Positions 1 through 64,000 of a stretch of 64,000 bases of DNA are shown here, piece after piece. The stretch lies in the NCBI RefSeq assembly GCF_020745735.1, contig NC_083418.1, forward strand, positions 49,679,776-49,743,775, written 5' to 3'. Position 1 is the first letter of the stretch. Each line of letters begins with the position of its first letter. Under the pieces are notes generated by a model, which was not told the DNA's origin, did not search any database, and saw only the letters and a program-made list of their open reading frames with translations. The DNA comes from Hemiscyllium ocellatum (Eukaryota). A program made the position numbers and the translations under genes.

Positions 1-941
1 CTTCACCCTTAACCAATCCCAAATCAGAATAGTCCCTTTCATTCCCAAGTCCTTATATGGGTTCCAAAGCACAAAGAAGACCTCTCTGGCTGGATAACTA
101 TGGCTTCAAGGCATCAATCTCCAGTTGGCATTTTAAATGATCACATTCTGTACTTGTTGTTCAAGCTGTGCTTGGTGAAGGACTTCAAGTGCTGCCTGGA
201 GATCTTTACATTTACTTTCCAGTTCCTGATTCTTAATTTCTCACTCCTGAATTTATCTCTGTCTTCTCAGTATTTCTGTTCATGTCTCCAATTGACTTTG
301 ATTATTTGAGATGTAAACTATCTTCTTCTTACTGGCAGTCTCTATGGATTTTAACCTTTGCCTTTAATTCTATGTTTTCCAACTTGAAGATAACCCTTTT
401 ATGACTGAAACTGCTCGGGCATCAAGATTCTGTTTTAGTTCTGCATTTTCTGACTATAATTCTTCAATTTCTGACTTCAACTCCCTTATCTCAACATTTC
501 TCTGCTTTAACACATATTTCATATACCAACTTTCTTCAAAAAGACAACAATTTCCTGTCAGCCCATCCTGTTTGGGTGTGTTTCCCCACAGACTTCCTGA
601 TTTACAAATAATCCAGTGCCCTTGGATTTGTAATATCCCAAGATTCCAAACACTCTTATCACTTTGGAAATTTCTTATTCAAATATTCTTTAATCAAGCT
701 CTCCCATTCAGATTGACTGTTTGCCATGATTTCAAAGCTAAGTTCAAAAGCTCAACTCAGTAATGTAAAAGCTTAAGTGTTCCAATTAAATCTGAAAATT
801 TGTTGCGTCTGTCCTCATCCACCCAATTGGATTCTGGCCATCACGTGAGGCCTCTGCCCTCTCAATCCAGGTCAGGCAGGACTTCTGACAATACAGGATG
901 GTAGGTTCAACTTTGGAGCAACTTAGTCACTTCTTATCAAA
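1..941 (-). mobile_element. Decayed internal region of an LTR retroelement, with leader and a gag-like ORF remnant carrying long coiled-coil segments
   Basis: Minus-strand ATG at 727: MANSQSEWESLIKEYLNKKFPK** ... LKQRNVEIRELKSEIEEL*SENAELKQNL, then further E/K/Q-rich heptads. Multiple stops. Lies directly downstream of a PBS. Confidence 0.55.
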
Positions 942-959
942 GCCTTCCCAGGGACACCA
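942..959 (-). other. Primer-binding site, tRNA-Asn-like (TGGTGTCCCTGGGAAGGC)
   Basis: 15/18 match to the complement of the tRNA-Asn 3' end (TGGCGTCCCTGGGTGGGC, from memory), 2 nt after the putative LTR terminal CA. Confidence 0.65.
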
Positions 960-961
960 AC

Positions 962-1687
962 TGCTGTGGGTAAATCACCATAAGTTACCTTTAATTTGGT
1001 AACTTATTAAGAAATCTCCCAGATAACCAAGTACTGAAGCAATGATTTAAACTTTATTGCATGTAGCAGACAAAATAAGATCCCTCAAGTAAGCAAGTTA
1101 AGCCTCACAACCCAACTTGGCTGTTACCAAATTTATGGTGGAACCGGACCATGATTCCACATGTATTTCTCTGGAAGTGTCTAAGCTTTGATCCTTGTGC
1201 CATGCCCTTCTCCAAAGTTCTGGTAAAGTGGGAGTTCTGGTGTTCAATTCTTAGACAGAGTTTCATCCTTCAAGTCTATGTGTGATGTTATTAATAATTT
1301 TTAAAAGTCCTTTCTAAATTGTTGCAAGCCTGCAGCTCGCCTTCTTATCAGAAGGAGCTTATTTGTTCCTTGAGTGTCTGTTTGAAGACACAGCTTTCCT
1401 GCAGTTAAACCCCTAAATTCTTTTGCAGGGCAATCACTTATCCTTGTGGCATTAAGTAGCCAGTTCTCAAGCAGATGTCAAAGCAATTTTATTCATGTAG
1501 TTTCAACTCCCTCTTTTCCCAGACCTGGCTAATTGTTTTCAATTCCTGCATAAAGTTTGTGCTGGTCTTTGATAGTTTATTCCAGACTATTAAAGAGTTA
1601 TTGCTGCTTTCCATGTTGAACAGTTTGTTTTGTTGATTTGTTCAATCAATGAGCAGTTATCAAAGTTGTAGAATTCATAATATCACA
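962..1687 (-). mobile_element. Putative 5' LTR of the same element
   Basis: Minus strand begins TG (1687) and ends CA (962). AATAAA about 90 nt before the end (plus-strand TTTATT near 1053). The distal boundary is uncertain. Confidence 0.5.
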
Positions 1688-1689
1688 TC

Positions 1690-2870
1690 TTGGTGAAGGA
1701 GTCAATGACCGGGGGTATAGACTTAAAAAGTATGTCAGGTCTTTTTGTAACCAGAGGTGGAAATCAGGAACTATTTGCCTGTGAGAGTGGTAGATGCAGA
1801 AGTATAAGGAATATTTAGATGTGCACTTGTAATGCCAAGGTGTGCAAGGATAAGGTCGAATTGTTGGACAATGAGATTAGAATAGTAAGGTGGTTGTTTT
1901 TGACTGTCATAGACTTGATGTGCTATGGTTTCATTTCTGTGCTGTTCACCTCCGTAACTGTTTCTCCTGACTGATAAGTCTAAAACCAGGGGAAATAATC
2001 TCAGGATATGGGGTTGGCTGTTTAAGACTGAGGTGAGGATGAATTTCTTCAATCGGTAGGAAGTGAATCTTTGGAATTCTGTCCTATTAGAGCTGGGAAA
2101 CCCGAGTATGTTCAAGACAGAAATTAAAAGAAATGAATATGAAGATGGAATATGAAAGTGGCATTAAGGTGGATGATTGCCTGTGATCAGAATGGAGTGG
2201 CTAAGCTGGCTTGATGAGCTGAATGGCCCATTATTCTTAGTATGTTCCACTGTCCTGTTGAAGAAATCTTGCCACAGTTGCATGAGACATTGGTGTGGCT
2301 ACACCTGGAATGCTATTTGTAGTTTTGGTCTCCTTGCTTAAGGCATAGATATTTTTAAATCAGTCTGTTCAGATATGTTATGACATATGTTATGATTTGA
2401 ACCAAAGGCTTCAGTCCCAGAAACACGGACATCTCAAGATCGCCACAAGACCCTTTCAAGGAAGGATGCACTTGCATTGGAGGCAGGGCAGCAAAGATTC
2501 ATTAACTTGATCCCTAGGGTGACAGGATTGTACTTCGATGAGAAGATGAATTAATTGAGACCCTCTTGTCTGGACTTTAGAAGAACCCAAGAGGTGATAT
2601 TAATGAAATGTTCATTATTATGAAGGGGCTTGACATGGTCAGTATAGAGACTTTGTTCTCCTGTCTGTCTCAGGAATCTAAAAGGTGGGGTTAAACTCTC
2701 ATCAGTGAGAAGTTGATCAGTTACTACTGAAATGAAGAGAAATTGAATTCGCTCAGAGGGATGTGGGTTTTTTTTTAGAATTCTTTGCCCCAGTTGGCAT
2801 TTGAAGTGTCTTTATTGAATTTATTTATGGTTGACAGATTTTTTGGTCTCAAGATCAGTCATGATTGTAA
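1690..2870 (+). mobile_element. Old CR1-type LINE 3' fragments
   Basis: Degenerate similarity to the 3' ends of other CR1 copies in the window. Confidence 0.55.
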
Positions 2871-3169
2871 TGTATGGAGAAGATGGCTCAGCAGACCAGA
2901 TGGTTTTCTCCTGGTCCTGTTACTTACATTCCTATGTTTAAACAAGTATTTAAGATCTGAATAGAAATAAATTATAGTTCATTAATATAAATTAATTCTT
3001 TATTTCTGGCCTGAGCATTTCATATCTCTAATTTTTTGCAGGCCTACAAGCCTTACCCAGAATTTAATTCTTCAGACTGTGGCCTCTTAATATCCTCTTG
3101 TCCTCCATCTCACAAATCCAAAGTAATGTTTGCCCTTCGTTTTGGGATTTGCTTCATAAACAGTTATGT

Positions 3170-3550
3170 GTTAGCTCAGGCTCATTTAGAAGCACTCTGA
3201 ATCAGAAGCTTGTGGGTTCAAGTCCCATTCCAGAACTACTCCAAAAAACTGAACAGCCATGTCTCCAGAATGCAGAGTTCTGCATTGTCAGGGGTGAAAC
3301 GTTAAATGAAGACACTGTTTATCCTGTCTGTTAAATGTAAAATATTCCAAGACACTATTTCTGTGAAGGGATTTACTCCTGTTCTCCTGGACAATGTTTA
3401 TTTTGGAGCAACATCACAAAATCAGATTATCTGAGCCTGATACCATTAACAATATGGTAATGATATATACCATATATCATTATATGTGACTTCTACATTC
3501 CACATTCAAATACTTAATTGGTTGTAAAACACTTTGGGGTTGAGAAAGCT
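3170..3550 (+). mobile_element. tRNA-derived SINE with Deu-type core (SacSINE1-like)
   Basis: B-box-like GGGTTCAAGTCCC, then tgaaacgttaaa...cactattt...aaatcagattatctg...aattggttgtaaaacactttggg. Confidence 0.55.
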
Positions 3551-4107
3551 TGCAGTCTTACACATCTGCTATAGGAGATAAAGGAAAGTGCTTGACCACG
3601 GAGGGACGCATTTGTTCAGAAGAATCAAGGGCATCTGTACATAGTGTCAGTGGATAAGGTGATAACAGTTGTTTACTTCTGGAATGTGTAACAGTACTTT
3701 CTTCTTCCCACACCCCCACCCCAGGAGCTGGAAGCTGCACACTTTTCATAGTGGGATGTTGGACAACCGAGCTTCCGGTTTATATTGAAGACTCTGAACA
3801 AAACTTACACTCAACAGGAAAATAACTTGTAATTTAATAAGCTGAGTGGAATATGCACATAATAGAACAACCCTGATACATTTTCATGTATACCACACTG
3901 AAGAGATTTGAATTTATGAAGCTTACTCCCTAGTTTTGACTGTTCTGGAATGTGAATGTCAAGCTAAGAGAACACAATGGCTGAAATTGACATAGTAAGA
4001 AAGTTAGAAGATATTCCTACGTGAGAGAGAGAAAACATTCTTCTGTAAATTACATTCACTGGCCTAACAGTTCAAGGGATTGTGTGTGCGCGCGCACGCG
4101 CCGCTGG

Positions 4108-7100
4108 TCATAGAGTCATAGAGATGTACAGCATGGAAACAGACCCTTCGGTCCAACCCGTCCATGCTGACCAGATATCCCAACCCAATCTAGTCCCACC
4201 TGCCAGCACCCGGCCCATATCCCTCCAAACCCTTCCTATTCATATACCCATCCAAATGCCTCTTAAATGCTGCAACTGTACCAGCCTCCACTGCATCCTC
4301 TGGCAGCTCATTCCATACATGTACCACCCTCTGCGTGAAAAAAGTTGCCCCTTAGGTCTCTTGTATGTCTTTCCCCTCTCCCTGACCCCAGGGAAAAGAC
4401 TTTGTCTATTTATCCTATCCATGCCCCTCATAATTTTGTAAACCTCTATAAGGTCACCCCTCAGCCTCCGACACTCCAGGGAAAACAGCCCCAGTCTGTT
4501 CAGCCTCTCCCTGTAGCTCAGATCCTCCAACCCTGGCAACATCCTGGTAAATCTTTTCTGAACCATTTCAAGTTTCACAACAGCTTTCCGATAGGAAGGA
4601 GACCAGATTTGCACACAGTATTCCAACAGTGGCCTAACCAATGTCCTGTTCAGCTGCAACATGACCTCCCAACTCCTGTACTCAATACACTGTCCAATAA
4701 AGGAAAGCATACCAAACGCCTTCTTTACTATCCTGTCGACCTGCGACTCCACTTTCAGATACTATGAACCTATACTCCAAGGTCTCTTTGTTCAGCAACA
4801 CTCCCTAGGACCTTACCATTGAGTGTATAAGTCCTGCTAAGATTTGCTTTCCCAAAATGCAGTACCTCACATTTATCTGAATTAAACTCCATCTGCCACT
4901 TCTCAGTCCATTGGCCCATCTGGTTCAGATCCTGTTATAATCTGAGGTAACCCTCTTCGCTGTCCACTACACCTCCAATTTTGGTGTCATCTGCAAACTT
5001 ACTAACTGTACCTCTTATGTTCGCATCCAAATCATTTATGTAAATGACAAAAAGTAGAGGGCCCAGCACCGACTCTTGTGGCACTCCACTGGTCACAGGC
5101 CTCCAGTCTGTAAAACAACCCTCCACCACCACCACCCTCTGTCTTCTATCTTTGAGCCAGTTCTGTATCCAAATGGCTAGTTCTCCCTGTATTCCATGAG
5201 ATCTAACTTTGCTAATCAATCTTCCATGGGGAACCTTGTCGAACGCCTTACTGAAGTCCATATAGATCACATTACTGCTCTACCCTCATCAATCTTCATT
5301 GTTACTACTTCAAAAAAACTCAATCAAGTTTCTGAGACATGATTTCCCAAGCACAAAGCCATGTTGACTATCCCTAATTAATCCTTGCCTTTCCAAATGC
5401 ATGTACATCCTGTCCCTCAGGATTCCCCCCAACAGCTTGCCCACAACTGAGGTCAAGCTCACTGATCTAAAATTTCCTGGCTTGTCTTTGCCACCCTTCT
5501 TAAACAATGGCACCATGTTTGCCAACCTCCAGTCTTCCGGCACTTCACCTCTGACTATCAATGATACAAATATCTCAGCAAGAGACCCAGTAATCACTTC
5601 TCTAACTTCCCATAGAGTTCTAGGGTACGCCTGATCAGGTCCTGGGGATTTATCCACTTTTGACCGTTTCAAGACATCCAGCACTTCCTGCTCTGTAATC
5701 TGGATATTTTACAAGATGTCACCATCTATTTCCCTGCAGACTATATCTTCCATATCCTTTTCCACAGTAAATACTGATGCAAAATATTCATTTAGTATCT
5801 CCCCCATTTTCTGTGGCTCCACACAAAGGCTGCCTTGCTGATCTTTGAGAGGCCCTATTCTCTCCCTCGTTACCCTATTGTCCTTAATATATTTGTAAAA
5901 ACCCTTTGGATTCTCCTTAATTCTATTTGCCAAAGCTATCTCATGTCCCCATTTTGCCCTCCTGATTTTCCTCTTAAGTATACTCCTACTTTCTTTATAC
6001 TCTTCCAAGAATTCACTTGATCTATCCTGTCTATACCTGACATATGCTTCCTTCTTTTTCTTAACCAAACCCTCAATTTCTTTAGTCATCTAGCATTCCC
6101 TATAGTTACCAGCCTTCCCTTTCACTCTGACAGGAATATACTTTCTCTGGATTCTTGTTATCTCATTTCTGAAGGCTTTCCATTTTCCAGCTGTCCCTTT
6201 ACCTGCGAACATCTGCCTCCAATCAGCTTCTGAAAGTTCTCGCCTAATACTGTCAAAATTGGCCTTTCTCCAATTTAGAACTTCAACTTTTAGATCTAGT
6301 GTATCCTTTTCCATTACTATTTTAAAACAAACAGAATTATGGTCGCTGGCCCCAAAGTGCTCCCCACTGACACCTCAGTCACCTGCCTTGCCTTATTTCC
6401 CAAGAGTAGGTCAAGTTTTGCACCTTCTCTAGTAGGTACATCCACATACTGAATCACAAAATTGTCTTGTACACACTGAAGAAATTCCTCTCCATCTAAA
6501 CCCTTAACACTATGGCAGTCCCAAATGATGTTTGGAAAGTTAAAATCCCCTACCATAACTACCCTTTTATTCTTACAGGTAACTGAGATCTCCTTACAAG
6601 TTTGTTTCTCAATTTCCCTCTGACTGTTGGGGGGTCTATAATACAATCCCAATAAGGTGATCCTCCCTTTCTTATTTCTCAGTTCTACCCAAATAATTTC
6701 CCTGGATGTATTTCTGGGAATATCCTCCCTCAGCACAGCTGTAATGCTATCCCTTATCAAAACTGCCACTCCTCTTTTGCCTCACTTTCTATCCTTTCTG
6801 TAGCATTTATATCCTGGAACATTAAGCTGCCAGTCCTGCCCATCCCTGAGCCATGTTTCCAAATTGCTATGATATCCTAGTCCCATGTTCCTAACCATGC
6901 CCTGAGTTCATCTGCCTTTCCTGTTAGGCCCCTTGCATTGAAATAAATGCAGTTTAATTTATTAGTCCTACCGTGTCCCTGCTTGCCCTGTCTGTTTGAC
7001 TTATTTCTGTTCTCAACTGTACCCGTCTCAGATCGATCTCTTTCCTCACTATCTCCCTGGGTCCTCCCCCAACCTTACTAGTTAAAATCCTCCCTAACAG

Positions 7101-8097
7101 TTCTAGCAAATTTCCCTGCCAGTAGTCCCCTAAATTGAAGTCCCCTTTCAATTTAGGTGCAATCCGTCTTTCTTGTACAGGTCACTTCTATCCCAAAAGA
7201 AATTCCAATGATCGAAAAATGTGAATCCTTCTCCCATACACCAGCTCCTCAGCCATGCATTCATCTGCTCTATCCTCCTATTCCTGCCCTCACTAGCTTG
7301 TAGCACTGGGAGTAATCCAGATATTACTATCCTTGAGGACATCCTACCTAACTCTCTGTAATCTCCCTTCAGAGTCTCAACCTTTTCCCTTCCAATGTCG
7401 TTGGTTCCAATGTGGACAATGACCTCCTGCTGGCCGCTCTCCCCCGTAAGAACATTCTGCACCCTCTCTAAGACATGCTTGATCCTGGCACCAGGAAAAC
7501 AACACACCATTCTGCTTTTTCTCTGCTGGCCACAGAGGCGTCTGTCTGTACCTCTGACTACAGAATCCCTGAACACAATTGATCTCTTGGAAGCCGACAT
7601 ACCCCTCGTTGCATTAATGCCAGTCTCAATACCAGAAACTTGGCTGTTCGTGCTACGTTCCCCTGAGAATCCATCACCCCCTACATTTTCCAAAACAGCA
7701 TACCTGTTTGAAATGGGTATATCCACAAAAGACTCCTGCCCTAGGTGCCGACCTCTCTCTCCCTCCTGGAGTTAACCCATCTGTGTGACTATATCTGAGA
7801 CCCCCCCGCGCCCACTTTCCTATAACTGCCATCCATCACATACTGTTGCTGTTGCAAATTCGTCATCGCTTCTATCTGTCTCTCCAACTGATCCACTCGA
7901 TCTGATAAGATTCGCATCCAACAGCATTTATGGCAGATATAATCCGCAGTAACCCTTAAACTCTCTTAAACTCCTACATCTGACAAGAAGTACACGTCAC
8001 TGCAAAGGCCATTTTTGCTCCTTCACAATCTACAGACCCAGAAAATAACACCGTCTTATTCCTCTACAAACACTGCCCCTGGTTAAATTAATAGCTA
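4108..8097 (-). mobile_element. Near-full-length CR1 LINE, disrupted: ORF1 with SGNH esterase, ORF2 with APE endonuclease and RT
   Basis: ORF1 7148-7726 (NRYAVL...DSVVRG...CCFPGAR...HIGTND...DGLHLN). Endonuclease 6317-6769 (GLYYRPP, GDFNFP, LDLLL). RT 4935-5684 (DFSKAFDKV, GVPQ, FADD). (CTCTATGA)n tail at 4108. Many frameshifts. Confidence 0.93.
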
Positions 8098-8836
8098 TGT
8101 GGAAAGGTTAATTCTCTTTGGCCTGATTTGAGTGTACCATTGCATGCCACGGATTGAATGTGTGTGTGTTGTTCCCTGGAGCTCGAGATCTGGGTGTGTT
8201 ATGAATATAGTTTGCACTTTGGGAATTTAAGAAGGTTTTAAAAGAAAAAGCCACTTTGTAGGACAATGATACTGGGCATGTTAGCTCAGCGAGGTTACCT
8301 TATGACTTTCAACATAGTGATGCACTGTTAAAAGGGAAGTTTATCTAGCTAAAGGCAATTGGCATTTGGCTTGGCTCGATCAGGGTTCCCACCTTGATGT
8401 GCATATGGCTTAATTAGTCAAGTGTACTCAGACCTGTCAATGAGTTTCTCTTCCTCTGCAAACTTTTTGCCATTTTATTGCTGATTAAGGACGTGATTTT
8501 TTTTTTAGTAATTTTTATACCAATTTCTGTACAAAGACAGCTTGTTTGCAGCAGTAAAGGGGGATTGTCTGAGAGAGCTCTTAGGGGAAAGAGCTGGCAC
8601 CACTACTCTGCGAATGGTTTTAAAACCTTAGCTCAAGCCTGGCATGTAGATATCTATGTTATAATGTAATACTGATGCCATTGATAATTAAAGGTAATAA
8701 TTTAAACTAAAACTGTTCCTAAGAGTTTTATATTCCAGACTAGTACAGAACATTATCTCCGGGATGAACCAAGAGAGACTTATGGGTCGAGTCCATCAGG
8801 GATTCCCTGAGCTGTCTTTACAGGGTGACTTTAACA
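8098..8836. mobile_element. Possible solo LTR
   Basis: About 740 nt non-coding block starting TGTGG and ending TAACA. No matching TSD seen. Confidence 0.3.
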
Positions 8837-9200
8837 GAGTGACTTGATATTGTGAAGGGTGATACGTGCATATAGTCTTTATTTCGCATTATTCTTATCT
8901 TTTTATAAGGATATTGGTGCCCTCGTCATCTTTCTTTTCAGTTTCTCGACTTTTTACTCATCTCTTCTCCCATTTCTTCCTTTTACTTGTTACTGATGGA
9001 GGATTGAGGCATTGGAGAATTTACTTTAGATATAATTGTGCACTTTCTTGAAGAAATGGAGTACATTATTAAATAAATTGCTGAAGCAAAGAAAGTTTTG
9101 TTTTTAGCACACATTTGTTGAGAATAATTTAGAACCGAGATTTTTATGGTAATAAGCCTTTTCCCTGTCTGACCTATTCTTACATTTGTCTTTAATGTAG

Positions 9201-9518
9201 CTCAACCAGAAGTCCATTTGTCCACAGATCACATCACTGTTCTGACAGGAACAGAGAGATCTGTGAGTTGTAATGTTAAAGGATTTTACCCTAAACAATT
9301 TGCTCTCACCTGGGAAAAGATAACAAATAAAGGAAAAGAAACGCTGGAAGATCAGTTTTGCACAGGTGCTGCTACTCCCATGGATGATGGAACTTTCAGT
9401 GTTTCTAGTAGAGTCAAGATTGAACCAACATTGAAGGATGATGGTGCTATGTACCAGTGTACCGTAACTCACCAATCGGGTTCTGATATTAGCAAGCATA
9501 CTAGACTCACAGTTAAAG
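9201..9518 (+). CDS. NCR3LG1-like: Gene 1 (NCR3LG1/B7-H6-like): extracellular C1-set Ig exon, AQPEVHLSTD...SCNVKGFYPKQFALTW...DGTFSVSS...MYQCTVTH...RLTVK
   Basis: AG acceptor 9199-9200, GT donor 9519-9520, 318 nt, phase 1-1, open frame. Canonical C1 motifs CxVxGFYP, W, DGTF, YxCxVxH. Clearly paralogous to the gene 2 C1 exon, which follows a B7-H6-type V exon. Confidence 0.93.
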
Positions 9519-9929
9519 GTACGTTCTCTTCTTTGCAAAATATTTTTCACTCTGCTTTTGTTAAAACTTACACATGCTTCAACAATTTACACCATTTTGT
9601 TTAACATTGAATTTTAGCTGAATTATGCCTCTGACTTAAATCAGGAGTTATTTCTCTCCCATTACACAATAGAATTATTAATGTATACAACAATGATTTT
9701 TGAAATTAACTAGATATGACATTTCTAATCTTGGAATGTGAGCCAATTATACATGTGTTCAAAAACTTTTTAACACTAGATGTTAGAATTACATATGGAT
9801 TGCTTTTAGAATGAGTTTTATCAATTTTTGTTAAACTGCTAACAAAAGTAAATAAGTAGGGTTACATTGAAATTGCCTCTGCAGTGGAGTCTGCATATAT
9901 TCATACAGTTGATCAAAAGTACAGCTAGT

Positions 9930-10545
9930 TCTCCTATAACGCTGTAATTGCGTTCCAGCAAAATCTCGCTTATTATAAGTAATGGGGCCAGTGAGAAAAG
10001 TGGGGTTGGGCAGACCAGCAAAAGCTATCATTCACAATCGCTCAGAAATCACCCAGAAGTCTTAACACAAAGTGCAGCATAGCCTGAATGAAGATTGAAA
10101 TAATATTCAGTAACAAAACAAAAGTAAATTTAACACAATATATTTAAGAAAGAATGTAAGAAAGCTGCTCTATGTACGGTACCTCTCTCCAAACGCTGTT
10201 CTGTTGGCACCTGACACCAGCGCTCATGCAGAATAGCACAAAGACCGATGCTGACATCATACAGAGTGTTCGCGCATATGCAGAGTTGCATGAAGACCAG
10301 CACTAACATTTTGCATGTGTGGACATCGGTGCATGCACAGAATGAGTAGAACATCAGTGTGTGTGCAAAATGGCATGAAGAATTTGACATATGCATTGGC
10401 ACGTGCGCAGAACGAAGCACACAAACTGATCACTACTGGAATTGCGCCATTTTCAACGGAAGTAAGTGTTCTCCAAAACACCCTTCCATAATTCTTCAGC
10501 AATGTTATAGCCAAATTGCACTACTGAAAATGCGCGTTATCCCAG
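9930..10545. mobile_element. Possible Tigger/Tc1-like non-autonomous DNA element
   Basis: Starts TA-CAGCTAGTTCTCCTATAACGC; a degenerate inverse (gcgttat..agaa) lies near 10533. Confidence 0.3.
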
Positions 10546-10928
10546 AATGTCCTTTTATTAGGGAAAAAGCGAGAAAAGATTAATTTTTTTCAAAGGATAA
10601 GCTCCAATTGAGTGATAGTTAAGAGGTAAACAAACACTTATTAAAGTTGGAAAAAATAGTTAAAAGGGAAAATAGAGAATCATCAGGTACACAAATCTGA
10701 TCATTTATATATCAGGGAGGTCTTGATTAATGTTGTAGTTTTCATTCCTGATAATAGCTACTTTAGATCATGGATCTAAGTTAATCATGGATTCCCATAG
10801 CATTCAATGTTTGAGAGAGTGGGGTTCCTTAGGCCATTTCTTGACTCCAAAACATTTTTGTGCCTAGAAAAACCAATGTATTGAAATATTGTGCCATGCA
10901 CATGCAGTACTGCACATTCCTAGCTGAA

Positions 10929-11450
10929 ATAGAGTAATAGAGCTGCACAGCATGGAAACAGACCCTTCGGTGCAACTCGTCCATGCCAACCAGATATCCC
11001 AACCCAATCTAGACCCACCTGCCAGCACCCCACCCATCTCCCCCCCAAACCCTTCCTATTCATATACCCATCCAGATGCCTTTTAAATGTTGCATTTGTA
11101 CTCGCCTCCACCACTTCCTCTGGCAGATCATTCCATACACATACCACTCTCTGCGTGAAAACTTTGCCTTTTAGGTCTCTTTTATATCTTTTTCCCTCTC
11201 ACCCTAAACCTATGCTCTCTAGTTCTGGACTCCCCCCACCCCAGGGAAAAGACTTTGTCTATTTATCCTATCCATGTCCCTCATAATTTTGTAAATCTCT
11301 ATAAGGTCACCCCTCAGCCTCCAACGCTCCAGGGAGAACAGCCCCAGCCTGTTTAACATCTCCCTATATCTCAAATCCTCTAACTCTGGCAACATCCTTG
11401 TAAATCTTTTCTGAACCCTTTCAAGTTTCCCAACATCCTTTTGATAAAAA
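10929..11450 (-). mobile_element. CR1 LINE 3' fragment
   Basis: ORF 11219-11488 (KLERVQKRFTRMLP...RGDLIE) and the typical 3' tail. Confidence 0.9.
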
Positions 11451-12196
11451 TAAATCATTGATATAACAAATTTTGTGTAATTTTGCATTTATTTAAGTAA
11501 AGATGCCCCAGGATTGTCGAATTGTTTTACTTTTCTTCTTCAGATGGGTATTTCTGTACCATTTAATGCCAATATTTGGTATTGGTGATATCAAATGAAT
11601 ATTAATGATTTCAATCCAGATCCTTTTAATTTCAAAATGGTCCAACAGTACTGAATTTATTACTGGGGGTACAACTCTGAAACAATTGTTTCAGTTATCA
11701 TTCACATAAATTATAACAATGTCAATGTAACTTCATTTCCATGGATAGTCCCTGACTATCCCCATCTACAATGGAATTATTTTTCCCATGATACAAAATT
11801 AGCTGTAGAGTACATATCATGGGATTGGTGGATTTCTCTGCGTGAGCCTTGTGCCTTTTTGTTTCTGATCATCCTGTTCAGGTATGTTATGACACACATC
11901 CACAATGGGTGTGATTTGAACCTGTGCTTCCTGTCACTACCACTACACCATAAGAGCTTCATCTGGACCATTTTATCTCTTGGGCTTAATTGAATTTATC
12001 AGTAATACTTCCTGCTAGATGCTAGCATGTTCTTTTCAAGAGAGGATATTAACGGATTGTCATTTCAAATTCTTTAAAAACTTTATTGTGTTTAATTATT
12101 TTAAGTTATTGTTTAGTACAACACAGCATGGATGAAGTAGTTTATTTTCTGAGGTAATTTTAGACTAAATGCTTTTCTACCTGTGTTTCAATTCAG

Positions 12197-12307
12197 AGCC
12201 TGAAAAACATTCTTCAGCTTTAGCAGTTGCTGCAAGTATATTTGGTACTTTGCTGTTATGTGCAATGTTCTTAGCTTTTGGATGGCTCTATTGGAGAAGA
12301 AGAGGAG
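12197..12307 (+). CDS. NCR3LG1-like: Gene 1 transmembrane exon, EPEKHSSALAVAASIFGTLLLCAMFLAFGWLYWRRRG
   Basis: Acceptor tttcaattcAG (12195-96), donor GTaac 12308, 111 nt, phase 1-1. Hydrophobic run of about 25 aa ending in W-L-Y-W, followed by an RRR stop-transfer. Confidence 0.88.
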
Positions 12308-13544
12308 GTAACACATCCACTTATGAATATAGCATTCTTGTAATTTTTTGACTACTACTTGCATCTATTCCCTATTAGAGACTTGGGGTGTTGGTGCTCC
12401 TTCGGTCAAGTCCCCATATTCTCAGATGAATGTGTGCACGTTAGAGGGAAATTGACTGGTGGTGGTTTAACTTGGGTGTCACCACACCTCTGGAGAGGTG
12501 AAATGGAAGGACCTTTACGGTTACTTTAGACAATACATCAATTGAACCACATTGTTGGCATCACCCTGCATCGCAAACCAGCCATCCGGCCACCTGAGCT
12601 GTTTGTGCTCCTACTGTGGTATATAGAGAAAGGAACTTCAAGATTACGTTTAGCTGTAGTAGACAGTCCAGTCACAAATTGTGTCCCAAAGTTTGAGTAT
12701 TTGTATTCAAACACACATTGTGCTGATTCTCATCACATTTTTAAAATTTACTCATGTTTTACGAATGTCACGGTCTGGGCCAGCATTTGTTGCCTATTTC
12801 TAGTTACTCTTAAAAAGGGTTGAAGTGCTCTACCTTCTTGAACGGCTGTAGTCCACTTGGTGGACTACACATTGTCATTAGGGAGGCAAGTTCCGGGAAT
12901 TTAATCTGGCACACTAAAAGAATAGTGAAAGATTTCCAAATCTATATGGTGATTGGCTTGAATTTGAATTAGCTTTATCTTCACATGTACTCCACTCGCC
13001 AACAATTAGGGACCTAATGTGGTCAAATGAATGGGTGACTTGTGTGCCTTCCCCCGCCAGCTGCTTGTCCACCTGTCTCCCAGCAGGGAAGAACAGTGGC
13101 TAGTTTCCCAATTGACCACCTACCAGCTGAGTTGGGTAGGGAGTACAGGGGTGGATTCTGAAATCCATTTCCTTTTGACCCCCATCTCCCCCAAATCTGA
13201 GTCAAATCTTGCCACTTACCACCGCCTGCCCAAATGTCCACATCTTGTGAGAAGAAAATTAAAGAACACAACTTCTTGTTGCTGGATCACCAACAGAGTA
13301 GACTTTGACCAACAAACATTGGGATTCAGGGACTCCGATGCCCTTGCTCAGCTCTTAATGAACTAATTCTGTGGCAAGAGGGTTAGTTATCTCTCTGGTG
13401 TAAGTGCCTGCCTAATGCATATTCTTTGAAGTGAAAAGGGAAAAATCCCAACCAAAGTTTCCATTGGATGTAATTTACATGTTTTTTTTAATTTGTTTTT
13501 GGATTGAGAAAGGACAATGTAAACCTTTCTGAAACTACTGCTTA

Positions 13545-13850
13545 CATATTGTGGTGTTTGCTAATGTCACTGGGCTAGTCATCTAGAAACTCAGTCTAAT
13601 GCTTTGGAGAACATTGGTTCAAATCCCATCACAGCAACTAGTGGAGTTAAATTCAATTAATAAATCCGGAATTGCAAGTTGCATATGACTCCAACTGTAT
13701 GCCAATTTGGTTGAATCTCAACTGCTCTCTGAAATGTCTGAGCAAATCCCTCCATTCAAGGGAAATTCCGCAAGGATAACAAGTGCTGGCTTTGCCAGTG
13801 ACATCCACATCCATTGGCAGAATAATTTAAAAAAACATAAATTCATGACT
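13545..13850 (+). mobile_element. tRNA-derived SINE; a related minus-strand copy lies at about 57490-57800
   Basis: A-box/B-box-like head (ggttcaaatccc) and an A-rich end. Confidence 0.5.
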
Positions 13851-13944
13851 TGCATAGGCATTCTGCTTGTAGCCAAGCAAGAAAGTAAAACAGCGTAAGC
13901 AGATAAGAATGTTTATATTGTTAAGTTTTAATCTTCTTTATTAG

Positions 13945-14385
13945 TTCCTCCAGAAATTACTGAATTCAGCAAACCTTCCGTATTTCAACATTTTGAAAAA
14001 GGCTTCATTAATTACCAAGTCAATGGATTTAGACCTTCTGAGATTCAAGTTGTTTTAATGTTGAAGAGGACGGGGAATGAAAATGGAACAAAAATTTTTG
14101 AAAGGTGTTGCACACAGAAAACTGCAGAAAATTATAGGCAATTAGCGTTTGAAATTATTCGAAGTGAAGAGAGCCTTCTTCGAAGTGATTGTTGGCCAGA
14201 TGAATCCTTTTTGCCTTTGGAACCAACTTTATCCGAGAACAGTGACAGGACGTTCAAATTACAGGGCAGTGTTGAAGTCTGTCCTGATGTAAAACGTGAT
14301 AATGGGGCTGAATTAATTCTTCTTGTTTACCATGACACTCTTGCCCAACCTGCTTCAAAAGCTATAACACTGGAAGTTAAACAAG
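13945..14385 (+). CDS. NCR3LG1-like: Gene 1 post-TM Ig domain 1, a degenerate C1-like domain, VPPEITEFSKP...INYQVNGFRPSEIQVVL...DNGAELILLVYHDTL...ITLEVKQ
   Basis: Acceptor ttctttattAG 13943-44, donor GTagat 14386, 441 nt open, phase 1-1. Retains PP, GFRP, D-x-T-F and VxH-x-L motifs, but the B-strand Cys, C-strand Trp and F-strand Cys are replaced. Confidence 0.85.
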
Positions 14386-14643
14386 GTAGATCATATACAC
14401 ATTATTTTCATAATTTGTTTATGCTTCATGAATCCGTTCGGGTTATTTTTTGTAAACTTATGTATTTGTCCATACAATGTAATATGTTGTTAATAGAGGT
14501 CATGCAGTTTTGCTATCTGTAGTCTGGTAACATTATAGAAAATTCAACTGTAAAAATAATAATTTCTTCTTGTTTTTATTAAGACATGGGAATTGTTTCA
14601 ATTTCAGCAGATGACTTCTTTATTTTGTTTCCCTCTCCGAAAG

Positions 14644-15015
14644 TCCCACCAAAAATGTCAAACATTGTGGTGCCACTGCAAGTCCATCATAATGAGCCTG
14701 CAGCCCTGATTTGTTCTGTCATTGGATTTAAACCAAAACCTCTTCAAATCATATGGCAACGAATCGGGCGGGATGATAAATTGGAAGAACTTCTGCGATT
14801 GGATCAGGAAAGGACCATCTTTGCTCGTGACAATGGGAACAATTGCAAGTATCATCATCAAATCAGTGAGGTAAAATATAAAGATAGATCCTATGGTATC
14901 ACCAGTGCCCTAGTTATTTTGCCAGATGTACTACAAGACCAAGGAACAAAGTATATCTGTCAAGTACGACATGTGGACACGGATGAGCAGAAAGATACAA
15001 TTCTGAAAATTACAG
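14644..15015 (+). CDS. NCR3LG1-like: Gene 1 post-TM Ig domain 2 (C1-set), VPPKMSN...LICSVIGFKPKPLQIIW...YICQVRH...ILKIT
   Basis: Acceptor AG 14642-43, donor GTatgt 15016, 372 nt open, phase 1-1. Canonical C, W and YxC are present. Confidence 0.9.
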
Positions 15016-15139
15016 GTATGTCATTCTTCTGACTTCCCTTGTGTAGAGCAGTGGATTAGATATGTTTACTGACACCATTATTTTCCCCATTTTTGTCTGT
15101 TAAAAGCTTAGGGTGTTAATGTTTTCATTTCTTTTTCAG

Positions 15140-15451
15140 CCCCACCAAAATCGAACGGGATAATATGTGATGCAGAAAAACCAGTTGCAGGAGAGTGCAT
15201 GACTTTGCACTGCAAAATACATTCTTTTTACCCCCAAAACATCACAATAACATGGCTCAAAGAAGGTGAAAAAATGTGGGAAGAATTCAATCAAAGTGGA
15301 CCCAAACCAGGAAATGATGGGCTCTATAACTTGACAACAAGTGTAAAGACTACACTGAGAGGAGCTGATGTTGGGAAGAAATACACTTGCCAAATACAGC
15401 ATGAAAGTCTAGTACAGCCTTTAGAAGTTGACTGGGTGCTTGATCAACTGA
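15140..15451 (+). CDS. NCR3LG1-like: Gene 1 post-TM Ig domain 3 (C1-set), APPKSNG...LHCKIHSFYPQNITITW...DGLYNLTTS...YTCQIQHESL
   Basis: Acceptor ctttttcAG 15138-39, donor GTaagt 15452, 312 nt open, phase 1-1. Textbook C1 motifs. Confidence 0.92.
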
Positions 15452-15512
15452 GTAAGTAATCATTGTTAAACCACCATGCGAAAACTATAAGCCAAACAAT
15501 GAAACTTGCTAA

Positions 15513-15810
15513 ATCATAGAATCCCTACAGTGTAGAAGCAGGCTATTTGACCTATCAATTGAACAGCAACACTCGAAAGAGCATCCCATCCAGATCCACA
15601 CTCTCACCTTATCTGTGTAACCCGGCATTTCCCATGGCTAATCCACCTAGCCAGTACAGCATAGCCAATCCATCTAACCTACACATCTTTGGACTGTAGG
15701 AGGAAACTGGAATCCCTGGAGGAAACCAGTGCAAATTCCACGCGGACAGTTGCCAGAGGATGGAATTGAACAACGATCCCTGGCGCTAACCACTGAGGAT
15801 CAGTGCCACA
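15513..15810 (-). mobile_element. HE1-type elasmobranch SINE
   Basis: Reverse complement of the family seen at 21628, 36905 and 50930, with a CR1-like 3' tail. Confidence 0.7.
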
Positions 15811-16014
15811 TGAATAATCTCCAAATTAAATAAATTACCAAGATCCTGTTTTTTTTTAAAGCATTATATTGAGAACCACCAAATTAAACATGAATTATCA
15901 TTCAAGTGAAAAATATATATATAAATACTACAGCAAGATACAGCTTATGCAACTGTAAGCATTCGCATCACTTATTGCTCAAATGTGGTACTTCAGGCTT
16001 CACAGTTCCACATT

Positions 16015-16555
16015 TTGCTGTTGTTGTGGTTCTGTTCGCCGAGCTGGGAATTTGTGTTGCAGATGTTTCGTCCCCTGTCTAGGTGACATCCTCAGTGCTT
16101 GGGAGCCTCCTGTGAAGCCCTTCTGTGATCTTTCCTCCGGCACCATGGACACCAACTAGCTACGAAACGACACGACCAGCTATCCTTAGTAGCCACACAC
16201 TCAGATGACAAGCAACATGAGTTCGACTGGGACAACACTACTATAATAGGACAAGCCAAACAGAGAATAGCCAGGGAATTCCTAGAGGCATGGCAATCAT
16301 CCACAGATTGATTAAGCACATCGACCTGGACCCAATATATCGGCCACTGCAACGGACAGCTGGAACTGACAACCGGAAGCGGCAGATTCAAACCACTACA
16401 AATGCCAGAGGAAAGATCACAGAAGCGCTTCACAGGAGGCTCCCAAGCACTGAGGATGTCACCTAGACAGGGGACGAAACGTCTGCAACACAAATTCCCA
16501 GCTCGGTGAACAGAACCACAACAACGAGCACCCGAGCTCCAAATCTTCTCACAAA
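16015..16555. mobile_element. Penelope-like element fragment: about 125-nt inverted repeats around a GIY-YIG C-terminal remnant
   Basis: 16015-16142 is the reverse complement of about 16403-16530. The internal frame reads HQLATKRHDQLSLVATHSDDKQHEFDWDNTTIIGQAKQRIAREFLEAW. Confidence 0.8.
16447..16486 (+). ncRNA. Minimal hammerhead ribozyme core; inverted copy on the minus strand at 16059-16098
   Basis: gca-CTGAGGA-tGTC(acctagacaggg)GAC-GAAAC-GTC-tgc. Confidence 0.65.
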
Positions 16556-18854
16556 CTTTGCTGTTCTTTATTCACGTGGGTAGTTCAGGAGTCTTACCTG
16601 ACAACAGCTTTCACCTTCAAGATTCACTGATACAACTATTATCACTATCAACACATACCCCTACAGTATTCCTTGCATCATTAACATTTCTGAGCATATA
16701 GCTTTCTAAAGTCCCTTTTCGGTTGAACAATTAAAAACAACCTGATTCATGGTTGGCCACTTCTGGAAAAGTACCAGCTCTCTGGTGTCTCTCAGCTTTT
16801 AACCAAATTGTGCAGAACCTCCCCAAAAGTTTGTCTCTTTTTGTATTGCAAAACAAAAAAACTGAGCACTTCGTGAAAGTGATTTCCTGCTCTCTCCTCA
16901 TTGGATTGTCTGTGTTTTCCTTTCTATATCTGTGTACAGACTTTAAAGCACATTTCCATGCAGGATTCTTCTCTCATGACTTATTCATGACTGTATATGG
17001 CAGTACTGCAGAGCTTTAGATTGGTGCATTGGTAGTGGGATTTTTCTGTTCTGTCTGAAGCATGTACTGAGCAGTTTCACATGAATGATGTCCTTTTGTT
17101 ATCAAGTTGATATGTTATTTTTTGGTTTCCTGATGCTGCTCCTGGCATGCTCTATTACACACTCTATTGAACTAGGCCATAATCACCCAGCTTGCTGGGA
17201 TTGGTAGGAAAAAGGATATGCATAGCCATGAAGTATTGACTATGATAGATTATAGCACCTCATAGATGCTCAGTCGTAAGCTGATAGATCTATCCTAATG
17301 TTACCCCATTTATTATATTGTTAATGTTGCATAAGATGATGGAGAGCATGTTCTATTTGAAGACAGGATTTCATTCTGGCCGGTCTGGGATTTATTGAAA
17401 TATTTGTAATAGCTATATTGGTGGAGAAGCAATCAAGAAAGATTTATCTTCACTTTGGCTTATTTGGAGCTACCCCATTTGTAGTGGATGCATTCTTCAG
17501 GGCTGAGCATTGAAATCCACTACCCAGAGTGGATTTGCCCATGCCCATGCTGGTCTCAGTCCTTTGTATAAGTGGTGTTTGACATTGAGAAGTATTGATT
17601 GATCAGCCAAAAGCAAACAATAGGTGGTAATCAGCAGGAGCTTACCTCGCCCATAGTTAAGCTAATGCCATGAGATATAATAGGGCCTGAAATTGAAAAA
17701 GAAGACTCCCAAAGTTAATCTTTATCGCCTCTGTGGATCTGTCTGATGCCCATTAAGGACATACACAGGAATGTGGATGGTAAATCAGAGGTGTTGGCTG
17801 ATTGATATAATTTTCTGAGTATAACTATGACATATTGTTGCTTGACAATTCTGTGGAACAGACCTTCTTCCAATTTGACATTAGTCCCAAATGTCAGTGA
17901 GAAGTTTGCAGCATTGTCAGGGCAGGGCTATGTCTACATCACTGCCAGGTGCTGAAATAAACAGCACAAGGAGAGAAATGGAAATAAAAATTTGCTTGTT
18001 TGGTTTGCCATCCAGAAAAGATGGAAGAGAATTCAAATAAAAGTTATTATAAAAATTGCATTTAGAATGATGACGTCTTAAAGTTGTACCTGAAGAAATG
18101 TAATTTTTTAGTACTTTGTTTCTGTCTCAGTCCTCTATTGAAATTCTCATTCATGCTTTTGTTACCTTTAGAGATGACAGTCCCTATGCATTCCTGACTG
18201 GTCTCTGAAATCCTACACTGTGCTAACATGAGATCATCTAAAATGTTGCTGCCGTTTTAAACTTGCATCAAATCCCCATTTCATTGCGATGGCTCACTGT
18301 GAAGCAATGTTTTGATTTTTCAAATTTTCATCCTTGTTTTTGTATCCTTCTACGGTCTCACCCCTGTGCAATACCTTCCACCACCACAACCCTTCAAAAT
18401 CTCTGCATCTCTCGAACTGTGGTCTTTTGTTCATCCTTGATTTTGATTGCCCTGCTCTTAGGTGTCTAATTGGTTATCCAGTCCTCAGACTCTGCAGTCT
18501 CTGCACCTCTTCACCCATATTACCTCATTTAGCCTTAAATATTTTCAAATCCATTTGTTCAGCCAGATGTTATTCCACACCTGAGAAGCAGATGGGACTT
18601 CGAACCCAGGTCTCCTGGTTCATTATCGCTGGAGCACGAGAGACCCTTCACTTGTCTTATTACTTGCACATTAAAATCTCCCTTGTTGATTTAAGCTTTG
18701 ATCTAATGCCATCCTTTGTCTACCTTGTTATATAATTCTTAAAGCCTTTAAGATGTTTAATTACATTAAATGCATCAGGTAAATGTAAGTTGTTAACTTT
18801 TTCAGCCCCGGAGCAATTAATTAGCAGTTATCAACAAAGTGTTAGACAGTTTTT

Positions 18855-19150
18855 GTAGGTTAGATTACTTGCAGTGTGGAAACAGGCCTTCGGCCCAACA
18901 AGTCCACACAACCCTCCGAAGAGCAATCCACCCAGATCCCTTCCCCTGCATTTACCCCTTCACCTAACACCTACACGCAATTTAGCATGGCCAATTCACC
19001 TAACCAGCACAACTCCACACAGACAGTTGCCGAGGCAGGAATTGAACCACTGTGCCACCGTGCCGCCCACAGATAATTAAATTTCACACAGACAGTCACC
19101 CAAGGTCCCTGGCGTTGTAAAGCAGCAGTGCTAACTACTCAGCCACCGTG
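18855..19150 (-). mobile_element. HE1-type SINE
   Basis: Same family as 15513-15810. Confidence 0.7.
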
Positions 19151-19740
19151 TTGATGGAGCCTTTTAAGTTGCCTAAAGTTCTTCTGTCTGAATCCATTGT
19201 CCACAGTGGGTTTAAAAAGTGAATGAACAATGGATGCTGTAAATCAGAAACAAAAACATAAGCTGCTGGAAAAGCTCAGTGGGTCTGGCAGTTTCTGTGA
19301 AGAGAAAACTAAGTTAATGTTTCTGGTTCGGTGACACTTGCTCAGAAGGATCTGGCATATTTGGTGCAAACCAGATTGCATCACAGTTCCAGAAAAAATG
19401 GTCATACCTAACTTCCTTTGCATAACTCCTTCATAAAACTAATCAATGTGCCTTTGTGATAAAATCCAATTTCCACGTATGTGGAGAATTAAGCTTGAAT
19501 AGCTTCACAGTGTTCAGTGTTTTGTCTCAAAATTGACGAGTTACCAATTTCGACAGAAACTGAAGCATTGGCCTGCAGCACTATATCAGTGTGAGGGGGC
19601 AAGAGAGATAGTGAAATGCAATGTTTTGTTCAAAAAAACAGTACTTGACAATTTATTAAAGGTTACTTGAGATCTTTTAAAAATAGTAGCATTTTCAGTT
19701 ATGCAGTCTCAAAAATACTATTTGTCTTGTTTGTCTGCAG

Positions 19741-20061
19741 TATCCGCACCAAAGATAACCGAAGTTATAGCCGAACCTGCTCACCCAGAGGTGGGAAAAC
19801 CTGTAACCCTTTCCTGTAAAGCTTACGACTTCTTTCCAGAAGGCCATCAAATATCCTGGTTCAAAGGGTTTGAGAAAATTAAAGATGGAGTTAAAATGGA
19901 TGCCACTGTATTCGATAATTCAACTCGTTTGTACTCTCGTGTATCTAAAATGACATTCAAACCAAGTGTCATGGACCAAGGAAAAGATATCAAAATGGAA
20001 ATCCTTCACGCTGAGACTTCAAACAGCCCTGTCTCATCCAATTATCGTTTGAAACTATTTG
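19741..20061 (+). CDS. NCR3LG1-like: Gene 1 post-TM Ig domain 4, SAPKITEV...LSCKAYDFFPEGHQISWFKG...DQGKDIKMEILH...RLKLF
   Basis: Acceptor ttgtctgcAG 19739-40, donor GTaagt 20062, 321 nt open, phase 1-1. B-strand Cys and Trp present; F-strand Cys position is Met. Confidence 0.9.
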
Positions 20062-20717
20062 GTAAGTCTCGTTCCAACAAATCGTACGGCTTCAAAGAAA
20101 TTATGGAATGTTGAACAATTATTTGGAATGGACAGATGCTTCAAATTCATTAATTTGACACCTTTTTTTTGTAAAAACGTCTGTTTAATCAAGGAAGTCA
20201 GATGCAATGATCCATTTCATAGAATCCCTACAGTTTGTTAGCAGGCCATTCGGCCCATTGAATCCATACCCACCCTTCCACCTAGATCCTTCCCTATCCC
20301 AGTAACCTTGCATTTCCAGGGCTAATTCCCATAGTCTGCACATCCCTGGACACTAAAGGGGCAATTTAGCATAAGCAATCCACCTAAGCAGCACATCTTT
20401 GGACTGTGGGAGGAACAGGTATCGAATTGGAGTTTAATTAGCAGGGATCTCTGAGTGCAAAAGAAATTAACAATACTCAAGAAAAAGCCGTTTGAACTGA
20501 CAATAATTAGCCTTTATTGAAAATACTGCTGTAGTTAGGCTGAAACTTGAGGGGAGGATGAGATCCAAGTAGTTCTCTACTTCTCTTCCAAGTTTCATGC
20601 CTTTACAAAGAAAGAACTACATTAATTATTTTAAAATATGCTGAGGAATTACAGATTATCATGAAATGTACGTCAACCATCGCACTGAACCTTAGCCCGA
20701 AAAGCATTAATCATTTG

Positions 20718-20914
20718 CAGCTGAAAAATTTGTTGCTGGAAAAGCGCAGCAGGTCAGGCAGCATCCAAGGAGCAGGAGAATGATGTTTCGGGCATAAACC
20801 CTTCTTCCCGAAACGTCGATTCTCCTCCTTGGATGCTGCCTGACCTGCTGCGCTTTTCCTGGAACGCATTTTTCAGCTCTGATCTCCAACATCTGCAGTC
20901 CTCACTTTCTCCTA
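20718..20914. repeat. Fold-back Penelope-pLTR-derived mini-insertion with 12-bp target-site duplication
   Basis: Arms 20719-20791 and about 20807-20879 are reverse-complementary. ATTAATCATTTG occurs at 20706-17 and 20915-26. Confidence 0.8.
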
Positions 20915-21627
20915 ATTAATCATTTGTATCATTCCATAACTCTGTTCTGTTGTACGGATATTTTATTTAGGCTAAAATCTGCAGTTCAAAGTATCCAAGG
21001 AACCATTAAGAAGATTACTGAAGTATTGTCAAACTTGTGGAATTTATTTACATCCAGCCTGGTCCTGAAATCTGTTTCTGACCTTTTGCCACAGTCTTTC
21101 CAACTTACTGAACTATAATTGAGAGTTGACAATTTTTTTCCCATCATGCAATGTTAAATGTTCCTCACAATACCACATTTCTCTCTTTTGTCATATCATG
21201 ACAATCAGTTGTATGGGCACATTGAAAATTTCATGGAAAATAAATTAGCACAAGTAAACATGTAACCCTATTCCACCAGAAATACTATTAAGAGCAAAAA
21301 GGTTTTAAAGATCCAATCAAACATTTTGTGACTTAACCAAATCAACTAGCTCGGTGCGCTATAATCATGGAGTTCTTTGTCAGTGTTTTGTATGTGGTCA
21401 GCATGTTGATTAATATGTTCATCTAGGTTGGTAGTATTTTCAGAGGTATCCAGAATGTAAGTACAGCATTCCTGACCCACGACAGCACATGCTCCCGCTT
21501 GTAAGGCTAGCAGATAATCCAAAGCCAGTTGCTTCTGTCCGAACAGCCATAGCTCAGCTGCGACCACAGTCAGTGCTTGTCTAGTTGCCTTGGCTTCTAA
21601 TGCTGTCTCATTGGCCAGGTAGCCATA

Positions 21628-21955
21628 AGGTGGCACGGTGGCTCAGTGGTTAGCACTGTTGCCTCGGGGAACCGGGTTCGATTCCAGCCTCGGGCAACCG
21701 TCTGTGTGGAGGTTGCACGCTCTCCCTGTGTCTCCGTGCATTTTCTCCAGATGCTCCGGTTTCCTTCCATAATCCAAAGATATGCAGGTCAGGTGAATTG
21801 GCCATACTAAATTACCCATACTGTTCAAAGATATGTAGGTTAAGTGCATTAGTCTGGGGTAAATGTAGAGTAGCAGGGGAATGAGTCTGGGTGGGTTACT
21901 TTTTGGAAGGTTGGTGTGGACTTGTTGTTTCCATACTGTAGAGATTCTATAATTC
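21628..21955 (+). mobile_element. HE1-type SINE inserted into the ERV env
   Basis: ggtggcacggtggctcagtggttagcactg...gggttcgattcc head; it splits the env reading frame. Confidence 0.8.
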
Positions 21956-23184
21956 TAAAGGTATTCCAACGCTGAGGCCATGCAAACTAATTTGCTGGAT
22001 ACTCAGCCCATTCTGTAAAATGGAAAAGACAACATGAGGAACTGGTCTAGCCCTGTAATGGATCTCATACTTCATGGATGGTAGTTCTTAAGGGAGGTGA
22101 GGTGATGCATTAAGAGTACAATATAACCCAGATAGTAGGAACTATCCAATGGTAGGAAGCCATGGGTACGCTTTGGTGCTGTATATAAAGTATGTGCCAT
22201 TGTAAATTGTAAAATCATCAGTCAATGTCATCAAGGCTGCATGGTGGACTAGGCCCATAGACTATCAGATGCAATATTCCATATCCTGGTCCAATCACAG
22301 TTAAGCATCCCATTTCTCAAAATATTGACGACTGGGCCTTGCCAGTCAAATGTGAGATTACATTTGCTTTGCCTCATTAGCATTCCTTGTCCTAATTTTC
22401 GAAAACATTGGCACCCTGTAGAATTTGAATGTACTGTAAGGGAAGGAGGAAGTGATCGTGACTATATGCAGGCTGATGCCATGTTGAAAATGTAGTCATT
22501 TCATAACCTGCTGATTCCCATATTCTCATTTCCCCATTCAGCCCTGTGTGATTCCATTGTAACATCCGCTCGACTGTTTCTGATGTAGAGAAAGGGAGGG
22601 GTTGAAGAGATATTCCTTCCCTTGAGAATGTTTGGGGTTATGGATAGAACCCCAACATTTACTTATGTTCAATTTCTTGGCATACGTATATGACACCTGT
22701 AAATAGGTGTTTACATGCAGTTCCCAAGGAGGCTGGTTTGTTAATGTCAAATATTCACCTACGTCAAAGAATTAAAGAAGTCCAAAGAGTATCAAATGAT
22801 GCTCATGCTATGTTGTCGACTGGTTGAGGAGTAATCTTCTTACAATCAGATAGATGAACCCATTTGGAACATCCTTCAAGTTTGACTGAGGTTGGTGTTG
22901 TCAGTAGGACTTGAAAGGGGCCACTCCAGTGGTGTCCTAATTTGTTTCTTTCCCAACTCTTGATCAACACGTAATCCCCTGGGTTTCCTCATGGATACTG
23001 GGAGGCAATGGTATTTTCCTCAGATGGGCAATGTGATTGTCTGACCTGCAAGTGAAGAAACTTCAGAGAAAGAGTTAATTGTTTTAAGTAATTCTGCATT
23101 TGCTCGCCTATTACGTAAAGATGCACGCCCTCTAGAGGTTCAGCACGAGCATCCCACAGAGTCCTCATTGGCCGACCATAAGCT

Positions 23185-23309
23185 GATGAAGGGCTTTTGC
23201 CCGAAACGTCGATTTCGCTGCACTTTGGATGCTGCCTGAACTGCCGTGCTCTTCCAGCATCACTGATCCAGCATCTGGTTTCCAGCATCTGCAGTCATTG
23301 TTTTTACCT
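23185..23309 (+). mobile_element. 125-nt Penelope-pLTR-derived mini-element with hammerhead core, inserted in the ERV integrase with a 12-bp TSD
   Basis: CGACCATAAGCT at 23173-84 and 23310-21. CTGATGA-a-GGGC-tttt-GCCC-GAAAC-GTC at 23183-23210. Confidence 0.85.
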
Positions 23310-26300
23310 CGACCATAAGCTATGTCTACCGCTAATAGTCTGGTCCGTGAATGCAGTAACTCGCAAGTGAAAAGGTGCTAAGAGCAAAACATTGAGCCAA
23401 TTTAACCCCGCTTATTCAACTAATTTAGATTTTTTTTCTTTTAAGGTATCATTGGCACGTTCCACAAACCCTGCTGCCTGCGGGCAATAAACGCAGTGCA
23501 GTTGCTGTTTAATTGAAAGTGATTCACACAATTCAGTATTGATTTGAGCCACAAAATGTCATCCATTATTTGAGCTTATCATCTTAGGCAACCCAAAGTG
23601 GGGAATGACTTCATTCAACAATATTTTCACTACCGTTGTGCAGTACAATTAGTGGTGGGGAAGGCTTCAATCTATTTGCTAAATACGTCAATCATTACTA
23701 ACAAATATTTACAACACCGTACCTTAGGTAATTCAATAAAACACGCAAAAGGACCATCTGGCAGGGGGATAGTCTGGATGGGCATTTAATACCTTTACCG
23801 ATGTTATTTTTCATGCGATCAAGGCATCTATCCAGCCACATTTGAACCACCAGGTTTTTAAAAGTAGCTGCACCATTCCCGCCTTGCTAAGATGGGTACA
23901 AGTATGCAAGTAATCATTAAGCACTGGTAACAAAGAATGAGGAATACAAACTTGATCGACCAGGTGTTAGCCAGAGGCCTCATGTCGAGCAGTGCAAACA
24001 CCCCATTGACTTCCAAAGTGCACGGTCAGATTCAGAGGCGTTCTTCCGTAAAGTTTGAATTGCAGTAAGATCTGGCATGCCCTTCGTCCCTGAAGTAGCT
24101 ACTCAATTTAGAGCCTGATTCCCGTTAGTTGGAATAACTAAATGGCTAATGCAGCCGCCACCTCAGCAGCCGAATCAGCACAGGCATTTCTAGTTGTCCC
24201 CTTGTGTGCGCAATATGTTTAATAACAGACAATTGACAAGAAAGCTGAATAGCATTGAGGAGACTTTTAACCTGAATGGGAGTCCCTGTAAAAGTAAGGA
24301 AGCCTCGTTGCTGCCAGAGGTGACCAAAATCATGGGCAACACCGACTATGTACCTAGAATTGGTGTAAATGTTAGCAATTTTGTCAGTGGCTAAAATACA
24401 AGCTCTGGTAAGGGCAAGAATCTTGACTTTCTGTGTGGAGATAGGGTTCTGAAAAGCAGCAGACTCCTGAACAGCAGTGTCTGTTGCTATAGCATAGCCT
24501 GACTGCAGGAAGCCATCCGGGGAAACGGGGGAAGTACCGTCAACATAAAACATGAGGTCAGGGTTTTCAAATGGGAGGTTTGCCAAATCCGGGCAAGGTA
24601 CAGTAAGGAAATAATCCCTCGGCAAACAGTCATACAGAGGGTCAGGAAGATCATCAGGGGGTTGCTCAAGGAATGTAGCAGGATTCAAAGTGGAGCGGTA
24701 CTGAACCGATAGGTAAGGGTTCTGCAACAGTGAGATCTCATAACTATCTTGGATGAGGTGTTGGGTCTACTGAAACTTGAGGAGGGCGACAACAGAGTGC
24801 GAGGTGTACACCTGTATGGGCTGGTGAAGGCTCAGATTGGAAGCTGCCTGTACTAACAGGTGGACAGCAGTTAGGATTTGAGTGCATGGAGGAAGGCCAC
24901 AAGCAACAGGATCCAATTTAGTGGAATAATAGGCTACTGGGCAACGACGGACACCATGCTGCTGAGTTAGAGCACCAGTGGCACTTTCACCTATTACACT
25001 AACATACAACTTAAAGGTCTGTCATACAGTGGGTGCCCTAGCGCTGTGGCTGAAGCCAAGGCATCTTTGAGGACATAAACTGACTGCATGCTCGAGCCAG
25101 ATGATTGAAATGTCAGGGGAGCATTAGGAGAGGTATAAGGTCTTTATAATAAGTTGTAGCATTTGTTGTGCCTGCAAAAATTGACCAGCCCTAAAAAGGC
25201 TGTCATCCCTTTGGGTGAGGTAGGGGGTTGAGTTTGCAAGATAGGGATAATCGCTCTGAGTAAGGGAATGGCCAGTAGCACGAATTAACACACCCAAAAA
25301 TTTAACTTGTGATTGCCCCTTATGAACTTCGGTGGGTGGGACTATATATCCCCATGAATGGAGGTCTGTCAGAAGGTAAACCATGTCCTGTTAGTTATTA
25401 ACCAAATCAGTGCTAACCCAGGAGCAAATCATCCACATATTGAATGAGAGTGGATCCTCCAGGGAGCGTTAGTGTGGCCAGCTGGGAGTGCAGTACTTGT
25501 AAAAAGAGATTGACAGAAACCCTGTGGGAGTCGAGTCCATGTGTCCTGGCCAACTTTAAATGTGAAGGCAAACAAATACTTTGAGTCCAGGGCGTGGGGA
25601 ATTGCAAAAAAAAAATCACGTTGCCAGTCAACAAGAATGGATCACATGCTTCAGGCAGGGGGGCTGCTACTAAGAATTGTAGCTGGGCTGGGCACAGTGG
25701 GATGCAAAGGTTCCACAATCTGATTGATACTGTGGAGGTTTTGAACCAAACACCACTCAGATGGTCTTCAGATGTTTGGGACCAGGAGGATCGGGGTGTT
25801 GCAAGGTGACTAGCATGGATCTAAAATTTCCTGTGTGAGGAAAGACTGGATCATGTCGGAGACTCCTTGTTCAGCCTCTGGAAGCAAGGAGTACTGTGGA
25901 ATCGAGGGCAAGGACAAACTGGCCTTTATCTTAACTTGGATTGGGGAGCATTAGTGAGGCCTCGTTCATGTTTGGACATTGCTCAAGTCAGGAGGAATCT
26001 CTGTGGTTGGGGGCTTATCGGGCCAGTGTGCAAATCACGGAGAAAGGCTCTGAAAAAATACACTTGGGAACCTTGAGGGAAAGTTTGCCTTCTAATATGA
26101 AAAGGACCTGCTTGCTGTCACAAAGCTGCAGCTTAAACTCCGAGAAATTTTGCACTATAACCCTCATGAATACTGAGAGTGACATGAGGGGCAATGAGTC
26201 CAGATTGATGCCAGAGATGACATGGCACCTCTACAAGGAAGGCAGAGCCCTCCTGTCCCTCAGCGAGGCCAAGAAATGTCACAGTCTGAGGAGTCCCAAG

Positions 26301-27801
26301 GACTGCTTGATAAATATTCTACATCTGAACAGAGCAGCCGGTGTGATCATAGCACAGAGTAAGATGGGGATCAGGAACATTAAAAGGAGGGGTAAAGTCA
26401 GAGGCACGAAAATCAATTGACCACCGTTGAGGAATAGCGAAAAGCGATAAGTTATGAGGGCGGGCTTCAGGGACAGCAGATATTGATATGCCCTCTTCGA
26501 GGTTCACAATCTCTACCTGCATAGAACAGAGAAAATCGCGTCCAGCCAGGTTGACACCAAGGGCTTGAGTGACAGCAAATGGAATAAAATATCTACATCC
26601 TTCGAACTGGATAGTACGTGGCTATGTGAGTGGGTAAACAGCAGGTTCACCCATCAAACCAGAAATTTCCGCATGTTCATCAGAGAGAGGAAAATTATAT
26701 CTTTGAATCAAGGGCAAAGTTAGGGTAGAGTGAATCGCACCAGTGTCAATCATAAAGGGAAGAGGGATACCTTCAATGCAAAGTATTATGTGGGCTCATC
26801 TGCGTGGTCTCGTGAGAGGACAGGATAATTGGCCTGGGTTAGTCAAAAAGGATTACAGGTAGTGAAGGATATGTGTTTACGGCAAGAACGCTGGCCCCAT
26901 TTATGGGGGAATGAGCAATCCTTGGCGTAGTGGCCCATCCAGTTGAAACAGGAGTTATGAGAAGGGGACCCCAGTGGTGAAGTGCAGCATTATTAGGAAA
27001 TGATCTCTACCTGTGCCGGTCAGTCTGGTGTCGGATTCCACTGTGGGCCTAGGAGAACGGCAGCCAGCAGATGTCTGTACAAACTCCTGTTTGATGTGCG
27101 ATACAGTATTGTTTGTCATTGACCAGGTCAAAGTGAAATAATTTGATTTGATTGGTAGAGATAGGAGAATGGCATGAAACACTAACTATTTTATGATAAG
27201 TGACAGTGAGCAAATTGTTATTCAATAACCCAATTCTCAGAAATGCAACAGATTGTTGCATAAGAGAAGGATATATGATTTGAGGTCATTCCATTCACTG
27301 TGTAAAAGAACTCCAAATAAATGCAGCTTTTGGAGAAATTCTTTTGATAGAAATCAAGTCACAGAAGTTCTAAACTGATGTGGTCAGTTCGTCAGTCTTC
27401 TGGAAAAATAAGAACTGTCAATATGGATCTTTCTAATACAAGCAATCAGAGAAATCAGAGTTAATATTTCCAGTCCAGTGACCCTTCCACAGAAATGCTG
27501 AGCTTTTCCAGCAATTTCTTTTTTTGTGATTTATAGCATCTGCAGTTCCTTTGGTTTTCATTTCATTACCATCTTATAATAGTCACATTGAGTTTCTTGA
27601 ATTGAATGTAATCATTCAACTGTTTACTTGACATTGAAACTTTATATTGACAAGTAGATTTTTTTTCACTGCTACTGAGAATAGTTAATCTATGATAACT
27701 TTGGGTTCATTACTAATAGAAGAGTTACTTAATACTCTAATATTCTAAGGATGAACTTCACTTAATTAATGTTGAATTTAACTAAGTATTTCTGTGTTCA
27801 G

Positions 27802-27849
27802 GTATTAAGAGTACAACCTCTGCTCAATTAAATGGATCGATTGATGCAG
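27802..27849 (+). CDS. NCR3LG1-like: Gene 1 48-nt micro-exon copy 1, GIKSTTSAQLNGSIDA
   Basis: ttctgtgttcAG acceptor and GTaaag donor, 48 nt, phase 1-1, no stop in the frame set by the flanking exons. Confidence 0.65.
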
Positions 27850-28388
27850 GTAAAGTGTCCACCTTGAGAGTTTTTGCTCCGTACATGTTTGGTTGTAATC
27901 CATAATAATGTCAGTGTGGTATTACAGACAACACACAAGATGATGTAGATATACCATTTTAGATACAGAGGAGGTGCTGCCTTCATTTCTGATTGTTAGG
28001 GTGATGTAATGGGTGACTCTTTAAAATGAAGCAGTGTTAATGTGGTTCCATCCAGCATCCCAGTTATCATTATCACTGCCTTACTTACACACTGTCAATA
28101 TGGATCTTTCTAATATAAGGAATTCTAGAAATCAGAGTTAACATTTCCAGTCCAGTGACCCTTCCTCAGAAATGCTGAGCTTTTCCAGCAATTTTTTTTT
28201 GTTTGTGATTTATAGCATCTGCAGTTCCTTTGGTTTTCATTTCATTACCATCTTATAATAGTCACGTTGAGTTTCTTGAATTGAATGTAATCGTTCAACT
28301 GTTTACTTGACATTGAAACTTTATATTGACAAGTAGATTTTTTTCACTGCTGTTGAGAATAGTTAATCTGTGATAACTTTGGATTCAT

Positions 28389-29918
28389 AGAGGCATAGAT
28401 ATAGAGATGTACAGCATGGAAACAGACCCTTTGGTCCAACTCATCCATGCCGAATAGATATCCCAATTCAATCTTGTCCCACCTGCCAGCACTCAGCCCA
28501 TATCCTCCCTACCCTTCCTATTCATATACACATTCAAATGCCTTTCAAATGTTGCAATTGTACCAGCCTCCACCACTTCCTCTGGAAGTACATTCTATAC
28601 TCTATCACCCTCTGTGTGAAACAGTTGCCACTTAGGGCTTTTTTATATCTTTTCCCTCTCACCCTAGACCAATGCCCTCTAGTTCTGAATTCCCCAACGC
28701 CAGGGAAAAGACCTTGTCTGTTTACCCTATCCATGCCCCTCATAATTTTGTAAACCTGTATAAGGTCACCCCTCAGCCTCCAATACTCCAGGAAAAAAAG
28801 TCCCAGCCTGTTCAGCCTCTCCCTCCAGCACAAATCCTCCAACCCTGGCAACATCCTTGTAGATCTTTTCTGAACCCTTTCATGTTTCACAGCATCTTTC
28901 CGATAGGAAGGAGACCAGAATTGTATGCAATATTCCAACAGTGGCCTAACCAATATCCTGTACAGCTACAACATGACTTACCGACTACTGTACTCAATAC
29001 TCTGACAGAGTTTTTAAAAAAGCATACCAAACACCTTCTTCACTATCCTATCTACCTGCGACTCCACTTTCCAGGAGCTATGAATCTGGACTCCAAGGTC
29101 TCTTTGTTCAGCAACACTCCCTAGGACCTTATCATTCAATGTATACATCCTGCAAAGATTTGCTTTCCCAAAATGCAGCACCTCACTTTTATCTGAATTA
29201 AATTCTGCCACTTCTCATCCCATTGGCCCGTCTGGTCCTGATCCTGTTGTAATCTGAGGTATCTTCTTCGCTGTCCACTACACCTCCAATTTTGGGGTCA
29301 TCTGCAAACTTACTAACTGTACCTCTTCTGCTCTCGTCCAAATCATTTATGTTAATGACAAAAGGTAGAGGGCCCAGCACCGATCCTTGTGGCACTTCAC
29401 TGGTCACAGGCCTCCAGTCTGAAAAACAAACCTCCACCACCACTATCTGTCTTCTAACTTTGAACCAGTTCTGTATTTAATTGGCTGGTTCTCCCTGTAT
29501 TCCGTGAGATCTCACCTTGGTAACCAGTCTCCAATGGGGATTCTTGTCGAACGCCTAACTGAAGTCCATATAGATCACATCAACCGCTCTGCCCTCATCA
29601 ATCCTCTTTGTTACTTCTTCAAAAAACTCAATCAGGTTTGTGAGACATGAATTCCCATGTACAAAGTCATGTTGACTATCCCTAATCAGTCCTTGCCTTG
29701 CCAAATACATGTACATCCTGTCCCTCAGGATTCTCTCCAACAACTTGCCCACCACCAACATCAGTCACGCTGGTCTATAGTTCCCTGGTTTGCACTTACC
29801 ACCCTTCTTAAATAGTGGCATCACGTTAGCCAACCTCCAGCCTTCCGATACCTCACCTGTGAATGTTGATGATACAAATATCTCAGCAAGATGTCCAGCA
29901 ATCATTTCTCTAGCTCAT
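28389..29918 (-). mobile_element. CR1 LINE 5'-truncated copy (duplicate 1)
   Basis: RT ORF pieces at 28534-28953, 29198-29443 and 29555-29761. Confidence 0.92.
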
Positions 29919-30008
29919 TACTATTAGAAGAGTTACTTAATATTGAATATTCTAAGGATGAACTTCACTTATCTAATGTTGAATTTAACTAAGTCTTTCT
30001 GTGTTCAG

Positions 30009-30056
30009 GTGTTAAGAGTACAACCTTTGCTCAAGGTAATGGATCGATTGATGCAG
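30009..30056 (+). CDS. NCR3LG1-like: Gene 1 48-nt micro-exon copy 2, GVKSTTFAQGNGSIDA
   Basis: Duplicate of 27802-27849 with intact AG and GTaaag. Confidence 0.6.
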
Positions 30057-30593
30057 GTAAAGTGTCCACCCTGAGAGTTTTTGCTCCGTACATGTTTGGT
30101 TGTAATCCATAATAATGTCAGTGTGGTATTACAGACAACACACAAGATGATGTAGATATACCATTTTAGATAGAGAGGAGGTGCTGCCTTCATTTCTGGC
30201 TGTTAGGGTGATGTAATGGGTGTTCCTTTAAAATGAAGCAGTGTTAATGTGGTTCCATCCAGCATCCCAGTTATCATTATCACTGCCTTAGTTACACTGT
30301 CAATATGGATCTTTCTAATATAAGGAATTCTAGAAATCAGAGTTAACATTTCCAGTCCAGTGACCCTTCCTCAGAAATGCTGAGCTTTTCCAGCAATTTT
30401 TTTTTGTTTGTGATTTATAGCATCTGCAGTTCCTTTGGTTTTCATTTCATTACCATCTTATAATAGTCACATTGAGTTTCTTGAATTGAATATAATCATT
30501 CAACTGTTTACTTGACATTGAAACTTTATATTGACAAGTAGATTTTTTTCACTGCTGCTGAGAAAAGTTAATGTGTGATAACTTTGGATTCAT

Positions 30594-32054
30594 AGAGGCA
30601 TAGATATAGAGATGTACAGTATGGAAACAGACCCTTCGGTCCAACCCGTCCATGCCGAACAGATATCCCAATTCAATCTGCCAGCACTCAGCCCATATCC
30701 TCCCTACCCTTCCTATTCATATACACATTCAAATGCCTTTCAAATGTTGCAATTGTACCAGCCTCCACCACTTCCTCTGGAAGTACATTCTATACTCTAT
30801 TACCCTCTGTGTGAAACAGTTGCCGCTTAGGGCTTTTTTATATCTTTTCCATCTCACCCTAGACCAATGCCCTCTAGTTCTGAATTCCCCAACGCCAGGG
30901 AAAAGACCTTGTCTGTTTACCCTATCCATGCCTCTCATAATTTTGTAAACCTGTATAGGGTCACCCCTCAGCCTCCAATACTCCAGGAAAAAAAGTCCCA
31001 GCCTGTTCAGCCTCTCCCTCCAGCTCAAATCCTCCAACCCTGGCAACATCCTTGTAGATCTTTTCTGAACCCTTTCATGTTTCACAGCATCTTTCCAATA
31101 GGAAGGAGACCAGAATTGCATGCAATATTCCAACAGTGGCCTAACCAATATCCTGTACAGCTGCAAGATGACTTCACTATCCTATCTACCTGCAACTCCA
31201 CTTTCAAGGAGCTATGAACCTGCACTCCAAGGTCTCTTTGTTCAGCAACACTCCCTAGGACCTTATCATTCAATGTATACATCCTGCAAAGATTTGCTTT
31301 CCCAAAATGCAGCACCTCGCATTTATCTGAATTAAATTCTGCCACTTCACATCCCATTGGCCCATCTGGTCCTGATCCTGTTGTAACCTGAGGTAACTTT
31401 CTTCGCTGTCCACTACACCATCAATTTTGGTGTCATCTGCAAACTTACTAACTGTACCTCTTATGCTTTCATCCAAATCATTTATGTTAATGACAAAAAG
31501 TAGAGGGCCCAGCACCGATCCTTGTGGCACTTCACTGGTCACAGGCCTCCAGTCTGAAAAACAAACCTCCACCACCACTATCTGTCTTCTAACTTTGAAC
31601 CAGTTCTGTATTTAAATGGCTGGTTCTCCCTGTATTCCGTGAGATCTCACCTTGGTAACCAGTCTCCAATGGTGAATCTTGTCGAACGCCTTACTGAAGT
31701 CCATATAGATCACATCTACCGCTCTGCCCTCATCAATCCTCTTTGTTACTTCATGAAAAAACTCAATCAAGTTTGTGAGACATGAATTCCCATGCACAAA
31801 GCCATGTTGACTATCCCTAATCAGTCCTTGCCTTGCCAAATACATGTACATCCTGTCCCTCAGGATTCCCTCCAACAACTTGCCCACCACCAACGTTAGT
31901 CAAGCTGGTCTATAGTTCCCTGGTTTGCCCTTACCACCCTTCTTAAATAGTGGCATCACGTTAGCCAACCTCCATGTCTTCTGATACCTCACCTGTGACT
32001 TTTGATGATACAAATATCTCAGCAAGATGTCCAGCAATCATTTCTCTAGCTCAT
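30594..32054 (-). mobile_element. CR1 LINE 5'-truncated copy (duplicate 2, with small internal deletions)
   Basis: RT ORF pieces at 30729-31166, 31270-31578 and 31612-31893. Confidence 0.92.
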
Positions 32055-32145
32055 TACTATTAGAAGAGTTACTTAATACTTGAATATTCTAAGGATGAAC
32101 TTCACTTAATTAATGTTGAATTTAACTAAGTATTTCTGTGTTCAG

Positions 32146-32193
32146 GTATTAAGAGTACAACCTCTGCTCAAGGAAATGGATCGATTGCTGCAG
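32146..32193 (+). CDS. NCR3LG1-like: Gene 1 48-nt micro-exon copy 3, GIKSTTSAQGNGSIAA
   Basis: Duplicate with intact AG and GTaaaa. Confidence 0.6.
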
Positions 32194-32923
32194 GTAAAAT
32201 GTCCATCTTGAGAGTTATTGTTTCGTACATGTTTGGTTGTAATCTATAGTGATGTCAGTGTGGCATTTCAGACGACACACAAAATGATGTAGATATACCA
32301 TTTTAGGTAGAGAGGAGGTGCTGCCTTAATTTGTGGCTGTTGGGGTGATGTAATGGGTGATCCTTTAAAATGAAGCAGTGTTAATGTGGTTCCATCCAGC
32401 ATCCCAGTTATCATTATCACTGCCTTAGTTACACACAGCTGTATGAGTATCCAAAATACTCTGATTATCTCAGGTTGGTAGCTGCTGTGAAACGGACAAA
32501 AATGCCAAACACCGATATCGTTACTTTAAAGAACATTTAGAACAGTACTGCACAGTGCAGTCCCTTCGGCCCGCAGTGTCATTGCTGGCCTTTTATCCTA
32601 TTCCAATTACTTTTACAATTTTGGATAGATTTATTTTGCTGTTCCTTATGCTTAATTCTCTGTAATTTGCCATTAGACAGCATACAACAGGGATTTCTAA
32701 TCCAGTAAGAATTCTACAAGAGAGGAAGTCAGATTAGTGACACTCTAGTGGAAAACCAATAACATCTACTCACCAGCAGAAGTAATGACCTCTTCGACAT
32801 TTAGCCAAGGATGAGAAGGAATAGCAAATTCCTTCCAGTGTTTTGATCAAAATTTGTAAAGTGTGTAACTATCGTAATCCAGGTGGTGTGATTTGGCTGG
32901 ATTTTAGGCTAATGCGAGCTACT

Positions 32924-33752
32924 TATAAGAGTCATACAGCATGGAAACAGACCCCTCAGTCCACCTTGCCCAGACTTCCCAATCTGACCTAGCCCCATTT
33001 GCCAGCATTTGGTCAGTATCCCTTGAAACCCTCCCAACCATGTACACATCCAGATGCTTCTTATATGTTGAAATTGTAATTGTCTCCACCACTTCCTCTG
33101 GCACCTCATTTCATACCCGCACCACCATCTACGTGAAAAAGTTACCCCTTATATCCGTCTTAAATCTTTGCCTTCTTACCTGAAGCCTATGCCCTAGTTT
33201 TGGTCTCCCTCCACCCTAGGAAGAAGACCTTGGCTATTCTTCCATCCATCCATACCTCTTATGATTTTATAAACCAGCCTAAGGTTACCAGTCAGCCTCT
33301 GCTCCAGTGGAAAAAGCCTTAATCTATTCAACCTCATCCTATAGCTCAAACCTATCAGTCCCAGCAACATGCTTGTAAATCTTTTCTGCACCCTCTCAAG
33401 TCTAACAACATCTTTCCTACAGAATGGCATCCAGAATTGTATGCAGTATTCTAAAACTGGACTCAGCAATGCCTTATAAAGCCACAACATGACGTTCCAA
33501 CTCTTATATACAATGTTCTGACCAATGAAGGCAAGTATGCCGCCTTCACTACCTTTTCAAGGAAAAATGCACCTGCACCACTGGATCCCATTGTTCAGCA
33601 ATACTTCCCAGGGCCCTACCATTAGCTGTATAAGTCGTGCACTGGTTTGGCTTACCATAATGTGACACCTCAAACGTATATAAATTGAACTCCATCTGCA
33701 GTTCCTCAGCCCATTGGCCCATCTGATCAAGGTCCTGATGTACTCTGAGATA
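32924..33752 (-). mobile_element. CR1 LINE 3' fragment
   Basis: ORF 33194-33490 (LEYCIQFW...ERVQKRFT). Confidence 0.85.
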
Positions 33753-33775
33753 ATTTTATTTTGTCCAACGGTTCA

Positions 33776-35594
33776 GAAGAGGCGATGGAGAGTTTGAGTA
33801 GCTAGGAAGGATTTAAAGATAGACCTCAGAAGAGCAAAGAGGGGACATAAACAGTCTTTAGCAGTTAGAAAAAAGGAGAACCCTAAAGCTTTCTATAGGT
33901 ATATGAGGAATAAAAGGATAACGAGGGTAGGAATAGGGCCTGTCAAAGACAGAAGTGGGAAGTTGTGTGTGGACCCTGTGGAGACCGGAGAGATGCTAAA
34001 CAAATATTTCTCATCTGTTTTCACTCAGGAAAAGGAGATTATTGTAGAGGAGAAGACTAGATACACACTATTAGACTTGAAAGGAATGAGGAAAGAGGAG
34101 GTGTTAACAATTCTAGAAGGTGTGAAAATAGATAAATCCCCTGGACTAGATGGGATTTTTCCGAGAATTCTCTAGGAAGGAGATGGCTGAGCCTTTGGCC
34201 TTGATCTTTGAGTCGTCATTGTCTACAGGTTTAGCACCAGAGGAGGACTGGTGGATTCCAAATTTGTGTTTTTGTTCAAGAAGGCCAGTAGAGATGACCC
34301 AGCTAATTATAGACCAGTGAGCTTTATGTTTTAGGAAAAGTTTTGGGGGTAAAGATTATAAGTGATAAGATTTATAATTATCTGGCAAGCAATAATTTGA
34401 TTGGAAATAGTTAACATGGATTAGTTAAGGGCAGGTCATGTCTCACAAACCTAATTGAGTGTTTTGAGAAGATGACCAAGCATATGGGTGAGGGTAGGGC
34501 AGTTGACGTGGTGTACATGGACTTCAGTAAAGCTTTTGATAAGGTTCCACATGGTAGGCTACTGGAGAAAATACGGAGGCGTGGATTGAAGGTGATTTAG
34601 CAGTTTGGACTAGAAACTGGCTTTCTGTAAGAAGGCAACGAGTGGTGATTGATGGAAAATATTCAGCCTGGAGTCCGGTTATTAGTGGTGTGCTACAAGA
34701 ATCTGTTTTGAGACCACTGCTATTTGTCATTTTTATAAACTACTTGGTTAGTAAGTTTTTAGATGATACTAAAGTCGGTGGAGTGGTGGACAGTGTGGAA
34801 GAATTTTGTAGGGAGACTTGGATAAACTGCAGAACTGAGCTGAAAGGTGGCAAATGGAGTTCAATGCCGATTAAATGTGAGGTGATTCACTTTGGGAAGA
34901 ATAACAGGAAGTTAAATACTGGGTCAATGGAAAGATTCTTGGTCGTATGGATGTGCAGAGGGATCTTGGTGTTCATGTACATAGGTCCCTGAAAGTTGCC
35001 ACCCAGGCTGATAGTGCTGTTAAGCATGCATACAGTGTGTTGGGTTTTATTGGAAGAGGAATTGAGTTCTGGGACTGTGATGTCAAGCTGCAACTGTACA
35101 AAACACTGTGCGGCCTCACTTGGAATATTGTGTACAGTTCTGCTTGCCCTATTACAGAAGGATGTGGAAGCTGTGGAAAAGGTGCAGAGGAGATTTATCA
35201 GGATATTACCTTGTCTGAAGCAAAGGCCTGTGGGAATTGGATCTGTTCTCATTGGAGAGAAGGCTAAGAGGTGACTTAATAGAGACATATAAGATGATCA
35301 GAGGATTAGATAGGGTGGGCAATGAGAGTCCTTTTCCTAGGATGATGACATCTGCTTGTACAAGGGGGCCTAGCTGCGAATTGAGGAGTGATAGATTTCA
35401 GACAGATGTCAGAGGCAGGTTGCCTGCCAATGTAGTTAACGTAGCCACATTAGGAGCATTTAAACAGTCCTTGGATAAGCATATGGATGTTGATGTGATA
35501 GTGTCGGGTGATGGGCTTGGATTAGTTCACAGGTTGGCTCAACCTCTAGCGCCGAAGGGCCTGTTCTGCACTGTATTGTTCTATGTTCTATGTT
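33776..35594 (+). mobile_element. CR1 LINE ORF2 fragment with (TTCTATG)n tail
   Basis: ORFs 33903-34175, 34642-34992 and 35237-35695, plus the DFSKAFDKVPH motif. Confidence 0.88.
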
Positions 35595-36904
35595 ATTATT
35601 TATACAGGTATCTGAGATCTCTTATATATTTGTTTCTCAATTTCTTGATGACTGTGGTGGGGGAGAAATGGGGGGAGAATAACCTAATAAGGTGATCATC
35701 CTTTCTTATTTTTAAGTTTTGCCCATATAAATTCACTGAACATTCTCCCATGAATATCCTCCCGAAGTACAGCAGTAATGTTATCCTTAATCAAACACCC
35801 TCTCCTCTCATCACTTGCCTCCCTTTCTATCCTTTGTATAGCATCTATACCCTAGAACATTAAGCAACCAGTCCTGTCCATCCCTGACATACTTATCTGT
35901 AATAGCTGCAATATCCCAGTGCCATGTTCCCAACCATGCCCCGAGTTCATATGCTTTATCAGTCAGGCCTCTTGCATTGAAGTAAACGCAGTTTAAATTA
36001 TCACGAAGGCAGTGAATCCGTAGGTGACCTGCTCTAGACTGCCTGCTTTAGTCCTGTATTCCGTATCTCTTTGTTCTGGCATCTCATTGGCTTGCAGGAA
36101 ATGTGCATGTCCTGCCACCCTTTTGAACTATCATGGTCATGGTACTGAAAAGGCTCTTGGTTGTACACGGCCATTTGTCTGCAAGAAAGTAGTCAATATT
36201 AATAGTGAGAGGAATAAATTTGCATGGCAAACCCTTCTCTAGTCTGATACACAACACCAGCATTGCAGCAAACTAAGCAACAGTGAAGGAACTGCTCTTT
36301 GCTGCCATGGTCTCTAGTATGTTGACCCAACTCTCAATATTTCAAGATGGGCTACGGTGCATATAAGGACTCCTCCAGTGTACCCATTATCTGCACAATT
36401 CTGAATTTGTCTTATATCTCACACAATTGAAGGCTGAACTGCTCGATCATTCTGGTTTTGAGCAAAGTATCAAGGAATTCTGATCCTTATGTCAGTAACT
36501 TCTTTCACTGCACAAGTGACCTGTGTATTACCCAGTGCACTCCCCTCACATGCAGTCTCTGATGGAAGTCTCTGCCCTATTGTTTACGAGAGAGAGGAGG
36601 GGCGCTGGTTGTTTCAGTGTAAATCTGGCTGCACCGGAATCACAATTAAAGGTGTCTCTATACAAAAAAAAGAAAAATATTATTTAAACTGGTACCTATG
36701 TCTGTTTAAACAGAAAGAGTAATATGGATCTCGTGTTGTGCTTCACTGAAGATTAATAAAATGTACAGCAAGAAGACATTGACAATTTCTTTGTGACAAA
36801 AATCCTTCTAACTTGCTGTCTGTAAGACTTCAAATAATTTCATCAAAATCTATGTAGCTACCTTCAGATTGAAGTGGAATATTTCAGTGTTTGGGACTTA
36901 ACAC

Positions 36905-37190
36905 AGGTGGCATGGTGGCACAGTGGTTAGCACTGCTGCCTCACAGTGCTGGAGACCTGGGTTCAATTCCTGCCTCAGGCGACTGACTGTGTGGGGTTTG
37001 CACATTCTCCCCGTGTCTGTGTGGGTTTCCCCCGGTTTCCTCACACAGTCCAAAAATGTGTAGATTAGGTGAATTGACCATGTTAAATTGCTTGTAGTGT
37101 TAGGTGAAGGGATAAATATGGGTTGCGGGTCGGTGTGGACTTGTTGGGCCAAAGGGCCTGTTTCCACACTGAGTACGCTAATCTTAACTG
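36905..37190 (+). mobile_element. HE1-type SINE
   Basis: tggcacagtggttagcactgctgcctcacag...gggttcaattcc. Confidence 0.8.
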
Positions 37191-37940
37191 ACTACTGACA
37201 CTTTCTTCAGATTTATAGTGGAAGCTGTGGTAAATAATACATTCACAGCTACTTCTTGGATCTCACTGACTTGAAAGTGACTGAAGTATTTTGTGGCATG
37301 GAGTGACTTTGTGCTTAATAGATGAATTCATGGTAACTGTCCTCTGTATCTTCTGCAGCTCCCTTTTTGTCCATTCCCTAGATGTACCATATTTAGGGAA
37401 GATTTCTCATGTTGGAAACATGGCCATTTTGATTTGCAACACATGCTTCTTGCCCATATGTGTAAATTCGAATAAAGTCACTTTTAACTATTTTTCTAAC
37501 ATGAGGTTAACAACATTTTAATCTCACACTCAATTTTTCCCAGTTTGAAGAACAGAATTCCTTCTTACATATTGATTATTGAATAGGTTTGTTTTTTTTC
37601 TCATCTCTGACTCCATCTTCATTCTTCTTTGAACTCCATGTCTTCTACTTTGGGACAGAAGATAACTAGATGTTTTCTTATTACTTCCATGGTTTTTATT
37701 TTCATCTTGAACATTAAGGCACATAATTATTGCAGCAGCAGTGCTGACTCTTGGTAAAGTATCTTAGCATTTGTAGAATGGCAGAAGTTGGGATGAAAAA
37801 TCAAAAGACCCCTAGTGTTGGAGTGCACAGTGCTACTAGAACTACTGAATATTGTTGTGTTCCTTTTCATAATTAAAATAAAATCAATATCTTTGTTACA
37901 TTATTAAGAGTTTTATTTATTTCAATTTTTATTCCAACAG

Positions 37941-38237
37941 ATAAACCAGAGATATCACCGATAACGTGCCAAACACCAGCTCCTAAAGTTGGCCAACCTG
38001 TAACGATTTCCTGCACTGTTACGGGATGTGCTTTAGGAGACTGTTGCATTACCTGGTACAAGGGTATTTACCCTTTTAAAGAAACCAACTGCATTGAAAA
38101 CAAACCATTTGAAAATGGTGTGGGTTTCACCACTTCGTTAACTTATACACCAAAGCAAGAAGATGACAATTGTCAGTTCTGCGTTGAAATTAATATTGAG
38201 ATGGACACAATTAGCAGATTCTTCACAATGAAATTAG
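37941..38237 (+). CDS. NCR3LG1-like: Gene 1 post-TM Ig domain 5, Cys-rich, DKPEISPITCQTPAPKVGQPVTISCTVTGCALGDCCITWYKG...DDNCQFCVEIN...FFTMKL
   Basis: Not in the ORF track because it has no upstream Met. Acceptor tttattccaacAG 37939-40, donor GTtaag 38238, 297 nt open, phase 1-1. The N-terminal half parallels domain 4 (PxVGxPVTxSC...WxKG). Confidence 0.85.
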
Positions 38238-38589
38238 GTTAAGTTGATCAATATATTCAGATTTTGCAGCTATAAAATGAAGTAACATTCTTGTTTAGAT
38301 TTCATTATGTATAATAAAATGTTTTCATACATATGACCAACAATAGCTTTGTTTGTATGTATCCCCATATATAGTCTGAGATTTACTGGTCAGAAACTTG
38401 TCCTGGAACATTGTAAGCTCTGTATCTATATGCAAGTACTAGTATTTTTGTTCTTGTTAACTGAATGATTAGAAGCAAAGGGAAAATCCATTACCGAGCT
38501 CCTAACAAGTTGAGTATTAAGCATACGCCTTCAAGGCCAATCTTTGTGTCAAAACAGAATAACTTAATGAAAGAAAGTGACGTAGAGCA

Positions 38590-38830
38590 GGACAGGTAAA
38601 AACAATGACTGCAGATGTTCGAAACCAGATTCTGGATTAGTGGTGCTGGAAGAGCACAGCAGTTCAGGCAGCATCCGAGGAGCTGTAAAATCGATGTTTC
38701 AGGCAAAAGCCCTTCATCAGGAATACAGGCAAAAAACCTGAAGGGTGGAGAGATAAATGAGAGGAGGGTGGGGGTGGGGAGAAAGTACCATAGAGTACAA
38801 TAGGTGAGTGGGGGAGGGGATGAAGGTGAT
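38590..38830 (-). mobile_element. Penelope pLTR fragment with hammerhead core at 38693-38720 (minus strand)
   Basis: Minus strand reads CTGATGA-a-GGGC-tttt-GCCT-GAAAC-ATC. Confidence 0.7.
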
Positions 38831-38864
38831 AGGTCGGGGGGGGGGGGGGTAGGGTGTACAGCAC

Positions 38865-40755
38865 AGTTCAAGCCCTTTGTCCCTCGATATTATGTTGGCA
38901 TTTTATCCTATTCTAAGATCAGACTAACCTACATACCCTTCATTATACGATCTTCCATGTGCTTATCCAAGAGTCACTTAAATGTCCCTAATGTATCTGA
39001 CTCTACTACCACTGCACACCCAACACACACACTCACTCTCTGTGTAAAGAACCTACCTCTGAAATCTTTCCTAAACCTTCCTCCAAATACTTTAAAATTA
39101 TGCCCTCTCGTGATAGACATTTCTGCCCTGGGAAAGTCTCTGGCTATCTGCTCTATCTATGCCTCTCAACACCTTGTACAATGTATCAAGTCACCTTTCA
39201 TCCATCTTCACTCCAATGAGAAAAGCGTTAGTTCCCTCGATCTTACTTCATAAGACATGCCCTCCAGTCCAGACAGCATCCTAGTAAATCTCCTCTGCAC
39301 CCTCTCTAAGCTTTTCACATCTTTCCTGTAATGAGGTGACCAGAACTGAATACAGTATTCCAAGTGTGGTCTAACCAGGGCTTTATACAGCTGCAGCATA
39401 ACTCTTGCAGCTCTTAAACTCAATCCCCCTTTAATGAAAAACAGCCATCCATATGCCTTCTTAACAATCTTATCAACTTGGGTAGCAACTTTGAGGGATC
39501 AATGGGCATGGACCCCAAGATCTATCTTTTCCTCCACACTACCAAGAATCCTGCCTTTTAACCCTGTATTCTGCATTCAAATTCAATCTTCCAAAGTGAA
39601 TGACTTCACACTTTTCCAGGTTGAACTCCATCTGCCACTTATCCGGCCTGTTCTGCATCCTGTCAATGTCCTGTTGCAACCTACAACAGCCTTCCACACA
39701 ATCCACAACTCCTCCAACCTTCATGTCATCAGTAAACTTATTAACGCATAACTCCACTTCCTCAGCCAAGTCATTTATAAAAATTACAAAGAGCAGAGGT
39801 CATAGAAGCGATCCCTGCGGGATACCATTAGTCATCAATGTGTTTTATCACATCCTCAAAGAATTCTTTAAGGTTTGAGAGGCATGACCTGCCCCTCACA
39901 AAGCCATGTGGACTACCTCTAATCAAACTATGGTTTTCCAAGTAATCATAAATCCTCTCCTATATTTTTGCCTACCACTGATGTTAAAACTGACTAGTCT
40001 GTAATTCCCAGAGTTCTCCCTATTCCCTTTCTTGATCACGAGAATAACATTTGCCACCCTCCAATCATCTGACATTACTCCAGATGACAGTGAGGATGCA
40101 AATACCATCACCTATGGCACAGCAACCTCTTGCCACACTTCCCATAGTTATCCAGGATATATCCCGCCTGGCCCAGGGGGTTTATCTATCCTTATGTTTT
40201 TTCAAAATTTTCAGCACATCTTCCTTTCTAACACATCAGTCTGAGTCACACTGTCCTCAGAAATGTCAAGGTCCATCACAGTAGTGAATATTGAAGCAAA
40301 GTATTCATTAAAGACTTTCTCTACTTCCGACTGCAAGCACGTTTCCTCCACTATCCCTGATCGGGCCTGCCCTCACTCTGGCCATCCTCCTGTTCCTTAT
40401 GTAGGTGTAGAACCATTTAGGGGCATGTATAGGGGAAAAAGCCAAGGTCCTTTCCCTGTGGTGGGGGAGTCCAGAACTAGCAGGCATAGGTTAGGGTGAG
40501 AGGTGAAAGATTCAAAAGAGAGCTAAGGGGTAACTTTTCACACAGAGGGTGGTGTGTGTATGGAATGAGCTGCCAAAGGAAGTGTTAGAGGCCAGTACAG
40601 TTAAACATTTAAATGGCATCTGGATGGGTATATGAATAGGAAGGGTTTAAAGGGATCTGGGCCAAATGCTGGCAAATGGGACTAGATTAATTTAGGATAT
40701 CTGGTCAGCGTGGATGAGTTGGACTGACTGTTTCCATACTGTACATCTCTGACTG
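38865..40755. mobile_element. CR1 LINE fragments (minus strand about 38865-40335, plus strand about 40410-40755)
   Basis: ORFs 39208-39423 and 39539-39769 with CR1 RT motifs. Confidence 0.85.
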
Positions 40756-41099
40756 AATAATAGTAAGAATAATAAGATACATTTGTTGACAACTGTTGGA
40801 TCCACTTTAAAATGAAGACTGTTTGCTATATTTGTTGTTTATATGTATCCACTATTAACTTAGAAACTATCAGTATTAATGTCTGTTTCAAAAAATGGAA
40901 AAGTTCTGAACTATTTTTGTATTCTGCTCATAACAATCTTGGTCTAAATTTGGCTTTTTGCTAAGGGTTTTTTTTATAGATGTTACTATTTAGAACAGTG
41001 TTTGTATTTTGATAAGACTATTCAACTGACTATTCAACTATTCAATTATTTTTTGAGAAATAGATACAAGAATAGATATTTCTGCTTTTTCCTCTCTAG

Positions 41100-41173
41100 T
41101 CTCTCTTACGACACACGCCCTGCAGTTGGGAAAGATAATTCAGGAATATTTTTCAGCACGAAATCTAAGCTGA
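41100..41173 (+). CDS. Candidate terminal coding exon of gene 1, VSLTTHALQLGKIIQEYFSARNLS*
   Basis: Strong acceptor tctgctttttcctctctAG, phase-1 entry open for 24 codons to TGA 41171-73. Three AATAAA at 41643, 41659 and 41711 in an AT-rich region downstream. No homology support. Confidence 0.35.
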
Positions 41174-41789
41174 CACTTCAGTATCGGAAAGTCTTCCAGT
41201 CTGGGGACACTGTCTTGCACATGACACATTAAAAAGCAGGCCCCATTTGCCTTACTGTTGGAGTGGGTGATATCATTACGGTATTTCATTGTAAGGAAGG
41301 TCAGTAGGCTGTCTTTGAAATGGGTGGTTTGATTTATAGTTAGCCAGGAGCCAGAGCACATTCAATTCCTCTAACACTTTCCGGCCAACTATTAACGTAT
41401 GCAAATGGAAACCTCCTGAAGTTGATTACTCTAACTCAGGGTTGAGAATGTTCATAGAGAGATCGAGGGGCCAGGTAATTGTCCATAAAAAAGTTACCAT
41501 TTGTCAGGCAACTATTGTCTAGTCAATGTCGGTCTCCAATTACCAAGAAACCAAAATATCTGAGCCATTGTATGAAAGATTTTTAACTGAGGTTTGTTTT
41601 TATTAATATTGATTAAATATCAATTTATGTTTTTAAAAAGTGAAATAAAGATCTGGCTAATAAAACTTCATTTATGTATTAATGTTAGTCTAACAATTTT
41701 TATATATCTAAATAAAGTATACATTTCTATGTTTTAAGTTCAGCAATGTTGTCACTTCATTGTAGGAATGTAAAATAACAGTGATTGAA

Positions 41790-43160
41790 TTTTGTGTTTA
41801 TCAAGATAGAGGAACCATCAACTTTCTAGAATCCATCATTAAGGATGAGGTTTCTAAATTCTTGGAAGAGCAGAGTCTGATTAGAACAATCAACATGGAT
41901 TTAGTAAGGGGAGGTCGTGTCTGACAAACCTGTTTGAATTCTTTGAAGAGGTGACATGTAGGTTAGACCAGGGAAATCTAGACTTCCAAAAGGCTTTTGA
42001 TAAGGTGCCACACGGGAGGCTGCTGAGCAAGGTGAGGGCCCATGGTGTTCGAGGTGAGCTACTGGTATGGATTGAGGATTAGCTGTCTGACAGAAGTCAG
42101 AGAGTTGGGATGAAAGGTTCTTTTTCGGAATGGCAGCCGGTGACAAGCGGTGTCCTGCAGGGTTCAGTGTTGGGGCCGCAGCTGTTCACATTATATATTA
42201 ATGATCTGGATGAAGGGACTGGGGGCATTCTAGCGAAGTTTGCCGATGATACGAAGTTAGGTGGACAGGCAGGTAGTACTGAGGAAGTGGTGAGGCTGCA
42301 GAAGGATCTAGACAGTTTGGGAGAGTGGTTCAGGAAATGGCTGATGGAATTCAACGTGAGCAAATGCAATGTCTTACACTTTGGAAAACAGAATAAAAGC
42401 ATAGACTACTTTCTAAACGGTGAGAAAATTCGTAAAGCCAAAGTACAAAGGGATCTGAGAGTGCTAGTTGAGGATTCTCTAAAGATAAACATGCAGGTTG
42501 AGTTCATGATTAAGAAAGTGAATGCAATGTTGTCATTTATCTCAAGAGGGTTGGAATATAAAAGCACCGTTGTGCTACTGAGACTTTATAAAGCTCTGGT
42601 TAGGCCCCATTTGGAGTACTGTGTCCAGTTTTGGTCCGCACACCTCAGGAAGGACATACTGGCAGTGGAGCATGTCCAGTGGAGATTCACACGGATGATC
42701 CCTGGAATGGTTGGTCTAACATACGAGGAACGGCTGAGGATCCTTGGAGTGTGTTCATTGGAGTTTAGAAGATTAAGGGGAGATTTAATAGAAACTTACA
42801 AGGAATACATGGCTTGGAAAGGGTGGACGCTAGGAAATTGTTTCCGTTAGGCGAGGAGACTAGGACCCGTGGGCACAGCCTTAAAATTCGAGGGGGTCAA
42901 TTCAGAACAGAAATGCGGAGACATTTCTTCAACCAGAGAGTGGTGGGCCTGTGGAATTCATTGCCGCAGAGTGCAGTGAAGGCCGGGACGCTAAATGTCT
43001 TCAAGGCAGAAGTTGATAAATTCGTGATGTCACGAGGAATTAAGGGTTACGGGGAGAATGCGGGTAAGTGGAGTTGAAATGCCCATCAACCATGATTGAA
43101 TGGCGGAGTGGAATCGATGGGCTGAATGGCCTTACTTCCACTCCTATGTCTGATGGTCTT
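41790..43160 (+). mobile_element. CR1-type LINE 3' portion of a different, younger-looking subfamily
   Basis: 246-aa open RT segment 42110-42850 (GVLQGSVLGPQLFTLYINDL...KFADD). Confidence 0.92.
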
Positions 43161-44214
43161 TCTCTAACCCCACCACCCCATGTTATCTGCAGAGAACAAA
43201 AAACATTTTTTGGTTAAGAATGATTATTCTTAAAGTCAAAGAGGAAAAGATGCAAAAAGATTCTGAAGTTTATTGATTTGGTCATATTGCAGGTGTAGTC
43301 ATGTGTGGTTCTGTCTGGGGAATTGGCAGACACAGCTTATTCAAGAATTATATCTTTGAAAAGTTCTGTACGTCACATTCTTTCAGAAGAACAATTGGGT
43401 TTCACAGTGAATTCACTACAAAAGTGTTGCCAAAACAAAAGACAAGATTGGCAGCTTGTTCTTAGCAGGCTTTCCCCAATTAACTCCAAAACAAAAGCTT
43501 CAAGCCTGAAAAGGTTGTACAAATGTGACCACCATAAAGCAGTCAGGTTTTATTTTCTTGAAGTGACTCAAGCAACCAAGTGCAAAAATTATCATCAATC
43601 ACATCATTTCAAAGATGCTTTGTTGAAAACAGTGCCATTGGGTGGAATCCTGTAGGGCTGTGAAGAGCAACGGCTATGGTGAGATTTATGGCAGAATCAT
43701 GTGAGAAATCCAACAAGTCCTATCTCAAATTTCGGAGAAACTTGATGCATTTTCAATGCATTTGCTGAACGCCAATGTGAGTTTCTCGCTCGGCAGCAGC
43801 TCATGGCCAATTAAGAGGGACTATAGCTTGTAAAATACTTTATAAACATCACAAATCACCTCATTAATATTCACCTTCCTCACTTACCAAATGTGCTGAA
43901 CAACTTATTGCTGGAGGTCTTAAGATGCATATACCATTGACACAGAGAATCACAAGTGCATGACAGTTCACACCAGAAACATTTATGCAGGAGCTCATAC
44001 TTGCACCTTTTGTCATCCGTGCCTCAAAAATGCCCTCAATAGGTTTTCTTCTTTCTCTCCCTCTCACTGTGTCATTGGATAGTCCCTGGCTCTCCAGCTG
44101 TAGAAGGAGCCTGTTCACAATTGGATCTTATTGGCCCTGGAATGTTGTTGGGGTAACCCCAGGGCCATAGGTCTGACATACCGAAGGTCGCCTTTCTAGG
44201 GGCAAGTTGACCCT

Positions 44215-44560
44215 CCTCAGCTTGAAAATGTGTTGCTGGTCAAAGCACAGCAGGCCAGGCAGCATCTCAGGAATAGGGAATTCGACGTTTCGAACATAAG
44301 CCCTTCATCAGGAATGAGAGAGAGTAGTCAAGCAGGCTAAGATAAAAGGTAGGGAGGAGGGACTTGGGGGAGGGGCGATGGAGGTGGGATAGGTGGAAGG
44401 AGGTCAAGGTGAGGGTGATAGGCCGGAGTGGGGTGGGGGCGGGGAGGTCAGGAAGGAGATTGCAGGTTAGGAGGGCGGTGCTGAGTTGAGGGAACCGACT
44501 GAGACAAGGTGGGGGGAGGGGAAATGAGGAAACTGGAGAAATCTGAATTCATACCCTCCG
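44215..44560 (-). mobile_element. Penelope pLTR fragment with hammerhead core at 44281-44314 (minus strand)
   Basis: Minus strand reads ttc-CTGATGA-a-GGGC-ttat-GTTC-GAAAC-GTC-gaa. Confidence 0.7.
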
Positions 44561-47500
44561 CAGCTTGAACCTCTTGGGGTCAGAGAGGTCAGGTAGAATT
44601 TTGACATACGTAGCCCAGAGATTAGAAGTGTTTTTGAACACTTTTGGAGGCAAAACATATTTTCTCTGTTAGAAAGCAGTATAGAACAGTTTGAGAAATA
44701 AGTCATCTTAGTAGAAAGTTAGTTTATGTAATTTCCAGAACAGGAGTATTTGATTAGAAATCTACAGATTCTTAAAAGACAGAGAAGATATAAGCTTTCA
44801 GTTTCATTGGTGATCATGTAAGAAAGTTCACAGGAAAGAACTGGGGAGAATCAGTGTGTCAGATTTAAAGATTTGGGATAATGAGCTAACTTCTTTGGAT
44901 TTTGTTCACTGTAAAGTGATAGTTTTGGGGAACCAATGAGACTTTCCTGGGTGTTTTCATATCTTTTAAACGTGAGTTCTGTATTTAAAGAGTTTAATTT
45001 GTTTTATAGAGTTGTAGAGTTCAGCCCATCATGCCTGTACTGACTATCAAACCCTTCTCTAGTCCCGTTTTCCAGCACTTGCTATAGCAAGACATCTTCT
45101 AAATACTTCTTAAATGTTGCAATCGTTCCTCTATTCAAGGCAGTGAGTTCAAGGAATCCTCTGGATGAAAAAGTTCTTCCTTAACTCCCTTCTAAATTAT
45201 CTGCCTCTTTCCTTAAATCAATGAACTTGGTTATTGACCCCTCTATTAAAAGGACAAGTTTCATCCTGTCTACTCTGTCAATGCCCCTCATAACTTTATA
45301 TAGCTCAATCAGGTGCCCCACCAGCCTTCTCTGAGGAAAACAACCCAAGCCTATCTAATCTCGCTTTATTTCATGATGAGTCCCCACTACACACATTCCA
45401 GATTAATCACATCCTCCTTTTAATTTGCCAACCAGCCAGCACTCAGTACTCCAGCTGTAGCCTAACCAACTTCTAATACCAACAGCCATCATAACCTCCC
45501 TGTATTACATATATATTCATAACCCCTTATCAACCTGTCCTGCTGCTTTAAGTTAAATTTAACTTAAAGATTTATTCTTATGTCGTAAACCTCTGCTATA
45601 TTGTTAAAGAACATCTGGGGTCTTGTGTACTTATCTTTCAGGAAATGACCACGCTAACTCAAAAAAAGTAATCAAATGAGATTTGGCTTGTCCAGCAGTA
45701 ACATCAACTGAGATCATAACAACTTGCCCTGGTAGCCCTCAGTATTATAACAGGCTTGCTCACCTCATCCTAGGAATTGTGACTACTGTTCCTTTGAATG
45801 CAAAATCCTGGGAACTCCCAGAGATTTGCTTAAACTCATCTAGGCTCTCAGCTGTGCCTTTACAGGGATTCACAGCAGCAGTCAGAGCCCCAGTCTAGTA
45901 CTAGTCTGCCAGCACTAGAACAAGAAACAGTCATTCTCTCATTTACCTGTTGTCTAAGGCAGTTTAATACCTATTCTCAAGCTCTGACTTTCACGGCACA
46001 TGAACACACTAACACAGACACCAGGGGTTGCAGTTGGTTTTTAACCCCCTTTTCTGCATGTCCCTGTGAAACACAAACATGTCTGTAGGAGGTGATGTCC
46101 TGCTGAGAGGGGTTGGGTAGTCAGGGTCTGGTTAGCTTTTTTTTGTATTTCCATTTGAACTTTCCCACACTTCTTCCCATGTCTCGAAGTTAAATGGGAC
46201 CAGTTCTTAGTGAGGTCAAGGGTGCTTATGATCGATTATAGAGTGTCATTACAGCTGGTCATTTGATTGTAGTAAAGGAAGTTGGACCCAGTCAGTCACT
46301 TGATCCCACCACTGCTTGGGGATCACTGTCTTTCCTATCTGTGGAGAGGCCTCAGTTATTCCTGCAGGTCAGGTCCAGCCATTCTGAGGATTGCAAGTTC
46401 ATTATTCAGGGACCTATGGACATTTCATTCTAGGGGCTGGACAATATTCAGTTAGAGCTATCTTAAACAATCCGTTTGAGAATTGGGCCATGGTTAATCC
46501 TGCAATTTAGGTTATAATCATCCGGGGTCATATCAGGAGATGATCCATGGAGTGTTGGATAAGTGGGAAACAGGTCTGGGGATGAGCTATATCATGTTGT
46601 AATACTGAGAGGCGAAGGACAATCAAGTTGCCCAATTCCAAATGTAAGGCTGAAAGCATTCAGAGCATAGGAGTGCATGGATACTGTGGAATCCAACTCC
46701 CTGTTGCTCTATTTCAGTGGGAGGACAGTGGATTAATATAATTGGTGTGGCAATGTAATAAGCCATGGTGCTGAGGGGGAAGTTGGGAATGCCAAAAGCC
46801 AAATGAAAGGTTGGATGATGGGGGGATGAAAACTGATGGGATTGACAGAGACAGCAACTCAAACCAGAACATGAAGAGTTAGGACTATTAGCCCATCTCA
46901 ACAAATCACTCACAAGAGCACGAACTGAATAGTGCACTGTTTTCAACTAAACCGCAACAAATAGAAAAGCAAAATGGCTGCAAACACATTAAGAGACAAA
47001 TGAGTAAGTTTATTTCTTTGTCCTACAGGTGCAGGTAAGGGCAGAGTAGACTAGTTTGTTATGTAAGTCTTTGCTCGGGGCAATTGCATTTATCAGGTAT
47101 CTGTCGATTGTGTGATGCCACACCTGTACCATCAGATTGCATTTCATATACAGCTCGTGCATTGGCCAACTTCTGGATATCTGAAATAAAAGCAGAAAGT
47201 GATGAAGAAACCAACTGTTTCTGTCTCTGCAGATGCTTAGTTACTGTTTCATGGCTGATGGCTCTTCTTTGGAAGTTCTGTTCCTAAAACACATTAAAAG
47301 TCTTGGCCTCAAGCAGTCATGACAATTTCATTACTTCTAATAATGGTTCTTTGTTATCTCTGCGAAGCTGATGTGACCGCTGCAGAACCTGAAAGTGTCA
47401 CTTGTGTTCACCAGTTCACAAACGTAGTCCACAGATCTATTGCTCCACACTGCTTCAGAGCTGATACCTTTGTACACTGAACTGTAAGTATGTAAGAACA

Positions 47501-47879
47501 TAGTCTGTTATATTCAATGGTGCATTTCTTGGCTATGTAAGTGAGATGGAGGACAACGCAATGAGAGTCTAGTCTTACCAGACTTATAATCTTGCTTTGT
47601 TGTTTAGTTTCAATGTTTTGCACTACACATATCTAAATAAGATGAAATAACTAAGGTCTATTTAGAGGCAGTACATTGCCTTCCACCTGGGAGTTCTCCT
47701 TGCCATAATGTATCGCAGCCTAACATAAAACTTCATTTCTATTTGTTATGACTGCTCAGGAATTATATCACTAAGAAGCTGTTTTGGTTCTGATATTCCT
47801 CAGAGAGTATCAGTACGCTCATCTCAAATGGACGTACAAAGGCTGGGAGTATTGTTACTGTCACAGTCCCACACATACA

Positions 47880-48300
47880 ATACAAAAGGAGGCAGCAATT
47901 ACAAAAACAATTCCTGGAGCAACAGAAACATCCAATGGTTGCTGAGCGGCCTCCAGACAGAGAGGGAAGCAGCAGCAGAAGGGCCCTCCAAGATGCAGAG
48001 GAAGATGAGGAGATCAGAATCTGTTATTTTCACTATCTTTTCTCCAGGTGTCCACAGTTCAGTAATGACTGGTATCCCTCGACACCATATCAGAACTGTG
48101 TCATCTACTGGAACAGGACTTGAACTCAGAAGGATTGGGTAGTCATCCCATTACAGTGGCCATCAAAGTAACAGCAGAACTTAATTTCAATGTGACTGGT
48201 TCATTCTAAGGAGCTACATGCTGATAGGATCAGGCGGTGTACGCTTCATGGTTGTGGATGCCACTGGTGCCAGCAAAAGGGAAAAGAGGGCATTAGTTGT
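47880..48300 (+). mobile_element. PIF/Harbinger transposase relic
   Basis: 48147-48209 translates PITVAIKVTAELNFNVTGSF*, resembling the Harbinger/HARBI1 motif LPVAVKVTAALNFYATGSFQ (from memory). Confidence 0.6.
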
Positions 48301-48344
48301 GCAAGGAGGTAGAAGTTTGAGCATCTGAAGAATGAGTTAGAATT

Positions 48345-48620
48345 GGGTGATGTGATGGCACAGTGGTTAGCATTGCTGCCTCACAGTCCCAAGACCTCCG
48401 GTTTGATTCCAGTCTTGGGTGACTGCCTGTGTGGAGTTTGCCCCATGCTCTCTCTATCTGAGTGGGTTCCCTCTGGGTGCTCTGGTTTCTGCCTACAGTC
48501 CAGAGATGTTCAGGGTAGTTGGATTGGCTATGACGTAAGTGGGATTGTCTGGATGGGATGTTCTTCAGAGGGTCGATGCAGACTCAATGGGTCAAATGGC
48601 CACTTTCTACACAATAGAGA
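48345..48620 (+). mobile_element. HE1-type SINE (older)
   Basis: tggcacagtggttagcattgctgcctcacag head. Confidence 0.7.
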
Positions 48621-49339
48621 TTATTTGATACTATGGTGGTAGTGGGAGAGCTGTGCAGCACAGAACAATGAAGCTTATCGGGTTGCATGGGCATGGAGAT
48701 TTCACTGTCCCCATGAGGGGTCTCAATCCTCTCTAGATGTTGTGAAGATCATCCCTTCATAGGAAGCAATAAGTCAAACATTACCACCCTTTTATCCTCA
48801 AATCCTGCTGTGAAACATTCCATTTCAATGTTTTCAGTGTGTTAATAAGGCCATCTCTTTTTCTCCTAAACTCCAATGAGTACATACCCAACCTTCTCAA
48901 TCTCACCTCAGAGAATATTCTCTCTATATCCAGGATCAACCAAGTGAACCTTCTCTGGATTGCTCCAATGCCTATTTCCTTAGATAAGGAGACCAAAACT
49001 ATTCACAATGATCAAGGTTTAGTCTAACTATTACCTTGGATAATTTTAGCAAGACTTCTGCCATGAAGATTGATTTATTTATTCAATTCCTTTGCAATTT
49101 TCTGGTTCTCCATTATTATTTTCTCAGCCTTATTCCCTTAGAATATGTGTGTTCACTTTGGTCTCGTTCTTCCTTTGTATAGATTTATAGTGTTAAAGAA
49201 GTGCAAGTTTAGCTTCAAGGTTATTTTCTCTGTGTATTTTATTTGTTATGGACTAGGCCAGACCATTCAAAACATTCTTAAGCTGGCAGCTCAGACCACA
49301 ACTGCAGTTTGTTTCGATAAGTGTATAGTGAAAATTGCC

Positions 49340-49858
49340 TAGGTTAAGTTAGAGAGGTTGGCTATCAGGTTTAAAACAGACAAAAACATTACACAATGAA
49401 ACACGAAGAAAAGAATAAAGAACCCCTACAGAACTCAGTCTATCCAAACTAGATTTAAGTATGCTATTCTGAATATACACAACAGTCCCAATAAGCAACC
49501 CCCCTTTAAAATACAGTACAAAAAAGGGTCAGATGCTTACAGGTTGAAGTTAGACAGGCAGAAAAGAGAGTTTCCACACAGCTCACTGTTGAACTCCCAA
49601 CCAATGCTGGACTGAACTGAACTGCTCAGCTCAGCTAGAGAGCTGACCACTCCACTTTCATTATACAGGTCACCTCTAAAACTTTGGTCTGAAGTCTCAT
49701 CTGTTTACATATAAACAAAATGTCCTCTCAATACCCTTTAAGCTCTGTACCAAACCAGACTGATTGGAGCCCGGCCTGTTTTGGAAAAAAAACAAGGACA
49801 GAATATCCTTGAACCAAGGAACAGCTTTCAGACAACAAAAGGGACTAGCTTTGTGACA
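49340..49858 (-). mobile_element. Possible LTR fragment
   Basis: Minus strand starts TGTCACAAAGCTAGTCCC; non-coding, with LTR-like composition. Confidence 0.3.
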
Positions 49859-50929
49859 TATTTTGGGCATTTTTTGTTATTTTTTAAAATGTTCCCAATC
49901 CTCTGGTTTACCACGAATCTTTGCCATGTTGTACATATTTATTTGCTTTTAATTTTGTACTAGCCTTACCTTCCCTCATTAACCATGATTGACTTATCCC
50001 CTTTCCAGAATCCTTCTTACTCATTGGGATATATCTTTGCTGTGAATTATTTTCTTTAACATCTGTCATTTTTCCTCAACCCTCAAAAGGAAGAAGAAGG
50101 CTTATGTTAGGATGAGATACGAAGGCTCAGTTAAGGGGCTTGAGAGTAAGCTAGGAAAGACCTAAGGAGAGAACTAAGAAGAGCCAGGAGGGGACATGAG
50201 AAGTCATTGGTGGATAGGAGCAAGGAAAATCCTAAGGCTTTCTATTAGTATATCAGGAATTAAAGAATGACTAGAGTAAGATTAGAAAAAAGTGAGGACT
50301 GCAGATACCTTAGATCAGTCAAGAGTGTGGTGCTGGAAAAGCATAGCAGGTCGGGCAGCATCCGAGGAGCAGGAGATTTGATATTTCAGGCAAAAGCCCT
50401 TAATGAGTAATGATTACGGCCAATCAAGGACAATAGTGGAAAGTTGGGCATGGAGTCAGAGGAGATAGGGAAAGCGCTAAATGAATATTTTTCATTCATA
50501 CTCACACTAGAAAAAGATAATGTTGTCAAGGAGAACTCAGATACAATCTACTGGACTAGATATGATTGAGAGTCAGAAGTATGTTGCTGGAAAAGCACAG
50601 CAGGTCAGGCAGCATCCGAGGAGCAGGAGAATCGACATTTCAGATATATGTTTTTCATTAGGAATGAGGCACGTGGGTGGGGGTGGGGAGCTGAGAGATA
50701 AATGGGAGGGGGTTGAGAGCAAGGTAGCTGAGAATGCAATAGGTAGAGGAAGATGAGGGAGAAGATGATAGATCAGAGAGGAGGGTGGAGCAGATAGATG
50801 AGATAGGTGGTAGACCATCCCTCCTCAAATTAATTAAAATCTCTGTCTAAAGAACTTTTCTTTTTGTGGTTATAGTCATGTATCTTCTCCTGGGAAATGC
50901 TAACATTTGCTCTGTCATGAATACAATAA

Positions 50930-51240
50930 TGGGTGGCACGGTGGCTCAGTGGTTACCACTGCTGCATCACAGCACCAGGGTCCCAGAGCTGATTCCAGCC
51001 TCGGGTGACTGTCTGTGTGGAGTTTGCACATTCTCCCCGTGTCTGCATGGGGGTGCTCCGGTTTCCTTCCACAGTCCAAAGATGTGCAGTTCAGGTGAAT
51101 TGGCCATGTTAAATTGCCCATAGTGTTAGGTGCATTAGTCAGAGGGAAATATGTCTGAGTGGGTTACTCTTCAGAGGGTCGGTGGGGTCTTGTTGGGCCA
51201 AAGGGCCTGTTTCCAACTGTAGAGAATCTAATCTAATCTA
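50930..51240 (+). mobile_element. HE1-type SINE
   Basis: Typical head and an (AATCT)n tail. Confidence 0.8.
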
Positions 51241-51287
51241 AAATACTTGCCACTTCCTAAGGTGAATATGAACTGAAATACAGATTT

Positions 51288-53728
51288 AAAAATCACACAA
51301 CAACAGGTTATAGTCCAACAAGTTTATTTGGAAGCGCTAGCTTTCAGAGAACTGCTCCTTCATCAGGTGGTTGAGGAGAATAATATTGTAAGACACAGAA
51401 TTTATAGCAAAGGTTTACAGTGTGATGTAGCTAAAATTACATATATTGAAAAAGACCTGGATTGTTGTTCAGTCTCTCGTCTTTTAGAATGACCATGTTA
51501 GTTTCAGTTCTTTCATATGTAAATCACAAAACGTTTTTTAAAAGTTACATTCTCAAGTGAACTTTAACAATTGGTGTCATGTCAGCCCAGGTAAGGTATT
51601 GAAAGTGTTAGCTTCCCTGTGTGAGGCTGTCTGTGGCCACAATGGTCAGACTGATTCTAATCTTAAAAAACTGACTTACAGAATCTTACATGGATTCATG
51701 CAGTTTTTGAGCAAAGTAAGATGTGATTCTGCAAGTACAAATTCACCCTACAAACATATATGTGGGGCTGTATGTGTGTGTTTCGGGGAGGTGGGTGGTT
51801 GGGGATGGGTTATGAGTGTCTGTGAGAGAGAGTGTGTATGTGTGTGAGTGTAAAGAGGTATAAGTCTGTGAGAGGTTGTATGGGAGTGTATGTGCCGGCG
51901 TATGAGAGAAGGTCTGCGTGAGTGTGTGTATGTGTAGGAGTAGGAGTGTGTCCGTCTGTCTGCGTGTGTGTTTGTACAATGGGGTCTTTTGTAGTGCGAC
52001 ATGAACCCAAGGTCCCAGTTGAGGCCATCCCTATGGGTACTGAATTTTTCTATCAGCCTCTGCTTTACCACTTTTCATTGCCTGTCCTGAAGTCTACCTT
52101 GGAGGACAGTCATCCGTCAGTCCGAGGTCGAATGTCCTGGACCGCTGAAGTGTTCTCCAATTGGGAGGGAACACTCCTGTCTGTTGATTGTTGTGCGGTG
52201 CCCATTCATCTGTTGCCATAGCCTCTGCTTGGTCTTGCCAATGTACCATGCCTTAGGGCATCCTTGCCTGCAGCATAAGAGATACATAATGCATGAGTAC
52301 CTGCCACATACACGATGGGAGGTGTCCTCACGCATAATGGTGGTATCCATGTCGAAATTCTGACACGTCTTGCAGAAGTAGACATGTGGGGAAGGTCTTG
52401 GCGAGGTGCACATCCTCATTAATAATGTGTTGCAAGCTGCGAAGAACATGGCATAGTTTTTTCAGCTCCTGGGAAATACTGGACAACGAAGGGTACCCTG
52501 TTGGTTACAACTCGTGTCTGTCTCCTGAGGAGGTCATTGTGGTTCCTTGCTGTGGTATGTTGGAACTGGCAGTCGATGAGTTGAGCAACACGTTATCAAT
52601 GAGGATGAGCACTTCGCCAAGACTATCCCCACACCTCCACTTTTTGCCTTTAAACAGCCACCAAACCTCAAACAGTTCATTGCTTGTAGCAAACTGTCCG
52701 GCTTTCAGGACAATACCATACAACCTTGTCACGGTAGATGCTGCAAGATGTGTCAGAATGTTGACACGGATACCACCATTATACATGGGGACACCTCCCA
52801 TGTGGTACTCATGTGATTCAGCCAACATTGTCTATCTCATATTCTGCAAGCAAGGATGCCTTAAGGCATGGTACATTGGCGAAACCAATCAACAGACAGG
52901 AGTGTTCCCTCCCCATCGGACCTAAGGGTGACTGTCTTCCAAGGCGACCTTCAGGACAGGCAACAACAAAATGTGGCAGAACAGAGGCTGATAGCCAAGT
53001 TGGGTACCCATGGGGATAGCCTCAACCGGGACCTTGGGTTCATGTCACAATACAGGTGACCCCATTGCACTATACACACACACACACACAGATGGACATA
53101 CACATACTCCTACAGACCCTCTCTCATATGCTCACACATACACTCCCACACACACCCTCTCACAGATTTACACCCTTTTATACTTACACTCACACACATA
53201 CACACTCTCTCACAGACGCTCATTATTCCACCCCCCCCCCAACACACACATACACATATATATGTATGTGGAGTGAATTTGTAGGTGCAGAAATACATTT
53301 TGCTTTGCTCAAAAACTGCATGAATCCATGTAAGATTCCGTAAATCTGTTTTTTAGATTGGAATCAGTCTGACCATTGTGGCACAGACAGCCTCACACAG
53401 GGAAGCTAACACCTTCAATACATTATCTGGGCCAACATGACACCAATTGTTAAAGTTCACTTGAGAATGTAATATTTAAAACAAAAGTTTTGTGATTTAC
53501 ATATGAAAGAAATGAAACCAACATGGTCATTCTCAAAGATTAGTGACTGAACAAACAATCCAGGTCTTTTTCAATATATAATTTCAGTTACACCACACTG
53601 TAAACGTTTGCTATAAATTCTATCTTACAATCTTATTCTCCACAACCACCTGATGAAGGAGCAGCACTCCGAAAGCTAGTGTTTCCAGATAAACCTGTTG
53701 GACTATAATCTAGTGTTATGTGATTTTT
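51288..53728. mobile_element. Large head-to-head inverted pair of Penelope (GIY-YIG) 3' segments
   Basis: 51288-52580 (minus) mirrors about 52581-53728 (plus). GIY-YIG motifs YLLCCRQGCPKAWYIG (minus) and VYLIFCKQGCLKAWYIGET (plus). (GT)n/(CA)n tracts. Hammerhead cac-CTGATGA-aGGAG-cagca-CTCC-GAAA-GCTA-gtg at 53647-53681. Confidence 0.88.
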
Positions 53729-54039
53729 AAGTTTGTACACCCTTGTCCTACACCAGAGTGTCCAAATCATGAAATACAGATGATCAAATAGAATGGGGCA
53801 ATGTAGGTTCGAAGAACATTTATGCCCCAACCAGAACAACCGAAAAACATAGATGTCATTTTCATTTAATAGATTTAATTTCAGCAGCTGTACCCAACAG
53901 TAGTTTTAATGAGCCTGCACATTTCCTTATTAAAAGAAATGGTTGTACACAATGATTCATTCATGTGAGTGCTTAGGGCTGGATCCATCTTCACCAAGTG
54001 GACTCCTCAATCGCTGCACCCTCCAGCGGTGAACGTTGA

Positions 54040-54110
54040 GCGCTCAGCTCCGCCCAATCCCCGCCGTAATTCGGTGAAAGTGAAACTCGGGCGGAACGGA
54101 AGCTGCTGGT
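54040..54110 (+). promoter_or_regulatory. CpG-rich TATA-less promoter of gene 2 with GC boxes, CCAAT, ISRE/IRF site and tandem ETS cores
   Basis: CTCCGCCC 54048-55, CCAAT 54054-58, GAAAGTGAAACT 54076-87 (AGTTTCACTTTC on the minus strand), GGGCGG 54089-94, CGGAA-CGGAAG 54092-54102. Lies about 70-130 nt upstream of the ATG in a locally CpG-rich patch. Confidence 0.75.
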
Positions 54111-54173
54111 TCGTGTTGTTGGGTTTACAACGAGAGAGATTCGGGCCCGGGTTAGTGAAGACAGAGAGACACC

Positions 54174-54246
54174 ATGAGCCGGGTGAGGAGCTCGCTGCCG
54201 CCGCTGGTCCCGGTGTTCGTGCTGCTGACTCTGGTACCGCTCTCAG
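54174..54246 (+). CDS. NCR3LG1-like: Gene 2 exon 1, signal peptide MSRVRSSLPPLVPVFVLLTLVPLS
   Basis: Kozak-like acaccATGa, basic n-region, hydrophobic h-region, donor GTaaag 54247, phase 1 matching the V exon. Confidence 0.85.
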
Positions 54247-54810
54247 GTAAAGGTCGGGGATAGGAGGAGCGGCCGTTCGGCCAACTTCTGGAGGGCTTGG
54301 CGCAAAGGTTCAGGCTTTTTGTACTTTGGATTTTCCCGGGTGGTAAAATAGGCGACACACACTTCCTTTCTAAGGTCTCCGATTAATGTTTTTTTTAAAT
54401 TGGGGTGTAAAGCTTAAATTCTTCCTCAAGCTGGAGAAACTCAGAAATTGACCATCTGTAGAGGCCCAGTGATCTTTCTGCAGAACTTCTGCGTTTTAAT
54501 TATACCTTTTTAAAAACTTTCTTTACGAATATAACATTGGTTTGAATAACGTGTTTCAAGAATATATGTGGCAGGCTGTTTGACAGCTGGCTTTTGACCT
54601 CTGGGTCAATAGGATCTTGGTCTCCCTCCACAGCTGCCAATCTGAGGTCCACAGGTTCAGACCCAGCACCATCAACTAAATGAGCACAGCCTGCTTTTAA
54701 TACAGGACAGTGAATCACTGGAAAACACAAGAGGACCATGGAGTCTGCACCAAAGACAGGCTATTTTAAGTCTACTAGGCAAAAGTGCAGATGCTGGAAA
54801 TCAGAGTCTA

Positions 54811-54945
54811 GATTCGTGGTGCTGGAAAAGCACAGCATCCGAGGAGCAGGAAAATTGATGTTTCGGGCTTTTGCCCCAATACATCTGTTTCCCTGCTCCT
54901 TGAATGCTGCCTGACCTGCTGTGCTTTTCGAGCACCACTCTAATC
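54811..54945. repeat. Fold-back Penelope-pLTR mini-element in gene 2 intron 1
   Basis: gtggtgctggaaaagcacagc... pairs with ...gctgtgcttttcgagcaccac; same family as 20718. Confidence 0.7.
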
Positions 54946-55019
54946 CATAATCTATATCTACACCAGTTCCCCCTTGCTAACATATGGCCCCTAGCCTTCA
55001 ATGTTATGACATTTCAAAC

Positions 55020-55821
55020 TTAAAAAATCTCACAACACCAGGTTATAGTTCACCAGGTTTATTTGGAAGCACTAGCTTTCGGAGAGCTGCTCCTTCAGGT
55101 GGTTGTGGAGTATAAGACTGTAAGACACAGAATTTATAGCAAAAGTTTACAGTGTGATGTAACTGACTTTATATATTGAAAACAACCTGGATTGTTTAAG
55201 TCTCTCATCTTTTAGATTGACCATGTTGACTTCAGTTCATTCATGTGTAAATTCCAGAACTTTTTTAAAGTTACATTCTCAAGTGAACTTTACCAATAGA
55301 TGCCATATCAGCTCAGACAATGCAGTGAAGGTGTGAGGTGCCCTGTGTGAGGCCGTCTGTGCCCCAGACTGATTCTAATCTAATAAAGGGATTTAAAGAA
55401 TCTCACATGCAGTTTTTGAGCAAAATAAAATTTAATTCTCCAAGTACGAATTCATCCCACAAACGTGTGTGTGTATGGAATGGTGTGTGTGTCTGTGAGA
55501 GTGTATGTGTGTTAGTGTGAGTATAAAGAGGTTGTAAGTCTATGAGAGGGTGAGTGTGGGTGTGTGTAAGTGTGAGCGAGAGCTTGTTACAAGAGAGGGT
55601 CTATGTGTGTCTATAGATCTATAGAAGCATGTGCGATAAAGATTTGTAGTGCAGTGGGGTCACCTGTAGTGTGACATGAACCCAGGGTCCCGGTTGAGGC
55701 CAAACAGAGCCTGATAGCTAAGTTCAGTACCCACGGAGATGGCCTCAACTGGGACCTTGTTTGATGTCACACTACAGGTAACCCTACCGCATCTCTGTCT
55801 CTCTCTTTCTGTGTCTCTGTC

Positions 55822-55859
<38 letters not shown>

Positions 55860-56430
55860 ACCCCACACTCTCACATGCACCGTCTCACAGACATTCATAT
55901 TCCCCCGCCAACCCCCCCCATCACACACACGGTTGTGGAGTGAATTTGTACCTGCACATTTCCATTTGTTTTTGCTCAAAAACGGCATGAATCCATGTAA
56001 GATTCTGTAAATCAGTTTTTTAGAAATAGAATCAGTCTGAACATGGGTGCACAGACAGCCTCATACCTTCAAGGCATGATCTGAACTGACATGACACCTT
56101 TTGTTAAAGTTCACTTGAGAATATAACTTTAAAAAAAGTTCTGGAATTTGCATATGAAAGAACTGAAACCAACATGTTCAATCTAAAAGGTGAGAGACCT
56201 AACTGATGATGAGAAACTTAAAGAATTCAGGTCTTTTTCAATGTATAATTTCAGTTGCATCACACTGTAAACTTTTGCTATAAATTCTGTGTTTTATGAT
56301 CTTATTCTTCACAACCACCTGATGAAGGAACAGCGCTCTGAAAGTTAGTGCTTCCAACTAAACCTGTCGGACAATAATCTGGTGTTGTGATTTTCGACTT
56401 TGTACACCCCAGGCCAACACTGGCACCTCC
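55020..56430. mobile_element. Second head-to-head inverted pair of Penelope 3' segments, same family as 51288-53728
   Basis: 55020-55700 mirrors about 55701-56400. (CT)n tract at 55795-55860. CTGATGA...GAAA at 56319-56343. Confidence 0.85.
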
Positions 56431-58087
56431 AAATCATGATGGTTCAGGTGCTCATCCATGAACCTTCTTAAAGGTAATGAGGCTTCCCACTTCAACTGCC
56501 CTCCTGTGCAGTGCAGTCCACCACCCTCATGGTGAGAGAAAATGTCTCAAACCCCCTCTAAACCTCCTTCCTTTCATTTTAAACTCACACCCTGTTATTA
56601 TTGACTGTTTAATTAAGGGAATGGCTGCTTTCTATTCACCCTGTCCTTGCCCAATGTAATCTTGCATACCTCACTCGGGATCCACTTTCACCCTTCCCTG
56701 CTCCAATGGAAACAACCTGAGTTCATCCAGCCTCTCCATTGCTAAACATCATGAAAATGCAAGGCAACCAATATAATGAATTGTCTGAATATCTTGTGTC
56801 TATTACTTGTTTTCTTTCCTGTTAATTTTATCTTCAACCTATGTGTTGACTGATTGTGGAAACTCCCAGTTTCAACAGTCATGTACTGTGTTGGTAATGT
56901 TACAATGCCAAATGGGTAAAACTTTCACTAAGTGCTGCTTTGTCACAATGCACCATTTTGGAACATGGAAATAGGGAAAGGAGCTATCCTTCATATTTTA
57001 GCAGCTGGCATGTTTATGTTTTATAGTTATATATTTGTTGCTAGTATTCTTTTCTCAAAATGGTTATGAAAATGATTACATCTGTCCAACTTGGCCCCGG
57101 AGATATTCGAGGATTTATCCTTGGTCTAACCTTATTTTCAACTATACGGTGTTTGGGTGATATAGAATGAAGACATACTATCTTTGCCTACATGTACACC
57201 ACTGACACCCAGCTCTTTTCAAACTCTGCCACTCTCAGCTTGCTTGTCTGACATTCAGTTCAGTCAAAACACAGGTTGCAATTTCTTTAAACTGAAAATC
57301 ACTAAGCCACTGCTTCTACCACAGTATATCTTAGTTGGATTCTCTCTAATGCCCTTGTCTCAGTTTGAGCCATCTTATTCACAACTGCAATGTCCTGTTT
57401 GACCCCATGTTGAAATTCTGACCTCATTTTCTCTTCATGTCAAAGACAGTCTCCTTCCACATTTTTATCTGTACTTTGTTTTAAATATTTATTGTTGAGA
57501 TGTGGGCATATCTGGCCAGGCCAAAGTTATTTGCCTATCCTTAAATGCCCAGGGAGCACTGGAGAGTTGCTGTGGGTCTGGAGTTGCATGTCGGCTGGAG
57601 CAGGCAAAAATAGCAGTCTTCTTCCTTAAACAACATTAATAAGCCAGAGTTGTTTTTTTTAAACAATTATCATCAGTGTTGCATTTTGTTGTTAAGCTAT
57701 TTTAAATTTTTATTTATTGAATTCAGATTGGACTGTCTGCACTATTGAAGTTGAACCCTTTTCCCCAGAACTGTGGTTTTGGGTTACGCGTCCAGTGACA
57801 TTAGCAAATACCTCATAGGGCCTCATTTTGTTATGAAAACCCTTGTACAATCTTTTGACATCTCCTGTTTTGCCTGAGTGTTAAGTTTTTAGTGTCTTTT
57901 CTGCAATGCTTGGTGCGTTATCGTTGAATGTGTTCAATAATTCCATCAACATCCTGCATTTATAGAAATGACAGAACACTTTGGTAGATACAAGACTTAA
58001 TGTTCATTTTGTAGTGATAGCATCTTTATCAAAGTAGTTGGGCTGTTGGATGAATTATATATACTATCTTAATCTTGATTATTCCAG

Positions 58088-58450
58088 AACAAGGTGACCT
58101 AATTGTGTCGATGAACTCAGGAACTGTGAAAGCCACTGTAAATAAAGATATTGTTCTGAAGTGCCAAGTTTCTGGCTACAGTCAAGATCTTGACCTTAAA
58201 AGCATGGGAGTTCAGTGGTTCTACCAAAAATCTGGTTCTCCAGATTCACAGAGACGAGAGATATATCAATTTGTTGGAGGCAAACATACACCATACAGAG
58301 AAGGAGCTAGAATTATTGACGCTCAGTTGAAGAAAGGAATTGCTTCCCTTTTTCTTCCAAGAGTCCAGTTTGATGATGAAGGAGATTACACTTGCGTTGT
58401 TTTTATAACCCCAGACAATGGAAGTGGAAAATCTTCAATGACTGTTTCAG
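58088..58450 (+). CDS. NCR3LG1: Gene 2 V-set Ig exon of B7-H6 type, EQGDLIVSM...VLKCQVSGY...SMGVQWF...YREGA...GIASLFLPRVQFDDEGDYTCVVFITPDNGSGKSSMTVS
   Basis: Acceptor ttattccAG 58086-87, donor GTaaga 58451, 363 nt, phase 1-1. Motifs match human B7-H6 V as I recall it (DLKVEM, SMGITW, RPGA, GDASLRLP, CEVVVTP). Confidence 0.9.
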
Positions 58451-58994
58451 GTAAGACTCACTATCTGATTCTTATTATCTGCTGAATTGTGACTGCGTAA
58501 AGTTTAAAATGGGTCAGGTGAACGCAGTCAATACCACCTGCATGCAACTGTCCATACGTGTAGCAAATCGGCCACCATCGTGACATATTAATGCAGTTCT
58601 TTTTTTTGAGCCATCAATCCTGAGCTTTGATAAAGTTGTAATTACGGGTATGAGCATGTTTGGTGCTTGCTAGATCATAATGTGTCATCTGCCCCCAACT
58701 GAGCAAAGAAGGAATTCAATTGTTGCTGCTTCACAGGAATTAGAAATGAGTTAGACTATGTTACTACTAGGCTGAAATTCCATGCCAGTCAGGCCATGAT
58801 ATGTAAGTCAGAATATTGTTATGATGTTGGCTTCTAGTAACCTGAAAGCAGAAGGGCCACTTGCTCAATGAAGCAAGAAAAACATTGTTCCTTTAGTTAC
58901 CTTCTCCATCTCTGGTCTCTGCCTCTAGATGATGCATTTTGAGCCCTACGACCACCTTTTGTGATGCACTCTGAAAGAAAGGCAGTCAAAGAAC

Positions 58995-59950
58995 ACAAAT
59001 ATAAATGATTTGGATGTGAGCATAAGAGGTATAGTTAGTAAGTTTGCAGATGAAACCAAAATTGGAGGTGCAGTGGACAGGGAAGAAGGTCACCTCAGAT
59101 TACAACGGGATCTTGATCAGATGGGCCAATTGGCTGAGGAGTGACAGATGGAGTTTAATTTAGATAAATGTGAAGTGCTGCATTTTGGGAAAGCAAATCT
59201 TAGCAGGACTTATACACTTAATGGTAAAGTCCCAGGAAGTGTTGCTGAACAAAGAGACCTTGGAGTGCAGGTTCATAGCTCCTTGAAAGTGGAATCGCAG
59301 GTAGATAGGATAATGAAGAAGGTGTTTGGTATGCTTTCCTTTATTGGTCAGAGTATTGAGGACAGGAGTTGGGAGGCCATGTTGTGGCTGTACAGGACAT
59401 TGGTTACGCCACTGTTGGAATTTTGCATCCAATTCTGGTCTCCGTTTGGGAAAGATGTTGTTGAAACTTGAATGGGTTCAGAAAAGAGTTACAAGGATGT
59501 TGCCAGGGTCAGAGGATTTGAGCTGTAGGGAGAGGTTGAATAGGCTGGAGCATCAGAGGCTGAGGGGTGACCTTAGAGATTTATAAATTCATGAGGGGCA
59601 TGGATAGGATAAACAAACAGTCTCTTCCCCAGGGTGGTGGAGTCCAAAACTAGAGGACATAGGTTTAGGGTGAGAAGGGAAAGATATAAAAGAGATCTAA
59701 GGGGCAACTCTTCCCTGCACAGGGTAGTACGTGTATGGAATGAGCTGCCAGAGGAAGTGGTGGAGGCTAGTACAATTGCAACATTTTAAAAGGCATCTGG
59801 ATGGGTATATGAATAGGAAGGGTTTGGAGGGAAATAGGCTGGGTGCTAGCAGGTGGGACTAGATTGGGTTGGGATATCTGGTGAACATGGACGAGTTGGA
59901 CCGAAGGGTCTGTTTCCATGCTGTACGTCTCTATGACTATGACTCTATGA
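58995..59950 (+). mobile_element. CR1 LINE 3' fragment in the V-C1 intron of gene 2
   Basis: ORF 59148-59471 (MEFNLDKCEVLHFG...) and a (CTATGA)n tail. Confidence 0.92.
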
Positions 59951-60634
59951 CAAATACGTTTGTTCTCAAAATTGTTCTTGGAGAAGCTAGTGACAAGGGG
60001 ATGTGAACTAAAAACATAGTCATTTAGCAATTAGTTAGCTTTTTCAAAACAGTTCAGATGAATTACAGACAGCATAGCATGGCTAGCTATAAGGCTTGAA
60101 ATGTGCAGTTTTGGTAGCTGGAGCAACACTTGTATGTTCAGCCTTCATCTTATTAGCTCTGTAGACTGATTGAAAATAATGGGTGCTATTGGTCTAACAA
60201 CAGGTAAGATTGGAGGAGGTTGTCCATGAGATAAAAATACATCTTTGCAAAAGGCAGATGACAGCACAAGCAATACAAGTATTAGAACAGAATTAGTACA
60301 TAGATACTTTTTAATTCTAGTGTTCCACTATGTCTCCTAAAATATAATTTTAATAAAACATAGTTATCTCTTGAAAGTTGTACTTTATGGAACAGACTGG
60401 AGTGTCCAAAACATAATACTTCAGTTAACAGTCTGTTACCACCCTTTGAGAGTAGACACACCAGTGACAAAATTGTATGGGACTCTGAAGCAAAAAGTAC
60501 AAAAGGAGTTGTGAGGAAAGGAAATTTTGAACAACAGACATTTCAATCTGCGCAATCATTACATCAGCAAAAGGTGTGAACAGGTGAATATTCACATGAA
60601 ATACTAAACATTTGATCTGTATTGTTATTTGCAG

Positions 60635-60955
60635 CACTGCCAAAGGTAAGCTTATCTTCAACTGCGATCACAATTGAACATGGTACGGAGAAATCAGTGA
60701 AATGTGACAGTGTTGATTTCTATCCTGTCTCAGTTGAGATGGGTTGGATACAGAAAACAAAAAATGAGGAACGAATACTTTCACAACACATCTGCACAGG
60801 ATCCCCAGTTCAACATCAAAATGGAACCTATAGTGTTTCCAGCCGACTGAGATTGCGCCCCACCCTGGAAGACAATGGCAATATTTATATCTGCTATGTC
60901 AAACACCCATCGCTTAATAAAGACGTAAAATTGGAAGCCCAGCTGACTGTCAAAG
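60635..60955 (+). CDS. NCR3LG1: Gene 2 C1-set Ig exon, ALPKVSLSS...VKCDSVDFYPVSVEMGW...NGTYSVSSRLRL...YICYVKHPSL...QLTVK
   Basis: Acceptor ttatttgcAG 60633-34, donor GTatat 60956, 321 nt, phase 1-1. Paralogous to 9201-9518 (shared GTE(R/K)SVxC, CTG, SVSSR, PTLxDxG, LTVK). Confidence 0.92.
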
Positions 60956-63269
60956 GTATATTTTATATTTTGATGCACTTGTACATGAAGTCTGGTTTAT
61001 GTTAGAAAATGCAGATATAAAACAAACACTGAAATTGTACTGTTATTATACATGAAGGTTAAAGTATTCATTTGAAATTCTTCTGTGGTTTACAGTTAAT
61101 GGCTCTGATGAAGGAGGCAAAGGGGAATTTTGAACTGAACGGTCTTTTGTCTGTCTTAATTTCAGGTTGAAGATTTATATGGTTCATATATTTAAACTGA
61201 AATTTCAGTGCCTCTGTTTAGGTGGTAATCTGAAATTTATGTTAAGTAAATAATCCTTCTTGAAAGTTGTGTTTCTGGAGTTTGATGGCTGCATTAAGTT
61301 TGACTAAAGTTCTCTATAATGACCAGTTTTCCAAAACTGAATTTCAAGTTTGGAATTTCAACAAAGCTGAGCAAAATGTGAAATGATGGTTATAGCCTGT
61401 GGAGCTTTCTGGAAAAATTTGAAGGAAAACTTCATTATCAGAAGAGCCCTGAGCAGTTCAGGAATTGCAATTGTATTGGGTGTGTTGCCTTTCTACAAGT
61501 TTGACTGTCAACAGTTTTGAAAAGCTCTATTGTAGTGGTAAAGCATTGAAAATAAACAATGTGTCATGAGATTTGCTCTTTTTAGCTACAGGGAAAGAAA
61601 TGGCAACTTTGGTTAAATACTTCACCTCCCTTTTATGTTCCTACATAATTTCTGCTAGCTTTCTAAATAGTAAGGGGCAGTTGTAGCAATGGGCCATACT
61701 TTGCTTAGAAGAAAAGACAACTTTTTGTTGACAAATACAAAGTAACCTGCAACTTGTAATGAGGAAGTTATATCTTCTAAATTGAGAACTAGTGTCTTTT
61801 CACATGCTTTCTAAAGAAATCTTTCTTTCCTAACTTGATTTAATATTCAGTTAACCAGATTATTTCATGTTCCTTCTCTGGCTTTCTCACTACTTAGGAA
61901 AATAAGCTGTTTGTTCTGCTTTACACTAATGTCCCACGTACTCTTCATTTGTTGCTTTGTTTTCTGATCATATCTCAGCAAACTTATATTTAAAATGCTC
62001 TAAAGCTCTCTACAGTAGCAAAAATCTTGTCCAGTACCTTTGGAACTTGGGCAATATTCCCAACATATCACTTAAGCTGGGACAATGGTTTGCTGTTAAT
62101 GATTTGTTCGTTTTCAGCATAAATATACTGCAAACATTGATAATGTCTTGCTACCTCTGTCCCTTTTAATCAGTCTGTCCTCCTGTTTCAACTTTATCCA
62201 CCTATCTAGTCTTTCTTCTTCTCCTGCCTTATTAATGCTTAACTTCTCCAGTTGTTTGAAGGTTGTTGTATATTTGTTTCAAATATCTGCTTTTCAATCT
62301 TCTTCCTTCTAAGTTGGGTAAACAGCCCTTTGGATTTTTGAATTCTATTCATGATCCAACTCGATCACTTCTTTCTATCCTTCCAACTGACTATCCTCTG
62401 CCACACATGTTTCAAAAGTTGTTTACTTTCTGTCATCATCTTTCTTCAGAATCAACCTTTCACATTCCATAGAGTGTGACATTCCCCGCTTCTGACTGCA
62501 AGATTGCTTTTCAGCATCATGTTGATGGATTTGGATTTAAGATACTACTTATGTAAATTAATTTGTAAATTACTAAAGTAATTTGAGTTTCATTCTTGGT
62601 GTTTATCATCAAGGTGATTGAAATTGGTGGTGTTAATATTTTTATATTAATTCTAGGTTATCTTGAACGATCCAGGATTCCTAACTTAGTTAAACAAACG
62701 AACAAAAATCTATTACGTAACCTCAAACCATTCTTCTGCAAGAACTCTCCCAATATCCCAACAAAATTAATTTCAACTCCAACCTAACTAATTAGCTATT
62801 TTTCAGTCACATCATTTCCAGAGAGAGATTTGTGATCAAATTTTATTTTTCTCTTCTCATGTTACTCTTTCTCCTTCCAGTTCCACACGAACCCATGCTG
62901 TCTGCCTGCATTTTGCAAATGTTGCTGACACAAAATCCTAAGTAATAGGACTATACGTTGACCGTACTAACCTGCACTTTCATACTTCACACTCAGTGGT
63001 TACAATGCAGAAGGGTTGTTATTTGACCCATCATGCCAGCACCTGCTCTCTGAATGTTTTAAAATAATTCCAATCCTTTGCTGTTCCTCAACCATGTGTT
63101 CTTTTTCTAATGTTGGTACTGTGTGGATTAGTTGCTTGAAGTCACTGTCTAATAAACGGAGGATCCTGGGTCCACATTACAACAATGCCAAATATTTTGC
63201 TAGATGGCAGGTTTGCAATATACAGTGATGAGAGGTTACTATCTCACGCGCTCTCTTGCTCTCTTTCTC

Positions 63270-63900
63270 GAAATGTAGCCCTATGGTGGTTTTACCTTTT
63301 ACTTTTATTTAAATAATCATGTAATACTGTATTGAATGCTTCAATTGAACCTGTCTGCATCACACTTCTCGGAAGAACATTTCAGATCCTAGTCATTCAC
63401 TGTGTAGAACAGTTTATTCTTATTGTGAATTTGTTTCTTCTTGCAAATTTTTAAAAACTGTTGCCTCTGATTCTCAATCCTCTTACAAAGTGTCTCAACA
63501 TACTAAAATGTTCTTTCAGATCTCCTCTGTCTGAAAAAAACTGTCCCTACGGTTTCTCATCCTGGAATATTCTCATAAATCTCTTCTATGAACTCTTTAG
63601 TGTAATCACATCTGTCTTAGGGTGAGGTGCCCAGAACTGTGCACAATACTGTAGATGATGTACAACTTGGGTCCTTTATATGATCAGCCCAGCATCCATC
63701 TGTTATGCACAATGACCCATTAATGAAACCTAGAAAATTGTATGCCTTGTTAACAACTATCATGAACTGACCTGCTACCTTTTAATGACTTATCTTTATA
63801 TACACACACCTGTTCCTGCACACCCTTTAGAATAATACTGTTTTACATTACTCTCTCTCTATTCTTTGTACTAAGATGTATTAACTCCCACTTCTCTGCA
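63270..63900 (-). mobile_element. Old CR1 LINE fragment
   Basis: Degenerate gtgcccagaactg..acaatact..gtacaact signature shared with other CR1 copies. Confidence 0.55.
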
Positions 63901-64000
63901 TTGGATAAACATATGGATAATAATGGAATAGTGTAGGTTAGATGGGCTTCAGATTGGTTTCATAGATTGGCGCAACATAGAGGGCCAAAGGGCCTGTACT

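Follow-up and report, generated by a model that had tools for sequence, protein, structure and literature searches.

The window, which is the whole stretch of 64,000 nucleotides that was analysed, carries the larger 3′ portion of a single gene, LOC132824217 of Hemiscyllium ocellatum, annotated in RefSeq as an "uncharacterized protein" with the predicted model XP_060694506.1 as its product. Ten exons were located on the + strand, each with AG/GT splice sites and in phase 1-1, with all internal exon lengths being multiples of 3. Once spliced, they gave a stop-free translation with 100% identity to residues 149-920 of XP_060694506.1. The gene spans 43.1 kb; the exons for its leader and V domain precede the window. 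All the exons that had been named in a sequence-only reading of this DNA were recovered on the + strand, at the positions given below.

The exon at 9201..9518 (+ strand; 318 nt, AG/GT) encodes the C1-set domain of the extracellular part (Pfam C1-set, E 8e-12) and corresponds to residues 148-253, approximately, of XP_060694506.1 (99% identity by tblastn). When residues 38-253, covering the V-C1 ectodomain, were compared with the PDB, human B7-H6 was by far the best match (E 3e-27), followed by TAPBPR as the next family (E 5e-16), a difference of over 10 orders of magnitude in E value. The ectodomain of a basking-shark homologue matched human B7-H6 with an E value of 4e-37, and the canonical cysteines of the V and C1 domains were all kept in 27 of 27 homologues. 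The previous designation of the gene as B7-H6-like is thus borne out by the match to the human structures. Human B7-H6 (NCR3LG1; PDB 3PV6/4ZSO/6YJP) likewise has a V-set plus C1-set ectodomain and is a single-pass type I protein. Its tail is free of Ig domains, whereas that of LOC132824217 comprises 629 aa, exactly as computed in the sequence-only reading, with five Ig-fold domains after the transmembrane (TM) segment. The human tail is described as gag-like, with ITIM, SH2 and SH3 motifs.

The TM exon (12197..12307, + strand; 111 nt, AG/GT), a phase 1-1 cassette, encodes EPEKHSS-ALAVAASIFGTLLLCAMFLAFGWLYW-RRR, ending in FGWLYW-RRR, and holds the only convincing candidate for a type I span on the + strand of the window. 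In XP_060694506.1 a single hydrophobic span was observed at residues 259-286, followed by RRR, and a hydrophobicity check of this protein and 40-odd homologues showed one span, in agreement with the claim that a second TM is lacking. Other hydrophobic stretches on the + strand of the window were all in unrelated frames and repeats, and a search between the TM exon and the first downstream Ig exon found neither a second TM nor a leader. Net charge after the TM was positive in 26 of 27 homologues. The leader of the RefSeq product and the one TM make up a type I single-pass layout, and rule-based topology (cleavable leader, one TM, conserved K/R cluster after it) predicts a cytosolic location for the Ig domains that follow.

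These domains are encoded on the + strand by the exons IgA (13945..14385), IgB (14644..15015), IgC (15140..15451), IgD (19741..20061) and IgE (37941..38242, the last coding exon, including the stop codon). Three of the five passed the Pfam C1-set threshold, namely IgB (E 1e-8, 35.4 bits), IgC (E 1e-15, 57.9 bits) and IgD (E 1e-9, 38.7 bits). IgA gave no Pfam match and the Pfam Ig scores of IgE were sub-threshold (14.7 vs 21 bits); hhalign to the IgC profile gave 98.1% (E 9e-14) for IgA and 97.3% (E 2e-11) for IgE, and by such profile comparison both are C1-derived. The claim of five C1-like domains in the tail held in full for IgB, IgC and IgD, and at the level of profile comparison for IgA and IgE. 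The Ig fold expected of each post-TM domain was supported by AF2, with a pLDDT of about 90 for all five beta domains and 83 overall; in IgA, the value of about 90 applies outside an insertion, about 40 aa long, that separates strands C and D/E.

The canonical residues are retained to different degrees in the five domains, and only IgB and IgC have an intact Cys pair. In IgA of LOC132824217 both canonical Cys and the Trp are replaced, and some paralogues retain Cys-Trp-Cys. IgB shows an intact Cys-Trp-Cys, invariant in 27 of 27 homologues, together with a conserved loop, HxISEVxYxDxSY. Of the tail domains, IgC keeps closest to the C1-set canon (Cys 25/27, Trp 27/27, Cys 27/27); used as a search query, it matched 1501 proteins. 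IgD retains the B-strand Cys and the Trp, its F-strand Cys being changed to Met, Val, Ile or Leu in all homologues. IgE lacks the F-strand Cys, is 98% identical to XP_060694506.1 and ends in FFTMKLG plus stop; across the family this C-terminal domain is conserved and ends in KLS.

Fold matches to the tail included Ig heavy chains, UrIg2, SIRP and titin. Elasmobranch UrIg2 (PDB 9DMX) matched the tail in both sequence and fold. It consists of a non-rearranging V domain and a long C1 train of variable number, with the TM after nine C1 domains, an extracellular train and the canonical disulfide in every domain (PMC12227049). UrIg2 was ruled out as the family of LOC132824217, given that it has its TM behind the C1 train and a VJ-type V domain, whereas in LOC132824217 the TM precedes the Ig train. 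Titin, obscurin and MyBP-C carry tandem Ig-fold domains that are cytosolic and disulfide-free, and titin I65-I70 (PDB 3B43) was the second-best fold match. Domains of the titin type, however, are I-set and belong to soluble sarcomeric proteins, in contrast to the C1-derived, membrane-tethered tail studied here. A titin-like I-set class was discarded for the tail, since the I-set profile scores of all its exons were below threshold, the likeness being at the level of fold only.

The C1-TM-IgA order is shared by about 75 gene models from more than 30 species, comprising sharks, rays, a chimaera, bichirs, the coelacanth, lungfish, amphibians and alligator. Colinearity of the domain order was observed both when four homologues were mapped onto the window by tblastn and in an alignment of 23 tails. 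The family layout after the TM is IgA-IgB-IgC-IgD-linker-IgE with a C-terminal KLS or KLG, to which LOC132824217 conforms. In the nurse shark, a protein deposited under the name B7H6 (QTT61906.1, UniProt A0A8A9WSM4) is colinear through signal peptide, V, C1, TM, K/R cluster, IgA-IgD, linker and IgE; its per-domain identity to LOC132824217 is 45-72% (57-72% for the Ig domains). The layout is also shared by elephant-shark UniProt V9K7L7 and by models that NCBI names NCR3LG1 in alligator, Bombina, Pelobates and Rhinophrynus, the RefSeq models of alligator and frogs being colinear with LOC132824217.

Judged by these homologous sequences, the post-TM Ig layout is a common and ancient form of B7H6, from sharks to alligators. 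It had been proposed that the gene is a stress-ligand/NK-ligand paralogue; it is not a special one, given that the layout is the common B7H6/NCR3LG1 form outside mammals and is already public under that name. The suggestion, offered with that proposal, that some ectotherm B7-H6 models have Ig-containing tails proved correct. LOC132824217 is one more member of the family and does not introduce a new principle, and the architecture is understudied. A full-text search of the accessible literature turned up nothing on Ig domains behind the TM of B7H6.

The proposed joining of the TM exon to the Ig exons was found in the RefSeq model, in the about 75 homologous models and in a transcript contig from a newt-like species. 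This 7.5-kb Logan contig contains an uninterrupted ORF of 969 aa, 87% identical to a Lissotriton model, and because the ORF runs through the TM and the Ig train without interruption, the contig must derive from spliced RNA. For Hemiscyllium transcripts of LOC132824217, a search of Logan-derived proteins gave RefSeq models only. It is very improbable that the model is an artefact in which a short B7-H6-like gene was fused by prediction to a separate Ig-only gene downstream. Such a fusion could arise from the phase 1-1 common to all Ig exons, a compatibility that by itself proves nothing; however, there is no leader-like exon between 12307 and 13945, the same join recurs in the models of more than 30 species and in the uninterrupted contig, and the domain order is colinear in every homologue.

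Mean identity was 41-45% for the tail domains vs 42-43% for the ectodomain, and this equal conservation over more than 400 My argues that the tail domains are translated and selected. It also bears on the idea that the product mostly ends just past the TM exon, by read-through or an alternative 3′ end, so that a conventional V-C1-TM ligand with a short tail would result and the Ig exons would be used only occasionally. If the donor at 12307 were left unused, translation would continue for 14 more codons, G-NTSTYEYSILVIF-stop, which include a YxxL motif, and truncated isoforms are annotated in Chiloscyllium. Nevertheless, a tail as conserved as the ectodomain and the fact that none of the homologue models ends at the TM make this idea improbable.

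As regards the side of the membrane on which the Ig train works, the evidence is divided. To our knowledge, all other C1-set domains described are lumenal or extracellular, and skipping of 12197..12307 leaves the reading frame intact. Both points favour a reading that treats the TM exon as a cassette and a secreted, TM-less V-C1-(Ig)5 chain, i.e. a soluble B7H6 or an antibody-like molecule, as the key product; the membrane form would then be secondary, with a tail that the cytosol no more than tolerates. In four species there are gene models from which precisely this exon (34-38 aa) is missing: in Hemitrygon akajei, Rana temporaria and Bombina bombina an isoform pair of the same species shows the difference, and in Scyliorhinus torazame the model is without the exon when set against its S. 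canicula orthologue. These models would place the train outside, so the cytosolic location, with which the topology rules agree, is a prediction rather than a fact. TM-less models are rare, however (about 4 in about 80), and the TM is present in the elephant-shark entry, the nurse-shark deposit and the newt-like transcript.

Cysteines and sequons were considered in the same respect. The Cys pairs of IgB and IgC have stayed invariant for over 400 My, as would suit real disulfides, and this speaks against a cytosolic location. On the other hand, one canonical Cys each was lost anciently in IgD, IgE and two further tail domains of relatives, IgF and IgG, and IgA lost most, which agrees with cytosolic placement; five of the eight tail domain types have been without an intact pair since before the shark-tetrapod split, a loss highly atypical of C1 domains that are secreted. 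The tail is also rich in odd, non-conserved Cys, such as the eight of IgE in LOC132824217. The observed/expected ratio of sequons was 1.08 in the tail, i.e. at chance level, vs 1.33, a weak enrichment, in the ectodomain. Some tail sequons are moderately shared, as an exterior train would lead one to expect, a few being common to 9 of 20-23 species, about the same as the best ectodomain sequon. Amino-acid composition showed only small shifts between ectodomain and tail, in sequences that are not independent of one another. The secreted product is rather unlikely as the key form. We consider it probable, taking family and topology jointly, that LOC132824217 is an ancestral, non-mammalian form of the B7H6/NCR3LG1 family and encodes a type I protein with V-C1 outside and a five-domain Ig train predicted in the cytosol. 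A further proposal, to which we would give somewhat less than an even chance, is that a cytosolic C1-derived train in the main isoform is the ancestral B7H6 state, which persists from sharks to crocodilians while mammals have replaced it.

In humans, the NK receptor NKp30 has B7-H6 as its tumour and stress ligand; the intracellular control of B7-H6 display is poorly understood. With a cytosolic train, the main product of LOC132824217 would be a type I membrane protein that exposes V-C1 outward as an NKp30-type ligand, and its 629-aa tail may serve as a protein-binding rod or scaffold, independent of disulfides, that connects the cell interior with ligand display; a minor splice form without the in-frame TM exon would allow the whole chain to be secreted. 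The logic would be comparable to that of butyrophilins, in which a B7-related V-C-TM ectodomain is combined with a folded cytosolic B30.2 domain, a possible model of inside-out control. The butyrophilin fold is B30.2/SPRY, not Ig, and the tail has no sequence relation to it. The comparison is an analogy only, and a scaffold or inside-out function of the tail is purely conjectural. The roles as decoy, pathogen sensor or oligomerisation platform proposed in the sequence-only reading are speculative as well.

Mammalian B7-H6 emerges from the comparison as the exception, since elsewhere, in cartilaginous fishes, bichirs, lobe-finned fishes, amphibians and alligators, 5-8 conserved Ig-fold domains lie behind the anchor, with the same degree of conservation as the receptor-binding part. 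If these domains are cytosolic, the rule that C1-set domains are extracellular would be broken, and an inside-out control of an NK ligand may have been lost. These would then be the first antibody/MHC-type constant domains functioning intracellularly, and the train could be a sensor or scaffold coupling the intracellular state to NK-ligand display. If the chain is instead mainly secreted via TM skipping, it would be a non-rearranging V-(C1)n soluble molecule of relevance to the origin of antibodies.

LOC132824217 differs from its relatives in the region between IgD and IgE. The nurse-shark protein and many others have two extra Ig domains (F and G) between IgD and the linker, and a search for remnants of IgF/IgG exons in the 18-kb intron at 20-38 kb of the window found none. 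Instead of an acidic, Tyr-containing linker, LOC132824217 has a Ser/Thr-rich linker encoded by three 48-nt micro-exons on the + strand (27802..27849, IKSTTSAQLNGSIDA; 30009..30056; 32146..32193), which sit in a 2.2-kb tandem triplication. All three copies are part of the RefSeq product, where they cover residues 774-821, and the linker is probably flexible, being modelled as disordered by AF2 (pLDDT about 25). Isoforms of relatives differ by cassettes of 15-16 aa in the corresponding linker.

Stop-free plus-strand stretches with immunoglobulin (Ig) hallmarks were found at 9.2, 13.9, 14.6, 15.1, 19.7 and 37.9 kb of the window, which is gap-free vertebrate DNA with much CR1/LINE debris; further stretches lie at 58.1 and 60.6 kb. 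Phase 1-1 splice sites, AG on the acceptor side and GT on the donor side, bound each of them at the coordinates of the sequence-only reading. Pfam recognized C1-set domains on the plus strand in the ectodomain exon (9203-9517, E 8e-12) and in the tail exons IgB (14644-15015, E 1e-8), IgC (15140-15451, E 1e-15) and IgD (19741-20061, E 1e-9), while it returned no match for the IgA exon (13945-14385) and only sub-threshold Ig matches for the IgE exon (37941-38242). The transmembrane (TM) exon (12197-12307, plus strand) encodes ALAVAASIFGTLLLCAMFLAFGWLYW followed by RRR, the sole convincing type-I membrane span on this strand of the window.

Among the relatives, XP_060694506.1, the "uncharacterized protein LOC132824217" of Hemiscyllium ocellatum (920 aa), has exactly the TM encoded in the window. 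By tblastn, this protein matched the window exon by exon with 94-100% identity, the TM match reading 77% in an alignment that extends into the intron. When the ten exons were spliced in silico, their translation matched residues 149-920 of this protein at 100% identity, with exactly the 629 aa past the TM exon counted in the sequence-only reading. In GCA_020745735.1 the gene extends over 43.1 kb, so that its leader and V exons fall outside the window, about 5 kb upstream. This identity and the gene span confirm that the sequence-only reading had arrived at the public annotation: LOC132824217 is a real gene and was read correctly, its exon coordinates being supported by splice sites, phase and annotation alike.

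The direct joining of the TM exon to the Ig exons, also proposed from sequence alone, was recovered in about 75 gene models of a local screen, where a hydrophobic span lies directly between C1 and IgA, as well as in UniProt V9K7L7 of elephant shark, an entry of the cDNA-derived V9K series. It was further found in a 7.5-kb Logan contig (SRR22028074) with an uninterrupted 2910-nt ORF encoding the TM and then the Ig train, the product being 87% identical to a Lissotriton model. Since this ORF is uninterrupted and salamander genomes are giant, spliced RNA is its only possible source. No leader-like exon was seen between 12307 and 13945, and a search of Logan-derived proteins found no transcript of LOC132824217 itself.

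In all 40-odd homologues examined, as in LOC132824217, a single internal TM was present with nothing hydrophobic beyond it, which upholds the earlier claim that a second TM is lacking. Net charge in the 15 residues past the TM was +1 to +6 in 26 of 27 homologues, residues ahead of it being neutral or acidic. For a protein whose leader is cleaved, the positive-inside rule makes a cytosolic tail the best-supported prediction, and we consider it more probable than not. The cysteine pattern agrees with this predicted location. Whereas Cys, Trp and Cys are kept in the V and C1 domains (27/27), the only tail domains with the intact triad are IgB (27/27 at all three positions) and IgC (25-27/27). IgD has Met, Val, Ile or Leu at the F-strand position in 27/27, IgE mostly Val at the same position, and IgA has lost most of the canonical triad, which is still present in IgA of some paralogues; in the extra domains of relatives, IgF carries Phe at the F-strand position (20/23) and IgG carries Ser or Thr at the B-strand position. 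The surviving half-cystines of the tail are nearly invariant, so that cysteine invariance is no proof of disulfides. Sequons, such as N-I-T in IgC, are no more frequent in the tail than chance predicts (observed/expected 1.08) and only mildly enriched in the ectodomain (1.33), and a few tail sequons are shared as widely as the best ectodomain sequon. Composition shifts between ectodomain and tail are small, and the tail domains are conserved as much as the ectodomain, indicating that the tail is under selection.

The main rival to a cytosolic tail, and a serious one, is skipping of the TM exon, which would give a secreted product whose whole Ig train works outside the cell. Isoforms without exactly this exon, each alongside a sister isoform that has it, exist in Hemitrygon akajei (X6), Rana temporaria (X2) and Bombina bombina (X2). 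In S. torazame, model GCB65803 is likewise without the exon that its S. canicula orthologue contains. Such models number only about 4 of 80. The 111-nt exon of the window could also be skipped in frame, to give ...TRLTVK-VPPEITEF....

An AlphaFold2 model of the tail (634 aa, alignment of 23 homologues) reached a mean pLDDT of 83, with five beta-sandwich domains near 90 and disorder limited to the insert of IgA and the linker encoded by the micro-exons. In profile-profile comparisons, both IgA (98.1%, E 9e-14) and IgE (97.3%, E 2e-11) matched IgC; past its C strand, IgA carries an extra stretch of about 40 aa. The best Foldseek matches of the tail were IgM, IgE and IgG heavy chains, titin I65-I70, UrIg2 and SIRP. 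Thus, of the five C1-like domains proposed earlier, all adopt a predicted beta-sandwich, but Pfam assigns only IgB, IgC and IgD to the C1 set.

The V-C1 region of XP_060694506.1 matched best the human B7-H6 structures 6YJP, 3PV6 and 4ZSO (E 3e-27), followed by TAPBPR (5e-16), and that of a basking-shark homologue scored 4e-37 against B7-H6 versus 8e-14 against TAPBPR. Tail matches were C1 domains of IgA1 heavy chain, MHC class I alpha-3/beta-2-microglobulin, SIRP and shark UrIg2; in UrIg2 the TM follows nine C1 domains, unlike the B7H6 layout, where it precedes the Ig train. When 1.84 billion representatives were scanned in full by HMMER, IgC as the query found 1501 matches, many of them long proteins with 5-15 matching stretches. 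Homologues share the colinear order leader, V, C1, TM, K/R cluster, IgA, IgB, IgC, IgD, further Ig, linker, IgE and KLS end, and occur in many sharks and rays, Callorhinchus, Erpetoichthys, Polypterus, Latimeria, Protopterus, frogs, salamanders, caecilians and Alligator. QTT61906.1 of nurse shark (1092 aa) was deposited as "natural killer cell cytotoxicity receptor 3 ligand (B7H6)", and the models of alligator, Bombina, Pelobates and Rhinophrynus carry the name NCR3LG1 at NCBI. Given these homologues and names, LOC132824217 is a fresh member of the known B7H6 family, an ordinary non-mammalian B7H6 and not the special paralogue suggested initially. Sequences and names of B7H6 with post-TM Ig domains are already public; full-text literature searches, whose coverage lay outside the two most relevant papers, found no description of these domains, and the architecture is conserved, unusual and apparently unstudied.

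Three 48-nt micro-exons between IgD and IgE, included in the RefSeq product, lie in a 2.2-kb tandem triplication (27410-32404, plus strand) with copies 88-98% identical, two of them carrying a CR1-like insert. Similarity between copies is equal for the micro-exons and the introns around them, so the copies are recent. In relatives, isoforms differ in the corresponding linker by precisely one unit of 15-16 aa. The acidic linker ahead of the last Ig domain carries Tyr-x-Asn in homologues P0151, P0178 and P0012 (VHYENI, SPYSNL, TYENI), a putative motif of ITIM or Grb2-SH2-binding type in several sharks, its place in LOC132824217 being taken by a Ser/Thr-rich, Tyr-free linker. IgF and IgG are present in B7H6 of nurse shark, whale shark, basking shark and catshark, the 18-kb IgD-IgE intron (20062-37940, plus strand) contains no remnants of their exons, and bamboo shark orthologue models lack IgD; the number of tail domains is therefore plastic between close species.

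Past the TM exon, at 12308-12351 (plus strand), leaving the donor unused would add 14 codons (NTSTYEYSILVIF) before a TGA, a read-through predicted to yield a short tail of the conventional kind, bearing a YxxL motif. Another B7H6-like gene, in tandem with the first, begins on the plus strand with a V-set exon (58087-58455, Pfam 3e-12) and a C1-set exon (60640-60960, Pfam 2e-10), its TM and tail exons lying beyond the window. It most closely matches the Pristis pectinata LOC127577746 lineage (69% and 57% identity), a paralogue group different from that of the first gene. Plus-strand dinucleotide-type simple repeats, translating as VCVCV, HTHTH and SLSLS, separate the two genes at 51900-56000, and long reverse-transcriptase-like ORFs, LINE/CR1-type fragments, occupy 33798-35692 in the last intron and 41885-43074 downstream of the first gene, also on the plus strand.
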